Below are positions 1 to 64,000 of a stretch of 64,000 nt of DNA, piece by piece; positions within the stretch are counted from its first letter, which is position 1; every line of letters begins with the position of its first letter. A model generated the notes under the pieces. The model did not search any database. It was not told the DNA's origin and was given only the letters and a program-made list of their open reading frames with translations. The DNA is from a virus (lineage: Duplodnaviria > Caudoviricetes). A program made the position numbers and the translations under genes. Location of the stretch: IMG/VR virus record IMGVR_UViG_3300046694_000619; one strand, 5' to 3'.

Positions 1-32
1 CAGCTATCGTTGAGGCATACCCGAGCTGAAAG

Positions 33-61
33 AAAAACGCCGCGAGACTTTCGCGGCGTTT
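33..61 (-). terminator. Rho-independent terminator
   Basis: AAACGCCGCGA...TCGCGGCGTTT hairpin with A-tract, just past the stop of the minus-strand gene 69..575. Confidence 0.75.
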
Positions 62-68
62 GAGTCAT

Positions 69-575
69 TCAGTCTGTAGCACCGGTCAATCGTTCTGACC
101 GCAAAACATGTAGCAATCGCCGGATGGCGATACCATCCGGGCAGGTTTTTCTGAGGTCGTAAATCCCGCAAAAGAAGAAACAGAGCCCGAAAATAGTTGC
201 CTCATAAAAATGGGCATGCCGGAACAGCAGAAAAAACACGGGTCCCGCACAAAGGACCGCCAACGGTCCGCAAAGATAGGTCAACAGCACCTGCCACGTG
301 TCCGGGAAGTTTCCTTCATCCACAAACGTCGTGTGGCCGTTGTTAGGCAACCAGCCCAACGTGAAGGAATAGCCTCGCACGACAACCGTAAAAATCGGCT
401 TTGTTCCAATCCGGATACCCGTTGAGCGAACGCCAAGCAGCGCGCCAGCAACGGCATGGCCGACTTCATGAATCGCAAACACCATGTGCGCAAACAGGAT
501 GTACACGACAATGGCGAATTGATACTGCCTGACCGCGTCTTCGAAATTCCACCAGAAAAGCTGAAACGAAACCAT
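69..575 (-). CDS. M50-family (site-2 protease-like) membrane metallopeptidase
   Basis: IHEVGHAVAG HExxH motif in a hydrophobic helix, GPL motif, distal PDG, several TM segments. Confidence 0.75.
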   Translation of the reverse strand: MVSFQLFWWNFEDAVRQYQFAIVVYILFAHMVFAIHEVGHAVAGALLGVRSTGIRIGTKPIFTVVVRGYSFTLGWLPNNGHTTFVDEGNFPDTWQVLLTYLCGPLAVLCAGPVFFLLFRHAHFYEATIFGLCFFFCGIYDLRKTCPDGIAIRRLLHVLRSERLTGATD

Positions 576-703
576 TTGTGTACCTCATTGAATTGGCCTA
601 ATCAGTATAAGGGGACACGTCGCGTGCAAGCATTGCGCATCGGGACCACAGCAATAAAAAAGCGCCCAGAAAAAGGGCGCTTTAATAAAGAGAGAAGCGT
701 CGG

Positions 704-1093
704 TTACTGGAGCGCACCGACGATGAAGATGCCCAGTTCGTTGGCCGTTTCTTTTGCCTCGGACTTGCGCATATCCCACGGCTGGACCAGGTCGGAACCT
801 GCTTCAGTCACGATGCGCCACGCGGTCACGAACCAGCCTCGCTTCGTGTTGAAGCGTTCCATGCGGTCACGCTTGAAGTAGCCGACTTTCTCGAAGCCAC
901 CCTCGCGCGGGCGGAAGGTTTCCAGCAGTTCCGCGCCACCATTGTTGCGCAACTGCTGCAAGAGGCACTGGTCGGCAGGGCTCGTGGTCACCGGATAGAT
1001 GCCACAGGTCCAGCTCGAAAAAAGCCGGTCCTTCCAGCCGCGTTTGTGTTCGAGAGCAAAACGGTTCAGCGCATTGATTTGGTCGACGTTCAT
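704..1093 (-). CDS. hypothetical protein
   Basis: 129-aa ORF with GAGGA RBS, upstream CTATAC and downstream hairpin. Confidence 0.7.
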   Translation of the reverse strand: MNVDQINALNRFALEHKRGWKDRLFSSWTCGIYPVTTSPADQCLLQQLRNNGGAELLETFRPREGGFEKVGYFKRDRMERFNTKRGWFVTAWRIVTEAGSDLVQPWDMRKSEAKETANELGIFIVGALQ

Positions 1094-1130
1094 AGATTCC
1101 TCGCAAAAAAGTAGTTGGCCTTGCAGACCC

Positions 1131-1136
1131 GTATAG
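1131..1136 (-). promoter_or_regulatory. CTATAC upstream motif (candidate element-specific promoter)
   Basis: 37 nt upstream of the ATG at 1093; one of about 24 similarly placed copies. Confidence 0.55.
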
Positions 1137-1206
1137 GCTGCGGCCGCGCGAATGAAAAAACCCGGGCAGAAGCCCGGGTGCGAGGAGAAGTACTTGACGA
1201 AGCGCC

Positions 1207-2004
1207 TTACTTCGACGGCTTCGGAGGTTTCTGCGGCAGCTGCGCGATTTCCGCCAGTTCGTAGATGTAGACCTCGACACTGCGCATCTTGAAACCGGAC
1301 GAGTGGCCCTGGTGATTTTCGAACGACGTCACTTTCGACGAAGGCAGGCGCTGGGCAAAAAGCTTCATCAGTGCGTCACGACTCGCGTCGCAGTCACGGA
1401 TTTCCCAGTCACGGCCGTCCTGTTCCAGCACGAAGCCACGCTCCCGGAGACTTGCATGCCAGAGGACACGGCGTTCCTTGTCCGACACGGGAGTGTCCGA
1501 CTGGAAGCTGAAATCGCCGAAGAGCGAACAGCTGAACTTGGCCTTGCAACCATACTTGCCGAACGACAGGTCACTGATGTGGCCAAACCCTTCGAGGTCC
1601 CACCAGCTATTGAGCTGCTCGTCCAACTTTTTCAGACAGGCTTTCGTCACGTCTGGGCCTTGTGCAGCACCGAGCTGTGCCTCGAGCTCGCGAACGCGCA
1701 TGTTTGCCGCGCGCACCCGTGCAAAACGGTTCTCCATCTCGGCCGCAGAATCGGTCTCGATGCCAAGCAATTTTCCCAGGTCGGCCATGCGATGCTCCGC
1801 GACCGACAGGCAATTGGTCGCGAGTCCGCGCGGCAAACCGTCCTTGAACACACTCGCGTCGGGCCCTTTGAGGACGCTTGCGATTGTGCCCATCGCCTGC
1901 TGCAGGTCGAGGATGTGCTTCAAAGCGACCGCTTTCTGGTCGGCATTCAGCTCGATGATGTGGTCGTCACCATCTTCAAGCGGGAGGGTGATTTCGAGTG
2001 TCAT
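1207..2004 (-). CDS. hypothetical protein
   Basis: ORF; start placed at MTLEITL after an AAAGGA RBS; CTATAC at 2039-2044. Confidence 0.75.
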   Translation of the reverse strand: MTLEITLPLEDGDDHIIELNADQKAVALKHILDLQQAMGTIASVLKGPDASVFKDGLPRGLATNCLSVAEHRMADLGKLLGIETDSAAEMENRFARVRAANMRVRELEAQLGAAQGPDVTKACLKKLDEQLNSWWDLEGFGHISDLSFGKYGCKAKFSCSLFGDFSFQSDTPVSDKERRVLWHASLRERGFVLEQDGRDWEIRDCDASRDALMKLFAQRLPSSKVTSFENHQGHSSGFKMRSVEVYIYELAEIAQLPQKPPKPSK

Positions 2005-2104
2005 GGTGTTCCTTTCATGTGTGAGTTGCCCTGACTCTGTATAGCCCGGCGCCCACGACAATATCTAATTACATGGTATACTAATTTCCATCAAACATCT
2101 GGAG

Positions 2105-2737
2105 TTGTCGCGCGTGAGCACTGAAACAAATGAGTCCCCATCGTGGGGTTCGCGGCTGCTGGACACCGCAAAATCGGCCCTGACTTCGGTGTTTCCGGCG
2201 CTTGGCGCCGTCGACGCTGCCAGGGAATTCATCTCGGAAGCCGTGGCGCAAAAGATTCGTAATGAGGCGAGCGTCAAGGCGCAGGCGCTGATTTCGCAGG
2301 CCCACCGCAAGGTCATCTTCTCCATCGTCTGGCAAAACGGCCTGCTCATGCTCTCGCTGGTGCCGGTGTACTTCCTGCGCGCGCCGTGGCCGTTCTACGT
2401 GGCGTACGCCTGCGTGTTCGGCTACTCCACGTATTCGGCTTACGAGTATCGCGGCATCATCTGGCGCCTGTGCAAGACGTTCAGCGTAACCCAGACGTTG
2501 GCGCTCGAGGTGCGCGAAGCCATCGAGACCGAACTGACCTCGCGTCAGTTTTTTGAGCGTAAGGCCGTCGAGTGGCTCGGCCCGGACATGAAACGACTGG
2601 CGGAAGACGTCGCGCGCAAACTCAAGCCGGATGTCATGATGGCCGCGTTCAATATGGCATTTACGCTCTTCACGGCGTTTATCGCGTTCCGGGTGTTCGT
2701 GATTCCGCTGCTCGAGCATCGCGCGCTGATGCATTGA
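2105..2737 (+). CDS. membrane protein, unknown function
   Basis: Three hydrophobic segments; TGGTATACT extended -10 upstream. Confidence 0.7.
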   Translation: MSRVSTETNESPSWGSRLLDTAKSALTSVFPALGAVDAAREFISEAVAQKIRNEASVKAQALISQAHRKVIFSIVWQNGLLMLSLVPVYFLRAPWPFYVAYACVFGYSTYSAYEYRGIIWRLCKTFSVTQTLALEVREAIETELTSRQFFERKAVEWLGPDMKRLAEDVARKLKPDVMMAAFNMAFTLFTAFIAFRVFVIPLLEHRALMH

Positions 2738-2831
2738 GCGACCTTCGCCGGCATCTTCGCCAGAATGGACGAAATAGCATTAAAAGGCTATATTATTATT
2801 TCCTGCAACCATCAGTACAAAGTAAATCCGT

Positions 2832-3212
2832 ATGAACACTGCAAGTGCACAAGGTCTCGTTTCGTTCGCCCCCGGCAAGGTCGTGGCCAGTCTTTCCGCC
2901 GACGAGGTTCGCTGCGCGCTGTCCACCGCAATGGGCTTGGGCGTGGCCCTGGTCCACGTCTCGTATCCGAATGTGGATAGCCGTAATCACAAGAGCCTCG
3001 AGTCGCTGGTGTCGAAGCTCTCGGGTCACGGTTTCGCCGAAACGGCGACGATGGTTCACGAAGAAGTGCCGTATATGGTCTTCAAAGACCTGAAGAAGGC
3101 CCTGAATGTGTACCACGAAATCCAGAAGGATTCGGTGGCCATCTCTGCATCGCTGTATTACGCCGGCGTCACTGGCCTGCAAGCCGAAGCCGCCATTCTG
3201 GCCGCTGCCTAA
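2832..3212 (+). CDS. hypothetical protein
   Basis: 126-aa ORF following an AT-rich promoter region. Confidence 0.65.
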   Translation: MNTASAQGLVSFAPGKVVASLSADEVRCALSTAMGLGVALVHVSYPNVDSRNHKSLESLVSKLSGHGFAETATMVHEEVPYMVFKDLKKALNVYHEIQKDSVAISASLYYAGVTGLQAEAAILAAA

Positions 3213-3271
3213 GGTCGCCTGCCGCCGCGCAAGGTGCGCGGCTTAACTGTTGGCGTTTGCTGGAGAGCGAG

Positions 3272-3637
3272 ATGGCGATAGAGGATGTTGTGTACAACGT
3301 GGACGGCAGCGTTGCTGCGTACCGGATGTCGGATGGTCGCATGCGGGTAAAGCTGCCCACGAGGGCACCGTCTGCGCCGGCAGCTCCAATGGAGCACTCG
3401 TGCACGCCTGACAGCATGGGCGAGATTCCTGCGAGCGCTCACGCCCGCAGGGACCGGGTCCTGGTGTACGCCATCATCCTGCTGGGTTCCGCCGCGCTGG
3501 GACTGTTGGGTGATGTGCCTGGCGGGTACATTCTGCCGCGCGGAATCATGGGGTTCTTCGCCGTGGTCGGCATCACTTCCGTTGTCGTGGACATTCAGCT
3601 GCGTGCTTCTAAGCGCAAGCCGCGCTCGCCTTCGTAA
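3272..3637 (+). CDS. small two-TM membrane protein
   Basis: GGAG RBS, two hydrophobic helices. Confidence 0.6.
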   Translation: MAIEDVVYNVDGSVAAYRMSDGRMRVKLPTRAPSAPAAPMEHSCTPDSMGEIPASAHARRDRVLVYAIILLGSAALGLLGDVPGGYILPRGIMGFFAVVGITSVVVDIQLRASKRKPRSPS

Positions 3638-3691
3638 ATCCGGTGGCCGGTCGACGATATACCGAACAACGACACTTCTGAAGGAACACGC

Positions 3692-4909
3692 ATGACTGCA
3701 ACTCCGCGCAAGCGCCGCTCGAGCGCAAAGGATAGGACGGACACCGCGCCGCCGGCGCTCGCGCCCATCGTCTCTCCGGTTGCGCAGGCCGGTGAGCCGG
3801 TCGAAGACCGTGCGCTGCGCCCCAAGCGCCTCGCAGACTACATCGGTCAGCAGGCGCTGCGCGCGCAGCTTGGCATTTTCCTTAACGCGGCCAAGCATCG
3901 CGCTGAGGCACTCGACCATGTCCTGCTGTCCGGCCCGCCGGGCCTGGGCAAGACGACGCTCGCGCAAATCATCGCTGCCGAGCTCGGCGTCGGCCTCAAG
4001 GTGACGACGGGGCCGGTGCTCGAGAAACCAGGCGACATTGCAGCGCTCCTCACGGGCCTGAACGCGAACGACGTGCTCTTCATCGACGAGATTCACCGGC
4101 TGCCGCCCGTCGTCGAGGAGGTGCTGTATCCGGCGATGGAAGACTACAAGCTCGACATCCTGGTCGGGGAAGGGCAGGAGGCGCGCACGGTGACCGTGCC
4201 GCTGTCGCCCTTTACGCTCGTGGGTGCCACGACGCGCGCGGGCAGTCTCTCGGCGCCGTTGCGCGACCGTTTTGGCATTACCGGTCGCATGGAGTTTTAC
4301 ACAGACGCGGAACTCGAATCCATCGTGACCCGCTCGGCAGGGCTTCTTGGCGTCGGTATGGCGCCGGGCGCCGCGCTCGAGGTCGCCATGCGTTCGCGCG
4401 GCACACCACGTATCGCCAACCGGCTGCTGCGTCGCGTGCGCGACTACGCGACCGTCACCGGGCCGAACCCGAACGAAGTCAGCAACGCCGATGCACAAGC
4501 GGCTCTCGCCATGCTTGGCGTCGACTCGCGCGGGCTGGACTCGATTGACCGCCGGCTACTTCAGGCGATGGTCGACTTTTACGGCGGCGGCCCCGTCGGC
4601 CTGAATACGTTGTGCGCGGCCATCAGCGAAGTAGAAGACACGATTGAGGATGCGGTCGAGCCGTTCCTCATCCAGCAGGGTTTCCTGCAGCGCACGCCGC
4701 GCGGACGCGTCATCACCGAGCTCGGACGCACGCATCTCGGTGCATGTCCTGGTCAGCCACCCGTGCAGGCCTCGCGCAGTGGTGGCCCGGTGTATGTGGG
4801 CGGTATCCAGCCGGCCGGGCAAGGGAAGGGCGCAGTGCTGAAGTTGGACCCGAATGGACTTGGTGTCGTGCGCGACCCGAAAACGGGCGAATACCTGCCG
4901 ACGTATTGA
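3692..4909 (+). CDS. ruvB: Holliday junction branch-migration ATPase RuvB
   Basis: [12 protein letters not shown], Walker [53 protein letters not shown]. Confidence 0.96.
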
Positions 4910-4931
4910 ATACATAAACCGGAGCCAGGAG

Positions 4932-5225
4932 ATGAATCGAATCAAGCAGATGAGCCACGGAATGGATGTCGCGTTCTATGAGCGGCTCGCCACGGTCTTC
5001 GCATACTACGGCGCGATTATGGCGACGGCTCGCTTCTGGCTGGTTCCGGCGTTCGCCTGGGTGGACCAGCATCACCCGCAAGCCCACGAGTACGCGGTGT
5101 GGGCCATGGTATTGCTGCTTTCGCTCGTCGGGGCGGTCCTCCTGGCGCGGACGCTGGCGGCTCCCGCGCCGACGCTCCAACAACCCGCAAGGTACCCGGA
5201 GGTGGTGCGTCCGTTCAGGAATTGA
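4932..5225 (+). CDS. small membrane protein
   Basis: AGGAG RBS, two hydrophobic segments. Confidence 0.6.
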   Translation: MNRIKQMSHGMDVAFYERLATVFAYYGAIMATARFWLVPAFAWVDQHHPQAHEYAVWAMVLLLSLVGAVLLARTLAAPAPTLQQPARYPEVVRPFRN

Positions 5226-5284
5226 TACGGGCTTTCTATACAGGAAAGCAGGACCCATTCAATCAAGGACAGACGGAGCACATC

Positions 5285-5761
5285 ATGCAAAACTGGAAGG
5301 TATGCGGCTCGACTTACAATGGAGCCGTAGCCGTTTTCATTCAGGCTCAGAGCCGCACGGCTGCCATCGAAATCAGCAGCAAGGCGCCACACCTGCTACT
5401 GGTTGTTCGTAGCGCCGAGCTGCGGACTGAAGAGGACGTCTGGCATATCGCCACGAGCCATCTCTGCAGGCAGCACGGCTGGCGCGCCGAGAGCGTACTC
5501 GACAACGTTGTGATGAAGGACTACGACGGTGCTGACGGCTTTACGGAAGCACTTGCCAGCATCCGTTACGGCGTGAAAAGTTCGCAGTTCGTCATGAGCT
5601 GCTCTTACACGCTCGAAGACGGCCATGGCGATTCGTTGCAGCTCATGGCCATTCCGGAATCTGCTTCGAAGGAAGAAATCGAAGCATGTGTGGACGCGTT
5701 CGCTGCCAAGGCGGACACGTTTGTCACCGCGAGCGCTGCCACAGCTTTCGCTCACGGTTGA
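5285..5761 (+). CDS. hypothetical protein (paralog of 5912..6412)
   Basis: MQNWKVCG...HGW...AIPESA...VDAFAA aligns by eye with the next gene. Confidence 0.7.
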   Translation: MQNWKVCGSTYNGAVAVFIQAQSRTAAIEISSKAPHLLLVVRSAELRTEEDVWHIATSHLCRQHGWRAESVLDNVVMKDYDGADGFTEALASIRYGVKSSQFVMSCSYTLEDGHGDSLQLMAIPESASKEEIEACVDAFAAKADTFVTASAATAFAHG

Positions 5762-5911
5762 GATTTGTCTCTCCCTCGCCCAGCGATTCTGCTGGGCTTT
5801 TTCATTTTCAACGCCAGCTGACGTGTTGCCGGTCCTGAGGATTCGGGCGATGTCGGCTATACGCTCACGTAGGAACCTTTAATATTGAGTGAATTGCCCA
5901 GAGGACACATC

Positions 5912-6412
5912 ATGAAAGAATGGCGAGTACGCGGCAGAAGAGATGACTCCATCAAGATTGTGGAAATCATCGTTGAAGCAAAGAGCTGGGCAGGTGCAGT
6001 CGCCGAAGCACAATCGGGAGCGCATCAGCTCAAGGTACGTGATGCGGTGCGTATCGACCTCGAAGCACTGGCAATCGGCCGACTCATCACCGAGCATGGC
6101 TGGATGTCGTACGCGCAGCACCCGTGGAAGTCGTACCGCGACAATCCGATTTTCACTACGAAAGACTTTCCGACCGCAGTCGGCCCGCAAATGGCCGTGA
6201 TTCGCCCGGTTGTGCCCGACAATGGCCTGGCTCAATTGTGGCTCGTTGGCGAGTACATCAGTGAAGGCAATAACGCACTGGTGGGCACGATGGCCATCAT
6301 CCCGCAAGACGCTGACGACGCCGAGGTTTTCCGGCACGTCGACGACTTCGCAGCTTGCGTGGCTCAACGCATCTCCGAAACATACGCCGCGCGCCTTCTG
6401 AAGGCAGTCTGA
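5912..6412 (+). CDS. hypothetical protein (paralog of 5285..5761)
   Basis: MKEWRVRG...HGW...IIPQDA...VDDFAA; GAGGA RBS. Confidence 0.7.
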   Translation: MKEWRVRGRRDDSIKIVEIIVEAKSWAGAVAEAQSGAHQLKVRDAVRIDLEALAIGRLITEHGWMSYAQHPWKSYRDNPIFTTKDFPTAVGPQMAVIRPVVPDNGLAQLWLVGEYISEGNNALVGTMAIIPQDADDAEVFRHVDDFAACVAQRISETYAARLLKAV

Positions 6413-6571
6413 TTCGCACTGACGCAACACCCTCGAGCCCGGCATTCGCTGGGCTTTTTTCTTTGAGAGCCAAGCCCAGTGCGGCTCTCAAGACAATGAC
6501 ACACGCTCTATACCGAATTACGCGAGCGTAACGCTCATCTCGTGCAATCCAGTTCGGAGTATTCATCGACT

Positions 6572-6820
6572 ATGCTTCTCATCATCGCGGCCGCCAGCGT
6601 CACTGGCGGGTTCCTGTTCATTCTCATCGGTGCAATTCTTGAGGTCCGCGCGGCGGTCAAGTTCCAGGCCACGCTGAAAACAAAACTCGGCTTCCTCTCA
6701 TTTCGCCAGCAAATCAAGAAATCCGAATTCGGTCAGATGCATCGCAACGGTCGCATCCTGCGCGCGCTCGGCGTGCTGACCTTCGCGGGTTTCTTTCTCT
6801 GGGCCGGCCTGCACCGGTAA
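6572..6820 (+). CDS. small two-TM protein
   Basis: Hydrophobic N- and C-terminal helices. Confidence 0.55.
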   Translation: MLLIIAAASVTGGFLFILIGAILEVRAAVKFQATLKTKLGFLSFRQQIKKSEFGQMHRNGRILRALGVLTFAGFFLWAGLHR

Positions 6821-6874
6821 CCCACGGCGCAAAAGAAAATCGCCCCATCAAGGAGCGATTTTGAGTTTTGCAGC

Positions 6875-7255
6875 CTAGTCGTAGCGGCGGTTGCAATGCA
6901 GCAGGTCATACGTCTTCATCAGGTCTTGCAGGTTTGCACCTACACGCTTGTCCATCGTGGTGTCCAGAACGCCAATCTGCCGGCAGTTCTTCACATACTG
7001 CGAGTCGATGGAGTAGAGCGCTGCTTCCTTGATGTTGATGATGATTGTGTCCGCATGAAAACCGGTTGCAGCATGAGCAGGGCTCTTGCTGGTCATCAGA
7101 ACGCAACCTTGACGGACTTCACCAGTACGCTCCGGGTTGGTCGACACGGGTGCGACCGCGATGCGGCCGTTGACCATGCCAAGCACAACTGCGGGACGAC
7201 GCTTGCCGTTCGGGTCAGTCGGACGAATAAGGCCAGTGACAACGACGAATTTCAT
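6875..7255 (-). CDS. PemK/MazF-like fold protein
   Basis: GKRRPAVVL...IAVAPVST matches the PemK/MazF KxRPxVV...VxPxT pattern; GGAGG RBS. Confidence 0.55.
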   Translation of the reverse strand: MKFVVVTGLIRPTDPNGKRRPAVVLGMVNGRIAVAPVSTNPERTGEVRQGCVLMTSKSPAHAATGFHADTIIINIKEAALYSIDSQYVKNCRQIGVLDTTMDKRVGANLQDLMKTYDLLHCNRRYD

Positions 7256-7293
7256 GATGTTTGCCTCCAGTAGGCAGCTATTTCCACATAGCC

Positions 7294-7362
7294 GTATAGC
7301 GCCAAATGCGGCAAAATAGCGTGTAATCGGAGGTGTCGCTGGCGCGCCGCGCTGTTCTATAC
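7294..7362. promoter_or_regulatory. back-to-back CTATAC motifs of a divergent gene pair
   Basis: GTATAG 7294-7299 (38 nt from ATG 7255) and CTATAC 7357-7362 (33 nt from ATG 7396). Confidence 0.6.
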
Positions 7363-7395
7363 GGAACATGGCAACAATTAACCAGCGAGGAAGCT

Positions 7396-7884
7396 ATGAA
7401 TCAGGTAATGAGCAGTGCAGTTCACGCAGAGATGGAACAACTTTTCGGTTCGGACGACGCAATCGGCATGCGCGTCATCGTGGATGAGCGGCACCCCGTG
7501 CTGACGATGTCCGAGTTCGAAGCGTTCAAGCAGCAGAACCCCGGTTTCGCAGGCGACTGGCGTGTCGCAATGCCCGACGGCTCGAGTTCGGTCGTTTGTA
7601 CGAACTACGCGAAGCACATCAAGGCCACGCTGAAGCAGCGTAACGTCGAAATCGTAGGCTTCATGTGCTCGGATAATCAGGACTGCACGTTCACGCGTAT
7701 GGACCTGGCTGAAGGGCACGATTTCGCGCTCGTCGACGGTCGCTACCTGGTCGACCCGTGGATGCGTCTTGTCTGCGGCTACGACAACATCCCGATGGTC
7801 TACGACCTGACGAATCAGGCCGAAGCCCAGCAGGCGCATCACATGTACGGTGCGCGTGACCGCTGGGTTCGCGTGGACAAGTAA
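7396..7884 (+). CDS. putative papain/transglutaminase-like Cys-His-Asp enzyme
   Basis: VCTNYA...GHDFALV...LVDPW order resembles a Cys-His-Asp triad. Confidence 0.5.
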   Translation: MNQVMSSAVHAEMEQLFGSDDAIGMRVIVDERHPVLTMSEFEAFKQQNPGFAGDWRVAMPDGSSSVVCTNYAKHIKATLKQRNVEIVGFMCSDNQDCTFTRMDLAEGHDFALVDGRYLVDPWMRLVCGYDNIPMVYDLTNQAEAQQAHHMYGARDRWVRVDK

Positions 7885-7901
7885 GCCTTTCTTAACCTCG
7901 G

Positions 7902-7926
7902 ACCCCGCTTAACCGCGGGGTTTTTT
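7902..7926 (+). terminator. Rho-independent terminator
   Basis: CCCCGC-TTAACC-GCGGGG followed by a T-tract. Confidence 0.8.
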
Positions 7927-7992
7927 CTTTCCTGCTTCACGGGCGCGCAAGCGTTTTGAGCTATACCACAGACGCCACTTATCGCTTCGACC

Positions 7993-9924
7993 ATGCACCT
8001 CACAAACCTGTTTAAAGCTTCGCTGCTGAGCGCGGCGCTCGCGGCAAGCCTCCCGGCATTCGCCTCCGACTATTACGTCGTTGTTCCGGTACCCAATCGC
8101 ACCGCTGCCGGCAACGTTTCGGTGTCGCTCGCCGGGTTCGGCCTGCCCGCGGCGCAGGTCGGTTTGCCGTACGCGGGTTTCGACTTCAGGTCGCTGCTTT
8201 CCGTCACCGGCGACGCCAGCTACAACGGCTATGGCGTTCGCTGGAGTGTGGTCTCGGGCAGCCTGCCGGCGGGCCTGACACTTAACAGCGATGGGACGCT
8301 CACCGGTACGCCGAGCGCGGGGGGCTCGTCGACTTTCCAGGTGATGGCCAGCTACAAGAGCAAGGCGGGCCAGCAGGCGTACCAGATTTATACGGCGGCC
8401 GTCACGGTCGGACTGGCGAGCGGCGCGCCGCCAGTGGGTCTGGTCGGTCAGGCCTATAGCTACGACCTGCGGCCGCTCCTGTCGGTCGCCGGCGACTCGG
8501 CATACACCGGCGCGGGTGTCACGTGGACTGTCGTGTCCAACACGCTGCCCGCGGGCCTCTATCTCACGAGCGACGGATTCATCGGCGGCACGCCGACAGC
8601 GAGCGGTACGGGAAGCGTCACCGCGCGCGCATCATACAAGGGCGTAAACGGCCAGCAGACCTATCAGGTGGTCACGCAGGCCATCAGCGTGACACTCGGC
8701 AGCACGACGCTGCCTGCGGCCTCGCAAGGGATGCCGTACGCTGGCTACGACTTCCGCTCGCTCGTCAGCAGCAACGAGCCGACGTTCCAGCCGGGCAGCA
8801 CAACCTGGTCCGTCGTGGGCACGCTTCCCGCGGGCCTCGCGCTCGATGCGAGCGGGGTGCTAAGCGGCACGCCGACGGCGTCCGGTTCGCAACCCTTCAC
8901 GCTCAAGGCGAGTTACAAGGGCTACGTCGGCCAGCAGACCTACACGCTTATCAGCGCGCCGAGTTCACTGCTTTCCACGTCGACGCCCCCGCTCGCATTC
9001 CCTGGGGTGAGCGACTACACGGTGGCCACGCAACCGGTCACCTTGACCAACAGTGGTGACGCAGCGGGCACCCTGTCCCTGGCCTCCGACTCGCCGAACT
9101 TCACGGTAAGCGGCTGCGCGACGATTGCGGCAAAAAGCAGCTGCACGGCGAACGTCACCTTCTATCCGACTGGCGTTACCAGCTACTCGGCCCAGTTGAC
9201 CGTCAGCGGTGCGACGAGTGGCGACATCAAAGTCGCGCTCTCCGGCTCTGCGGTGGCAAACGTGAAGACGTTTGCTGCGAGCACGAACTGGACGGTGCCC
9301 GCCAAACTCACGCACGCGCAGGTGTTGGTGGTCGGCGGTGGCGGCGGCCCGATGGCCACAGGAAACTTCGTCCCTGGCCTTGGCGGCATTGCCGGGGGTG
9401 GCGGACAGGTCATCTATAACGCGAGCTATTCGCTCACGCCTAACGCCAATATGCCAGTCACCGTGGGTGTTGGCGGCAGTGTCGGGCCGGATGCGCAGGA
9501 GAATGGCACGCCTTCTGTGTTCGGCGCTATTACGGCCTCGGGCGGCTACTCCGGCTACGAAGGTGGTGCATCCGGCGCGGGCTATCCGAGCGGCGGCGGC
9601 GCACAAAACAACCTGCAGGGTGGCGGGGGCGGTGGCGCGGGTGGCGCGGGCGGCGTGCCAAGCGCGACGACGGGCGGCAAGGGCGGAGCAGGTCTTTGCT
9701 ACGCCCTGACCGGGACGATGACCTGCTACGGTGGCGGTGGTGGTGGCGGAGTCGGTACCGACCCGGCGACGCAGACCCCGGGGGGTAACGGAGGCGGTGG
9801 TTTGGGCGGTACGCCAACCATCGTAGGCGGACCGGGCGCGGACAATACCGGCGGTGGCGCGGGCGGCGCGGGCGGCGGCGGTCGCAGTGTTGGCGGCAGC
9901 GGTGTCGTGATTGTCGTGTACTGA
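7993..9924 (+). CDS. secreted Ig-repeat (He_PIG-like) surface protein with glycine-rich C-terminal domain
   Basis: Signal peptide ending AFA-S, three LPAGLxL...GTPT repeats, ASH/Ig-like segment, C-terminal GGSGVVIVVY glycine-rich domain. Confidence 0.8.
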   Translation: MHLTNLFKASLLSAALAASLPAFASDYYVVVPVPNRTAAGNVSVSLAGFGLPAAQVGLPYAGFDFRSLLSVTGDASYNGYGVRWSVVSGSLPAGLTLNSDGTLTGTPSAGGSSTFQVMASYKSKAGQQAYQIYTAAVTVGLASGAPPVGLVGQAYSYDLRPLLSVAGDSAYTGAGVTWTVVSNTLPAGLYLTSDGFIGGTPTASGTGSVTARASYKGVNGQQTYQVVTQAISVTLGSTTLPAASQGMPYAGYDFRSLVSSNEPTFQPGSTTWSVVGTLPAGLALDASGVLSGTPTASGSQPFTLKASYKGYVGQQTYTLISAPSSLLSTSTPPLAFPGVSDYTVATQPVTLTNSGDAAGTLSLASDSPNFTVSGCATIAAKSSCTANVTFYPTGVTSYSAQLTVSGATSGDIKVALSGSAVANVKTFAASTNWTVPAKLTHAQVLVVGGGGGPMATGNFVPGLGGIAGGGGQVIYNASYSLTPNANMPVTVGVGGSVGPDAQENGTPSVFGAITASGGYSGYEGGASGAGYPSGGGAQNNLQGGGGGGAGGAGGVPSATTGGKGGAGLCYALTGTMTCYGGGGGGGVGTDPATQTPGGNGGGGLGGTPTIVGGPGADNTGGGAGGAGGGGRSVGGSGVVIVVY

Positions 9925-10027
9925 CGCGCACCAGGAAATCGAGACGCCTGTTCTTCGGAGCAGGCGTTTTTCTTTTGTGCTCGCGAAAGAAAACGGCCAC
10001 GTGGGCCGTTTGAGAGGGGAGGTATGC

Positions 10028-10348
10028 CTAAAGCATACGGACGTATTTCGCGGCTTCCTGCATCGAAATTTCGAGCCGGTCGCGCAATTTCACGCAGGCC
10101 GATGAGGGGCTGTGCTGTTTCAGGTCCCGGCAGTCGTCGAGGAGGTGCTCGAAGTCAGCCAGTGTGATGATGGCTCCAACCCTCAACGCTTCCCACCATT
10201 TCCGCGCCAGCAGCGCGCGGTCTTCGGCGGTCTCGGCGCTGTGAAGGGCCTCGAGCTCTTCCTCGAGCCCGGCCGCACGTTGACGGAGTTCAGCCAGCTC
10301 AGTTTCAAGCTTCTGGATACGCAACTGTCGCTGTTCCGCAGTACTCAT
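10028..10348 (-). CDS. hypothetical coiled-coil protein
   Basis: Heptad-rich N-terminus; coupled to the upstream gene. Confidence 0.65.
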   Translation of the reverse strand: MSTAEQRQLRIQKLETELAELRQRAAGLEEELEALHSAETAEDRALLARKWWEALRVGAIITLADFEHLLDDCRDLKQHSPSSACVKLRDRLEISMQEAAKYVRML

Positions 10349-10349
10349 C

Positions 10350-10556
10350 TCAGTCCACCTGTTGGCCGCGTATCGACAGAAACTTCCCGTCCTGGTCGAA
10401 GTTGAAAATCGTCATGCCGTCGACCCGTTGGTCTCCCCGGCAGATGATTTGATGCCCCAGTTCGTTGTCGATACATTCGACACCAAAGTCAGCAAGCAGC
10501 GCCTTCAGTTTTTCCTTGTGCGTTGCTGCGGTCGTGTCGTCAATTTGCGTGCTCAT
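10350..10556 (-). CDS. hypothetical protein
   Basis: AAGGAG RBS, CTATAC 31 nt upstream. Confidence 0.6.
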   Translation of the reverse strand: MSTQIDDTTAATHKEKLKALLADFGVECIDNELGHQIICRGDQRVDGMTIFNFDQDGKFLSIRGQQVD

Positions 10557-10617
10557 GGCCGCTCCTTTTTTGTGTTTGCCTGCAAGCGTATAGCAGCCTG
10601 GCAGCTTGCGCGAAAAG

Positions 10618-10650
10618 AAAACCTCCACGGCAGTGCTGCGCGTGGAGGTG
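10618..10650 (-). terminator. terminator hairpin (near-copy at 18731..18765)
   Basis: ACCTCCACG...CGTGGAGGT with A-tract. Confidence 0.7.
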
Positions 10651-10665
10651 GTGAGGTGCTACGTG

Positions 10666-11037
10666 TCAGCCGCAGAGGTATTCTTCGGCGGCAGTCACAA
10701 CCTGGCGTGCATCGTCGACAGCTACGCGAGTGGCAGCCTGAACTGCTTCCTCGGTGCCGGCAACCTTGCCGCTGGCGATTTGACCTTCGATGAGCTGCGT
10801 TGCAACTGAACGGATACGTTCCTGGTTGGCTGCCGGGTAGTGCGCCAGCTGACGCATGCACGCGTCCAGAGTGACAACGACCTGGCAAGCCTCCATGAAA
10901 GCTTGGGGCAATGCTGCCTTGATGGCGGTCTCGGACTCGGCAACCGTACCCTTGTTCACCTTGAGTTCGAGCAGGCGCGTGAAGGTAGCCTTGATACGCG
11001 GTTGCTCGTCTTCGGTGTAACCGGACAACTTCGACAT
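10666..11037 (-). CDS. hypothetical alpha-helical protein
   Basis: AAAGGAGG RBS before MSKLSGY. Confidence 0.7.
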   Translation of the reverse strand: MSKLSGYTEDEQPRIKATFTRLLELKVNKGTVAESETAIKAALPQAFMEACQVVVTLDACMRQLAHYPAANQERIRSVATQLIEGQIASGKVAGTEEAVQAATRVAVDDARQVVTAAEEYLCG

Positions 11038-11048
11038 GAAACCTCCTT

Positions 11049-11414
11049 TTATATCCTGAGACCCGTTCCAGCGAGCAGTGCCGCCTCGCCAACAACAGGA
11101 TGCAACCTTGCGTTTTCTCCCGCGTGGCCTGCATGACCCGGCAGCTTCGTCGTCCAGATTTCCTTGACGCCTTCGAGCTTCTCCTGCTCGGTGAGCTCGC
11201 GCACACCAAACAGGATGCCGTAGTCGTACGAGTAGCTCACGCGGCGGCCGCTCCAGTCTTCGCCCGGATACGTATGGGGCAGAATCATGTCGAGTGTCAC
11301 GGCGTGCAGCTTTGCCTTGACAATCGCGCGGGCGCGCGTTCGTGCCGTTGCGCGGAACATCGTCGCGCCGCGGCAGATAGGCCATTGAAGCCAGACTTCA
11401 GCAACAAAGCTCAC
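11049..11414 (-). CDS. hypothetical protein
   Basis: GTG start overlapping the upstream TGA (GTGA). Confidence 0.5.
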   Translation of the reverse strand: MSFVAEVWLQWPICRGATMFRATARTRARAIVKAKLHAVTLDMILPHTYPGEDWSGRRVSYSYDYGILFGVRELTEQEKLEGVKEIWTTKLPGHAGHAGENARLHPVVGEAALLAGTGLRI

Positions 11415-11854
11415 GCTGACACCTCGTCGCCATAAATCGTGACGACGCGCAGCACCCAGAACCAGTAGTCCCGCGGGCTGTCCGCACATTCCTCGACCAG
11501 CGGCCAGTTGCTGCGTGGATGCGCCAGGTGCTCGCCGAGCTCGTTGCCGTTGGCATGCTTGTCGATGAGCGCCTGAACCTTCACATCCAGTTCCTTGCGC
11601 ACACGAGCCGCGATGTCGAGAAGCCACTTCTCCTGCTTCTCCGACAGCGGCAGGTACGTGTTCAGACGCTGCTGGCAGTTGCGAACGAGACTACGCTCGT
11701 TTTCCGCGAGCGTCTCGCATGCTTCCTGACAGAGATTCAGCGCGCGACGCAGCACCTTCTCGTGCGCGGCCGCTTTCGCCTCCGCTGCCTCGCGTTCAAC
11801 GCGCATCTGCTCACGCACGGCCGGGTCATTCAATCGAGCGAAATCAATAGCCAT
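11411..11854 (-). CDS. hypothetical protein (paralog of 11883..12458)
   Basis: Shares LxDPA, LVRxC, QxKWLLDIA, ANGNxxGEH, PRxxWPL, YWxWxL with its neighbour. Confidence 0.75.
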   Translation of the reverse strand: MAIDFARLNDPAVREQMRVEREAAEAKAAAHEKVLRRALNLCQEACETLAENERSLVRNCQQRLNTYLPLSEKQEKWLLDIAARVRKELDVKVQALIDKHANGNELGEHLAHPRSNWPLVEECADSPRDYWFWVLRVVTIYGDEVSA

Positions 11855-11882
11855 CTTCTTCCTCCGTTATCGGTTTTTCTGG

Positions 11883-12458
11883 TTACATAGCCAACTGTTC
11901 GCGAGTGACCTCGCCGCTTTCCACGCGGTCGGCGCAGTTGCCGCACAGACCGTCCCAGCCTTCATCGTCGAGCTGAGCGCCGCATTCATCACAGTGCTCT
12001 TCCTCACCGCCGTTGCGCACGAGTTCGCTGAGCGCCCAATGCCAGTACGCCGTGGGCTTCAGGCCCTTGACGCCGGCCAGCGGCCACTTTTCGCGCGGAT
12101 ACGTGGGGTGCTCGCCGTCAGCATTGCCGTTGGCCCACTTGTGGACCAGCCGGTCAATGTCTTCGGCCACTTCCCCGTTGGTGCGTTGGGCGATGTCGAG
12201 CAGCCACTTCTGCTGCCCAGCGGTCAACGGCACCACCGCCTTGAGCAGCTCGCGACACGAACGCACGAGCCCCAATTCAGGCTGCGTGAGGTCTTCACGG
12301 GCCGCGAGACACGTATGAATCGCAACGCGCAGCGTGTAGTACTGCGCACGCTCCGCATTGCTCATCGCATCGACCTTCGCCTGACGCTGCAGTACTTCGC
12401 GGCGTTGATGCAACTCAGCCACATTTGCGGGGTCATCCAGCTTGGCGTTGTGTTTCAT
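11883..12458 (-). CDS. hypothetical protein with C-terminal Zn ribbon (paralog of 11411..11854)
   Basis: Same motifs plus CDEC...CGNC; GGAGG RBS. Confidence 0.75.
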   Translation of the reverse strand: MKHNAKLDDPANVAELHQRREVLQRQAKVDAMSNAERAQYYTLRVAIHTCLAAREDLTQPELGLVRSCRELLKAVVPLTAGQQKWLLDIAQRTNGEVAEDIDRLVHKWANGNADGEHPTYPREKWPLAGVKGLKPTAYWHWALSELVRNGGEEEHCDECGAQLDDEGWDGLCGNCADRVESGEVTREQLAM

Positions 12459-12477
12459 TTTTCTATCCTCCGGGTTG

Positions 12478-13113
12478 TCATTCAAAATAAAAGCGGGGCG
12501 TCGTCAGCGCGATGTAGCAGGTCTGGTCATCGAGGTCGCCCACCTGCTCCTTCTTTGCGGTGTTCACGTACTCGATGACCCCATAACCGCGGGCCACCAG
12601 GATGTCGCGGTACGCCTGCGCGATGTCCGTCATCAACTGCGTCTCAGCGCCTTCAGCCTTGAGCATGCTCACGCGCGGCCAGTCCTTCTCTGCCGTCATT
12701 ACATCGAGACAGGCCTGCGGGCTTGCATGACCCCGGAGGGCTGCATACCGCGCGAGCAGGTCAGGACGCTCAGTCAAGGTGACCTTGCCGATGTCATGGG
12801 CCAGTGCGTGATAGTCCGCACCCACAAACGCGACGTGACCGCCGGTTTCCGGATGCGACAGCATGCAAGTCGAGCCTGGAAAATCCACGAAACGCTGGTT
12901 CAGTTTGTAGACTTCGCCTACGAGCCGCACCGGAATGACCCGGCCGCCCGTCCGCTTGCCATGACCCTTTCGCCCTGGATTTCTCAAGGCAAACTTGTTG
13001 GCGAGCGCGGGCGTCTTCGAGAAGTGTGGCCCGACCACGCGGTCGATTGAAAATGTGCCCGGCTCGAACGTGTCGAAATCGACCTTCGTGCCGTGATAAC
13101 CAATAATTTCCAT
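12478..13113 (-). CDS. ADP-ribosyltransferase-like protein (ART-PolyVal-type)
   Basis: YHGT..FDTF...GPHFS...A..FA...VIPVRL...GYGVIEY pattern. Confidence 0.6.
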   Translation of the reverse strand: MEIIGYHGTKVDFDTFEPGTFSIDRVVGPHFSKTPALANKFALRNPGRKGHGKRTGGRVIPVRLVGEVYKLNQRFVDFPGSTCMLSHPETGGHVAFVGADYHALAHDIGKVTLTERPDLLARYAALRGHASPQACLDVMTAEKDWPRVSMLKAEGAETQLMTDIAQAYRDILVARGYGVIEYVNTAKKEQVGDLDDQTCYIALTTPRFYFE

Positions 13114-13305
13114 ACCCTACCTCCAGATGTGTTGTTTCCTCTGGAGTCGTATAGAGAAATACGAAGGCTCGAACTTGCCCGGAAGTTGACAAATACGTAT
13201 TGTACGGTAATCTATGTGACGTTGCCAGTTAACGCTGAGGCTCCGTCCGGATGGATGTTGCTGTCAAAACGCTATACGATTGACCCAACAATCAAGGAGT
13301 GCCCC

Positions 13306-13608
13306 GTGGCTGACCGCCTGCGTGAGAGTTACCAGAAGCTGATGCGCGAGCCGTTCTATCGGGCCCGCGCCGCCAACGCCCGCGCGAAGAAGCTCGAGCA
13401 GCGCGTCTACTCGCTCATCACCGCCGTGCTGCTCTTCGGGCTGTTCGGCTCGGGCGCGGTGTGGGAGCTGCAGGGGCCCGATACGTTCTGGTTTGGCGTG
13501 GCGGCCGCGGTCGTCGCGCTCTACAGCCTGGCCGTATTCCTGATTGACTGGCCGGCCCTCGCCATCGACCTGCGCGCGCGGGAAGCGCTCGACGCGGGCT
13601 CGCGCTGA
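13306..13608 (+). CDS. two-TM protein (paralog of 14923..15243)
   Basis: AAGGAG RBS with GTG start; DR...Y..M...R.RA, two TMs, FL.D...DLR. Confidence 0.65.
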   Translation: MADRLRESYQKLMREPFYRARAANARAKKLEQRVYSLITAVLLFGLFGSGAVWELQGPDTFWFGVAAAVVALYSLAVFLIDWPALAIDLRAREALDAGSR

Positions 13609-13696
13609 GCCCTCCCCCTTGCGCGCCTCAATGAAAAAACCGCGACCATGAAGGCCGCGGTTGAGGTGCAGTTTGAGTCCGAGGTTACGCCAGAGA

Positions 13697-14785
13697 TTAA
13701 GCCGCCGGCGCCATCATTGCCTCGCGCAATGCGACGGCGCGCTCGAGTTTGCCCTTGGCGAGCCTCTGGTAGTCATCCTTGTTGGTCTTCACGTACGCGT
13801 TCGCGCCGGTGACCTCGACGAAATCGCGCAGCACATCCATGGCGAGCAGGAAGTGCGACAGGTCGAGGTAGTTCAGCGCATCCGTCATACCAAGCCACAT
13901 CGAGGATGCCGGTTGCGTCAGGGTGTCTTCGAACGCGAGCGCGAGGTAGATGCAGAACGACAGGCCGTACTGCTCGCCCATCCCCAGCATGAACCACGCG
14001 ATGTCCGAGCGACGCCCGTGCCGCTCAATCATCACATCCCAGCGACCTTCCCACAGTTCGTACTCGGCACCCATGACCCGTTTCACGAGCGTGTTGGCCA
14101 GCGCTGTGATGCGCGCGCGTTCCGGGTGGTCCAGCAGCTTCTGCAGCCAGACTTCCGTGTCAGCGACGCGCACAAACGGATGCGTGACGGTGCTCACGAA
14201 ATCGCGTGGCGCCGGCTCGAATGAGTGCGGGTCCATGCGCTGCACTTCGAACATCGGAAGCTTCTCCGACGCACGCGGTTCGCCGAACACATTGGTGAGC
14301 CGCGTCTTCAGCTCAGCGGGTGTGCACACGATTTTGCGAACGCCGCGTGTCTCGTGCAGGAGATTGCGCGCCATTTCCTGGTTGCCCGGCACCTTCAGCC
14401 AGTCATCCAGGTCCACGAGATACAGATAAGCGTGAGGACCGTACCAGTCGTCAGACTTGTCCAGCCACATCCCGATTTTCATGCGAAAGGTCTCGGCGGC
14501 TACATCCTGCCAGACCTTCGAGGTGCCGCGCGAGCGCCAGCGCTCAACTTCCGCGGCAGCGTTCGCTTCGGCTGCGGTGCCGAGTAGCTCGGTGAGCGAC
14601 ACGAACACGACGCCGCCCGGTTTGGCCGCAACCGGCTCAACCAGATGCACGAGCCCTTCTTTCTCGACACCCGACAACCCCAGCTGCGTGAGCAGCTCGA
14701 GGATGCGCGCGGGTCCGGTTTCGTCCGGCGCCGGCAGCTTGTAGCCAGCGTGCGCGTTGCGAATCTTTTCCCAGTTCGACGTCAT
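13697..14785 (-). CDS. hypothetical protein with degenerate ABC/SMC-type ATPase C-terminal lobe
   Basis: LGMGEQ..LSFCIYLAL...MTDALNYLD resembles signature, Walker B and D-loop; no Walker A seen. Confidence 0.5.
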   Translation of the reverse strand: MTSNWEKIRNAHAGYKLPAPDETGPARILELLTQLGLSGVEKEGLVHLVEPVAAKPGGVVFVSLTELLGTAAEANAAAEVERWRSRGTSKVWQDVAAETFRMKIGMWLDKSDDWYGPHAYLYLVDLDDWLKVPGNQEMARNLLHETRGVRKIVCTPAELKTRLTNVFGEPRASEKLPMFEVQRMDPHSFEPAPRDFVSTVTHPFVRVADTEVWLQKLLDHPERARITALANTLVKRVMGAEYELWEGRWDVMIERHGRRSDIAWFMLGMGEQYGLSFCIYLALAFEDTLTQPASSMWLGMTDALNYLDLSHFLLAMDVLRDFVEVTGANAYVKTNKDDYQRLAKGKLERAVALREAMMAPAA

Positions 14786-14819
14786 ATTTTTCCTCCGGTT
14801 ATTGAACGTTCCTGGAACG

Positions 14820-14895
14820 GTATAGCTCGTGGCCACACGCGCGCCGCCGGCCGGCGCATCCGAGGGCAGAACATGACCGGGTGCGCGAGCTATAC
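14820..14895. promoter_or_regulatory. back-to-back CTATAC motifs of a divergent gene pair
   Basis: GTATAG 14820-14825 (34 nt from ATG 14785) and CTATAC 14890-14895 (27 nt from ATG 14923). Confidence 0.6.
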
Positions 14896-14922
14896 GAATG
14901 ACTTCAATTTCGGGGGCTCTCC

Positions 14923-15243
14923 ATGTCCGACCGCCAGGCTCGCGCGTATCGCGTGATGATGACCGACTCCTACATGCGCGAACGCGCGCGGCGCAGTCGT
15001 CTGTTGCCGCTTCGTGCGCGCATGGCCAGCGTGGTAGCGAGTGCGATGGCGTTTGGTGCGCTCACCCCGGCCGTGCCTCTCGTACTCGACCTGCCACTGG
15101 GTGGCCTGCTCGCCGTGGGTACTGCTGCGGCCGCACTCTTCAGCCTGCAGCGGTTCCTCTTTGACTCGACGATTCTTTACGTCGACCTGCGCCGGCTTGA
15201 CGCCGAGCTGCGCGGCCGTGGCCCGGTAGACGACAAAGCCTAG
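14923..15243 (+). CDS. two-TM protein (paralog of 13306..13608)
   Basis: MSDRQARAYRVMM...FLFDSTILYVDLRR. Confidence 0.65.
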   Translation: MSDRQARAYRVMMTDSYMRERARRSRLLPLRARMASVVASAMAFGALTPAVPLVLDLPLGGLLAVGTAAAALFSLQRFLFDSTILYVDLRRLDAELRGRGPVDDKA

Positions 15244-15632
15244 CTGTTTTCGCGGATGAATTCTCGGTTTCGCCGCGCGAGGTTGATGCCCGTGCCCTTG
15301 ACGCTCGGGCGTCGACGGATAGCCGCCTGATGCCGCGCCACGCGTTTTTTCTCAAGCATGCGTTCGCGCAGCCGCAGCCAGAGGAGCTGGTTTGCTTCCC
15401 CGTTTGCCTCGCCGGATGCCTCGTCTGATGCGCGGCGCGTCGCCCGGCGTATCGCGAGACGGGCCATTGCCACGACGTAGTGCGACGAGTGATTGCCAGA
15501 CGGCGCGCCACGTTGCGCCTTGACGGCGGCCTTAAGCGCCTGCCGGTCGAGACGGTGCAGCAGCCTGCGATTGGCTACCCGGTTGACGGGCCGGTCGACG
15601 TGCCGGATGCGTTGTTCCCAGACGATGCTCAT
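15240..15632 (-). CDS. very basic hypothetical protein
   Basis: Arg-rich ORF after a GGGAG RBS. Confidence 0.5.
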   Translation of the reverse strand: MSIVWEQRIRHVDRPVNRVANRRLLHRLDRQALKAAVKAQRGAPSGNHSSHYVVAMARLAIRRATRRASDEASGEANGEANQLLWLRLRERMLEKKRVARHQAAIRRRPSVKGTGINLARRNREFIRENS

Positions 15633-15803
15633 TGCGCGGCGCACTCCCTGTTTTTCACGACGCCTGGATTTGGGCGGCGTCCCGTTCGAAGTATATGTGA
15701 GCGCGCTGCCGTGACCGCCTGGCCACCCCCGCGGCGAGAGCGAATTTTCCGGAGCGGACCGTTTCGGGACCGACATGTTTTTTTCCGAGGTAGACGCGTT
15801 TTT

Positions 15804-16070
15804 CCGCCCCCGAAATCTCCCTGCCTCAAAAGTCAATTTACGGACAGAGCCCGGCGGACCGCGAACTTCGACCCCTTTGCCGAGCGCTTTTTCGGAAATG
15901 CCGGGACCCGGATAGCCCGAATCTGGAAATGCCATTTTACGGAAATGCCGGTTAAGGCTATTCCGGAAAAGCGAAAGGCGTCAATCCAGAGGGACGAGGG
16001 GTTTGGCTGAGCCTGATGTCCGTAAATTGACTTCTAGTTATAGGGCGATTTTTGAGGCGGACGGGGGCGG
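15804..16070. repeat. nested inverted repeats enclosing three GGAAATGCC direct repeats
   Basis: Perfect 17-bp IR at 15830-15846 and 16017-16033; outer GCCTCAAAA and CCGCCCCC IRs; GGAAATGCC at 15894, 15925, 15941. Confidence 0.85.
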
Positions 16071-16120
16071 GAGGCCGTGATGCTGAAGCAGTTATTCGCG
16101 CTACGCGTGCAAGCAACGCA

Positions 16121-16610
16121 AAGTCTGTCGGGCCGAACAATAAAGTCTGTCGCGGCAACGCACGCGGAATGTTCTCGTTGCTTTCGCTGAACCTGGCGTG
16201 CAGCATGAATTTTTCGACGGAGGATGTCATGCGCACATCGGAGCGCAATGCTCGCGACGAAAACATAGAGGCCCTGGCAGGCGCTCTTTTTCATGTTCTG
16301 GCTACCAACCCAATGGGATGCCGCTGGACCGAAATTCCAGAGGCAATTGGTCTGCTGCTCAAGCTCTTTGGCACCACGCTCATCACGATTACAGATGCCA
16401 ATAACGAGGAGGCGGAGAACATCTTGAACGACATGAATTCCCGCTTCGACAAGGGCTACAAAAGACCTACATCCATCTTTTTCACGAAGTAACCACGCCG
16501 GGACTTGAGCGCGGATGAGCCGACGGCCACATATTCTGTGGCACGCCAGCAACAGCCACGCTCAAGTCCCGACAGACTTTATTGTTCGAGGCCCGACAGA
16601 CTTAATTGTT
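16121..16610. mobile_element. candidate degenerate miniature Tn7/Tn5053-like element
   Basis: About 32-bp inverted ends (16121-16152, 16570-16603), each with two AAGTCTGTCG units; ACAATAAAGTCT core resembles a Tn7 TnsB site. Confidence 0.5.
16229..16492 (+). CDS. hypothetical protein (cargo between inverted repeats)
   Basis: GGAGG RBS, lower GC than the flanks. Confidence 0.6.
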   Translation: MRTSERNARDENIEALAGALFHVLATNPMGCRWTEIPEAIGLLLKLFGTTLITITDANNEEAENILNDMNSRFDKGYKRPTSIFFTK

Positions 16611-16614
16611 TGAA

Positions 16615-18636
16615 TCACGGTGCAAGTGCGTCGACAGGCACAGAGCTGCTGTTGAGCGTTCCATCGCCGAGTGCGCCTGTCGTGTTATCACCCCAGCACT
16701 TCAAGCCAGTGCCCAGCTGCGCGCAGCTGAAGTAATACCCGTCCAGCACGCGCGTCACGCCTGCGCCCAGGCCGATGACCGTCGAAGGCAATGACACGTT
16801 CGTGCGTGTGTTGTTGCCAATTTGGCCCCAGTTGTTATAGCCCCAGCACAAGGCCGCAGAATTTGCCGTGGCGCAGGCGTGGATGTTTCCCGCGCTCACG
16901 CTCGTGACGCCGGCGCCCAGGCCAGTGACCGCAACGGGCACGTTGCTGTTGGTCAGGCTGCCGTTACCCAGTTGACCGGCGCTATTCAGCCCCCAGCAAT
17001 AGAGTCCGCTGTTGACAATCGCGCAAGTAAAGTTGGCGCCAAGCGCAAAGCCCGTGACGCCCGACGTCATTCCGGTCACCTGAACAGGAACGCCGCTTTG
17101 CACGGTATTGCCGTTGCCCAGCTGCCCAGACGTGCCGGCTCCCCAACATTTCAGCCCGCCCGAGACCAGGGCGCAGGTGTGATACCACGTTCCCGCAACC
17201 CGGGTCACGCCGGAGGTGAGTCCGATAACCTGAACCGGCACGGAGCTATCGGTCAGCGTGTTGTTGCCCAACTGATAGTTCCCGTTAAGGCCCCAGCATT
17301 TCGCGCTGCCAGATACCGTTGCGCACGTATGGTAGTACCCGGCCGACAGCGTCGACACACCGCTCGCCAGTCCGCTCACCAACGTCAGGACGCCGCTGCT
17401 CGCCGTCGAATTGTTGCCCAGCTGGCCGTAGCCGTTGTATCCCCAACAGTACGCGCCCCCGTTAATCTGTGCGCACGTGTGATAGTAGCCGGCCGTGATG
17501 CTTGTCACAGGCCCTGGCAGCCCGACAACGTTGACCGGGACGAGACTGTCCGTCGTGGTTCCATTGCCAAGCTGGCCATAACCGTTAGAGCCCCAGCACT
17601 GCAGACTGCCCGACGGAGTGACGACGCAGGTGTGGTGGCCGCCGGTCGCAACCTGCACCGCCTGAATGGGCGCGCCGTTAACCGTGAGCGTGTAGACCTG
17701 CTGACCTGTTTTGGCCCGGTAGCTGGCCACGACCTGGAACGACGACCCTGCATCGTTGCGCGCGGTCGGCGTGCCGCTGAGCAGCCCATCGGCCGACACG
17801 CTCAAGCCCGCGGGCAGCCCGGTTGCGGTGAAGCTTGCCTTGCTCGCGTCAAACGAATCGTCGCCGCTCACGCTGAGCTGTGTCTTGAAGTCGTAGGGCG
17901 TGTAGGCGGTGTTCGCGCGCGCCGCGGGCAGCGTTGCCGTCGCGAGGCTCACCGCAATATCGAGCGTCACCACCTGATAGGTTTGCTGCCCATTGAAGCC
18001 GCGGTACGTCGCGCGGGCGGTTACTGAGCCGGAACCCGAGGTCACCGGTGTGCCGCCAATCCAGCCATCGCTGGTGAGATACAGCCCCGAGGGCAGCGTG
18101 CTCGACACCACAGACCACGTGACACCTGTGCCGTTGTATGAGGCATCGCCGGTAACCGACAGAAGCGAGCGCAGGTCATAGCTGTAGGCTTCCCCCACGA
18201 TGGCCTGGGGCGGCGCGCCGGCCGAGAGTGCGACCGTGATGCTGGCTACGTAAATCTGGTATCCCTGCTGACCCGCTTTGGTTTTGTACGAGGCCATCAC
18301 CTGGAAGCTCGATGTGCCCCCGGCCGTCGGTGTGCCGCTGACCGTACCATCGCTGTTGAGTGTGAGCCCCGCAGGCAGGCTGCCGGAGGTCAGACTCCAG
18401 CGCACGCCATAGCCGGTGTACGCAGCGTCGCCGGTGACCGCGAGCAGGCTTTTCAGGTTAGCGCCCGCGTACGGCTGACCGACAAGCCCACTGGGTAGGG
18501 CGCTGGCGCTGAGAGAAACTCCGATATTGCTTGTCGTTGTGCGATTGGGGACTGGCACCACGACAAAGTAGGAACTGGCGAGCGAGCCTAGGCTAGTCAG
18601 CGCGAGTGTCGCGGCCAGCAATGAGTGTTTAAGCAT
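16615..18636 (-). CDS. secreted Ig-repeat (He_PIG-like) surface protein with RCC1/BLIP-II beta-propeller
   Basis: Signal peptide, three LPxGL..GTP repeats, seven CWGxNxxGQLG-type repeats. Confidence 0.85.
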   Translation of the reverse strand: MLKHSLLAATLALTSLGSLASSYFVVVPVPNRTTTSNIGVSLSASALPSGLVGQPYAGANLKSLLAVTGDAAYTGYGVRWSLTSGSLPAGLTLNSDGTVSGTPTAGGTSSFQVMASYKTKAGQQGYQIYVASITVALSAGAPPQAIVGEAYSYDLRSLLSVTGDASYNGTGVTWSVVSSTLPSGLYLTSDGWIGGTPVTSGSGSVTARATYRGFNGQQTYQVVTLDIAVSLATATLPAARANTAYTPYDFKTQLSVSGDDSFDASKASFTATGLPAGLSVSADGLLSGTPTARNDAGSSFQVVASYRAKTGQQVYTLTVNGAPIQAVQVATGGHHTCVVTPSGSLQCWGSNGYGQLGNGTTTDSLVPVNVVGLPGPVTSITAGYYHTCAQINGGAYCWGYNGYGQLGNNSTASSGVLTLVSGLASGVSTLSAGYYHTCATVSGSAKCWGLNGNYQLGNNTLTDSSVPVQVIGLTSGVTRVAGTWYHTCALVSGGLKCWGAGTSGQLGNGNTVQSGVPVQVTGMTSGVTGFALGANFTCAIVNSGLYCWGLNSAGQLGNGSLTNSNVPVAVTGLGAGVTSVSAGNIHACATANSAALCWGYNNWGQIGNNTRTNVSLPSTVIGLGAGVTRVLDGYYFSCAQLGTGLKCWGDNTTGALGDGTLNSSSVPVDALAP

Positions 18637-18788
18637 GAAAAATCCCTTTGGGACGGACGTGCGTCAGCGACCTGGGTTACAGGCCAACTTGGTAGTTGGT
18701 ATAGCGTTGAAAGAGCTCAGCGTTTCGATGAAAAAACCTCCATGGCATCGCTGCGCATGGAGGTGTGAGGGTTGGTGCTTGAAGTGGC

Positions 18789-19475
18789 CTAGAAGTCTAG
18801 GACGATGACCTTCAGCGGTTCAATCGTGCGCGGCTCGGGCGGCTGCTTGTCGAGCCACGTCCGGTACGGCCCTTGGGCATAGCCGAACAGCTCGTGTTCG
18901 CGGATGATGGTCCAGGACCACGGACCGATTTTCCCGAGCGTCAAGGCCACCTGTCGCAGCCAGTGGCTGAGTGCGGGACTTGCGTCTATACGCGCCTTGA
19001 GGCTTGCGGTTGCGGCTTCATCACGTCCCATCTTGTTTTCGCCGGCGGGCACGCGACACGCGACGGCACCATATCTTCGCCGGTTGCGGTCCCGTTCGTT
19101 GCAGACTTGGATGTCGCAGCGTTCGGTTTGATGCGCTGTAAAAAACGCCTTCATTTCGAACAGCATCTCGCGGAACTCGACGAGCTCCAGCGACGGATGC
19201 ACCGCGGGTAGCAGCAGGAGCTTTGCCAGGTTCAGCGTGAGCATCGTGCCGCGTTCAACGGGCGTCAACTCGAGGTCAATTTCCGTAATGGCTTTCTTGA
19301 TGGCATCCAGTCGCAGGTTTGCGGTCGGCAGGTCCATGAACATGGCGGCTAGATACTCGCGCGCCTGGTCTTTCGTGCGCACGGGTTCCCGGTCATCTGC
19401 GATAAAGATGATTTTGCCATCTGCGTCGGCCGAGGCGATGAGAGTCAGCAGTGTGTCGGTGTTGGTTCTGAGCAT
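18789..19475 (-). CDS. hypothetical protein
   Basis: GGAGG RBS, CTATAC 36 nt upstream. Confidence 0.7.
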   Translation of the reverse strand: MLRTNTDTLLTLIASADADGKIIFIADDREPVRTKDQAREYLAAMFMDLPTANLRLDAIKKAITEIDLELTPVERGTMLTLNLAKLLLLPAVHPSLELVEFREMLFEMKAFFTAHQTERCDIQVCNERDRNRRRYGAVACRVPAGENKMGRDEAATASLKARIDASPALSHWLRQVALTLGKIGPWSWTIIREHELFGYAQGPYRTWLDKQPPEPRTIEPLKVIVLDF

Positions 19476-19620
19476 GATGTTTCCTCCGTGAATGTTAGAC
19501 TAATCCAATCCGTATAGAAGAAAAACGAGAGCCTCCAAACGCAAGGCGTAGGGAGGCTCAAGGTGTTGGACTGCGTCAGTCTGGACGAACAGTTAGCACG
19601 CGCCGACGGACATCGTCGGC

Positions 19621-19755
19621 CTAGCCAAGAGAGGACACGTCGCCAGGCGCTTCCTCTTTCACCGTTTCGCACCGTTCGCATCGAACGAGGCTGTCGTACC
19701 CGCTGCCGTAGCGTTCCCAGACGTGCTCGCAAAAGAGTCGTTTGAGCCAGTTCAT
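19621..19755 (-). CDS. small Cys/His-rich protein
   Basis: MNWLKRLFCEHVW...CERC; ATGA overlap with the upstream stop. Confidence 0.55.
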   Translation of the reverse strand: MNWLKRLFCEHVWERYGSGYDSLVRCERCETVKEEAPGDVSSLG

Positions 19756-20354
19756 GCGGGCGAAGTCTCCAGCGCACGCTGCGTATAATCGTCCGCGAGG
19801 ACCTGATACCCGGGCGTCGACATCCACTGCTCGAGGAAGCCGAGCGCGCCGGCGGGAACCATTTCCTGCATTTCGGCAAGACGCGCCTCGAGCGGCCGGC
19901 GTTGGTCGAACATCACATTGCGCACGGTCGTGGCATCGAGGTCGTTCGCCCGCGGGACGCTCTCGAGCTGCCAGTCCGGGAAGAAGTTGAGGTAGTAGCT
20001 CGAATCGTCCTTGAAGTGGCCGATAAGCGCGACGCGCCCCGCGCCTGGAACTGCCTGCGCTACAACATCCTGAACCTTCGCGACCCAGCTTTCGTTGTCA
20101 CCGAAGTCCGGCACCGGCGCAAACAGAACGCGGTTCACGGCATCGCCGGCGATACAGCTCGCAATCATGACCATGCGCTGGTCAGCGCACAGCGGATTCT
20201 TGAGGCTGCTTGGCGCGCCGTCCGAGCCGAGCACCATGACGACCCACTTTCCCAGGGCGAGCGCCTGCAGCACGAGCGCGTCGTGGCCATTGTGATAAGG
20301 CTCGAAGCGGCCGATATAAACGACCACGTCATACGGATAGTTTTTCTCTTGCAT
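19752..20354 (-). CDS. NMN adenylyltransferase-like HxGH nucleotidyltransferase (NadM-type domain, no Nudix fusion)
   Basis: YIGRFEPYHNGH, LGS....SLKNP, GHFKDDSSYYL, DATTVR. Confidence 0.85.
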   Translation of the reverse strand: MQEKNYPYDVVVYIGRFEPYHNGHDALVLQALALGKWVVMVLGSDGAPSSLKNPLCADQRMVMIASCIAGDAVNRVLFAPVPDFGDNESWVAKVQDVVAQAVPGAGRVALIGHFKDDSSYYLNFFPDWQLESVPRANDLDATTVRNVMFDQRRPLEARLAEMQEMVPAGALGFLEQWMSTPGYQVLADDYTQRALETSPA

Positions 20355-20355
20355 A

Positions 20356-21006
20356 TCAACCCTGTGCGGCAACGCGCGCGAGCGCCTGCGTGAATCGCGG
20401 CAAGGCGAGCGCCGTGCCGTAGAGGTACGACTGGCCTTTGAAATGCCGCAAGCCGTAGGAGCCGACCTCGAGACCGGCGACGACCAGGTCCGTCTGCGCT
20501 GCGCCGCATTCTTCCCGGTCGATGCGCATCCCGATAGGACCTTCCGCATAGAGCGCCACCGCACGGAACATCATCTCCTGCGCGGCCATCAGCTCATCGA
20601 GGCGCGTCCGCCATCCGGACACATCGGTGCGCTCGAGCGACACATACCACTCAGCCTTCATGAAGCCGTGCTGATGAGTCTCGTCGAGCACCGACTCGTC
20701 ACGAAGGCAGGGCGTCCAGCCGATGAATCCCGGCGCGCCGCCAGCCAAAAGGCCCTGTTCGCGCAACATCAGGAAACTCTGTTCGCCCGAGCCCACGAAT
20801 GAACCGTGCGGGGTGGAGATGTCCCGGCAGAATGCAGGTCGGTGCGCAGCGGCGTACCCACCCGGAACCATCCACGGCAGGTCGACATACATGAAGCCTT
20901 GCGTCTGCCACCACTGGATGGCCAGATGCAGAAGCAGGAGGCTGTTCGGGGGAAAGGGGCCCGTTACGGCGGGCGCACGTGGTTCAGTTCGAAGTACGAC
21001 GGCCAT
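20356..21006 (-). CDS. stand-alone class II aminoacyl-tRNA-synthetase-like catalytic domain
   Basis: Motif 1 QGFMYVDLP, SGEQ, motif 2 PCLRDE...HQHGFMKAEWY, GLEVGSYG, motif 3 GTALALPR. Confidence 0.7.
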   Translation of the reverse strand: MAVVLRTEPRAPAVTGPFPPNSLLLLHLAIQWWQTQGFMYVDLPWMVPGGYAAAHRPAFCRDISTPHGSFVGSGEQSFLMLREQGLLAGGAPGFIGWTPCLRDESVLDETHQHGFMKAEWYVSLERTDVSGWRTRLDELMAAQEMMFRAVALYAEGPIGMRIDREECGAAQTDLVVAGLEVGSYGLRHFKGQSYLYGTALALPRFTQALARVAAQG

Positions 21007-21301
21007 TGACGAATGCTCGCTGGGTGATGTTGGAGAACGTGAGAAGGTCTTGCATCGTCAGGCCGGGCAGGTGGCGCTCCATGAACTTCTGGATGGCGCC
21101 CACCATGTCCGAAAGCTCGACGGCCGCCATCACGCGCGAGCCTTGCTCCATCGCGTCGCGCAACTCGTCGAGTTCTTCCTGAATCTTCGAGAGCTCGCCG
21201 AGCTCTCCCTTGGGGATTGCCACCAGGTGATAGCCGGGCTTCGCCACAGCGACTGCGGGCAGGGGTACGTGTGAGGTCATGGGTTCAATCTCTTCAGTCA
21301 T
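20984..21301 (-). CDS. MazG-like all-alpha NTP pyrophosphohydrolase
   Basis: KIQEELDEL...VELSD EExxE...ExxD metal-binding motif. Confidence 0.7.
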   Translation of the reverse strand: MTEEIEPMTSHVPLPAVAVAKPGYHLVAIPKGELGELSKIQEELDELRDAMEQGSRVMAAVELSDMVGAIQKFMERHLPGLTMQDLLTFSNITQRAFVNGRRTSN

Positions 21302-21740
21302 CGGTTGGCACGTGCGATTCTTCAATGTCCTCGCGACTGCGGTCCTGCTGCCGACGAGCATTTGCGTATTCGTTGAGGTAACAGGCTTCCCGGACCGTGA
21401 GCGGGCGGCAGAGCTTTTGCACTTTGGCGAGGTAGCTGGCGACTTGCTCGTACCTCCGCGCGCCTTCGTCGATGCCACCTGTCCACGGCTGTAGTTCCAT
21501 CAGCGCGAGGTCATAGCGGTGAGTCACCCAGAAGGCACAGGCGAACACAGGGGCGCCCGCGAGTAGCACGAACCAGGGGTAGGTGCTTGCCTCATAGAGG
21601 AAGCCATAGGCAAGGCACAAGCCAACGGTCAGCGTCCAGAAAAACGTCAGCGCAAGCCGCGCCCGACCACGCAATGGAACGCGCTCGGCGTCCAGCTGCT
21701 CTGTTGCCGGCGGCGCGGCGCGAAGGTCGATGGACTTCAT
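21294..21740 (-). CDS. two-TM protein (paralog of 21737..22213)
   Basis: IDLxAxPP...LxAER, VASYL...RxLTxxEA shared with its neighbour. Confidence 0.7.
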   Translation of the reverse strand: MKSIDLRAAPPATEQLDAERVPLRGRARLALTFFWTLTVGLCLAYGFLYEASTYPWFVLLAGAPVFACAFWVTHRYDLALMELQPWTGGIDEGARRYEQVASYLAKVQKLCRPLTVREACYLNEYANARRQQDRSREDIEESHVPTDD

Positions 21741-22213
21741 GCGGCAGGCTTCTCGACGCCTGTACCATGAACCGCCCGCCAGGCCTCGACCGCGCGCTCG
21801 TGGTCGACGAGCTCAATGGTCTTGCGGGCATACCGCCGGATTTCGCCCGCTTCCAGTCGTGTCAGTTCTCGCCCTTGGTGCTGAAGCGCGCCAAGGTAAC
21901 TCGCTACCACCGGCTCCCGCTTCGCTGTCTCGAGCGGCAGACACTGGAGCGGCGTCACCGGAGACAGCAGCTCCCGCTCAAACGAAAACCGCATGAGGAA
22001 TACGGCGACAGCCCCCAACGACAAGGCGAAACCGAACCCGGCAAGGCCGCCGCCCATGAACGAATCTCGCGTGAGCCAGACCACAGGCACCATGCCCACT
22101 ACGAGAGGGATAAGGCGCAGCAGCCACCGGCGCTGAAGCACAGCGATGTGCTGGCGCTCTGCCTCGAGCACGTCCTGTGTAGGTGGCGTCGCAGTCAGGT
22201 CAATCTTCAGCAT
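21737..22213 (-). CDS. two-TM protein (paralog of 21294..21740)
   Basis: Same shared motifs; ATGA coupling. Confidence 0.7.
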   Translation of the reverse strand: MLKIDLTATPPTQDVLEAERQHIAVLQRRWLLRLIPLVVGMVPVVWLTRDSFMGGGLAGFGFALSLGAVAVFLMRFSFERELLSPVTPLQCLPLETAKREPVVASYLGALQHQGRELTRLEAGEIRRYARKTIELVDHERAVEAWRAVHGTGVEKPAA

Positions 22214-22222
22214 GCCGCCCCC

Positions 22223-22747
22223 TTACGCCGGCTCGCGCTTCGCAGGCGCATCTTCACCGAAGAGCGCGTGGTACCGCTCGGGCGTAAACTGGTCGCTGTC
22301 AAAGTACCAGCGCTTGGCCGAGTCAATGCTGACCGGACGTGTGCTCGCGAAGCGCCGGCATCCGGCATCGAGGCAGGGCTTGGCCACATCGAAGATGCCT
22401 TCGGTTTCCGTCTCCAGGTCCGATTCGTAGCTGAACACGAACCAACGGCCGCTTTTGGTGACCGCCAGGCCGGGTTGGCTCATCCACGTGTTGAAGCGGT
22501 CGTGAAGATACGGCTTGCCGACAGCGATGATGGTCGAGTCGGCGCCCCTGAAAACGAGCGTCGGAGCGGGCTTGCCGTTAAAGGGGGGCGGCTCTTCGAA
22601 TTCGAGTTTGCTGAAATCCTTCGGTAGCGCGACATCCATGGCGTGGGTGACGTCAGCTTTCAGCATGTCCTGCGTGGGGCCGCCACATCCCGTGAGGGCC
22701 GCGGCTAGCGCGCCGGCAAGCGCCAGTGTCTTGAGAAATTTTTGCAT
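22223..22747 (-). CDS. lipoprotein
   Basis: Signal peptide with LTGC lipobox. Confidence 0.75.
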   Translation of the reverse strand: MQKFLKTLALAGALAAALTGCGGPTQDMLKADVTHAMDVALPKDFSKLEFEEPPPFNGKPAPTLVFRGADSTIIAVGKPYLHDRFNTWMSQPGLAVTKSGRWFVFSYESDLETETEGIFDVAKPCLDAGCRRFASTRPVSIDSAKRWYFDSDQFTPERYHALFGEDAPAKREPA

Positions 22748-22768
22748 TGAAAACGAATCCCTTTGAAC

Positions 22769-23104
22769 TCAGCTGTGCGCCGGCGTGCGGCTCGCTATCA
22801 CAAGTGCTGCGAGTACTGTGATGAAAATCGCCTTGCGAAGGGCGAAGATGAGTGCGATACCGACGACGAGTGCCATCAGTACATTGCCGTCGGCCAGGAG
22901 CCGGCCATTGGATGTGACTTCGGCTGCCAGCGTCAGATGCGTCCATTGCGCAAGCATCGCGATGCACGCCCAGACGCCAATCAGCGCGACAGTCATCACG
23001 CCGCGATGGAAAGCGGGCGGCGTGATAGCGCCGTTTTGTTGGCCCGCGACGTAAGCAACACGTGCCTCGCGCGCCGGAGAGAAAAAGCGCTTCAGTCTGT
23101 TCAT
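22769..23104 (-). CDS. membrane protein
   Basis: Two to three TM segments; ATGA overlap with the upstream gene. Confidence 0.6.
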   Translation of the reverse strand: MNRLKRFFSPAREARVAYVAGQQNGAITPPAFHRGVMTVALIGVWACIAMLAQWTHLTLAAEVTSNGRLLADGNVLMALVVGIALIFALRKAIFITVLAALVIASRTPAHS

Positions 23105-23604
23105 GCTGGGAGTTCCTCGGTGACCCACGCAAACGGCTGCGGTGTCAGTGTCTTGGGCAAATAAAGCGGATGCCCTGGATGCCCGTCTTTCGTCAGGCGC
23201 AGGTAGCGCATTTCCGGGATGAGCTGCTTCACCCGTGAGTCGCGCTCCATGTGGGTGCCGTGCACACCCCACGCAGCCACGACAAGGCCCGCGCGCCGCG
23301 CGAGTCGCTCAAGCCAGACATCGTTTTCTGGTCCTACCGGGTCATTGGCCGCGAGCATGGCTGCGGGGTCCGTTGAGCGGAAGGCAAAGAGATTGACCAT
23401 GCACACGCCGCTATATCCCCAGGCCTTCGCGAACGCGATGCATCGGCGGATAGTCGGGTCATCGTTATTTTCGTCTGCCGTGCTCGGGTTGAGCCCGATA
23501 AACAGGACGTATCCGCGGTCGACAGCGCCAGCCTGCGCGCCCCATGCGCGCCAGAGCGCGTAACGGTAGAGCCGACAGGGCGAGAAGTGGGCGCTTCGGT
23601 CCAT
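23101..23604 (-). CDS. DUF1643 family protein
   Basis: YRYALWR, FIGLNPSTAD, DDPTIRRC, NLFAFRSTDP, AAWG, GHPGHPLY. Confidence 0.9.
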   Translation of the reverse strand: MDRSAHFSPCRLYRYALWRAWGAQAGAVDRGYVLFIGLNPSTADENNDDPTIRRCIAFAKAWGYSGVCMVNLFAFRSTDPAAMLAANDPVGPENDVWLERLARRAGLVVAAWGVHGTHMERDSRVKQLIPEMRYLRLTKDGHPGHPLYLPKTLTPQPFAWVTEELPA

Positions 23605-23621
23605 GGCAAAGTCTCCAGTTG

Positions 23622-24050
23622 TCAGAGTGCTACGCCGCGCAACTCGTACCACGAGTCTTCCGGGCCGGCCTCATTGCATTCATCCGAGAAGTCATACTCG
23701 ATGCTCACGCCCAGGCCCTGTTCGCGAGCCCAAGCCGTAAATTCGAGCCAGACGTCGTGATTTGCATGCGTTGCTGCGTCGATTCGCTTGCCGTTGTCGT
23801 AGATGCCGAGGAGTTGCTGGATATGCCCCGCGCGGTCCGCGCGCCGCAGCTCAATGGGGATAAACCGGCCCGAATTACGTATCGAGCTTTCAATTCGCAC
23901 CTTGTACGATTCAAAGAGTGCAACCGTCTCATCGCGCCGAGCGGCTCGATGAACTGCGGCTTGCCTCTGCTCGCGCTGAACCCGCGCCGCCGCGGCAGCG
24001 GGTTCAGCCGCGGCGGTTTGCTTGAGGATAGTTCCCAGATTCGTAGTCAT
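23622..24050 (-). CDS. hypothetical protein
   Basis: 142-aa ORF within the operon. Confidence 0.65.
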   Translation of the reverse strand: MTTNLGTILKQTAAAEPAAAAARVQREQRQAAVHRAARRDETVALFESYKVRIESSIRNSGRFIPIELRRADRAGHIQQLLGIYDNGKRIDAATHANHDVWLEFTAWAREQGLGVSIEYDFSDECNEAGPEDSWYELRGVAL

Positions 24051-24091
24051 ATCTGCCCTTTTTTTGAGGTTGAGTGGCCGGTGGTGCGCGC

Positions 24092-25189
24092 TCAGGCGGC
24101 TGCCGGCAGGTCGTAGTTGACTGCGCCTCGGGCGAACCGTTGACGCGAGAACTGGACCACGACTTCCGGGTCATGGGTCGCAAACACGAAACGACCCTCG
24201 TCGATGTTCACTTCCTTGAGCAGGTTGATGTCCAAGGTGTAGGACTCGGGTTCGCTCAGCCCATCTGCGGGAACCTCACCTTCATCGAATCCGTAGAAGG
24301 TCACTTCCATGCCGTTCAGGCTGAGCGGGCTCCGGTTTACCTCGTTGTGGCTCTGGCCATCACACAAAATGGGCGCGCCGTTGCGCAGCCCCTTGATGTT
24401 GTACTGGCCACCTTCGTCGTTCTGCGGACGCATGTTCAGCATCTGCATCGCGTCGGTTGCATTCTCGTTGTAGCGGTTCATTTCCTCGACGAGCGCCTGC
24501 AGCATGTCGAACGTGAACTCGGTGAAGAACGCCGCGACGTTCAAAACGCCGCTCAGGTTCGACTTGTTTTCCAGATTGTCGACGCAGTATTCCTCGACGA
24601 AAGCGCGCGGCAGGCCTGCGAAGTCCAGCGAGTAGAACAGGCGGCCTGGTCGGTTAATCATGTGCTTGTCGATGCGGCTGCGGTCGTTGACCGTCAGCAG
24701 GAACAACTTCTTCGACGGATACAGGCCGTCGAGCAGCGTCAGCAGGTGCGGCTGTTTTTCATGGTCGTACACCTTTTCGAATTCGTCGAAGAGGATGATG
24801 GCCGACTGCGACATGCCGCCGATGAAGGCGTTAAATTCGTCGCCACAGAAGGGTTCATTGACCACCAGTGTCGGGATGTCCAGTTCCTGCCCGAGCTGCG
24901 AGACGCGCTTGGTCAGCATCGTCTTGCCTGCGCCCTTGTGGCCCGAAAGCAGCACGCCAGTGCCCGACGGACGGCAGCCGAACGTGTTCAGGATGCGGTG
25001 CGCACGGCTGTTTACGTCGCCGTAGAGCTTCGCCGGCAGCTTGAAGTCTTCGATGCGCTCCAGATAGAAACCAATCAGCGCGCCATGGCGCACTGCGTAC
25101 GTGCCCGGCGGCAGGACCGGCTCGACGGCGAGCGCTTCAGTGCTGGTCGGAAAGTATTCGTTGCCGTCACGGCGGTAGACACGGGTCAT
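24092..25189 (-). CDS. AAA+ ATPase (phage-type)
   Basis: Walker A GHKGAGKT, Walker B ILFDEFEK, INRPGR arginine finger. Confidence 0.9.
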   Translation of the reverse strand: MTRVYRRDGNEYFPTSTEALAVEPVLPPGTYAVRHGALIGFYLERIEDFKLPAKLYGDVNSRAHRILNTFGCRPSGTGVLLSGHKGAGKTMLTKRVSQLGQELDIPTLVVNEPFCGDEFNAFIGGMSQSAIILFDEFEKVYDHEKQPHLLTLLDGLYPSKKLFLLTVNDRSRIDKHMINRPGRLFYSLDFAGLPRAFVEEYCVDNLENKSNLSGVLNVAAFFTEFTFDMLQALVEEMNRYNENATDAMQMLNMRPQNDEGGQYNIKGLRNGAPILCDGQSHNEVNRSPLSLNGMEVTFYGFDEGEVPADGLSEPESYTLDINLLKEVNIDEGRFVFATHDPEVVVQFSRQRFARGAVNYDLPAAA

Positions 25190-25385
25190 GCGATTCCCTG
25201 TAGCGTTCAAGTGATGATTTGAACTATACTATCAAATGCGTATAAACGCAAGTTACCTCTCAATATCGGTCCGCGTACGGTAGGTGTTTTGAGTGACGCA
25301 TACCGTCAAACGCAAACCTGTCAACCATCGCCTCTATACTGATTTGCAGCAATTTCGCTGTTAATAAATAGAGGAAACATTCATC

Positions 25386-27620
25386 ATGACCAACACTATC
25401 CAAAATACGTCGCTGGGCAAGCAAATGCTGTCCCAATCCAAGTTCTTCATGGGCTATTCCCGCTGGGTCGAAGGCAAAGGCGCCTACGAAACCTGGGCAG
25501 AATCCGTGGAACGTGTGATGTCGATGCACCGCGGCAAGTACGCTGACCGCATGACGCCGGAGCTCGAGGCCTTCATGGCCAAGGCTCAGGCGGCGTACGA
25601 CTCGCAGCTCGTTCTGGGCGCGCAACGCGCGCTGCAGTTCGGCGGAGAGCAGCTGCTGCGCCACGAAGCAAAGATGTACAACTGCTCGGTGTCGCACGCG
25701 GACCGCGCGGCTTTCTTCCAGGAAGCCATGTATCTGCTGTTGTGCGGCTGCGGTGTCGGCTTCTCGGTCCAGGAACGTCACGTTTCGAAGCTCCCGCGCA
25801 TTCAGGCGCGTTCGGCTGACAGCGCGAAGGTGTTCCAGGTGCCCGATAGCATCGAAGGCTGGGCTGACGCGTTCGGCGTGCTGTTGTCCTCGTACTTCGT
25901 GGACGGCGGTACGTTCCCGGAATTCAAGGGCACTCCGGTCCTCTTCGACTTCTCGAAGATTCGTCCGAAGGGCTCGCTGATTTCGGGCGGCTTCAAGGCG
26001 CCGGGCGCGGATGGTCTGCGCAATGCGCTCGTGAAATGCGAAACGCTCATCGAGCGTGCGCTGGCCGAAGGTCGCGACAACATGCGCGCTATCGTGGTCT
26101 ACGACTTCGTGATGCACATGTCGGATGCTGTTCTGTCGGGTGGTGTGCGCCGTTCGGCCACCATCTGCCTGTTCGACAAGTTCGATGACGAGATGCTGAA
26201 GGCGAAGACGGGTAACTGGTTCGTCGACAATCCGCAGCGCGGCCGTAGCAACAACTCGGTGGTGCTGAAGAAAGACGAACTGACCCGCGAAGAATGGGCC
26301 GCCATCATGCGCTCTGTGCGTGATTTCGGCGAACCCGGTTTCATCTTCGTGGACGACTTCGACTTCGCGTACAACCCATGCGTTGAAATCGGCATGCGTC
26401 CGATTTGCGTCGAAACCGGCGAGTCGGGTTTCCAGTTCTGCAATCTGACCGAGGGCAACGGCGCCAAGTGCACAACGAAGGAAATCTTCTTCGCGATGTG
26501 CGAGGCGAGCGCCATTCTCGGTACGCTGCAGGCTGGGTACACCAACTTCAAGTACCTGAGCGACGCCACGCGCCGCATCACGGAACGCGAGGCACTCATC
26601 GGCGTGTCCATCACGGGCTGGATGAACAATCCGCATATCCTGTTCGACGAAGAAATCCTGAAACAAGGGGCCGAAATCGTCAAGCGGGTGAACCGTGAAG
26701 TCGCCAAGCTGATTGGTACCCGTCCGGCCGCTCGTACGACCTGCGCCAAACCTTCGGGCAATGCGTCGGTTCTGCTGCAGACCGAGTCGGGTATCCACGG
26801 CGCGCACTCGGCGTTGTACTTCCGCAACGTGCAGATGAACGTCGAAGATGAAGTGGCCAAGCTGATTCAGGCCCTCAACCCGAAAATGGTTGAGAAGAGC
26901 GTCTGGAGCAGCAACGGCACCGACATCGTCGTGAGCTTCCCGGTCTTCACGAAGGAAGGTTCGATTTGCAAGGCGGACCTGATGGGCGTGAAGCAGCTGG
27001 AATACGTGAAGAAGGCGCAGCAGTTCTGGGTCGAAAACGGCACCAACGTCGAGCTGTGCGTGCATCCGAAGTTGCGCCACAACATCTCGAACACCATTTC
27101 GGTGGACGACTGGGATGAAGTGGAGCAGTACATCTTCGATAACCGCGAATGGTTCGCTGGCATTTCGCTGCTGTCGGCTTTTGGCGACAAGGCGTATGCA
27201 CAGGCTCCGTTCACGGAAGTGCAGACCGCAGAGGACATCCTGCGCCTGTACGGTGATGCCAGCATGTTTGCATCGGGACTGATTGTCGACGGCCTGGCCG
27301 CCTTCAACGGAAACCTGTGGATGGCCTGCGACACGGCAATGGGCAACGGCCAGGTGCTGTCGGACGAAGCAACCGACCTGCTCAAGCGTGACTGGGTTCG
27401 TCGATTCGCAAAGTTCGCGGAAAACTTCTTCGGTGGTGACGAGCTGAAGACGTCCTTCTGTGTGAAGGATTGCTACAACCTGCACAAGTGGGTAAGCATC
27501 CAGAAGACCATGAAGGAAATCGACTTCTCGGAAGCGCTGGCAAAGCGCGACTATGTCGATGTCGATACGCTCGCCTCGCAAGGTTGCGCTGGCGGTGCGT
27601 GCGAAATCAGCTTTGCGTGA
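25386..27620 (+). CDS. nrdJ: ribonucleotide reductase, probably class II (adenosylcobalamin-dependent), phage-like
   Basis: YNC, GCGVGFS, GGVRRSA, NPCVEI, CNLTE, KPSGNAS, C-terminal CAGGAC; no nrdB in the window and no C-terminal YY pair seen. Confidence 0.8.
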   Translation: MTNTIQNTSLGKQMLSQSKFFMGYSRWVEGKGAYETWAESVERVMSMHRGKYADRMTPELEAFMAKAQAAYDSQLVLGAQRALQFGGEQLLRHEAKMYNCSVSHADRAAFFQEAMYLLLCGCGVGFSVQERHVSKLPRIQARSADSAKVFQVPDSIEGWADAFGVLLSSYFVDGGTFPEFKGTPVLFDFSKIRPKGSLISGGFKAPGADGLRNALVKCETLIERALAEGRDNMRAIVVYDFVMHMSDAVLSGGVRRSATICLFDKFDDEMLKAKTGNWFVDNPQRGRSNNSVVLKKDELTREEWAAIMRSVRDFGEPGFIFVDDFDFAYNPCVEIGMRPICVETGESGFQFCNLTEGNGAKCTTKEIFFAMCEASAILGTLQAGYTNFKYLSDATRRITEREALIGVSITGWMNNPHILFDEEILKQGAEIVKRVNREVAKLIGTRPAARTTCAKPSGNASVLLQTESGIHGAHSALYFRNVQMNVEDEVAKLIQALNPKMVEKSVWSSNGTDIVVSFPVFTKEGSICKADLMGVKQLEYVKKAQQFWVENGTNVELCVHPKLRHNISNTISVDDWDEVEQYIFDNREWFAGISLLSAFGDKAYAQAPFTEVQTAEDILRLYGDASMFASGLIVDGLAAFNGNLWMACDTAMGNGQVLSDEATDLLKRDWVRRFAKFAENFFGGDELKTSFCVKDCYNLHKWVSIQKTMKEIDFSEALAKRDYVDVDTLASQGCAGGACEISFA

Positions 27621-27678
27621 TTTCTGAAAGCGTGGGCTCTATCTAGTCCATTCTGACAGGTAAGCAAAACTCCTCAAC

Positions 27679-27712
27679 AAACCCTCCTTGCTTCGGCATT
27701 GGAGGGTTTTTT
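27679..27712 (+). terminator. Rho-independent terminator
   Basis: AAACCCTCC...GGAGGGTTTTTT. Confidence 0.85.
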
Positions 27713-27935
27713 ATTCGCAGAGCGTTTAGGTTGAGGGCGAAGACAGGGCGTCAAAAGCCTCCGCTTCGATTCAGATTGTGCTATCTTTTTCGGAACGGCA
27801 GTCACCCGTGCCCCCACCGGCGAACGTCGCTCAGCGACAGACATCTGCATCAAGCGAGTATTCGTCGTACGCAAATCCGCTTCGGGCGGTTTTTTCTTTG
27901 CGTATGGACGGTGGGACGTGCGCATGGAGAAGACA

Positions 27936-28886
27936 ATGTCCGAACCGATTGCTGTACATATCGACATCCCCCGCGTCAAGAAGAACGCCCGCCTGCTCGA
28001 AAAGTGGGTCGGGCTGCAGACTTCAACGTCCCAGGAACTCACGGCCAGAATGATGTCGGCGACCAGCTGGCAGAATCTACTCACCCTCGGCGTTTTCGTT
28101 CCCGACGATAGTCTGAGAGGCGCGGGCAATCTGGGCGTTTTCAAGCGTATCCACGAACAAGCCGACCTGCTTGCAGGTCGGCTCAATATTCCGGCCAGCA
28201 CTGCGACCAAACTCGCAGCGTTCTGGCAGCCAACTGCGCGACGCAGGTCCCCAGAGGTACTGTTCTCATTCCTCGAGGACATTAAAGCTTTACCGTCCGA
28301 TACGTCTTTGCCCGCATCATGGCTTAACCACGCCCCATCCGCGAAGGAACTTCTTAAGCTTGCCGCAGACTGTCCTGCTCTGGCACAGGACCAGGTTGAT
28401 GAGCCTATAAAGCAGCGGCCGGAAGCATTCTTTTCAATCGTGCGGGATGGACTCGCCTTCCATGGAATGGCCGACAGCGAGCTCTATCTGAGGGTGGACC
28501 GTTTGGGAAAGCGACCATCAATGAGCGACTATCTGGGCTATGTGTCGTTCGGCCCGGGGAGTATTGAGCCGGACGGAAACGGAGGGTTCATGCTGGCCAA
28601 ATACACAACTCAGGCGCGCGCAAAACTCGTAGGGCTCACAGAGCAATCTGCGCGGGAGGTGGCTCATTCTTTCGGATTCTCCGCGCCTGGCGGTTTGGGC
28701 GGATTCCTAGGGCACTCCGGCTTCTACGGAAGTCGAGCAGCTCTCGGACTCGCATCCTGGATTGCACGGCACCCGAGAAAAGCATCAAAGCTCTCTAGCG
28801 CTGCAAACCTGTATATGGGCGCCTGGCCCGAAAACACGATGGTTCGGCTCGAGTTTGAGCTCGTCCATGCAGGACTGCTGGTCTAA
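27936..28886 (+). CDS. hypothetical protein with possible N-terminal helical DNA-binding domain
   Basis: GGAG RBS; VKKNARLL...SQELTARMM...W..L N-terminus. Confidence 0.65.
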   Translation: MSEPIAVHIDIPRVKKNARLLEKWVGLQTSTSQELTARMMSATSWQNLLTLGVFVPDDSLRGAGNLGVFKRIHEQADLLAGRLNIPASTATKLAAFWQPTARRRSPEVLFSFLEDIKALPSDTSLPASWLNHAPSAKELLKLAADCPALAQDQVDEPIKQRPEAFFSIVRDGLAFHGMADSELYLRVDRLGKRPSMSDYLGYVSFGPGSIEPDGNGGFMLAKYTTQARAKLVGLTEQSAREVAHSFGFSAPGGLGGFLGHSGFYGSRAALGLASWIARHPRKASKLSSAANLYMGAWPENTMVRLEFELVHAGLLV

Positions 28887-28902
28887 CCGGGAGCACTTTC
28901 AA

Positions 28903-30072
28903 ATGGAACTGCTACTGAAGATAGTCCGAAAAATGGCCAGCCCGTGGCCTGTGGTCGTATGCAAGAGGGATAAGAGTGGGAAGGTGCTCAGAATCCAGAT
29001 GCAGGACGGGCTCTATTACGAAGCGGTGCCCGCCCGGATGTGGCTCGAACTGAAAAACGGGATGCTCAAGGAGGTGGCTCGAGCGGCGACGCGCGTTCAC
29101 GCGCAGGGCTTACGCTTTGGCTCTGCAGCATGGACAGGTGCTCAAGCGGACTATCCGCTCGTCGACGCCGCTGGCAATATCGTGGGAACGAGCAAGATTC
29201 GGCAGGTGCCTGAGGCTAGGGCGCACAAGCCCAAGACAAGAGACCCGTTGGTCTGGCACGACCGCCGCGTACGCCTGGCGCGCCAGGCCGCGAAGCAGGG
29301 CTACACAATGGTGACGGCGGAATGGCACGGCCAGCAAAAGAAATATGAGTTCGTTGATTCAGAGGGCGAAACAGTCTGGCTGACCGCTGCACAAATCCAA
29401 TCCGGCGAGCAAGCGAAATTGAGAGCGCTGGCGCGGACAGCGGCCGGTGTCGACCCGGGATACACGCTTGTCGCGGCCAAGTGGTACGGCGGCACTCGAA
29501 AATATGCGTGGCGCACCCCGGATGGCGAGCATATTTTCGAATCGCTGGATGCGTTGCGTCAGCGAAGTTGCCGTATCGGTATGCGTGTGCTTGATGAGCA
29601 AACAAGTCCATCGCCGTTGCGCGGCTGGCCACGGTTCAGGTGGACGTTGCCAGATTCATCGTGCATAGAATCGACGTGGCCCGAATTCGAGGCCGCACTC
29701 CGGAAGGTATTAGGGCAGCCAGCCACAGAACAGCCGCCGAAGTACATGCGCACCGGTTTTTCAGCGTCAGTCCGTCGCGAGCTTGTTGAGCAGGTTGCGA
29801 GCCAAAGTGCTGCTCCCGAGGACGGCAAGGGTGGCCACTTCGACGCCGACGACCAGCCCGGTATCGGTCAATCACCGGGCACGCTCTCAGCTATAACGCT
29901 CGCGGTTCGGCTAGCGATGCAACCCCGAAAAATTTTGAAGGGTGTCGAGAGTAATGCGCAACGAATACGCCAACAGACACTAACCGTAGCGCGAGGGCCA
30001 AAAGCGCGGCGTTATGCATGGCTTCACGGCCACGGGAAGCGAGGCAAGGGGATTGCGCAGCAAGGCCGCTAA
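28903..30072 (+). CDS. hypothetical protein with internal repeats
   Basis: GYTxVxAxWxG..KY....G module present twice plus a third degenerate copy. Confidence 0.6.
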   Translation: MELLLKIVRKMASPWPVVVCKRDKSGKVLRIQMQDGLYYEAVPARMWLELKNGMLKEVARAATRVHAQGLRFGSAAWTGAQADYPLVDAAGNIVGTSKIRQVPEARAHKPKTRDPLVWHDRRVRLARQAAKQGYTMVTAEWHGQQKKYEFVDSEGETVWLTAAQIQSGEQAKLRALARTAAGVDPGYTLVAAKWYGGTRKYAWRTPDGEHIFESLDALRQRSCRIGMRVLDEQTSPSPLRGWPRFRWTLPDSSCIESTWPEFEAALRKVLGQPATEQPPKYMRTGFSASVRRELVEQVASQSAAPEDGKGGHFDADDQPGIGQSPGTLSAITLAVRLAMQPRKILKGVESNAQRIRQQTLTVARGPKARRYAWLHGHGKRGKGIAQQGR

Positions 30073-30256
30073 GACATCGACAGCCCCCTTGCGGGGCTGC
30101 GGCTCGAACACCGGCAGGTCGCCTTCCGTTCGACTCAAAGTTACAGTTATCCCTTGAAATACGCCAACTTTCTGCCTATGTTCCAAACTTCGAACCGTAA
30201 GATGATTGGGTACTATCTCGATATATCCTCAACTCGCACTACCAACAGGAGATTAA

Positions 30257-30805
30257 ATGGCGACTCTGGAAGCCATCCAGGCACGTATTCAGAAGCTTCA
30301 GGACCAGGCAGATGCTTTGCGCTCGAAGGCAAAGCAGTCGGTAATCGGCAAGATTCATGACCTGATGCTCAAGAATGACTTAACGCCGGAAGACATTGGC
30401 AATCCCATCCGGCGCGCATCAAAAGTCATCAAGACGGTCAAGGCGAAGAATGCTTCGGCCGGCGCCCACGCCAAAGGCAAACTGCCCGCGAAATACCTGA
30501 ACCCCAAGACGGGTGAAACGTGGAGTGGCCATGCCCGTCCGCCGGCATGGATTAAGAACGTCAAGGACCGCTCGAAGTTTCTCATCAACCAGGAAGAACT
30601 TCCCGCGTCGGCTCCTGCCTCAAAGACGCACCTGAAAGTCGTACCGAATGGCGCATCGAATGGTAAAGCGCGCAAGAAGGTGAGCGTCGCGCCGAAGTAT
30701 CGCGACCCGGAAAGCGGTGTAACCTGGACGGGCCGGGGCCTGGCACCGGTCTGGATTCGCGACGCCGAAGACCGTACGCCGTTCTTGATTAAGGAAGCAG
30801 CCTGA
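30257..30805 (+). CDS. hns: H-NS family nucleoid protein with two DNA-binding domains
   Basis: N-terminal coiled coil; KYLNPKTGETWSGHARPPAW and KYRDPESGVTWTGRGLAPVW. Confidence 0.9.
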   Translation: MATLEAIQARIQKLQDQADALRSKAKQSVIGKIHDLMLKNDLTPEDIGNPIRRASKVIKTVKAKNASAGAHAKGKLPAKYLNPKTGETWSGHARPPAWIKNVKDRSKFLINQEELPASAPASKTHLKVVPNGASNGKARKKVSVAPKYRDPESGVTWTGRGLAPVWIRDAEDRTPFLIKEAA

Positions 30806-30938
30806 ACGGTGCGCGCTCTATGCCGCTCACTGCGCGCATAGCAGGCGACAGTCTTTGCGTAAGGTCGGAATGGCCTCGAGCTAGCGGCCATGAAAAAGGA
30901 CTCCCGGAGAAGGGGAGTCCTTAGAGTTGCTACAGGAC

Positions 30939-31382
30939 TTACGCGGCTTGCGCGAACTCTTCGAACGAGCCGACCGTAAAACCCAATTGCACGAGTGTTT
31001 CGCGCAGGGTCCGCAGGCCCATCCCCGCATCCACGCTCTGAACAGACCCGCCGTTGAAGGCGACGTCCAGGCGATATTCCTCGAGCTGTTCGCTCCAGCG
31101 ACGCGTGAGCGTGACGTCTCCCAACGACGGCATCGGGCGCAGATAGGTGACAGGCTTGCTCTTCAGCAAGTCCGACACCGTGTAGCGCGATTCACCGCCT
31201 GCCTCGTTGATAAGGCGAACGCTGTTGAAGCCGAGCAGAATAAGCGCCGGAAGAACAGGGCTTTCCTGGTCTTCGACAACACGAAGGTCGACTACGCCGA
31301 GAACCGAATTGTCCAGCAGTACGGTCATGCGGTCCGACATCGGCGTGATGTCGTTCAACAAAATGCTCACTACGTTCTTCAT
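30939..31382 (-). CDS. hypothetical protein
   Basis: AAGGAGG RBS; CTATAC 34 nt upstream. Confidence 0.7.
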   Translation of the reverse strand: MKNVVSILLNDITPMSDRMTVLLDNSVLGVVDLRVVEDQESPVLPALILLGFNSVRLINEAGGESRYTVSDLLKSKPVTYLRPMPSLGDVTLTRRWSEQLEEYRLDVAFNGGSVQSVDAGMGLRTLRETLVQLGFTVGSFEEFAQAA

Positions 31383-31464
31383 GGCTGTGTCCTCCTTGGT
31401 TGATAAGCCCATAGCCGTATAGCGCGATGCGCCGGCCGGGCATCAACGAGAAGGTCGTTTTGCG

Positions 31465-31806
31465 TCAGTCTGGACTCTCGACCAGTGAGCGTTTTTTTGC
31501 GTTGTGTTCGTGCAGCCAGGCAATGGCGTCTTCCGGCCTGCCGAGCTCTCCCGTCTCTCGGCGCCGCGCGGTCATCGCGGAGGCCTGCTTCCAGGTAATC
31601 GGAATAGCGCCGGCCGCCACGGCAAGCGTTTTCTTTGACATGCAGATGTCGTAGTGCCTGCGGGGTTTGCCGGGTTTCTGGTGCCACTTGCGTGCGACAC
31701 CGATGCGCGCCGCCATCGCGTGCAGCTCGTCATCATCGTCGGAAATCATGTGACACATCTTCATGCGGCCGTACTGTGCCTGCATGTCATCGACGTAGAC
31801 GGCCAT
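31465..31806 (-). CDS. DUF4031 family protein
   Basis: MAVYVDD...CHMISD..ELHAMAARIG..RKWHQ...HYDI. Confidence 0.85.
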   Translation of the reverse strand: MAVYVDDMQAQYGRMKMCHMISDDDDELHAMAARIGVARKWHQKPGKPRRHYDICMSKKTLAVAAGAIPITWKQASAMTARRRETGELGRPEDAIAWLHEHNAKKRSLVESPD

Positions 31807-31808
31807 GC

Positions 31809-32639
31809 TTACCAGCGCCGCGCGTATTGGCCAAACTTGCCCGTCCCTTCATCTGCGAAAAGGTCCACGAGCGGCAGAACTGTCGGCGCGCGCGCGTCAA
31901 TCACGACCGTCTGGCACAACACGTTGGCCATCGTCAGCTTGCCAGGGGCGATGCCCTTTTCGCCGAATACCGCACCCGTGTCGATGAAATAGCAGTTGCC
32001 CAGGCGCATTGCGCCATCGAACTGCGGCGTGTGACCGGCGAACACCCGGTCGATGCCCGCGACACCTGACGTGTCGTTTTGCGTCGTGCGCACGCGGCCC
32101 CACAGGGCGCTCTTAATCGTGTGACGGTCGCCGGCTTCGATGTTCGCGATGAACGTCTGCCAGTCCATGCCGATGGGCACTTCTGCGTGGATGATGCCGA
32201 CCGAGCCGCGCACGGTATTCAACTCCATCACGATAGGTAGACGAGCAAACGCATCCAGGATGGCGGCCTGCTGCTCCGGCGGGGTTGAGAGCCACCAGGC
32301 CATGCCATTTCGCGCGACATTGTGGCGAAGCGCGTCCAGGTCCAGCGAACCGGCGGCATACAGGTCGAGCACCATCTGCTCGTGATTGCCGAGAGTGGCA
32401 AAAAACCACGGCTGGCCAAGCAGAGCGAGCGCCTCTGCCGAATAGTCACCGCGGTCAACCAGGTCACCGACCGAAAACAGGCGGTCTGCGGCCGGGTCGA
32501 AATTCACGGCGTCGAGCCCGCGCGCGATAGGATTTCGCACACCGTGCCGGTCACCGATAATGAAATCGCGGCCCTTGCCTTGGCCCACGTGAACGACTGC
32601 CGGTGCTGGTGTTGAGGGTTTGCGCCACGTTTGCAGCAT
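31809..32639 (-). CDS. PPP-family metallophosphoesterase (lambda NinI/PphA-like Ser/Thr phosphatase)
   Basis: GDRHG, GDLVDRG, GNHE, HAE, GHT, IDTGA. Confidence 0.9.
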   Translation of the reverse strand: MLQTWRKPSTPAPAVVHVGQGKGRDFIIGDRHGVRNPIARGLDAVNFDPAADRLFSVGDLVDRGDYSAEALALLGQPWFFATLGNHEQMVLDLYAAGSLDLDALRHNVARNGMAWWLSTPPEQQAAILDAFARLPIVMELNTVRGSVGIIHAEVPIGMDWQTFIANIEAGDRHTIKSALWGRVRTTQNDTSGVAGIDRVFAGHTPQFDGAMRLGNCYFIDTGAVFGEKGIAPGKLTMANVLCQTVVIDARAPTVLPLVDLFADEGTGKFGQYARRW

Positions 32640-32744
32640 GGGAGCTCCTTCTTTAATCGTGAAAGCGTTGGACGCCGCCCTGATGAGCGTCTGCGATAGT
32701 TCGCCGAGTCGTGCCCTGGCTGCCGTCAACACGGATGGGGATAC

Positions 32745-33167
32745 TCAGTTCGTGGCCGCTGCGGCCTGCGTCGCTCTCGCGAGCGCGCGCGAAAGCCAAC
32801 GGATGCGGTCTTTCACGGCCGTCATGTACACGATGGGCATAAAAGCAGTGCCCGCCATGAGCTTGTCCACCGGAGGGCGGCGGTCGTAGTTCAGGAACGC
32901 CTCGTTCGCGAGTTCGTCGTCGCTCAACTGGCCCAGCGTGAGTGCGGCGCGTTCGCGCTCGTAGAGCGTGCCATGTGGGTCGGGCTCACCATCGGCAAGC
33001 CAGCGAAGGCCCGGGGTCCCCTCAAGCGTTTCGTGTGCACCGTCTTCACCGGGCAACCCGAGGTACTCACGCAGTACCGCGCGCACGTGGTCCGGCTGCA
33101 TCCCGGAATCTGTGCAGGCAGCCAGGAATGCACCGATATGCTTGCGTGCGTCTTCGATGGTTTTCAT
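32745..33167 (-). CDS. hypothetical protein
   Basis: ORF in operon. Confidence 0.65.
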   Translation of the reverse strand: MKTIEDARKHIGAFLAACTDSGMQPDHVRAVLREYLGLPGEDGAHETLEGTPGLRWLADGEPDPHGTLYERERAALTLGQLSDDELANEAFLNYDRRPPVDKLMAGTAFMPIVYMTAVKDRIRWLSRALARATQAAAATN

Positions 33168-33179
33168 TCGAATTGCGCC

Positions 33180-33398
33180 TTAGCTGAACGAGACGGTGAA
33201 TGGCGCGTGCTTGACCACGACGAACCACCAGCCCGCGAGGAGGAGGAGCCCGAGGGCAATCACGAAGAGCTTCTTCTTCAGCGAATTCGGCACGCCGCCG
33301 ATGCTGTACTGACCCAGGTTGAAAGCGGCGAGCCCGAGCCACGTCATGGACAGCGAAAAGAAGACTGCGACAACAAAAAGCCAGCCGATGACTGCCAC
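33180..33398 (-). CDS. small two-TM protein
   Basis: Two hydrophobic helices, coupled to the upstream gene. Confidence 0.65.
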   Translation of the reverse strand: MAVIGWLFVVAVFFSLSMTWLGLAAFNLGQYSIGGVPNSLKKKLFVIALGLLLLAGWWFVVVKHAPFTVSFS

Positions 33399-33399
33399 G

Positions 33400-33768
33400 T
33401 TAAGCCTCCTCGGGCACGACTTCGACCTGCATGGTGTTCGCGTCCTCGAGCTTCACCCAGAAGCGCACCTGACGTTTCGTGGCCTTCGAGAAGGAGTATG
33501 TTTTCGCAAGTGCACTTACACCCTTGATGCGGAAGCTGATGCTATCGAAGTCGCTCATGCCGTGCTTGATGAAGTAACGGTCGATGATGAGTTCGGTGCC
33601 CGGCGGGAGCGTCGCGTGGGACGGTTGCGGGTCGTAGCTGATTTCCCGCGGGTCACCCAGCAGCGTCATCAGCGTTGCGTTTCTCCGCTCGTTAAAGAGC
33701 CGGAAATTCCACGGTTGGGTCAGCCTGAGGCGCGTGCCGAGCGCGGGCACGAACAGTTTGATGGACAT
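33400..33768 (-). CDS. hypothetical protein
   Basis: GGAG RBS; sigma70-like promoter upstream (TTGCGT-17-TATAAT). Confidence 0.7.
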   Translation of the reverse strand: MSIKLFVPALGTRLRLTQPWNFRLFNERRNATLMTLLGDPREISYDPQPSHATLPPGTELIIDRYFIKHGMSDFDSISFRIKGVSALAKTYSFSKATKRQVRFWVKLEDANTMQVEVVPEEA

Positions 33769-33892
33769 TCGGAAAGCTCCTTGAATTAACGTCATTATAC
33801 CATGAAATAACGTATAACGCAAAACGCTCCCCAATGACAAAAGGCGCGAAGCCTCGTGGGCCTCGCGCCTTTCTTGCAGCAGCAGCGGGGGA

Positions 33893-34645
33893 TTACTTGC
33901 CGGTCAGGCGGCGCAGACGGTCGGCGGCCGACTCGGCCACCGGCGTTGCCGTGCCGGCGGCGATGCGGCGAGCTTCTTCGACTGCGTTCGAGCGGTCAAT
34001 CGGCTTCTGGCCGATGTCCGCCTGGATGGCCGTAGCGTCGGCTGCGACTTGCAGCTTTTCGGCCTTGCGGTTCAGCGCGCCCAGTGCGGTCGAGGTCGAG
34101 CCGGTGCCGCTCTGGAGGTCACGCAGTTCCTGCTGGTTCTGCAGGCGCATGTTTTCGCGGTCCTGATTCGCCTGGGCTTGCGCGATGGCGCGCAGTGCCT
34201 TCTGGGCGTTCGCTTCGAACTCGTTCAGCTTCTTCTCGATGCTGTTCACGATGCCTTGCACCGTGTCGACCAGTTCCTTCGCGTCGGCGACGTCCTGCTG
34301 CGCGGCCGGCAGGCGGGCCTTCATGTCTTCGAGGTTGTTCGCGAACTCGTTGAGCGTCTGCTCGTCGATTTCCTTCGCGTCGAACTTCGCAATCAGGATT
34401 TCCGCGGCCTTCGTGTCTTGCGTAATCTGCGCTTCGAGCTTGTCGGCATTGGCTTTCACGCCGTTGTATTCGTTGCGAGCCGAGGCCAGCTTCGTTGCCG
34501 CGTCGTGCAGTTTCTGTTTCAGGTTGTCGCGGTCGACTTCGGTGGCCGTCTCGGGGTCGAACGAGACGAGTGCCTGCGCGACGGTGTCACCGAATGCACC
34601 GATTTGCTTGACGATAAGTGCTGCGGAGAGCTTCCAGCCGGACAT
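33893..34645 (-). CDS. PspA/IM30-like coiled-coil protein
   Basis: Long helical hairpin, DPE near the N-terminus, C-terminal ADRLRRL; adjacent to a DUF2491-like gene. Confidence 0.6.
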   Translation of the reverse strand: MSGWKLSAALIVKQIGAFGDTVAQALVSFDPETATEVDRDNLKQKLHDAATKLASARNEYNGVKANADKLEAQITQDTKAAEILIAKFDAKEIDEQTLNEFANNLEDMKARLPAAQQDVADAKELVDTVQGIVNSIEKKLNEFEANAQKALRAIAQAQANQDRENMRLQNQQELRDLQSGTGSTSTALGALNRKAEKLQVAADATAIQADIGQKPIDRSNAVEEARRIAAGTATPVAESAADRLRRLTGK

Positions 34646-34751
34646 GTAGATTCCTTTTGCGTGTGGTTCGGAGTGGAGTCGGCGCGGCGCGCCGCTCCAG
34701 GAATTAGGGGTGCAACAAAGCGTTTAGTATAACACAAAACGCTACCTGAAG

Positions 34752-35540
34752 TTAGAGGACTTTCACCTTCAATGGTTCCAGCGTGAGCCCGACGAGGAAA
34801 TCGACATGCACCGCGGGCTCGCGACTGCCGTCGACCGAATCGACGATTTCGAACGAAATCAGCAGGTTTTCGCGATTGCCGTCCGGCAGAATCCGGACAT
34901 AGGGCATGAAATGCATCTTCTGATGCATGCCTTTCATGCCGGTCGGGTCATCCAGCCGGTTTTCGACCGCCGTGTACGGGTGGACGTATTCACTGGCCAC
35001 CGGCGTATCGCGCTGATAGTCGAGCGATTCGGCCTCGCCGAGCAGCTTGGCAGTCTTCTCGGGCGTGAACCCCGCTAGCGCGAGCATGTCGTCGCCCAGG
35101 TTGTACCAGCTGTCGCCCAGTCCGTAGCCCTGGCCCAGATACGGTTCCTGTTCTTCAGCTGTAGTCGGCACGAGGCGGAAGAGTTGCTGGTAGTAGGTCG
35201 CCTCGGCCGGCTGGCCGTTTTTCATCAGCACCTGGAGGAACGACTGCCCCGCGTCCGTCTGGCGGTCACCCACGTCCGTGTACAGGCGGAAAATCTCCAG
35301 CGACGGGTCCGCATCCAGCCGCACGCGGCCGACCGCCTGCACCTGCATTTGCGCTGAGGCCGGAACCTTCAGCAGCGTGCCATCGAGGATGGCGAACGAC
35401 GCACGCGGCACTTCCAGAAGACTGCCAATCCGCGCGCCGTACGGCAGGCCGACGTCGACGCGAGGCAGGGCATTGTGGTTTTCCTGCGCCTGGTCTACGC
35501 GCTTTTCGATGATGCGCTTGCCGAGTTGGAAAATGGACAT
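34752..35540 (-). CDS. DUF2491 (YjfK-like) protein
   Basis: LPYGARIGS, VQAVGRVRL, IFRLY, FLQV, C-terminal E.LLIS...VGLTL. Confidence 0.6.
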   Translation of the reverse strand: MSIFQLGKRIIEKRVDQAQENHNALPRVDVGLPYGARIGSLLEVPRASFAILDGTLLKVPASAQMQVQAVGRVRLDADPSLEIFRLYTDVGDRQTDAGQSFLQVLMKNGQPAEATYYQQLFRLVPTTAEEQEPYLGQGYGLGDSWYNLGDDMLALAGFTPEKTAKLLGEAESLDYQRDTPVASEYVHPYTAVENRLDDPTGMKGMHQKMHFMPYVRILPDGNRENLLISFEIVDSVDGSREPAVHVDFLVGLTLEPLKVKVL

Positions 35541-35551
35541 CGCGTGAATCC

Positions 35552-36553
35552 TTAGAGGGTGTAATTCGCTTTCGTTGCGGCCTTGGCCTTGTTGTCGCGC
35601 AGCACGAGCCACACGATGAGCCCGATGGCGCCAATCAGGAAGACAAACAGCAAAATCAGCGTGAACGACGTGTGGTGTTCCTTTTGGGCCTCAACCGCTT
35701 TCAGTTCGGCGGGGGTATGCGCAGCCGATGCGTAGGCGGCAGTCGGTGCCGGCGCCGTAGCAATAGCCGCGGGAGCGACGCTTGGCGCGACAGGCTGAAC
35801 GCTCGGTGCGTAGCCCGCCTGCGCCTGCGCTGCTTGCGCTTGTGCGGCCTGGGCCTGCATTTGCGCGGCCTGCGCCTGCATCTGGGCGGCCTGTGCCTGC
35901 TGCATCTGGGCATACTGATAGTCACGCTCGCGTTCGTCACGGCGGGCAGCTGCTCGACCGCTTTCGTACCAGAACGCGTTGGTGAGCAACGAGCTATGCG
36001 AGTCGTGGTATTGCGGCGTGCCTTGCTGCACGACGATGACCTGCGGCTGCTGCTGAGTGTGCGGCTGGTAGTTCGATGCGGTGGACTGCGCCATTACCGC
36101 CGGACCACGGCTCGAGGTGTCCTGTGTGACCTGCGGCGCGGCGGCCTTCTGCTTGGCCTGGTAGGCGTCGACGGCATCACGGTTAGCCGATGCGGAATAC
36201 ATGGCGCCGCCGAGCGCGCTTGCCGTGGCGACACCGGCAACCGCGGTGCCCGTTTTTGCCGCCGTGCTGAACCCCGACTTGGCCGGCGAGGGGGCAGCGG
36301 CCGGTGCAGCGGGGCGGGGCACAATCGTGGGCACGAACGTGGTGACGCGCGGCGTGTCTGCTTTCTTCGTGTTCGAGGAGCCAAAGCCCGAATAGCTACC
36401 GTAACTGGTCCGGGTATCCGACCGGGCGACGCTTGAAGTGCTCTTGCTTGACCCCGAGCTGCCACGGCTGAACCCGGAGGCAGCGTTAGCGAAAGGAGAT
36501 GCCAGCAGCGCCGCAGTAAGCGCCGCGACGATAAAGTGCGTTTTCTTGTTCAC
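35552..36553 (-). CDS. secreted low-complexity protein with C-terminal membrane anchor
   Basis: Signal peptide ANA-A, Ser/Gly-rich and AQAAQMQ repeats, C-terminal TM. Confidence 0.7.
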   Translation of the reverse strand: MNKKTHFIVAALTAALLASPFANAASGFSRGSSGSSKSTSSVARSDTRTSYGSYSGFGSSNTKKADTPRVTTFVPTIVPRPAAPAAAPSPAKSGFSTAAKTGTAVAGVATASALGGAMYSASANRDAVDAYQAKQKAAAPQVTQDTSSRGPAVMAQSTASNYQPHTQQQPQVIVVQQGTPQYHDSHSSLLTNAFWYESGRAAARRDERERDYQYAQMQQAQAAQMQAQAAQMQAQAAQAQAAQAQAGYAPSVQPVAPSVAPAAIATAPAPTAAYASAAHTPAELKAVEAQKEHHTSFTLILLFVFLIGAIGLIVWLVLRDNKAKAATKANYTL

Positions 36554-36848
36554 GAGAAGCCTCGATAGGGAGTTTTTGTAGTATACCACCGCAATGGCAT
36601 TTGTCAATGTCGCCAGGCGGATAGGGCCTATTTCGCAGCCAGCGGACTTTGGTTGGCGATAGATATACCAAAAAACATGAAATGCGCCGAGCCCTGCTGC
36701 TCAGTAGCCGCCGGCCACAGGCAACGCAATGGCCGACCTCACCGGGCGGTCTGGTTTCCTTATGCGAGGCAGGCGCCTTGCCATGTGCGCACGCACGCGA
36801 TAGGGCTGGGGATGTGCAACTGGTAAGGTCTTGAAAACCAGACGTCGC

Positions 36849-37340
36849 TTACGTCGGCCGACCTTCTTCGTTTTCCTGGATGCGTTCTGCTGCACAGCGC
36901 GCGACTTCCACCAGGTCGCCGACGAGATTCATCGGGTGGTCCTTGAGCCATGCGTTGATAGCTTCGTGGTCTTCCTCGGTTTTCGCGGCGACGTAGGCCT
37001 GCACGAGACGCGCATATTCCTGCCGCAGCCACAGTGGGTGGCGCTCGATGTCGAAGCTCGAGCGCTCATATAGCGGCAGGTCGCCAGATTTGCGCCTGGC
37101 CGAGCGCAGCGCCACGGCCATCCGGTCACACCAGAGCGCCATCTTCTCGCGCGCCGCCTCGACGGAGTCTGCCGTCAGTTCGGTCAGGCGAAACTCGCCC
37201 GTGACCTTGCCGGTGTCGGTGCTGACGTGCAGCGTGAGGTCCTGCTCAAGCATCGTACGCAGCCGGCCGACACTGTGCACGACGTTGTACGTCAACGATA
37301 CCCGGTTGTCCGCGTATTTGAGGTCCTTGAGCTCAAGCAT
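36849..37340 (-). CDS. hypothetical protein
   Basis: ATG overlaps the stop of a 30-aa ORF at 37333..37425. Confidence 0.65.
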   Translation of the reverse strand: MLELKDLKYADNRVSLTYNVVHSVGRLRTMLEQDLTLHVSTDTGKVTGEFRLTELTADSVEAAREKMALWCDRMAVALRSARRKSGDLPLYERSSFDIERHPLWLRQEYARLVQAYVAAKTEEDHEAINAWLKDHPMNLVGDLVEVARCAAERIQENEEGRPT

Positions 37341-37461
37341 GGACGGCGCCGGCCTTCGCCAGTTGCTCGATGATGTGCGCAAAGCGTTGAGCTGCTGCAT
37401 CCAGGACGAAGTTCGTGTCGTTCATGGTGGTCTCCTTTGAGAATCGGTTTGTCGTATTCGG

Positions 37462-38067
37462 TTAGGCGGTGACTTCCACCGGGTAAGCTTCTTCAATCCG
37501 GGCGCCAAGCCGACGGACGCGCTCGAGCGGACTGCTGTGCAGCACCGACAGATGGACCCAGTCGGCCTCGTCCACTTCTTCGACCTGCGGCACCAGCGGC
37601 ACGCTCGACGACGCGGTCGCTACAAACGTGAAGTCGTGGTGGAAGTGCGCGCCTTCGCCCTTCTTCGGATTGGCCGGAATCCGGTGCGTGTCGATGTCGA
37701 TAGGAAGCATGGCGCTACCGACGCCGCGCCACTCCAGCGCTTCTGCGACAACACCCGTTTCCTCGAACAGCTCGCGCAGCGCGGACAGCCACAGTGAGAT
37801 GTCCATTTCGAAATGGCCACCCGAAGGCATCCAGTCTTTATAGGTGCCGTGATAGATAAGCAGGACCTTGCGCGTAACCGGGTCGAATACCACGATGCTC
37901 GTGGTGATGTGGCCGGCCATGGTCGAGCGTACGAGAATGTCGGTCTTGCCCAGCTCCAGCTGGTCGCGCAACTGAACCAGCCGCGCGGCATCCTCCGGGT
38001 AGCAGGCGAGGTAGGCGGTGAGAAGGTCGCGCGTCGCGCGTACGACAGCAGCCATGGTCGGGTTCAT
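37462..38067 (-). CDS. Nudix hydrolase
   Basis: GHITTS, GGHFE...ALRELFEETGV Nudix box, DIDTHRIP...HFHHD. Confidence 0.92.
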   Translation of the reverse strand: MNPTMAAVVRATRDLLTAYLACYPEDAARLVQLRDQLELGKTDILVRSTMAGHITTSIVVFDPVTRKVLLIYHGTYKDWMPSGGHFEMDISLWLSALRELFEETGVVAEALEWRGVGSAMLPIDIDTHRIPANPKKGEGAHFHHDFTFVATASSSVPLVPQVEEVDEADWVHLSVLHSSPLERVRRLGARIEEAYPVEVTA

Positions 38068-38828
38068 TTGAGCTCAGCAATCGTCGTGGCGGGGTGGGTG
38101 GCGCTCGAGGGAGGCGCATCTTCCAGCATTGGCCTGAGGGCAGCAGTCCAGTCCTGTTCTTCCAGGTAGCCCAGTGAAAGCCGCGCGAATAGGGCTTTTT
38201 CCTTGAACCGGGCGTACTCGAGCGTGGACAGGCCTCGCAGGTGGTCGGTGGGCCAGCCGCTCATATCGAGTGCCAGCCGCTCCAGGCCGGTAACCTGCAT
38301 GCCAATCGCGCGCGCCTCCTTCAGCACGGCGAGCCAGCCGTCATGCACAGCCTTGATGATGTCCTTGAATTCGACGTCGCGGCCGAGCTGGCTAAGGTTC
38401 GACACAGCCCGGTTGTTCATCGTCCTGTAGAGGAGGGACGGCAGGGTCGGGATAAGCTCCGCCCAGTAATGCGCACCCTTCGAGTCGCCGAACTGTTTCA
38501 GGCTCTGATACACGCGGTCACCGAAGGCGCGCTCCCAGCCGGCCTTCAGGCGATGACGAGTGCGCCCGTACATCTGGCGCAGCTCGGCCGCGGCATCCGA
38601 AGATGGGAAGCGGCGCATGACCTGCTCCTCAATCCAGCGCTCCGGCGTGCCCGTAGCACCCAGCAGCTTGAACACGGCCTCTTCGCCGCTCCGGATGTGT
38701 TGAAGCTTGATGTAAAGCACAGCTTCATCGTGCTCAACGCCGCGAGCAATCTCTCTTTTTTCTACGTCCGGAGCGAGCCCGATGTGAAATTCTCGATAAA
38801 TACTGGTGTGCATGGCTGCAATTTTCAC
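38064..38828 (-). CDS. hypothetical protein
   Basis: Long ORF coupled to the Nudix gene; start uncertain. Confidence 0.65.
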   Translation of the reverse strand: MKIAAMHTSIYREFHIGLAPDVEKREIARGVEHDEAVLYIKLQHIRSGEEAVFKLLGATGTPERWIEEQVMRRFPSSDAAAELRQMYGRTRHRLKAGWERAFGDRVYQSLKQFGDSKGAHYWAELIPTLPSLLYRTMNNRAVSNLSQLGRDVEFKDIIKAVHDGWLAVLKEARAIGMQVTGLERLALDMSGWPTDHLRGLSTLEYARFKEKALFARLSLGYLEEQDWTAALRPMLEDAPPSSATHPATTIAELK

Positions 38829-38937
38829 AAGGAATTGCGTCTAGTATACCATGAAAACAGATTTTGCGGCAGTAGATTGCTTGACCTTAAAAAGCATTCG
38901 GGCACAATAGTCACGCCTATAACAAGGGAGAATTGAC

Positions 38938-39891
38938 GTGGCCCGAGCAGAAGTAGCGCATTTCACACAGAACAGCGACTTCTGGCCTGCCAACAGTCTG
39001 GCAGCCTGGCAAAGCGACCCCGAGAGAACCTTTCAGGATTGGCTCGCCCAGCAACGCTTCATCAGCACCCGGCAGTTTCGGGAGTCCTCGCAGGAAACCT
39101 ATGCGTCCATGTTCGCATGGTGGCTGTCGTCCCTTGCTGCCAAGGGGTTGAAGCTGCTCGAAGCGACGCCGGAGGATGCGACCGAGTTTTTTGGCTCGAG
39201 CGAGTTTGAACCGGTGTCGCGCCGACGGTATCTCCAGCTGCTCGACCGGGTCTACCAGCACCTGCGCAGCGAGAAGGTGGGGTGGGATGGGGAAAATCCG
39301 CTGAAGGTAGAACTGAGGAAGGAGCGGGAACTTGAGATTCCCCTACCTCCGGGACTGGAGGAAGAATCCCTCGCTCAAGTTATTGCGGTCCTGACCGATA
39401 TAACGGGATGGAAGGGTGCGCGCGACCGATGTGCGGCAGCGCTGCTCATGGGGGCCGGATTGCGGGCCAACGAATTGATTAACCTGCCTACGGACGGGGT
39501 GTCCGATGTTTTTCAGATTCACGTCAAACCGAATACTGTCCACCGCGAACACACCACCCTGATTTTGCCGGATGGTCCGTGGCGAGAATGGTATCAGGCA
39601 TGGCGGGCCGAGCGGCAGGACCTGGCAATCCCAGGTAACCTGCTGTGCCCAGCTACGCGAAAAGGCACGCCGTACTCCCCATCAGGGCTGTTTCGGCGGG
39701 TAAGCGCCTGGCTCAAGCCGCTGGGCGAATCGCTCCCACAAAATGGGCCCAACCTGCTGCGAAATTCGTTTGCGCGGATAGCGCTTACATGCGGCCGATA
39801 TACGCCTTCTGAAGTCCAGAATTTTTTGGGTCACGAAGAACTTCGTGCGACATCCCGACATATTGTCGCCGTCGAGCTTCTGTCCGAGTGA
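38938..39891 (+). CDS. tyrosine recombinase-family protein with degenerate catalytic residues
   Basis: RDR...GLRANE, PNLLRNSF (NxxR in place of HxxR), LGH, His at the catalytic Tyr position. Confidence 0.8.
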   Translation: MARAEVAHFTQNSDFWPANSLAAWQSDPERTFQDWLAQQRFISTRQFRESSQETYASMFAWWLSSLAAKGLKLLEATPEDATEFFGSSEFEPVSRRRYLQLLDRVYQHLRSEKVGWDGENPLKVELRKERELEIPLPPGLEEESLAQVIAVLTDITGWKGARDRCAAALLMGAGLRANELINLPTDGVSDVFQIHVKPNTVHREHTTLILPDGPWREWYQAWRAERQDLAIPGNLLCPATRKGTPYSPSGLFRRVSAWLKPLGESLPQNGPNLLRNSFARIALTCGRYTPSEVQNFLGHEELRATSRHIVAVELLSE

Positions 39892-39949
39892 CGAGCACCG
39901 GTGAATATGTTAGCTTACAACTATTTCAGTATATTTCTGCGTGTAGGGC

Positions 39950-41665
39950 ATGTTTAAGAATTCTGTGACCTTGCAACTGGCGCTTTTTCTGGCCGTTGTG
40001 GCCGCGATTACGGGCAGTTTGACCTTTTCGTACTCGGAGGCTATCCCCTACCTGCATAGCGAATTTCCATCAATAAGGCGAGTGCATGATGAGAGACCGT
40101 ATGTCATTGAAAGTATCGTCAGTCTTGTCTCCCTGATACTTTCGCTGTTTGCCATTTCGCAAATCAAGGCGGTCAAACAGGGATTTAAGAGCGGGTTCGG
40201 CGCATTTGACGCACTACATGGTGTACTGACTTCGGCTGAATTCAGTCTCGATTCGGGACTTTTCTTTATTGACGCCAACCGCAAGGTACTGTCTTCCACG
40301 CAATTGCCAATGCGCGTCGCGCAGGTGAAGTCAGTCGCCGACATGGTCGGCAAGCGCTATGAAGATGTTTTTCCGCCCAAGTTTTCCTGGCTACTCGAGG
40401 GGCTTGAGGCGAAATCACGCACTACGCGACAGCCGGCGGCCGTAGAAATTTCCGACTGGTCTCCGTACTGTCCCCATCCGATTGGCCCGGTGATTCTGAT
40501 GGCGATGCCGGCGTTTCGTGACGGCCAATATGTGGGACATACCATCATTTTTCGAAGCGCTACCGAAATCCGGCTTGCGGAAGAATCTGCCATACTGCAT
40601 CAGCAGAATTACGAGGTGCTGTTTGACAACCTGCAATGCGGTGTGGCAGTTTGCCGGCTCGCCGTGAGCGGTGATGGCGGCCCGGACGCCTACGTCGTCG
40701 AAGCGAATCCAGGTTTCAAACGCATGATGGATGGACTGCCCTTGCCGTACACGGAACCCTTTTCCGTCGCATGGCCGAGCTTTTCAATCCACGACAAGCT
40801 GCGCCAGGGCATTGCCCGGGTCACGTCTGGAGAGCAAAGCTACCAGTGTCAGATTTTTCTGCCGGAACTCGGCAAGCATTTCGACGTCACGCTCGCCGCG
40901 CTGTCTGCCGGACGCTTTCAACTCGTGTTCAGCGACCAGACTGACGTTCGCAGTCACGAGCAACAGGTGCTGACGCTCAACGACCGGATGCAGCGCAACC
41001 TTGCTCACCAGAGCAAATATCTCGCGAGCATGCTCGAGGATATTGACCACTTCCATATGGCCGCGGGTGACATAGTCGAGGCGCACCTCGACCAGCTGTC
41101 CAAGGCTGTGCCCAATCTCGCGCCGCCATGGGGCGAAGTTGTGGCGCAGTCGTGCACCGAGCTTTACCGGGTGCGCAGCCAGTTCGGCAAGTATCACACG
41201 GCGCGTAGCCTTCCGTACCAGGCCACGACGCTCGTCCAGCCGGCGGACATCGTCAAGCGGCTACTTGAGACGATAGAAAATCGTTACCCCGACATCCGGT
41301 TCCAGGTCGGTGCACTGCCCGCGGTGGTGGCGAGCCCGGAAGTGCTGACCAGCATTATCGAGCGTATTCTCGTGACGCTCGCGAGCCAGCGGCGAGAAGA
41401 GGCAGCCAGGATAGTGGTCGACGGGGCCAGCGGGTTCCTGACGACTGGCGTATGTGTGGAGGCGATGGGCATCGACTGCACGTCACTGTTCCTCGAGATT
41501 CCACCAGACACACAGCCCCTGGACTGGACGCTCACGAGCGACCTTGAGCTCGCCACTGTCCGTCGCATGGTGAACGAGCATGGCGGCGAGCTTCTTATCG
41601 GCCCGGCGGAGCAAGGTGAGGGGGTGCGAATAACCGTGACAGTCGGCTCTCCCGTGGCACACTGA
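39950..41665 (+). CDS. membrane PAS-PAS histidine-kinase-like protein, likely pseudokinase
   Basis: Two TMs, two PAS-like segments, LATVRRMVNEHGG...GEGVRITV HATPase tail; H, N and G boxes degenerate. Confidence 0.7.
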   Translation: MFKNSVTLQLALFLAVVAAITGSLTFSYSEAIPYLHSEFPSIRRVHDERPYVIESIVSLVSLILSLFAISQIKAVKQGFKSGFGAFDALHGVLTSAEFSLDSGLFFIDANRKVLSSTQLPMRVAQVKSVADMVGKRYEDVFPPKFSWLLEGLEAKSRTTRQPAAVEISDWSPYCPHPIGPVILMAMPAFRDGQYVGHTIIFRSATEIRLAEESAILHQQNYEVLFDNLQCGVAVCRLAVSGDGGPDAYVVEANPGFKRMMDGLPLPYTEPFSVAWPSFSIHDKLRQGIARVTSGEQSYQCQIFLPELGKHFDVTLAALSAGRFQLVFSDQTDVRSHEQQVLTLNDRMQRNLAHQSKYLASMLEDIDHFHMAAGDIVEAHLDQLSKAVPNLAPPWGEVVAQSCTELYRVRSQFGKYHTARSLPYQATTLVQPADIVKRLLETIENRYPDIRFQVGALPAVVASPEVLTSIIERILVTLASQRREEAARIVVDGASGFLTTGVCVEAMGIDCTSLFLEIPPDTQPLDWTLTSDLELATVRRMVNEHGGELLIGPAEQGEGVRITVTVGSPVAH

Positions 41666-41753
41666 AGAGTCGCGACCCACTACGAAGCGCCCAGCTTGGC
41701 TGGGCGTTTTGCATTTTATGTGGTATAATGTCACCATCCAATCAACGAGTTAA

Positions 41754-43796
<2,043 letters not shown>

Positions 43797-43836
43797 AAGC
43801 GCCTACGCGCCGCCGAACCACATCTCGGGACCGACC

Positions 43837-44595
43837 ATGACACAGAAAAATACGGGCAAGAAGCACGAGGCTGCCGTTGACGCGTATCTCGCGAAGCTCA
43901 AGACCTTCCTGATGACGCCGGACCACGGCGACGGCAGCTGGCCGGACATCCCACGCGAAGAGCTGGATACGGGAAACGGGCTGGTCCACGAGATGATGGA
44001 ATTGAAGTGGGGGACGGACGTAGACCGCGATTCGCCGGTGCGCGTGCGCATCTGGGAGCGCCGACAGGTCCACCTGCTGTGCGACTGGGCCTACATCCAG
44101 AACCCACCGCGCGATGAAGAGACGGAACCGGCGGATGAGCGGCAAGCCCGGTTCCTCCGCAACATCCAGACGATTTCATCTGCGTCGGCCGCCTGCGCTG
44201 AAGAGCTTCGTCGCGTGCATCTCGAGATGGCGGACATTCACGCGCGAGAACTGCGCCGCAAGGCCGCATTCGACGTTCACGTGGTCGAGTACGCAGCTCC
44301 GCAGGACAATGCCTCCGGAAAGAAGCGTAGTTTCAAGGACGACGTCATCAGCGTTCACCCTACAGCCGAGGCAGCAGAGCAGTTCATCGTCGAGCAGGAG
44401 AAGCATGGCATGACCCTGACCCGGACAATCATCATGTCCGCGACGCCCGGCTATCAGGACAGCCCGACGGACAAGTTCGCAGAGTACCGCGCCAAGGTCA
44501 ATGCGCAGTTCGAGAAGGTGGTGCCCAGCTACGAGACGCGTCAGGCGCTGAACCTTCAGTTTGTGCGCACCGTGCGCAAGGCCGAAAATGGGTGA
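43837..44595 (+). CDS. hypothetical protein
   Basis: ORF downstream of ligA. Confidence 0.7.
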   Translation: MTQKNTGKKHEAAVDAYLAKLKTFLMTPDHGDGSWPDIPREELDTGNGLVHEMMELKWGTDVDRDSPVRVRIWERRQVHLLCDWAYIQNPPRDEETEPADERQARFLRNIQTISSASAACAEELRRVHLEMADIHARELRRKAAFDVHVVEYAAPQDNASGKKRSFKDDVISVHPTAEAAEQFIVEQEKHGMTLTRTIIMSATPGYQDSPTDKFAEYRAKVNAQFEKVVPSYETRQALNLQFVRTVRKAENG

Positions 44596-44836
44596 GGCAC
44601 GGCGGCGCGGAACCCGCGAACAGCGCGTAGCAACCGCGGAGCCGCGCGCGCCGCGCATGGGCGCTGATGCGCGTCGACGGGTGATGGCTGAGGCGTTGGC
44701 CCAGGGCCTAGTCAAAGGCATGGCCGAGGTGCTCACACCGATTTTTGGCCAAGGGTCGAACTCCGGTCTGACTGGCGGCGTTGAAACAGAAAACCCCGGC
44801 GCGGTGGCCGGGGGTGAGACGTCCGTGGACGGTTAA
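44588..44836 (+). CDS. hypothetical protein
   Basis: MGEARRRG start overlapping the previous stop. Confidence 0.5.
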   Translation: MGEARRRGTREQRVATAEPRAPRMGADARRRVMAEALAQGLVKGMAEVLTPIFGQGSNSGLTGGVETENPGAVAGGETSVDG

Positions 44837-45114
44837 GCCTTTCCTTCCGGGCTGTAGTAGAGACTCTCCCCACACTGGCCGCAGAAGTGTTCCCGCATAA
44901 AAGTTCGCTGCATAACGTTGCGAACCTGGATGCGGTCGTGTCCGCAGCTGTGGCAGGCGACGCGCGTTCCTTTGACAGCGGCCGGGTAGGTCGCGCGATA
45001 CCACTGATAGTTTTTCGCACGCATACGCTTCATGCGCTTTACGTTCGCCGTCACAATGACGACTGCGACGACTACGATAAACAGTGGTATGGCCAAAGCA
45101 AAGAGTGTGTCCAT
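44833..45114 (-). CDS. membrane-anchored Zn-ribbon protein
   Basis: N-terminal TM, CHSC...CGQC; AGGAG RBS. Confidence 0.7.
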   Translation of the reverse strand: MDTLFALAIPLFIVVVAVVIVTANVKRMKRMRAKNYQWYRATYPAAVKGTRVACHSCGHDRIQVRNVMQRTFMREHFCGQCGESLYYSPEGKA

Positions 45115-45327
45115 CTGAAAAGCTCCTGATTAACGGTGATTTCCTTTTCGGCCTGAGCGGCCTGAGAGGCTAGGCATTTGCCTGGTTGCCCGATTTGTAT
45201 AGCGTGTCGTGCGCTGGACGCTACCGTTGCGCGCAGCCCCTGGCTGTCCTGCACAAAGTAACGAAGTAGGCGGGTCGGTTTTCCCTATACGAGTTGAGTC
45301 ATCAACTTTAAGAGGGAGGACATAGCG

Positions 45328-47508
45328 ATGGAAATGCAAGCAGACCTGTTGGGTGAGCAGACTTTTGCGGCCGTACACCCAATCACGTTGTTTTCGCGGA
45401 AGAAGTCGGAGTTTCAGCCGGTTGTTTTGGCAGAAGCGCCGGCCGACATCCTGGGCATGCCTGAAGGGGAGCTGGACGAGAAGATTGCCAAAGCGATGGC
45501 CGTGATGAAATGGGCCATGCAGCGCTGGGAAATCTGCTACAGCTATTCCGGCGGCAAGGACAGTTCTACCGTCCTGTCGATGGCACTCGCGGCCGCGGCG
45601 CAGTTGAAGGCCGAGGGTCGCGAGGTGAAGCGCTTTCTCGTGCTCAATTCGGACACGAAGGTGGAGAACCCGGAAGTCAAGGGCGTCGCCACTCTCGAGC
45701 TGGAGCGGGTACGGGAGTGGATTGCGCGGCACGAGCTGCCGGGCGCGGTTGAGGTGACGAAGCCGAACGTGCTCGCCGAATGGGCGGTGCACATCATCGG
45801 CGGCCAGACACTCATCAGCACCCCGGTGACGAACCGCAACTGCACGACTGACCTGAAGACCGTGCCGCTGAATCGGGCTCGAATCCGCTTCTTCGGGGTC
45901 AACAAGGTCGCGCAGGGCAAATTCTCGGTCGGTATGACGGGTGTTCGCTACAGCGAGAGTGCCGAGCGCGCCGCCAACATGGCCAAGCGCGCGGAGTCGC
46001 CCACGCAACTCGTGCAGACCAATGTCGAGCAGGACGTGTATCTCGCGCCTATCGCCAACTGGTCGACCGACGACGTGATGGAGTACATCGGTCTCGCCGT
46101 CAACGACCTGTTGCCGCTCGACATCTACACCGACATGAAGGACGTCTGGCGCATCTACAAGGATGCCGAGGGCGAGTGTACGGTGGGGCGCGGCGACAAG
46201 CCGAGCGATGCGTGCGGCGCGCGCCACGGTTGCTATGTCTGCAACATGGTCCAGGAAGACAAGAGCATGCTGTCGTTTCTCATGCAGGAGCAGTATGCCT
46301 ACATGGAACCGCTGTCGCGCTTTCGTGAGTACCTGAGCAACACGCTGTTCGACATGAGCAAGCGTGCGTGGATGGGCCGCAGCATCACCGATGGCTACAT
46401 CCAGTTCGCACCAGGTTCGTACGCACCCGCGTACACCCAGGACCTGTTGCGGTTTGCGCTGACCATCGACCGGAATGAGCAACTGAAGGCCGCGGAGCTG
46501 GGCGTTGAGCCCCGCTTCCAGATTGTTGGCCCTGAAGCGCTCATTGCAATCGACGCAATCTGGAGTCTCCAAGGATATGCCCGTCCGTATACTGCGTTGT
46601 TCATTTACAACGACGTGTTTGAGAAGGGGCTGAGCTTCGAGATTCCGAAGGTGCCGAAAGCCGAGAAGTGCCCGATGCCGGCGCCGCGCTACATTCCCGT
46701 GAAGGACTGGGATGAGTCGGCAATGGATGTCTACACGGGGCTGCGCAGTTCGCTTCACGAGATGCACGGTGAAGCGGCTTGTGGCGCTACGCGGGAAATC
46801 AACAGCAAGGGCGGCGTGCGGACGGTCATGGACATCGGCACCTCGGACCTCTTTGAGGTTCACGAGGAGTCGGTGGCCATGATTCTCGGGTTCGAACTGG
46901 AGCGGCTGGTCCAGCGCTATCACGATTCGGCTCGAGCGGGCGGTGTGCCTCTGTCGGGAGAGAGCTACAAGTTCTATCTCCAGTATGGGGTCATCAGCCT
47001 GGCGAAGTCGCAGGTCAGCGAGGCCGACCGTATTTTGCGTCGTTCATCCTGGCGCGAACGGCATGGTCTCGCAGGCTACAACTTCGATGTGGCGCGCGCT
47101 CTCTCGATGTCAGTCGAGAAGCCTGAGCCCCTGGTCGAACCGAGCCCGGATGTTATGCGGGCCCAGCGAGACCGGGCGGATGCGGCGGCGCGTGCAGCTG
47201 CGCGCGCGGCCGTGCGTCACCGGACGTTGTCACTGGATGAGCTGTATCGCCAGTGGTCCCCGGATGTGCCGTGGCGTCAGTTGATGAGGATGGGGCTTCC
47301 GAGCAGCAGGCTGTTGTCGCATTGCCTGCACAAGAAAGACCCGGCGTACAGCAACCGACGCCTGAAGGGATGGGCGATTCATCACTTCGTTCGTCTCGGC
47401 CCGCTGGTGGACTTCCTGAAGGCCAATCCTGACATCGCCGAGAAGGTCAAAGAACATCGCAGCTCGCGTCGTCGTAAGGGCTCGCAGATGTTGCTGTTTG
47501 CGGCATAA
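45328..47508 (+). CDS. PAPS reductase-family / DndC-like protein
   Basis: SYSGGKDS PP-loop, SDTKVENP, RNCTTDLK, GVRYSES..R, RHGCYVC. Confidence 0.85.
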   Translation: MEMQADLLGEQTFAAVHPITLFSRKKSEFQPVVLAEAPADILGMPEGELDEKIAKAMAVMKWAMQRWEICYSYSGGKDSSTVLSMALAAAAQLKAEGREVKRFLVLNSDTKVENPEVKGVATLELERVREWIARHELPGAVEVTKPNVLAEWAVHIIGGQTLISTPVTNRNCTTDLKTVPLNRARIRFFGVNKVAQGKFSVGMTGVRYSESAERAANMAKRAESPTQLVQTNVEQDVYLAPIANWSTDDVMEYIGLAVNDLLPLDIYTDMKDVWRIYKDAEGECTVGRGDKPSDACGARHGCYVCNMVQEDKSMLSFLMQEQYAYMEPLSRFREYLSNTLFDMSKRAWMGRSITDGYIQFAPGSYAPAYTQDLLRFALTIDRNEQLKAAELGVEPRFQIVGPEALIAIDAIWSLQGYARPYTALFIYNDVFEKGLSFEIPKVPKAEKCPMPAPRYIPVKDWDESAMDVYTGLRSSLHEMHGEAACGATREINSKGGVRTVMDIGTSDLFEVHEESVAMILGFELERLVQRYHDSARAGGVPLSGESYKFYLQYGVISLAKSQVSEADRILRRSSWRERHGLAGYNFDVARALSMSVEKPEPLVEPSPDVMRAQRDRADAAARAAARAAVRHRTLSLDELYRQWSPDVPWRQLMRMGLPSSRLLSHCLHKKDPAYSNRRLKGWAIHHFVRLGPLVDFLKANPDIAEKVKEHRSSRRRKGSQMLLFAA

Positions 47509-47619
47509 CCTCCACGCCACGGGATTTCTCCGTGGCGTTTTTTTCATCCTCGGGCTGAAGATTTCCAAGCCTCCCGGTTGGCTATACGGACTGTGTGGTC
47601 AACTAACCTGGAGGTCAAT

Positions 47620-47901
47620 ATGTCGCGTTCCGCAATTCAAAGCCTGCCGTCCCTGGATGTTTCCGCAAAGCCAATCAAGGTATTTCACGCTATAACCGAT
47701 GTCGAGATGCAGTTCGACGCAACGGTAAGCGCTGAATATGCCGTCGCATTCGCCTATTGCGAGGAGAATAACCGACTCTCCGAGCTGTACGCACACCGTG
47801 ACGACGCACGGCTCCCGGCGATGTATGCCAAGCTTCCCATGATGCGCGGCAAGCAGTCGGTGGGCTGCGGCGACTGGATGGCAGCCTGTCCGCTGCACTG
47901 A
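47620..47901 (+). CDS. hypothetical protein
   Basis: GGAGG RBS; CTATAC 32 nt upstream. Confidence 0.65.
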   Translation: MSRSAIQSLPSLDVSAKPIKVFHAITDVEMQFDATVSAEYAVAFAYCEENNRLSELYAHRDDARLPAMYAKLPMMRGKQSVGCGDWMAACPLH

Positions 47902-47926
47902 TTCTTAACACAAGGAGGGTTTCACC

Positions 47927-48166
47927 ATGAAAACGTACGTGGTCACCGCAGACGACATCGAGAACGTTCTGAGCCAGTATTCACTGCGCGTCGCCGACAC
48001 GCAGGGCAAATCGTTCGCAACGATGGCCGCCGAACTGGTCGACGAACTGGACCTGACCACTGTCGAGGCTGCTGCTTCGACCGGGGATACGAAAGACGCT
48101 CAGGGCCAGGCCGTATTCAAGGCGCTACACCAGCTGCTCGTCAAGGAAGGCGTCCTGGAGTTTTAA
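47927..48166 (+). CDS. hypothetical protein
   Basis: AAGGAGG RBS. Confidence 0.7.
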   Translation: MKTYVVTADDIENVLSQYSLRVADTQGKSFATMAAELVDELDLTTVEAAASTGDTKDAQGQAVFKALHQLLVKEGVLEF

Positions 48167-48355
48167 TCAGGCTGATTCGCCGACCCACTCAACGCCATGC
48201 TTTTTGCATGGCGTTTTTCATCCCGAAACATCGCTTTGCGGCGCGCACCGTGTTTCTACGAAATGCGCCTTTAATGCCTGCCTGTTTAAGGAATTAGTAA
48301 AAGCTCGCCGTGATACTGTGTCGGTCGTCGTTTTAAGTGGGCCTGAGCTTCCGCA

Positions 48356-49504
48356 ATGTCTATAAACCTCACAAAGATTGGCGTTTTTTTCGATGGCAGC
48401 TTCTTTCACGGCGTGTCGTCCTACTATTTGAACCAACACCCGCGTCGCTCGCGCATCGCGCTGAGTGGTATTCGCGATTACGCAGCGCATCACATTGCGC
48501 TCGAAGAGGGCGTTCAGCCGCGGCATTGCCGGATTGTCGAGTCGCACTTTTTTGCGGGCCGGATGAACTCTTATGAAGCTCGCGAGCGTGACGGCACACT
48601 TTTTCGCGACCGGGTGTGGGATGAGATTCTCCAGAAGGAGGATGTCACTGCTCACTATATGCCCATGGGATTGCGCGGCGAGAAAGGCATTGACGTGTCT
48701 CTTGCGCTGGAATGCTATGAGTTGGTGACGCTTAAAGGCCTCGATGTCGTCGTGCTCGTGACCGGCGACGGTGACTTTGTACCGCTCGTGCGCAAACTCA
48801 ATGCGCTTGGCGTCCGGGTAATGGTTTTTGGCTGCACATATTCATTCCTCGACAATGCAGGCCGGGAACGTGGCGCCACGGTCTCTCGCTATCTGCTCAA
48901 TGAGGCGACATACCCCGTGCTATTGCACGAGCTCATAGACGGCTACGCAACGCTGCCTGATGCCGAGCGCGCGCTCATCGACGGCCTTTTCCTGAAGAAA
49001 GCGGCAGAGTCGGAAGAGGCATCCGAACTGGCCGCTACCCCGGCCGCCGAAGCGCCAGCCGCAGCCGTGCCAGCTCCCCAACCGGTGCCTGAGGCCTCTT
49101 TCGTACAAGTTGAGACACGGCCGGTGGCTCCAGCAGCACCCGACGTACATCCGCCGGCCATACGCCTGTCCGCCCGAGCAAGACAACCTGTTGTCGACGC
49201 AGGGCCGCCCGCGTCACGCGATTCGCTCGAACGGCTGGCTAAATCAGGATTCGCCAACGGCGCCGGGTCGAAAGAGCCGCCGGCGCGGGACCGGCGTATA
49301 ACCGGTCGTGTGATACGTGTACTCGATGGCTATGGCTTCATTCAGTCCGACGTCACGGATGAAACGCCGTTCTTTCACCATTCCGAAGTGGCGAAACGCG
49401 GCTTCGACCATATTCAGCCTGGCACACCCGTGAGCTTCATTGAGACACAAGGCGACCGGGGAAAGGTCGCGAAGAGTGTCCAACTGCTTGACGAGGCCGC
49501 CTGA
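48356..49504 (+). CDS. NYN (LabA/DUF88, PIN-like) domain protein fused to a cold-shock domain
   Basis: FFDGSF, EKGIDV, VTGDGDFVP; C-terminal GYGFI...FFHHSEV...GDRGKVA. Confidence 0.88.
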   Translation: MSINLTKIGVFFDGSFFHGVSSYYLNQHPRRSRIALSGIRDYAAHHIALEEGVQPRHCRIVESHFFAGRMNSYEARERDGTLFRDRVWDEILQKEDVTAHYMPMGLRGEKGIDVSLALECYELVTLKGLDVVVLVTGDGDFVPLVRKLNALGVRVMVFGCTYSFLDNAGRERGATVSRYLLNEATYPVLLHELIDGYATLPDAERALIDGLFLKKAAESEEASELAATPAAEAPAAAVPAPQPVPEASFVQVETRPVAPAAPDVHPPAIRLSARARQPVVDAGPPASRDSLERLAKSGFANGAGSKEPPARDRRITGRVIRVLDGYGFIQSDVTDETPFFHHSEVAKRGFDHIQPGTPVSFIETQGDRGKVAKSVQLLDEAA

Positions 49505-49575
49505 TGCCCCCCCGGAAGGCTCAGCGAGCTATACCTCGTAGCAGCATGTGCGGTCTAACCAACGAGGAAAAGGCT

Positions 49576-49812
49576 ATGAGCCAGAAGAAGCTGAAGCAGG
49601 TCATCGCGGTTATCACGTTCGAGGACAACGGCGACAATATCCTGGGGTTGAGCGACGCCGCAACATGGCTGGACGGCAAGCTGCGCTCCTCCGGTACTGC
49701 GGTCGAAACGCTCGAAGTGACGACATTCACAACCGCGGCGCACGCGGCGCAAGCCGAGACCGAGCGCTCCGGCGACTTTGCGCTCGACGCAGAACGCCTG
49801 CTCGGGCACTGA
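49576..49812 (+). CDS. hypothetical protein
   Basis: GAGGA RBS; CTATAC 41 nt upstream. Confidence 0.6.
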   Translation: MSQKKLKQVIAVITFEDNGDNILGLSDAATWLDGKLRSSGTAVETLEVTTFTTAAHAAQAETERSGDFALDAERLLGH

Positions 49813-49879
49813 ACGTTACAGGAAAGTCCACACCTCTGAGCCACGGATACGCTCCGTGGCTTTTTTACGTCTGCTGCGC

Positions 49880-50125
49880 TCAGAAATCGAAGTTCGGCTT
49901 ACCCGGCTTCGCCTTCCACGCCAGATGGACCCAGCCCGCCGGCACATAGTGGCTCATGCCGGCTGCATCAAGAATCCGGTGACCGCCACTCTCGCTTACC
50001 GCGAGATGCGTGGGAGCGTCGATACGTACCTTCACCACGCCGCCTTTGGCCGAAACAGGAAACGTGTACTCGCGAAACTGTTCGCTCGTGAGGTCATTGA
50101 ACTTGTGAGCAGACTTGTTTTTCAT
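49880..50125 (-). CDS. small beta-rich hypothetical protein
   Basis: SEQFREYTF...GGHRILD...HYVPAGW. Confidence 0.6.
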   Translation of the reverse strand: MKNKSAHKFNDLTSEQFREYTFPVSAKGGVVKVRIDAPTHLAVSESGGHRILDAAGMSHYVPAGWVHLAWKAKPGKPNFDF

Positions 50126-50420
50126 CGTGTTTGACAGGGTGTGCGTGCGGTCGCGACGCGAGGAATTCAAGGAAGTCGCAGGTTTAGGCTTCCCGGTCAC
50201 AAGTATATCGTAAAAAGGCGTGTTGTCGAGTTTGAGCCTATCAAGGTCGGGCAGCCAGGGAGTGAGTTGTGCTGCCACGCACTTGCTACCTTCAGGTAAT
50301 GGCGTCAGGTGCACGCTCACATCGGGCGGGCTGGTGAGCCTTAGTCGTTTGTTGTGTTTTACGTAAAATGTGCTATAATGCTAGTTAATTATTCAATTTC
50401 TGCCTTCCGAGGAAACGCCC

Positions 50421-51677
50421 ATGTTCTTCCACATCATGCTGGAAATCTTCGAACTGCTGCCGGTGCTGCTCATCATCTGCACAGCAGTCAACTTCCTGCT
50501 GCGCCTGCTCACGAAGGCCGCGCAACCGATGCGCGACTACACCTACCAGCCGAAGGTCAGCGTGCTCGTGCCGGTCTACAACGAGGGCGAGAACATTCTC
50601 AACACACTCAACAGCATCATCAACGCCGACTGGCCTCGCGACAAGCTGGAAATCATCGCGTATGACGACTTCAGCAAGGACGAGTCGATGATGTACGTGC
50701 AGCAGATTGCGGACGCGCATCCGGGCCTGGTTCGGGTCGGCCGCAACCCGGTGAACTCGGGTAAGCACCTGACCGTGCTGAACGCATCCAAGCACGCTAC
50801 GGGCGAGATTTTCATCGTCATCGACAGCGACTGCATCTTCCACAAGGACGTTATCAAGGAACTCGTGGCGTGCTTCGGCGATGAACGTGTCGGTGCGGTC
50901 GGCGGCGCGGTGGGCATCACCAACGTGAACGACAACATCTACACGATGGCGCAGGCCGTGACCTACTTCCGCAGCTTCCAGTTGGGCAAGCTCACGCAGA
51001 TTCTACAGGGTGGCGTCAGCTGCATCAGCGGGTGCCTGTTCTCGGTGCGCGCCTCCGTCTATCGCGACATCGAGGACGACATCAAGAATCTGAACTTCCT
51101 GGGTGTCAAGGTCCGCGCCGGCGAAGACCGGTACATGACGCACACCATCATGCTGCGCGGCTGGCGTACCCTCATTAACCCGAACGCTATCTGCTGGACG
51201 TCGGTGCCCAACAAGTTCGACGTGCTGTTCAAGCAGCAACTTCGCTGGTCGCGCTCGGCGCTGCGTGATGCGATGTGGACGCTGGTGACGCTGCGCAAGA
51301 ACTTCGAAGTCGTGGGTGTCAACCGGACCCTGACGTGGCTCATGCCTTATGTGCTGGCCATCCTCGTGACTTTCTTCGCACTGAGCTGCGTAAAGGTCTA
51401 TGGCCCCGGCGTGTTCTGGAAGGGCGCCTGCTTCGGCCTGATTTACGGTGCCGTGACCTCCATCATGTCCGCGTTGGCCTACAACTACTATGCGCCGCGC
51501 CTGATGCCGGGCTCGAAGAAAATCAGTACCGTACTGGCGGTGGGTCTGTTCCAGGCCTGGGGCCTGATTTCTCTGATGCTGCACTTCATGGCACTGTTTT
51601 CGTTCGACCAGGACGCATGGGGCACGCGGGAGAAGGTAGCGACGCCCGAGCAGGAAGGTGCCACTTCTGCCAATTGA
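50421..51677 (+). CDS. processive GT2 glycosyltransferase, hyaluronan-synthase/NodC/chitin-synthase-like
   Basis: PVYNE, DD, GK, DSD, CISG, GEDR, QQLRW, C-terminal TMs and WGTR. Confidence 0.9.
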   Translation: MFFHIMLEIFELLPVLLIICTAVNFLLRLLTKAAQPMRDYTYQPKVSVLVPVYNEGENILNTLNSIINADWPRDKLEIIAYDDFSKDESMMYVQQIADAHPGLVRVGRNPVNSGKHLTVLNASKHATGEIFIVIDSDCIFHKDVIKELVACFGDERVGAVGGAVGITNVNDNIYTMAQAVTYFRSFQLGKLTQILQGGVSCISGCLFSVRASVYRDIEDDIKNLNFLGVKVRAGEDRYMTHTIMLRGWRTLINPNAICWTSVPNKFDVLFKQQLRWSRSALRDAMWTLVTLRKNFEVVGVNRTLTWLMPYVLAILVTFFALSCVKVYGPGVFWKGACFGLIYGAVTSIMSALAYNYYAPRLMPGSKKISTVLAVGLFQAWGLISLMLHFMALFSFDQDAWGTREKVATPEQEGATSAN

Positions 51678-51789
51678 AAAACGGGCTGTTAACTTACGCG
51701 TTATTTGCGATAAAGAACCTTTCTGTGGTATAATGCTACTCATCAGTTAAGGTTCAGCCGTTTCCACAACACTATTTGCCGAGAAAATC

Positions 51790-52899
51790 ATGAATACCCG
51801 TATCGCTTCTGCTGGTGGCTTTTTTGCCCGTTTTCAGATGTCAAATTATCAGAGCGGTCTGCTGAAGAGCTATCGCTGGTTCGCCGTCATCATCCTGACC
51901 ACCATCCTCGTGTGTGCGGCGGGCTACGGTATCTCGATGCTCACGTTCGTGGTCAACTCGAGCTGGGTCGCGCCGGTTATCCTGAGCAAGTCCGACCCTC
52001 ACGTCGCGCAGCTCGCAGCCCAGGTGTTCCAGGCCAAACAGAACTACGACCAGATGAAGGGCGAACTGGATAGCGCGGAACAGGCGCGCAACCTGCTGCA
52101 AACCCAGAAAGACTGGCTCTCGGGCATCATCGCCCGCTACGAGCACTCGCTGGGCGACGAGCAGAACGCCAATGCGCAGTTTAACGGCCAGCTGCAAAAG
52201 CTGGTCTCTGAGCGCAAGGCAATCAATGCCCGCTCGGCGCAACTGGTGGCGGCGAACCGTCAGGTGTCGGACGGCATCGACCAGTCGCTCAAGGCCGGTC
52301 TGGTGACTGCGGTGACGGCAACGCAGGCTCGGGCAGGGCTGGTGTCGGCCGAGCAGGCATTGGCGGACAGCAAGGTGGCCGTGGCGACGATTGACAACCA
52401 GATTTCACAGCTGACGCGGGGCGTGCAGTCCCTCGGCGGTGGCAATAGCTCGCCGGAAGCCATGCAAAGCCTCGCCCAGGTCAGTATCCTTAAGCAGGAA
52501 CTGAATGAAACGAACCTGAAGCTCGTGCAACTGAATGCCGACGTGAAGGTTAAGACCAAGGAAGCTATCGAACTGGAGTCGATGCTCAACGGCCTCAAGG
52601 CCAGCCCGTACTACATGGCAGCCTACGGCGACAAGGACATCCGTCGCTTCGCGTTCGTGCCGTACGACAACGAAGAATCTGCACATATCGGCGCTCCGGT
52701 GTACTCGTGCAAGGCTGAAATCGTGCTGTGCTTCAAGGTGGGCCGTGTGAAGGCGATTACGAAGGACGAAGAACACGCACAACACCCGCTGTTCAGCACG
52801 CAACTGCGCGGCGTCCTGGTTGAACTGGACCTCGACGACAGCAAGGCAGCCAAGGACCAGGTTCTGTTCGTCGGTCACAGCCCCTTCTACATCCTCTGA
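51790..52899 (+). CDS. HlyD/membrane-fusion-like periplasmic adaptor
   Basis: Single N-terminal TM, about 200-aa coiled coil, C-terminal FAFVP...IGAPV beta domain. Confidence 0.6.
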   Translation: MNTRIASAGGFFARFQMSNYQSGLLKSYRWFAVIILTTILVCAAGYGISMLTFVVNSSWVAPVILSKSDPHVAQLAAQVFQAKQNYDQMKGELDSAEQARNLLQTQKDWLSGIIARYEHSLGDEQNANAQFNGQLQKLVSERKAINARSAQLVAANRQVSDGIDQSLKAGLVTAVTATQARAGLVSAEQALADSKVAVATIDNQISQLTRGVQSLGGGNSSPEAMQSLAQVSILKQELNETNLKLVQLNADVKVKTKEAIELESMLNGLKASPYYMAAYGDKDIRRFAFVPYDNEESAHIGAPVYSCKAEIVLCFKVGRVKAITKDEEHAQHPLFSTQLRGVLVELDLDDSKAAKDQVLFVGHSPFYIL

Positions 52900-53091
52900 T
52901 TCTCCAAAGCCGGCCGGGGCCAACGCTCTGGCCGGTTTGTCTTTTTGGCCTATCGAAACAACAGGCCAAACGTATAACATAAAACACGTTTCAAGCACGC
53001 AAATGCGTTGCTGTGCAAGCTGTTTTCTGTTATAATGAAGTCATTAGTAGTTCATCACGAATAACATTAAACGCCGATACGAGGTAGGACC

Positions 53092-54159
53092 ATGCAACCC
53101 AAGTACAAGACGCTCGCCGTCGCAGTGGCGCTCGCTGCCCTCTCGACCTCCAGTTTTGCCGATGAATCCGACGCCTTCTGCAATCTGACGCAGGCTCAGG
53201 CGGAAGTGCAGAAGCAGTTGCTGGGCTCGGCTCGGATGTTTGCTACGACCGGCAACCCTGCAACGGGCAACAGCAGCACGGTTACAGTGGGCTTCAGCAA
53301 GTCCCTGTCGAAGCAGCTGCAGGCCAAGACGACGGGTGAACTGGCGGATGCAACCTGCGACTCGTATCGCGCGGACCGTAAGCTCGCAGAGCAGGCGCAA
53401 AACGTCGAGCAGCGCGGCAACCTCCATGCGTTCGAGGCGATGGAGCCTCTGCTGCGTCAGGCGCTCGATACAGCAAGCGCCAACGTGGCAACGGAAGAAG
53501 CCAAGCTGCGCGCCCATACGGCGACGCTTGCCGACGTCAAGGCGGCCTATGACGCTCGTGACGTGGTGCGCAGCCTCCTGACGGCGCTCCAGCAAACCCG
53601 CAGCCGCATTGCAAACCAGTTGCCCGAAGCCGAAGTGCCGCTCGGCGGCCTGGTGCATGACGCAATCACGGCGCACGCTGCCGTGGCGAGCGAAACTGCC
53701 CATCTGGCCGCACAGTCGGCGTGGGATGTCTCCATCGCGGCCGGCGCACAGACGGACCCAAGGAATGGCGGGACAACCAAGCCGTTTGTCGGCCTCACGG
53801 TCACGTACAGCTTCGGCGCGGGCGCTGCGAATCGCGCGGCGAACACGGTGGCCGGGCTGTCCGAGAAGTATGAAAACGAACAACGCGATGGTCCGCTGCA
53901 GCAGTACATCCGGGCCAAGGAAACGGCGCACGGCCTGATTCAGGCGGAAGAGGGCGTCCTCCAGGGGCTGTATGAGCGCAAGACGCTGGCCGACAACACG
54001 GTCGACCGGCTGAAGGGTATCCAGACCGATGATGCGCAGCGCGCACTGCGTCAGGCGAACCTGGAGCAACTCGGCGTCCAGGCTCAAATCGCCGGTTCCG
54101 AAGCGCGGCTGGACTATCTGCGGCTCTGGATTGCTCGTAACGCGGACCCGCGAGGCTGA
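53092..54159 (+). CDS. TolC/outer-membrane-factor-like secreted protein
   Basis: Signal peptide SFA-D; two repeats of long helices plus amphipathic strands (TVTVGFSKSL; FVGLTVTYSF). Confidence 0.5.
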   Translation: MQPKYKTLAVAVALAALSTSSFADESDAFCNLTQAQAEVQKQLLGSARMFATTGNPATGNSSTVTVGFSKSLSKQLQAKTTGELADATCDSYRADRKLAEQAQNVEQRGNLHAFEAMEPLLRQALDTASANVATEEAKLRAHTATLADVKAAYDARDVVRSLLTALQQTRSRIANQLPEAEVPLGGLVHDAITAHAAVASETAHLAAQSAWDVSIAAGAQTDPRNGGTTKPFVGLTVTYSFGAGAANRAANTVAGLSEKYENEQRDGPLQQYIRAKETAHGLIQAEEGVLQGLYERKTLADNTVDRLKGIQTDDAQRALRQANLEQLGVQAQIAGSEARLDYLRLWIARNADPRG

Positions 54160-54374
54160 CCTGAAGCCTGTCGACTAGCCAGGCGCCAGTGCGAGTTCAC
54201 GTATTGCGCATTTAACGATATACCATAGTAATTAGGCCTTCTTTCTGTTCCTGTTATGTTTGTTTTGTGCTATAATGGGAACCATGCACTGATTAGTTCT
54301 ACTTGCCGGTAGCAGTGCTCGAAAACCACATCATTGCCAGCGCAGCTGGTACAAATTCTACGGGACGTTAGAAA

Positions 54375-55673
54375 ATGAACAAGACTTCGCAAATCGCTAT
54401 CATCGGCCTCGGTTATGTCGGCGCACCGCTCGCGCTGGAGCTGGCCAAGCACAACAACGTTATCGGTTTCGACATCAACGTCGAACGCGTCACGGAACTG
54501 AGCCAGGGGCACGACCGTACTCGCGAAATGGCGAGCGACGAGCTCATGGGCCTGCTCGCAGACAAGCGCCTGATGCTGACGGCCGACGTCGAGAACCTGC
54601 GCGAAGCTGACATTTTCATCGTGACCGTCCCGACTCCGGTGAGCGATGCGAACGTGCCCGACATGGGCTGCGTGCTGGCGGCCACCCGCACGGTCGGCCA
54701 GGTGATGAAGAAGGGCGCCATCGTCGTCTACGAAAGCACGGTCTACCCTGGTGCGACGGAGGACGAATGCCTGCCGGTCCTGAAAAAGGTCTCGGGCTAC
54801 GAATACCCGCAAGAATTTGCAATCGGCTACTCGCCGGAGCGTATCAATCCGGGTGACCAGGTGCACCGCCTGACGAACACGACCAAGATTGTCTCGGGCG
54901 ACCGTCCGGAAGTGCTCGAAACCCTGGCTGCCCTGTACGGCTCGATTACGAACATCCACCGCGCGCCGGCCATCAAGGTCGCAGAAAGCGCGAAGGTGCT
55001 CGAAAACGTGCAGCGTGACGTCAATATCGCGCTCATGAACGAGGCGTACCAGATTTTCAATCACTGCGGCGTGGATACGCACGACGTGCTGGCGGCAGCG
55101 GGCACGAAGTGGAACTTCTTGAAGTTCGAACCGGGTCTGGTGGGCGGCCACTGCATTTCGGTGGACCCGCACTACCTGAGCCACAAGGCCGCAACCGAAG
55201 GCTTCCAGGCCAAGCTCATCATGGCTTCGCGTGCAACGAACGACGCAATGCCCGCGTTCATCGTCGACCAGCTGGTCAAGAAGATGGTCAAGACGGTCGG
55301 GCTGAACCGCGACACGGTCGTGACCGTGCTCGGCGCGACATTCAAGGAAAACGTGCCGGACGTGCGCAACTCGAAGGTCGCGGACATCTGCGAAGAACTC
55401 GGCAAGTACGGTGTGAAGGTGCAGGTCGTTGACCCGCTGGCCAACCAGACCGAGGTCGAGCACGAGCTGGGGCTGACGATGGTTTCGCTGGCAGATGCGC
55501 AAGCGAACCCGGCCGACGCGGTGATTCTCGCTGTGCCGCATCAGGACTTCATCGCCGACGGCGGCTGGTCGCTCATGGAAAGCCTCGCCAAGCCGGAACT
55601 GGCGCTGGTGATGGACTTCAAGGCGAAGCTGAACGCCGAAAACGCTCCGGCTCACCTGCACGTCTGCCGCTAA
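54375..55673 (+). CDS. UDP-N-acetylhexosamine/UDP-glucose 6-dehydrogenase (TviB/WbpO-like)
   Basis: GLGYVG, VPTP, ESTVYPG, SPERINPG, GGHC, FKENVPDVRNS. Confidence 0.93.
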   Translation: MNKTSQIAIIGLGYVGAPLALELAKHNNVIGFDINVERVTELSQGHDRTREMASDELMGLLADKRLMLTADVENLREADIFIVTVPTPVSDANVPDMGCVLAATRTVGQVMKKGAIVVYESTVYPGATEDECLPVLKKVSGYEYPQEFAIGYSPERINPGDQVHRLTNTTKIVSGDRPEVLETLAALYGSITNIHRAPAIKVAESAKVLENVQRDVNIALMNEAYQIFNHCGVDTHDVLAAAGTKWNFLKFEPGLVGGHCISVDPHYLSHKAATEGFQAKLIMASRATNDAMPAFIVDQLVKKMVKTVGLNRDTVVTVLGATFKENVPDVRNSKVADICEELGKYGVKVQVVDPLANQTEVEHELGLTMVSLADAQANPADAVILAVPHQDFIADGGWSLMESLAKPELALVMDFKAKLNAENAPAHLHVCR

Positions 55674-55815
55674 TCGCGCAGCCACAACCCCTTTCTATCG
55701 GCAGCTGGAGTGTCCCCTCCGGCATTTTATAGCCCGGCCAAGTGCCGGGCTTTTTTTGCGAACATGAAAAAAGCCGCAGCGAACTGCGGCTCGAGAGGTT
55801 TGAGACGGGTAGTGC

Positions 55816-56112
55816 TTAGACCGGCAAGGCATTCTCGACGGGGGAATCCTCAACGAGCCAGCCGGGAAGACCAGCACGCATGCAGGCAGCCGCGGACGCG
55901 CCACTTGGGCCATCGTCAGGCACCACTTCTACCAGTTTGACGTCGGCGGGGGCAGGAGTCGACCAGGTCTCCATGTAGTCACGCGCGTCAGCTTCGGAAG
56001 GGAAGGTGACTGCCGAGGGCTGACCCGCAGCATCCAGGTTCGTCCAGAAGCCCAGACCGAAACACTCACCCAGGAACACGCCATTCTCTTTGCTATAAAT
56101 GACCACAGCCAT
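55816..56112 (-). CDS. hypothetical protein
   Basis: GGAG RBS; CTATAC 46 nt upstream. Confidence 0.65.
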   Translation of the reverse strand: MAVVIYSKENGVFLGECFGLGFWTNLDAAGQPSAVTFPSEADARDYMETWSTPAPADVKLVEVVPDDGPSGASAAACMRAGLPGWLVEDSPVENALPV

Positions 56113-56286
56113 TGCATTTCTCCAGTTTTGTCCACGAATTTTACAAGGTACTCACGCAGTATAGGGTTCGCCTGGCGCAAACCCGGGCACCCAGAGAAAG
56201 TGTTCGCATCATCCGCTTGACCGGCGACTATACTTAGATGTAAAATGCGATTAACGATTAACAATCAACCAACAAAAACCATCACC

Positions 56287-57165
56287 ATGAACCACATTGC
56301 ACTGCACTCGTTCACCGCCGAAGGCGACATGACCAGCTACCCGGACATCCAGTTCATGTCGTTCCCGGGTGGCGAGCGCCACGCCCGTCTGCCGGTTGAC
56401 GACATCCTGCTCGCAGGCCCGGTGTCCTTCTGGAGCATCGAAGCGCGCGTATACACGCCGGCTGACATCATGGACCTGATGCTCGTCACGGACGCACTGC
56501 GCCGGGTGATTCCCGCAGGCAGCATACTGAAGCTCGTGATGCCCTACGTGCCGTACGCCCGCCAGGACCGTGTGGCCGTGGACGGCGAGCCGCTCTCGAT
56601 TGCGGTCTTCTGCAACCTCATCAATGCCCTGGCCTTCGACCAGGTCGAAATCTGGGACCCGCACAGCGACGTGACGCCCGCGCTCATCAAGAATGTGCGC
56701 ATCCGTCCGACGCGCGACCTGATGTTTGCTGCGTTCGGCATGAAGGGCGGGGCAAGCCTGCTGCGCGACTGCGCGTTCGTCGCCCCCGACGCTGGCGCCC
56801 GCAAGCGTGTCTCGACGCTCGCCAAGATGTTCAACACCGACGTTGTGTTCGCCGACAAGAAGCGCGACCCGGTAACGGGCAAGCTCTCGGGCGCGCAGGT
56901 ACAGGGCGATGTGCCCGCGAAGCCGCTGCTCGTGGTCGATGACATCTGTGACGGTGGCGGCACCTTCATTGAACTGGCCCGCGTGCTGCGCGAAAAGACG
57001 GACCAGCCGCTGTACCTCTATGTCACGCACGGCCTGTTCACGAAAGGCCTGGAGCCGCTCAAGGCCGCCTACGCTGGCGTGTTCTCGGCGAACTGCCGTG
57101 ATGCAGAAATCGCGAGCCAGCTCGGGATTTTCGAATCGGCTGAACTCGAAGGCGTGAGTTCCTGA
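56287..57165 (+). CDS. ribose-phosphate pyrophosphokinase-like protein (Prs or ADPR-PP synthetase Adps)
   Basis: FPGGE, PYARQDR, DPHS, APDAGA, KKRD, VDDICDGGGT, THG. Confidence 0.9.
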   Translation: MNHIALHSFTAEGDMTSYPDIQFMSFPGGERHARLPVDDILLAGPVSFWSIEARVYTPADIMDLMLVTDALRRVIPAGSILKLVMPYVPYARQDRVAVDGEPLSIAVFCNLINALAFDQVEIWDPHSDVTPALIKNVRIRPTRDLMFAAFGMKGGASLLRDCAFVAPDAGARKRVSTLAKMFNTDVVFADKKRDPVTGKLSGAQVQGDVPAKPLLVVDDICDGGGTFIELARVLREKTDQPLYLYVTHGLFTKGLEPLKAAYAGVFSANCRDAEIASQLGIFESAELEGVSS

Positions 57166-57236
57166 CCAAAAGTCTTTGACAAAATCGCATAGTATGAAAT
57201 ACGATTTTCGACTTCACAAGTCACCCAATCATTAGC

Positions 57237-58163
57237 ATGCCCGAATCGGTGTTGTCCGGCCCCAGCTACGTTTACGCACTCTGTGACCCGCGCAAGCCAC
57301 TTGATGACGCGAGAGGGTTGCCTTACGAGCCGTTCTACATTGGGAAAGGTTCTGAGCGGCGAGTGTTTGCTCACTTTCGGAACGGAGTCTACCAGAACAC
57401 ATACAACCCTCATAAGACGAGGAAGTTGAAGCGAATCCGAGCAGAGTGTGGTCGAGATGCCTTGATAGTGTTTATTCGTGACGGCCTGACCGACGCTGCA
57501 GCATATGAACTGGAGGCTGTCCTCGTCGGCCAATGGGGCCGTCTGAACGATGGTACTGGCGTATTAACAAACGTGACAGCGGGCGGCACTGTTTTGAGCG
57601 AAAAGGCGTACGCGCCCGAAGTTATTCGAAAAGTTGCAGCGAGCCGGAAGGGAATACCGCTGACTGAGCAGCATAAGGAAAGCATCCGACGAAGGGCTAT
57701 CGGTCGTCGGCCTTCTGATGAGACGAAAGAGAAGATTCGCATGGCGCGCCTGACGCGCGCGGTACCGGTCTCCGACGAGACGCGGGAGAAATTGCGAGTG
57801 GTGCATTCGGGCAAGCCTAAGCCTGTGGGCTTCGGGCAACGAGTGAGTGAAGCAAAGCAAGGCAAGCCCAGGCCCGACAACGTAGGCAGGCTGAGTAAGC
57901 CGGTTTCGATGTATGGTGTCGATGGTTTGCTCCTTGCGACATATCCGAGTGCTCGCATTGCGTGGGATGTTACTGGCGTCGACTACAAGGCTATCAGTGC
58001 TTGTTGTACCGGAGCTCAAAAAACCTGCTGGAAGGCCGACAAGTTGGTCACCTTCAGATTCGGGGCGGCGGACGAAATTGAACAATTGAAATTGGCCAGC
58101 CGGGGTCGCCATGTTTGCCGGGCTCCAAGAATTGTCTCAAAGAAGAGGCTGGAGCCACTTTAG
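57237..58163 (+). CDS. free-standing GIY-YIG homing endonuclease with NUMOD3/NUMOD1-like repeats
   Basis: YVYAL..FYIGKG...R, LTN; SDETKEKIR and SDETREKLR repeats; KPVSMY...YPSA...AISACC; lower GC. Confidence 0.85.
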   Translation: MPESVLSGPSYVYALCDPRKPLDDARGLPYEPFYIGKGSERRVFAHFRNGVYQNTYNPHKTRKLKRIRAECGRDALIVFIRDGLTDAAAYELEAVLVGQWGRLNDGTGVLTNVTAGGTVLSEKAYAPEVIRKVAASRKGIPLTEQHKESIRRRAIGRRPSDETKEKIRMARLTRAVPVSDETREKLRVVHSGKPKPVGFGQRVSEAKQGKPRPDNVGRLSKPVSMYGVDGLLLATYPSARIAWDVTGVDYKAISACCTGAQKTCWKADKLVTFRFGAADEIEQLKLASRGRHVCRAPRIVSKKRLEPL

Positions 58164-58256
58164 AGATTGAGCCCTAGCCGCCAAGGCTAGCTGTCCCGCA
58201 TAACGCACGGCCGCAACCTTCGAATTGCGACGCAGAAGTCAAATGCACAAAACTGT

Positions 58257-58284
58257 TTGACATAGAAAGCTTTTGTGCTATACT
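58257..58284 (+). promoter_or_regulatory. sigma70 promoter of the Nampt-like gene
   Basis: TTGACA-16-TATACT with TG extension. Confidence 0.75.
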
Positions 58285-58342
58285 TAATCGTAAGTCGCAA
58301 CTAACACCTAATACCGCGTAAAACTCAAGAAGGATTTTAACC

Positions 58343-60064
58343 ATGAATGCACCGCACGCACCCGCCGCAATCCCCGCCGCCCTCAAGAACGGCACCATCC
58401 CCATGAATCTCGCGGATTTTTATAAAACCGGGCACCCTGGCATGTACCCGACGGAAACGAAGACGCTGGTGGCAACGTTCACGCCGCGCGGCGACAAGTA
58501 CGCGCCGGTGCGCAACTCGCCGTTCTACGACAAAAAGGTGGTGTGGCACGGCCTGAAGGGCTTCATCAAGGAGTTCCTCATCGACAAGTTCAACGCCGAC
58601 TTCTTCACGATGTCGAAGGAGCAGGCGGTCCGCAAGTTCAAGCGCCGCGTGGACTCGGCCCTGGGCGCGGGCAAGGTCGCGATGACGCAAATCGGAAAGC
58701 TGCACGACCTGGGCTATCTGCCGCTGGAAATCCGTTCGCTGCCCGAGGGCAGTCGTGTGTATATCAAAGTTCCTCCGGTGGTCTTTATCAATACAAATGA
58801 TGCCTTTGCTTGGGTCTCGACCTACTTCGAAACCCTTTTCAGCACGGAAATGTGGAAGCCTTCGACGGTCGCCACCATCGCATTCGAATTCCGCAAAATT
58901 CTCACGTATTTCGCCAAGCTGACGGGCTCGCCGCTGGACTTCGTCAGCTGGCAGGGCCACGACTTCTCGATGCGCGGCATGAGCGGCGTACACGACGCAG
59001 CACGCAGCGGCAGCGGCCACCTGCTTTCGTTCTGGGGCACGGATACCATTCCGGCCATCGACTACATCGAAGACTACTACGGCGCCGACTCAGACGCGGA
59101 GCTCATCGGCGGCTCGGTGCCGGCGACCGAACACAGCGTCATGACGCTGCGCATCCTGCTCGTCACGCAACGCCTGCAGCGCGACCCGGCGAATGCGGGT
59201 ATGGACGGAAAGGCACTGCGCAAGATGGCCGAATTTGAGGTCGTCCGTGAACTCATCGCCGACCTGGTCCCCACGGGCATCATCAGCATCGTAGCGGACA
59301 GCTTCGACTACTGGAACGTCATCACGGACATCCTGCCGCGCCTGAAGGACGTTATCAAGGCACGCAAGCCGGACGAGCTGGGCAATGCCAAGGTCGTCGC
59401 GCGTCCGGATAGTGGCGACCCGGTCAAGATTCTGACGGGCTACCTCAACAAGGAACTGGTCTGCGATGCTGCGGGTACGCCGGTGTTCAGCGAAGGCCGC
59501 TACACGGCGCTGGACGGCACGCGTATCACCGAAGCAGAGCGCAAGGGTTCGGTGGCATGCCTGTGGGATTCGTTCGGCGGCACCATCACGAGCACCGGCC
59601 ACAAGCTGCTCGACCCGCACATCGGCCTCATCTACGGCGACTCGATTACGCTGGACCGCGCAATCGCCATCCTGTCGCGCCTGGCTGCCAATGGTTTCGC
59701 CTCGGGCAACGTCGTGTTCGGCATCGGCTCATTTACGTACCAGATGCTGTCGCGGGACTCGTTCGCCTGGGCAATGAAGGCGCAATACGCAGAAGTCGGC
59801 GACGAAGTTGTCGAAATCTACAAGGACCCGGCAACGGACGACGGCACCAAGAAGTCGGCGGTCGGTCTGCTGCGTGTCGAGAAGGAAGGTGATGACTTCG
59901 TGCTCTACGACCGTCAGACGCGCGAACAGTTCGACCAGGGCGAACTGAAGCCGGTCTTCCGCAACAGCCAGCTGCTCGTCGATGAAAAGTGGGCTGTCAT
60001 CCGCGAACGTCTGCTGTCCTCGTGGGTCTGCCCGGAACCGGGTACCGTCCAGTTCGCAGTCTGA
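58343..60064 (+). CDS. nicotinamide phosphoribosyltransferase-like protein (NadV/Nampt or Namat)
   Basis: ADFYKTGH, HDFSMRG, SVPATEHS, SIVADS, RPDSGDP, IYGDSI, FGIGS, KDPATDDGTKKS. Confidence 0.92.
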   Translation: MNAPHAPAAIPAALKNGTIPMNLADFYKTGHPGMYPTETKTLVATFTPRGDKYAPVRNSPFYDKKVVWHGLKGFIKEFLIDKFNADFFTMSKEQAVRKFKRRVDSALGAGKVAMTQIGKLHDLGYLPLEIRSLPEGSRVYIKVPPVVFINTNDAFAWVSTYFETLFSTEMWKPSTVATIAFEFRKILTYFAKLTGSPLDFVSWQGHDFSMRGMSGVHDAARSGSGHLLSFWGTDTIPAIDYIEDYYGADSDAELIGGSVPATEHSVMTLRILLVTQRLQRDPANAGMDGKALRKMAEFEVVRELIADLVPTGIISIVADSFDYWNVITDILPRLKDVIKARKPDELGNAKVVARPDSGDPVKILTGYLNKELVCDAAGTPVFSEGRYTALDGTRITEAERKGSVACLWDSFGGTITSTGHKLLDPHIGLIYGDSITLDRAIAILSRLAANGFASGNVVFGIGSFTYQMLSRDSFAWAMKAQYAEVGDEVVEIYKDPATDDGTKKSAVGLLRVEKEGDDFVLYDRQTREQFDQGELKPVFRNSQLLVDEKWAVIRERLLSSWVCPEPGTVQFAV

Positions 60065-60192
60065 GCGGCGAGCCCCCGCCCAGCGGGGGTTTTCTTTGCG
60101 CAATAACTCACGGCACGAGCCATGTCGCAATCGTTAATCGCAATTTACGACAAAGTATGATATACTGTGTAAACAGTATTCGAGAGGTCTCC

Positions 60193-60867
60193 ATGCAATA
60201 CGAACGCCCAGATTTGTTTGTCGACATCGCCTTGCTGACGATGATTGACGGTCGCCTGAAGGTCGCGTTGTATCCGCGCGAGAAGGCGCCGGACGCGGGT
60301 ATGTGGTGTCTGGTGGGCGGGCAAATCCACACGAACGAAGACGCGGACATCCGCGCGGCCGCGCTGCGCACACTGCGCGCCAAGCTTGATTTCGAGCCGC
60401 GATACATCGAGCAGGTGTCCACGGAAGGCAATGCGCTGCGTGACCCGCGCCGCTGGTCTGCCACCGTCGTGCACCTGGCGGTGAATTCGCCAGACGTGCT
60501 GTGGGACCTGGTTGACCGCCGCGGCATGCAGCTCTTTGACCTCGAGGACGACGGGGCTCACCTGCCCGAGAACATGGCGCTGGACCACCGCAAGCTCCTC
60601 ATGATGGCGGTCGAGCGGCTGCGCAACAAGGCCGCGTATTCGACGATTGTGGCGCACTTCCTGCCCGAAGAATTCTCGCTGCCGGATTTGTTGTCCGTTT
60701 ACGAGTCGGTGCGGCAGAAGCCGTGTAACGCGGCGAATTTCCGGACGAAAATCATGAAGGAAGACGTGCTCGAAGAATCGCCGACCACGTTGTTCAGCGG
60801 AGGACGGCCGGCTACGGGCTACCGGCTCAAGGAAAACATCGCCTATTTCAACCGCGAACTGTACTGA
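60193..60867 (+). CDS. nrtR: NrtR-type Nudix-related transcriptional regulator
   Basis: Nudix fold lacking catalytic glutamates (AALRTLRAKL), RDPR, DH; C-terminal wHTH NFR...GGRPA; next to NAD salvage genes. Confidence 0.8.
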   Translation: MQYERPDLFVDIALLTMIDGRLKVALYPREKAPDAGMWCLVGGQIHTNEDADIRAAALRTLRAKLDFEPRYIEQVSTEGNALRDPRRWSATVVHLAVNSPDVLWDLVDRRGMQLFDLEDDGAHLPENMALDHRKLLMMAVERLRNKAAYSTIVAHFLPEEFSLPDLLSVYESVRQKPCNAANFRTKIMKEDVLEESPTTLFSGGRPATGYRLKENIAYFNRELY

Positions 60868-60884
60868 CCACCCGGGTTGCTACC

Positions 60885-61109
60885 ATGAACCAGGACCAGG
60901 CGCAGCGCGACAGGCCCCTCCCGCCGAGCTATTGGGCAATCCTGGCGACCATTCGCCAGACGCCGCGATACCGGTTTGTGGCCAGTGAGTACCGGCTCGC
61001 AGAGCGAATGACGAAGGCGGGCATGCTGGAGCGCAAGGACGACCGGCGCTACGCAGTCACCCAGTACGGACAACGCTGCTATAGCGCCAACAAGGTGCTG
61101 GCGGCCTGA
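60885..61109 (+). CDS. small hypothetical protein, possible wHTH
   Basis: GMLER...YAVTQYG pattern. Confidence 0.55.
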   Translation: MNQDQAQRDRPLPPSYWAILATIRQTPRYRFVASEYRLAERMTKAGMLERKDDRRYAVTQYGQRCYSANKVLAA

Positions 61110-61145
61110 AGAGCGGTCAACGACCGCGGATACATCGAAAGGACA

Positions 61146-62180
61146 ATGATGAAAAAAGAAACACTCGATACCGCTATCCGGGTCGGCCAGATGCTCAAGC
61201 TGATGGCGCCCCTGGCCGCGGCCAGCAAGGCGTTCAGCAAGCGCCTGTCGAAGCTGCGCTCGGGGCTGGATGAACAGCTCGTGCTGTGCCTGCTCGCCGG
61301 CGAGTCGGCGCAGGGCATCCTCGCGCCAGGCGTCATCGCCGAGCTCGACAAGGCGCTTCGCGACTCGATGGTGGAACGGCTCAACGTCAAGGGACTGCTC
61401 GATAACAGCGGGCTCTCGCATCACGTAGCGTTCAACGCCGCGCGAAAGGACCGGGTTTCCGACGTCTACCAGGTGCTCGCCCCCGCGGAAGCGGTGTCCT
61501 ACGAAACGACTCAGCACCTGAAGGTGGACCAGGCCGAGCGTTCGAAAATCATTCGTGATTTCACGAGTGCGGTTCACAACTCCAACTGGCTCAGCACACT
61601 CATGCACGTCGGTATGACCGCCGGCGTCGCTACGACGCAGAGCGCAAGTCTGGCGCGTAAGCACAGCAGCGAACAGGGGCGTGACCTCCTGATGACGAAG
61701 CTGCTCCGGCTGTGCCCGACATACGTCGAAGCCGTCGCTCCGGCTCGCAAGCGCTCGACCAAGGCGGCCACGGCGGCCACGCGCTCGAGCCGCCCGCCGG
61801 CCGTCGCGGCTGCGGGGCTGTACGTGACGCAGGTCGTGATGTCTGCAGAGGCCCTGCTCAAGCAGCCCGACATCGCAGCGCTCGCCGATACGTCGTTCCT
61901 GAGCTCCGAGAATCAGAGTCTTGCGACGCTGCTCGAAAAAGCGTCAAAGCCGGTCGTGGTGGGTGAGGGCGAAACACCCGATACGGTGGCGCAGCGCATC
62001 GTTGACGAGCTGCTGGTGGGCCTCGTCGCGCGCAACAAGGCCATCGCCGCTGAAAAGCAGGCGGTGCGCCAGCGGGCACAGGACGCCGCGAAGGCGACCG
62101 CGCTTGACGCGCTAAAGCAGCTCAATCCGAAGGTGCTCAAGCTGCTCAAGGACAATCCGGACCTGCTGAAGAACGTTTAA
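61146..62180 (+). CDS. hypothetical helical protein
   Basis: 344-aa ORF, AAAGGA RBS. Confidence 0.75.
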   Translation: MMKKETLDTAIRVGQMLKLMAPLAAASKAFSKRLSKLRSGLDEQLVLCLLAGESAQGILAPGVIAELDKALRDSMVERLNVKGLLDNSGLSHHVAFNAARKDRVSDVYQVLAPAEAVSYETTQHLKVDQAERSKIIRDFTSAVHNSNWLSTLMHVGMTAGVATTQSASLARKHSSEQGRDLLMTKLLRLCPTYVEAVAPARKRSTKAATAATRSSRPPAVAAAGLYVTQVVMSAEALLKQPDIAALADTSFLSSENQSLATLLEKASKPVVVGEGETPDTVAQRIVDELLVGLVARNKAIAAEKQAVRQRAQDAAKATALDALKQLNPKVLKLLKDNPDLLKNV

Positions 62181-62211
62181 GCCAGGTAGGCCGGCAAGAA
62201 AAACGGGGTAT

Positions 62212-62655
62212 GTGATGACAACTACTATTCAAGTGAGTGCCGCGCAGCAGCGCATTGTCGACCGCTTCATTGAAGCGCAGGGTAGCAAGCCGTTTCGCCG
62301 GCAGGATGTCGCCGACGCGCTCTATCCGCACATTAGACCGCGCCTCATGGGTAATGCGCGGGCACTCGCTGACAAGGTGATGCAGCAGCTGCAGCGCGAG
62401 CGACGCCTGGTCAAGGCAGGTCACGTGCACTGGAGTCTGGTTGTGCCGACCTCGCGCACGCTCAAGGGCGGCCGGGTGGTTCCCGAGCACAAGGAAGCGC
62501 AGCAGCTGACGCTTTCGACGCACTGCCCGCAAAAGTGGGTGGCTGTCGACCTCGAAACGGGTGACGTGTGGGCGGGAAGTGACGAAGGCTGGAAGCGCGC
62601 AGCTGGCACTGTAGCCGGCGAAGTGACCCAGATACTCTCGAAAGCAGCGACATGA
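62212..62655 (+). CDS. hypothetical protein
   Basis: ORF in operon; possible N-terminal wHTH. Confidence 0.65.
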   Translation: MMTTTIQVSAAQQRIVDRFIEAQGSKPFRRQDVADALYPHIRPRLMGNARALADKVMQQLQRERRLVKAGHVHWSLVVPTSRTLKGGRVVPEHKEAQQLTLSTHCPQKWVAVDLETGDVWAGSDEGWKRAAGTVAGEVTQILSKAAT

Positions 62656-62984
62656 CACAGGATTCCAGGAAATTTCCAGCCGTACGCCGCTTTGTCGAGA
62701 CGTACGCCCATACGAAGGGCCTCGATTACGAGGCCTACTATCGGGAGCTCCTGGAGCGGACGCGCGCGCACCTCGAACAGGAACTGACCCGGCTCAAGCA
62801 AGGTGAGCTGTTTCGCAAGGAGACCCAGTTCCTCGTCGCCGAGAAAACGGTCCCTCCTGAGGTCGCATTGAGCGCCTATCGCGTTGTCAGCGAATTGCGG
62901 GACGAGGGGTATGCCGCCGACGTTCTTGCAGACTCGTCCTACGTAACGGGGCAACGCCTCTGGCTATCCATCCGGCTCTTCTGA
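62652..62984 (+). CDS. hypothetical protein
   Basis: ATGA overlap with the previous gene. Confidence 0.65.
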   Translation: MTQDSRKFPAVRRFVETYAHTKGLDYEAYYRELLERTRAHLEQELTRLKQGELFRKETQFLVAEKTVPPEVALSAYRVVSELRDEGYAADVLADSSYVTGQRLWLSIRLF

Positions 62985-63006
62985 GTCACTCGTTGAGGTC
63001 TGGTTG

Positions 63007-63435
63007 ATGCAGCACATCCGTTTTCTTCCCCGCGTGGTGGCCGCCGCCTACCGGCCGGCGCCCGGTTCGGTGCTCATCTCCATTCATGACGTCAGCGAAC
63101 CGCCGTTGACCCCGCGAAATGGCTGGGACGCGACGCTTGTGCAGCGTTTCCATGACACGGACGGCGAGCAGATGGGGCTGGAGGTGTTCAGCGAAGCGCA
63201 GGCGCGCGAACTTCTGGCGTTCGTCGCGCGCCACGCAGACTGCACCGAGCTCGTTGTGCACTGTTCGCTTGGCCAGAGCCGTTCCGCCGCGGTGGCGCTC
63301 TACCTGTCCGAAAAGTATGGCGTGCCTTGCTTCAAGGAACAGGTCCGCGTGACCTGGGAGAACTGGCGCATCTACAACCGGTTAGTCTATCGGCGACTGC
63401 ACAACGCAGACTTCGGCGGCTCGCCAGGCGCCTGA
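63007..63435 (+). CDS. dual-specificity/tyrosine phosphatase-like protein
   Basis: LISI, FHD, VHCSLGQSRS (CX5R). Confidence 0.85.
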   Translation: MQHIRFLPRVVAAAYRPAPGSVLISIHDVSEPPLTPRNGWDATLVQRFHDTDGEQMGLEVFSEAQARELLAFVARHADCTELVVHCSLGQSRSAAVALYLSEKYGVPCFKEQVRVTWENWRIYNRLVYRRLHNADFGGSPGA

Positions 63436-63459
63436 ACGGCTCCAGCGCGCGGCCGTTCA

Positions 63460-64000
63460 TCAGCGACGCGCCATGGTTCGCTCCATCGTTCGTTCAGCGT
63501 CTGCGGCCTTGTCGGTCGAGGTTTTCGGCGGCGCGGTCGCGCTTTTCCGGTCATCCGCCAACGACAAAATCGTTTCCTTGTCGTAAGTGAACACTTCAGG
63601 CTGGTGCGGCGAGGCGGAGACGGCGTGCCCGCTCTGGCCCGCCTTCATGGAGGCCTCATTGCCGCTGTAGGTGGCGTTGACCCAGTTGGCAATCGACTGC
63701 GCCTGATACTGGGCGGCGCCGTGGTCCTGGGCCCATTTCTGCACGTTGAGCGTCGAAAACTTCAGCGCGGCATGGTGCACTGCATCGGCGCGTGCGCCCT
63801 GGCTTTCGGCTCGGCTCGCCAGCGTATTCACCAGCTTTTTGCCCGACTCCGACTTCAGGTAGTCACCGAGCCACTTCAATCCGCGCGTCGAATCGTGGAT
63901 GTCCACGCTCCGTCCGTTCTGCGCGAGGCCTTCGGCTCTGTGTTCCCGTAAAGAGTCGGCCACTGCGCTGCCTTTCCCGGCTCCGTCTTTCGCCGCGATG
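63460..64000 (-). CDS. C-terminal part of a protein truncated by the window edge
   Basis: Frame stays open to the window end; ERTMERTMARR tail resembles tails of conjugation-associated plasmid proteins. Confidence 0.55.
   Translation of the reverse strand, partial: IAAKDGAGKGSAVADSLREHRAEGLAQNGRSVDIHDSTRGLKWLGDYLKSESGKKLVNTLASRAESQGARADAVHHAALKFSTLNVQKWAQDHGAAQYQAQSIANWVNATYSGNEASMKAGQSGHAVSASPHQPEVFTYDKETILSLADDRKSATAPPKTSTDKAADAERTMERTMARR

Follow-up and report, generated by a model that had tools for sequence, protein, structure and literature searches.

What is the hexamer CTATAC, which recurs in front of genes throughout the 64,000-nucleotide stretch of DNA analysed here (the window), and what reads it? 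The first-pass annotation had proposed a promoter class private to the element. The 26 exact sites that it reported were all found again at the same coordinates and on the same strands, compared to 5.4 ± 2.3 expected from dinucleotide-preserving shuffles (maximum 11). The raw count had been considered not far above expectation because the zero-order expectation is 18; this holds for the zero-order model but not for the shuffles. According to crude gene models, 22 of the 26 sites are intergenic (vs 16% of window positions) and 20 have a co-oriented start codon 15-100 nt downstream, a placement for which 3.8% of (position, strand) pairs qualify (binomial P = 8e-24). CTATAC ranks first among all 4096 hexamers in this upstream co-oriented class, and its single-mismatch variants are almost absent from it. 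Enrichment, position and orientation are direct observations, and the observation as a whole is stronger than originally supposed.

The motif ends 26-62 nt before the start codon, with one case at 82 nt and a median of about 36 nt; recomputing gave the same spacing as first described. Back-to-back copies in five divergent gene pairs are also real. These are 7294..7299 (minus strand, 38 nt before the ATG of 6875-7255) with 7357..7362 (plus, 33 nt before the ATG of 7396-7884); 13149..13154 (minus, 35 nt before the ATG of 12478-13113) with 13272..13277 (plus, 28 nt before the GTG of 13306-13608); 14820..14825 (minus, 34 nt before the ATG of 13697-14785) with 14890..14895 (plus, 27 nt before the ATG of 14923-15243); 45197..45202 (minus, 82 nt before the ATG of 44833-45114) with 45285..45290 (plus, 37 nt before the ATG of the PAPS-reductase-domain gene 45328-47508); and 56159..56164 (minus, followed by T, 46 nt before the ATG of 55816-56112) with 56228..56233 (plus).

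Several copies directly follow a terminator, as had been noticed. Scanning located terminators upstream of 1131..1136 (minus, 37 nt before the ATG of 704-1093 and about 14 nt past the T-run of terminator 1179-1160), 5857..5862 (plus, 49 nt before the ATG of 5912-6412; terminator 5778-5797), 6508..6513 (plus, 58 or 28 nt before the start of 6572/6542-6820; terminator 6435-6456), 7961..7966 (plus, 26 nt before the ATG of 7993-9924, coding for a He_PIG/glycine-rich protein; terminator 7900-7923) and 19512..19517 (minus, 36 nt before the ATG of 18789-19475; terminator 19547-19531). Terminators were recognised by eye at 18699..18704 (minus, 62 nt before the ATG of 16615-18636, a He_PIG/RCC1 protein gene) and 47582..47587 (plus, 32 nt before the ATG of 47620-47901). 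Other copies precede the genes 1207-2004 (2039..2044, minus, 34 nt before the ATG; the product, P0107, is a conserved megaplasmid protein), 5285-5761 (5236..5241, plus, 43 nt before the ATG), 10350-10556 (10588..10593, minus, 31 nt before the ATG), 30939-31382 (31417..31422, minus, 34 nt before the ATG) and 49576-49812 (49529..49534, plus, 41 nt before the ATG). Two copies precede the gene for class II ribonucleotide reductase (25386-27620): one 46 nt before its ATG (25334..25339, plus), which is followed by T and is therefore ambiguous in class (TATACT), and one at a distance of 156 nt from the ATG (25224..25229, plus), again with T as the next base, which is as poorly placed as first described. 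The copy reported inside a coding sequence (18986..18991, plus) is indeed within and antisense to gene 18789-19475 and is probably a chance occurrence. Genes behind CTATAC are mostly orphans, joined by two large Ig-repeat proteins and one PAPS-reductase-domain protein; in all, the motif stands shortly before roughly one third or more of the independently transcribed genes on this element and its relatives.

Elements of roughly 0.3-0.64 Mb in Burkholderia and Paraburkholderia make up the family from which the window comes, a distant relative in Variovorax is conjugative, and the element itself is plasmid-like, resembling a megaplasmid rather than a phage. Conservation of the motif within this family was observed directly. 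In front of the orthologous PAPS-reductase-domain gene, compared across five lineages whose proteins are 60-84% identical, CTATAC is invariant, and the only other invariant parts are the ribosome-binding site and the ATG. In the B. multivorans relative L059, 22 kb contain 12 copies, nine of them upstream-oriented, and the hexamer again ranks first. Variovorax plasmid 2 has 147 copies (96 intergenic, 62 upstream-oriented, 37 of these 62 followed by G). A relaxed form, CTAnAC, is used by the 801 kb Variovorax plasmids at 206 sites, nine of which were checked against RefSeq annotation, including one before traN; the Burkholderia and Paraburkholderia elements keep to the strict hexamer, and strictness of the motif thus varies by element clade. 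In the lower-GC relative L139, T follows the motif in five of nine copies, so some sites may be ordinary TATACT boxes.

Restriction to the lineage is equally a matter of observation. Upstream-oriented CTATAC reaches 31-41 per 100 kb in the element vs 0-2 in the controls (the unrelated Burkholderiales plasmids pBMUL01, pPM1 and pAZI09, and four Burkholderiales chromosomes sampled over 710 kb). Comparing CTATACG with its reversed control in 121 Burkholderiales genomes revealed no excess in nearly all of them, although a small host regulon would escape such chromosome k-mer counts. Other megaplasmids sharing the P0107 protein are not enriched in CTATAC. These comparisons support considering the CTATAC class a trait of the element lineage, not of Burkholderiales DNA in general.

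The CTATAC sites (class B) have a simple architecture. A shared -35 element was sought upstream of them and none was found, as the annotation had stated. If the hexamer is numbered as a -10 region, the next base (position -7) is G in 12, C in 5, A in 3 and T in 4 of 24 sites, so the reported absence of T in 20 of 24 was reproduced. T occupies this position in just 2 of 42 pooled sites, a figure biased by prior exclusion of four CTATAC-T sites as sigma-70-type, and in 20 of the 206 Variovorax sites; G is preferred. Neither a -35 nor a conserved T at -7 is present, which is again a direct observation. TG at -15/-14 is missing, G at -14 is enriched, and the base directly before the motif (its position -1) is G in 23 of the 42 pooled sites and A in none. 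The extended consensus is (not A)-CTATAC-G-R. The Variovorax CTAnAC sites also lack a -35 and favour T at -3, G at -1 and A at +11; their conserved A is preceded by a pyrimidine and, at 6 nt past the motif, stands where a start site would be expected. The six to seven conserved bases of class B carry about 12-14 bits, which is little for a stand-alone promoter and counts against the promoter-class reading.

Overall, we consider it probable that CTATAC is the -10-like core of promoters that need no -35, form a class specific to this lineage and operate beside sigma-70 extended -10 promoters. The hexamer would be the melting core, with start sites expected some 6-8 nt past it and hence leaders of 20-55 nt, and the motif would be read by bacterial RNA polymerase equipped with a specificity factor distinct from the housekeeping sigma.

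The second promoter set of the window (class A) was found where it had been reported, at the ligA and glycosyltransferase loci, and elsewhere. On the plus strand, extended -10 elements are located before ligA (TGGTATAAT, 41721..41729), the GT2 glycosyltransferase gene (TGCTATAAT, 50371..50379), the UDP-glucose dehydrogenase gene (TGCTATAAT, 54268..54276) and the 2114-5225 operon, which includes a RuvB-like gene (TGGTATACT, 2074..2082), as well as at 51726..51734 (TGGTATAAT) and 53028..53036 (TGTTATAAT). Minus-strand elements are found at 33794..33802 (TGGTATAAT), 34726..34734 (TGTTATACT), 36580..36588 (TGGTATACT) and 38843..38851 (TGGTATACT). These would be ordinary sigma-70 promoters serving ligA, NAD-salvage genes, glycosyltransferases, an integrase and an H-NS-like gene. 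The window is thus supported as having two classes at the cis level, CTATAC without a -35 and TGnTATAAT/TATACT.

Could class B nevertheless consist of housekeeping sigma-70 promoters whose -10 box is a little out of the ordinary, all belonging to one transcription programme? TATAC is close to TATAAT and TATACT, the latter is common among the class A boxes of the element, and a few CTATAC sites do have T next together with TG or a -35. The copy at 56228 falls between the -35 and -10 boxes of a sigma-70-type promoter (TTGACC-N18-TAAAAT) belonging to a Prs-like gene and is probably not a class B site. The copy at 58278 is contained by chance in TGCTATACT (58276..58284, plus), a sigma-70 extended -10 promoter of an NAPRTase-family gene with TTGACA 16 nt upstream. 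The other features of class B, namely the missing -35 and TG and the rarity of T at -7, do not fit, and the exact hexamer is kept far tighter than sigma-70 boxes usually are. A sigma-70 consensus scan of positions 1-20000 found 5 sites vs 4.5 expected, none of them at the 14 CTATAC sites. Primary start sites of B. cenocepacia, from the host genus, have a TAnAAT -10 and a TTGCC -35 (PMC4603805), a pattern from which the CTATAC class departs. We regard the housekeeping reading as improbable.

Strand specificity and the fairly constant distance to the start codon would also suit an RNA element, CUAUAC in the 5' leader, transcribed from promoters further upstream and processed by a nuclease or bound by a regulator; the element does encode an NYN-domain protein (NYN-CSD). 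Such promoters have no place to be at some loci: the divergent spacer 14826-14889 (64 nt) does not contain a single TA dinucleotide, and the terminator T-run is only about 14 nt from 1131, which leaves no room for another promoter at either. Nothing else is conserved upstream, and the Variovorax pyrimidine and A resemble a start site, making a leader element very unlikely. Less credible still, and already disfavoured, is a motif read as single-stranded DNA in a hairpin loop, comparable to F-plasmid Frpo and the phage N4 virion-polymerase promoters. Flanking complements of 4-5 bp exist at a few copies (5236, 7357, 49529), but flanking stems average 2.05 bp, while random intergenic positions give 1.92 ± 0.24 (P = 0.31), and stems of at least 4 bp occur at 3 of 22 sites vs 1.6 expected.

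Returning to the promoter class, we searched for its reader. Neither sigma-70-family, T4 gp55-type, T7-type nor multisubunit polymerase genes were detected among the window's scanned proteins (Pfam and PHROG). The 801 kb Variovorax plasmid, the one complete relative searched, has no match to Sigma70_r2, TIGR02937 or RNAP beta, and lacks gp55 (phrog_234) and T7-type RNAP (PF00940), with T4 and T7, respectively, as positive controls. Of the two programmes proposed, one with an element-encoded reader, the cis-level division stands, and the element-encoded sigma factor, activator or RNA polymerase is not supported so far; the promoter-class observation is confirmed and its interpretation partly supported. 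The absence from the complete relative weakens the idea of private machinery. Without a recognisable gene the reader should be a plasmid factor that escaped recognition or else a sigma of the host, and we find the plasmid-encoded protein somewhat more likely.

A host sigma of the RpoS type, acting without any plasmid factor, is the most serious competitor, though we think it rather unlikely. The RpoS-selective extended -10 of E. coli is KCTAYRC-TTAA, and RpoS promoters tolerate a missing -35. The series G(-14) C(-13) TATAC(-12 to -8) fits this element at 7 of 7 positions, the first being G or T in RpoS promoters; the preference at -1, the lack of a recognisable sigma or polymerase gene on the complete Variovorax plasmid and the invisibility of a small host regulon to k-mer controls are in line with it. 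Promoters of group 1 and 2 sigmas almost always have T at -7, whereas class B is depleted of it in favour of G. The TAA downstream of the box is missing, and the Burkholderia lineage hardly varies at the six positions of the motif, while RpoS promoters are degenerate. In addition, within the sampled DNA CTATAC is confined to a single plasmid lineage, being unused by the resident B. multivorans plasmid and other megaplasmids of related hosts, and differs in strictness between element clades. Should RpoS be the reader, much of plasmid expression would be tied to stationary phase or stress.

Other known systems share parts of the architecture of the CTATAC class. The -10 element of Caulobacter sigma-73, GCTANAWC, is paired with a TTGACGS -35 in host housekeeping promoters of this alphaproteobacterium. 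It resembles the motif, especially Variovorax GCTAnAC, in its GCTAnA core and C instead of T near the 3' end, but it is one base longer, has a -35 and is housekeeping, unlike the plasmid-restricted CTATAC class. T7-type RNAP promoters also have CTATA beside the start site followed by G and are private to the carrying element; about 17-23 bp are conserved there vs 6-8 bp here, and their polymerase is the one missing from the Variovorax plasmid. Extended -10 promoters (TGnTATAAT) likewise work without a good -35, and class B shares the enrichment for G at -14, but it has no T at -15 or -7 and the true extended -10 class is separate in the window.

Phage T4 late promoters, TATAAATA, are recognised by gp55 together with gp33 and the sliding clamp. 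Their sequence is different, the CTATAC element is a plasmid rather than a phage, the complete Variovorax relative has no gp55 homologue, and the CTATAC class is not known to depend on replication or a clamp. The likeness to phage middle/late promoters suggested in the first-pass annotation can be seen as a fair analogy of architecture, with the mechanism not demonstrated and the element megaplasmid-like. In both cases a short, near-invariant element of the -10 region without a -35 ends about 6 nt before the start site (a probable one here, according to the Variovorax logo), shares its genome with ordinary sigma-70 promoters and stands at the head of many short transcription units.

CTATAC occurs 26 times on both strands of the window, compared with 5.4 ± 2.3 copies (maximum 11) in 100 dinucleotide-preserving shuffles. 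The first-pass annotation had considered the raw count to be not far above expectation. This caution stems from base composition alone, which predicts 18 copies, but it does not hold against the dinucleotide shuffles. To describe placement we used a crude gene model, i.e., the longest ORFs with third-position GC bias, their starts refined by Shine-Dalgarno sequences. Under this model 22 of the 26 copies are intergenic, vs 16% of positions, and 20 are located 15-100 nt before a start codon in the same orientation, a class for which 3.8% of (position, strand) pairs are eligible (binomial P = 8e-24). Among 4096 hexamers CTATAC is the commonest in this oriented upstream class, followed by its own overlaps GCTATA and TATACG. 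Its 18 one-mismatch variants are almost missing from oriented upstream positions, the exceptions (TTATAC, GTATAC, CTATAA) being parts of TGnTATACT/TATAAT boxes. The start codon follows the motif at 26-62 nt, with a single case of 82 and a median of about 36. Every motif position reported earlier proved correct; the five divergent pairs, one intragenic and one misplaced copy, and the frequent location directly 3' of intrinsic terminators were all found as described.

The sequence around the motif is nearly featureless upstream. Information content stays at or below 0.3 bit at every position from -50 to -4 in the 24 window sites and at or below 0.1 bit in 206 sites of a related Variovorax plasmid (see below); positions -50 to -2 carry no information in the 24 window sites and in 42 sites pooled from the window and its relatives. 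The earlier statement that the copies share no -35 element is thus borne out in all three sets. The base before the motif, logo position -1, is G in 23 of the 42 pooled sites and A in none. The base after it, which corresponds to promoter position -7, is G in 12, C in 5, A in 3 and T in 4 of the window sites. In the pooled set it is G in 26/42 and T in 2/42, the latter count being biased low by the earlier removal of four CTATAC-T sites as sigma-70-type; in Variovorax T is found in 20/206, and G is favoured again. Purines predominate 7-8 nt 3' of the motif in both the window and pooled sets. Altogether, only 6-8 positions are conserved.

Two places in the window favour a promoter core over an RNA element, as they leave no room for another promoter. 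The copy at 1131 lies about 14 nt 3' of a terminator T-run. The divergent copies at 14820 and 14890 are separated by 64 nt of about 75% GC without a single TA dinucleotide; the genes on both sides require a promoter, and this TA-free stretch offers no other. In the Variovorax set a conserved A (58% of sites) is found 6 nt 3' of the motif, with a pyrimidine (59%) just before it, which by its sequence is a start-site signature. Display of the motif in a hairpin loop (Frpo or N4 type) was considered and rejected, since the flanking stems average 2.05 bp vs 1.92 ± 0.24 at random intergenic positions.

A second promoter class, TGnTATAAT/TGnTATACT, in places accompanied by TTGACA, was found by reading every intergenic gap of the window and is separate from the CTATAC class. 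Such boxes precede ligA, four genes of the glycosyltransferase cluster, the RuvB-like operon, the NAPRTase-family gene and four minus-strand units at 33.8-38.9 kb, confirming the extended -10 boxes previously noted at the ligA and glycosyltransferase loci. The H-NS-like and integrase genes have sigma-70-type -35/-10 pairs, read from the sequence by eye. Two of the four CTATAC-T copies in the window are, judging by their layout, sigma-70 promoters as well: TTGACA-N16-TGCTATACT at 58276, despite containing CTATAC-T, and TTGACC-N18-TAAAAT at 56228, where CTATAC-T lies within the spacer. Both layouts are kept in B. ubonensis. The crude model has 62 genes preceded by 40 nt or more of free DNA; 21 of them have CTATAC and 11 have solely a sigma-70-like promoter, while the remaining genes were assigned to neither class, several of them being gene-model artefacts. 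Reading of the CTATAC class by host RpoD with a plasmid co-factor, or by plain sigma-70, appears quite improbable to us. A sigma-70 consensus scan of positions 1-20000 returned 5 sites vs 4.5 expected by chance, and none at the 14 CTATAC copies located there.

The window has a GC content of 60% and GGAGG-type ribosome-binding sites, and most of its proteins are orphans matching neither Pfam nor PHROG. Recognisable genes code for a class II ribonucleotide reductase, an NAD-dependent ligase, Prs-like and NAPRTase-family proteins with a GIY-YIG endonuclease gene in between, glycosyltransferases and a UDP-glucose dehydrogenase, a tyrosine recombinase, an H-NS-family protein, a RuvB-like ATPase, an NYN-CSD protein and two large He_PIG repeat proteins. 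Scans against Rfam and for tRNAs gave no match in the window. No close DNA relatives were found in the phage and plasmid collections searched, no member of the element family among 401 Burkholderiales genomes, and just one distant PAPS-reductase relative in a scan of species-representative genomes. The window derives from rhizosphere metagenomes, and all 24 runs listed for positions 5100-15000 are DNA from rhizosphere or soil metagenomes, none of them RNA. Burkholderia multivorans, B. ubonensis, B. cenocepacia and Paraburkholderia aspalathi have contigs, about 0.18 to 0.64 Mb long, that encode 60-95% identical homologues of the PAPS-reductase-domain protein (45328-47508), with gene order kept. 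Plasmid 2 of Variovorax sp. SRS16 (NZ_LR594667.1, 801 kb) is a complete, annotated distant relative with F-type transfer genes. Of about 85 window proteins, 13 are also encoded on this plasmid, among them the reductase at 76% identity. The element therefore fits best in a group of giant, probably conjugative, Burkholderiales plasmids with some phage-like cargo.

The GIY-YIG/NUMOD3 homing-endonuclease-like gene (57237-58163, plus strand) that separates the Prs-like and NAPRTase-family genes is missing from the B. ubonensis relative and from a 572 kb metagenomic relative, where the two genes are adjacent. The small protein P0108 (63007-63435, plus strand) has an HCxxGxxRS signature and a weak DSPc match; both the Variovorax plasmid and the 572 kb contig have its homologue adjoining the PAPS-reductase-domain gene, so the two proteins may form a functional pair.

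The motif is conserved in the relatives. The B. multivorans relative has 12 copies of CTATAC in 22 kb, nine of them upstream-oriented, and the motif again ranks first among hexamers. We compared the DNA upstream of the PAPS-reductase-domain gene in five lineages, the window included; protein identity to the window is 84% for B. multivorans, 80% for P. aspalathi, 63% for B. ubonensis and 60% for the 572 kb metagenomic contig (55.5% GC). CTATAC is located 31-37 nt before the ATG in all five. Across 100 nt of aligned upstream sequence with 49% mean identity, the only invariant runs are the six motif columns, the ribosome-binding site and the ATG. A homologue with 45% identity, encoded on another plasmid type, has no motif. 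In the 572 kb relative, which has lower GC, 5 of 9 motif copies have T as the next base, suggesting that the protein recognising CTATAC may be indifferent to this base and not G-requiring. Both He_PIG repeat proteins (7993-9924, with a glycine-rich head, and 16615-18636, with an RCC1 head) have CTATAC upstream, and a B. multivorans homologue (position 17913 of that contig) has the same promoter type.

The first 800,000 of the 801,406 bases of Variovorax plasmid 2 contain 147 copies of CTATAC, 96 of them intergenic (intergenic DNA makes up 18%) and 62 upstream-oriented, with G as the next base in 37 of the 62. Here the fourth position is free: upstream-oriented sites comprise 62 CTATAC, 59 CTACAC, 46 CTAGAC and 39 CTAAAC, 206 in total and plasmid-wide, giving the logo T(-3) n G(-1) CTAnAC G ... 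A(+11) without a -35. Nine sites checked against RefSeq lie 26-57 nt before annotated start codons, that of traN among them. The motif family thus extends over two host families or more (Burkholderiaceae and Comamonadaceae), and its stringency differs by clade. GGCTAAA (32 of 72 upstream-oriented) and CTATAGG (28 of 68) are also strongly enriched before genes on this plasmid and may be more variants of the CTAnAC class or a separate class.

Upstream-oriented CTATAC reaches 31 copies per 100 kb in the window and 41 in the B. multivorans relative. The Variovorax plasmid has 7 (86 kb sample), or 26 for CTAnAC over the entire plasmid. The values are 0 for pBMUL01, a resident B. multivorans plasmid, 2 for Methylibium pPM1, 0 for Azospira pAZI09 and 0-2 for 710 kb from four Burkholderiales genomes, whose chromosomes are not those of the actual hosts. 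Whole-record counts of the motif vs its reversed pattern are 30 vs 52 in pBMUL01, 23 vs 43 in pPM1, 38 vs 110 in pAZI09 and 147 vs 90 in Variovorax. Nearly all of the 121 Burkholderiales genomes counted have no excess of CTATACG over its reversed control; a small host regulon is invisible to this kind of count. Primary start sites of B. cenocepacia have a TAnAAT -10 and a TTGCC -35 (PMC4603805). Viral contigs sharing the ribonucleotide reductase (at most 76% identity) show no CTATAC enrichment as a group, 13 of them checked for placement have no CTATAC before genes, and two other window proteins have no relatives among viral contigs. We consider it likely that CTATAC is a genuine lineage-specific promoter core.

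The orphan protein P0107 (1207-2004, minus strand), whose gene has CTATAC upstream, has relatives on many giant plasmids. These comprise 107 Pseudomonas records, among them pMPPla107 and P. aeruginosa plasmids of 0.4-0.5 Mb, as well as Cupriavidus, B. gladioli and even Bacillus and Clostridium plasmids. P0107 was rejected as a marker of the motif, as its family is common on Pseudomonas, Cupriavidus and B. gladioli megaplasmids without CTATACG enrichment; five such P0107-sharing megaplasmids lack it (Pseudomonas sp. FeN3W, pMPPla107, P. aeruginosa pPAG5, Cupriavidus campinensis, B. gladioli). The C. campinensis plasmid NZ_CP043439.1 has 19 CTATACG vs 35 for the control, with a strong strand bias (16 forward vs 3 reverse). 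The reductase gene (25386-27620, plus strand) is 76% identical to the Variovorax copy (83343-85568) and to that of a 129 kb 'viral' contig from IMG/VR. As this far exceeds the 25-50% identity of the other shared genes, recent horizontal exchange of the reductase gene is suggested. Two CTATAC-T copies (25224, 25334) lie in its upstream region (25190-25385), together with ACGCAA-type words that recur there, GTATAAACGCAAG and GTCAAACGCAAAC; these could be operator sites, e.g., NrdR-like.

Two transcription programmes had been proposed, one of them read by an element-encoded sigma factor, activator or RNA polymerase. Two promoter classes in cis do exist, but neither a sigma factor nor an RNA polymerase to read the CTATAC class was found among the window proteins scanned, which lack sigma and polymerase domains, or on the Variovorax plasmid. 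None of 20 window proteins scanned has a gp55-type PHROG match. Six-frame profile searches of the Variovorax plasmid gave no Sigma70_r2 (PF04542), no RNAP beta domain and no T7-type polymerase (PF00940, with T7 as a positive control), and across its 801 kb no gp55 (phrog_234) match at E <= 10 (T4 positive control 2.5e-70). TIGR02937 matched only Xre-type helix-turn-helix proteins, and weak sigma-region-4 matches were traced to such proteins or to transposases. The window family has in common with the Variovorax plasmid the reductase, LigA, NMNAT, Nudix, H-NS-like, metallophosphatase, PAPS-reductase-domain, P0107 and phosphatase-like proteins. None of these resembles a transcription factor, and there is no obvious DNA-binding candidate among them.

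A plasmid-encoded specificity factor, located outside the window or too divergent for the profiles, is a reading we hold tentatively. It is conceivable, on a similarly cautious estimate, that a family of Burkholderiales megaplasmids of 0.3-0.8 Mb encodes an initiation factor of a kind missed by current sigma and RNA polymerase profiles. Such a factor would redirect host RNA polymerase, or would itself be a polymerase, to minimal CTATAC/CTAnAC promoters, resulting in a private plasmid regulon of roughly 100-200 genes that escapes regulation by the host. We regard a host alternative sigma factor as an unlikely reader of the motif. RpoS is the best host candidate by sequence, because GCTATAC is identical to the RpoS-selective box over its positions -14 to -8, but the T at -7 is absent and G is favoured there.

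Phages are well known to have private promoter classes, but plasmids, to our knowledge, are not. The Variovorax plasmid has 62 to 206 transcription units with a core lacking both a -35 and T at -7, and the Burkholderia elements probably have a comparable number. If a plasmid factor is the reader, it would be a new type of initiation factor, and giant plasmids would run their own gene programme across several host genera; if a host sigma is, it would have a so far undescribed specificity in Burkholderiales. In either case the motif flags transcription-unit starts in poorly annotated elements, aids correction of gene starts and is cheap to test, as relatives are carried by cultured Variovorax and Burkholderia strains.

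No description of CTATAC as a bacterial promoter motif was found in the literature searched. Sigma-70-family holoenzymes normally need a -35 and T at -7. Unlike housekeeping sigma-70 promoters, the CTATAC class has no -35 (TTGACA-like; TTGCC in Burkholderia) 16-18 nt 5' of the -10, and T at -7 is not conserved. RpoS boxes, with C at -13, G/T at -14 and TAYRCT, resemble it in part: C at -13 is invariant here by motif definition, G is found at -14 in 23/42 sites and A never, and TATAC fits TAYRCT except for the final T. ECF (group 4) promoters combine a conserved GAAC-like -35 with a short -10 and are read by a sigma2/sigma4 protein, whereas the CTATAC class has no -35 and PF04542 and TIGR02937 gave nothing beyond Xre-type helix-turn-helix proteins. 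T7-type promoters conserve about 17-23 bp (-17 to +6), compared with 6-8 positions here, and the PF00940 polymerase was not found on the Variovorax plasmid or among the window proteins scanned. Frpo and N4 hairpin promoters differ in their conserved stem-loop, which is lacking around CTATAC. Caulobacter GCTANAWC resembles the Variovorax form, but a defining feature of it is missing. T4 late promoters are similar in having a short near-invariant -10-region element and no -35 alongside sigma-70 promoters; membership of this type fails because no gp55 homologue was found on the Variovorax plasmid or among the 20 window proteins. Compared with these systems, CTATAC is best placed as an alternative, element-restricted promoter class; should a new type of initiation factor lie behind it, its novelty would be considerably greater.
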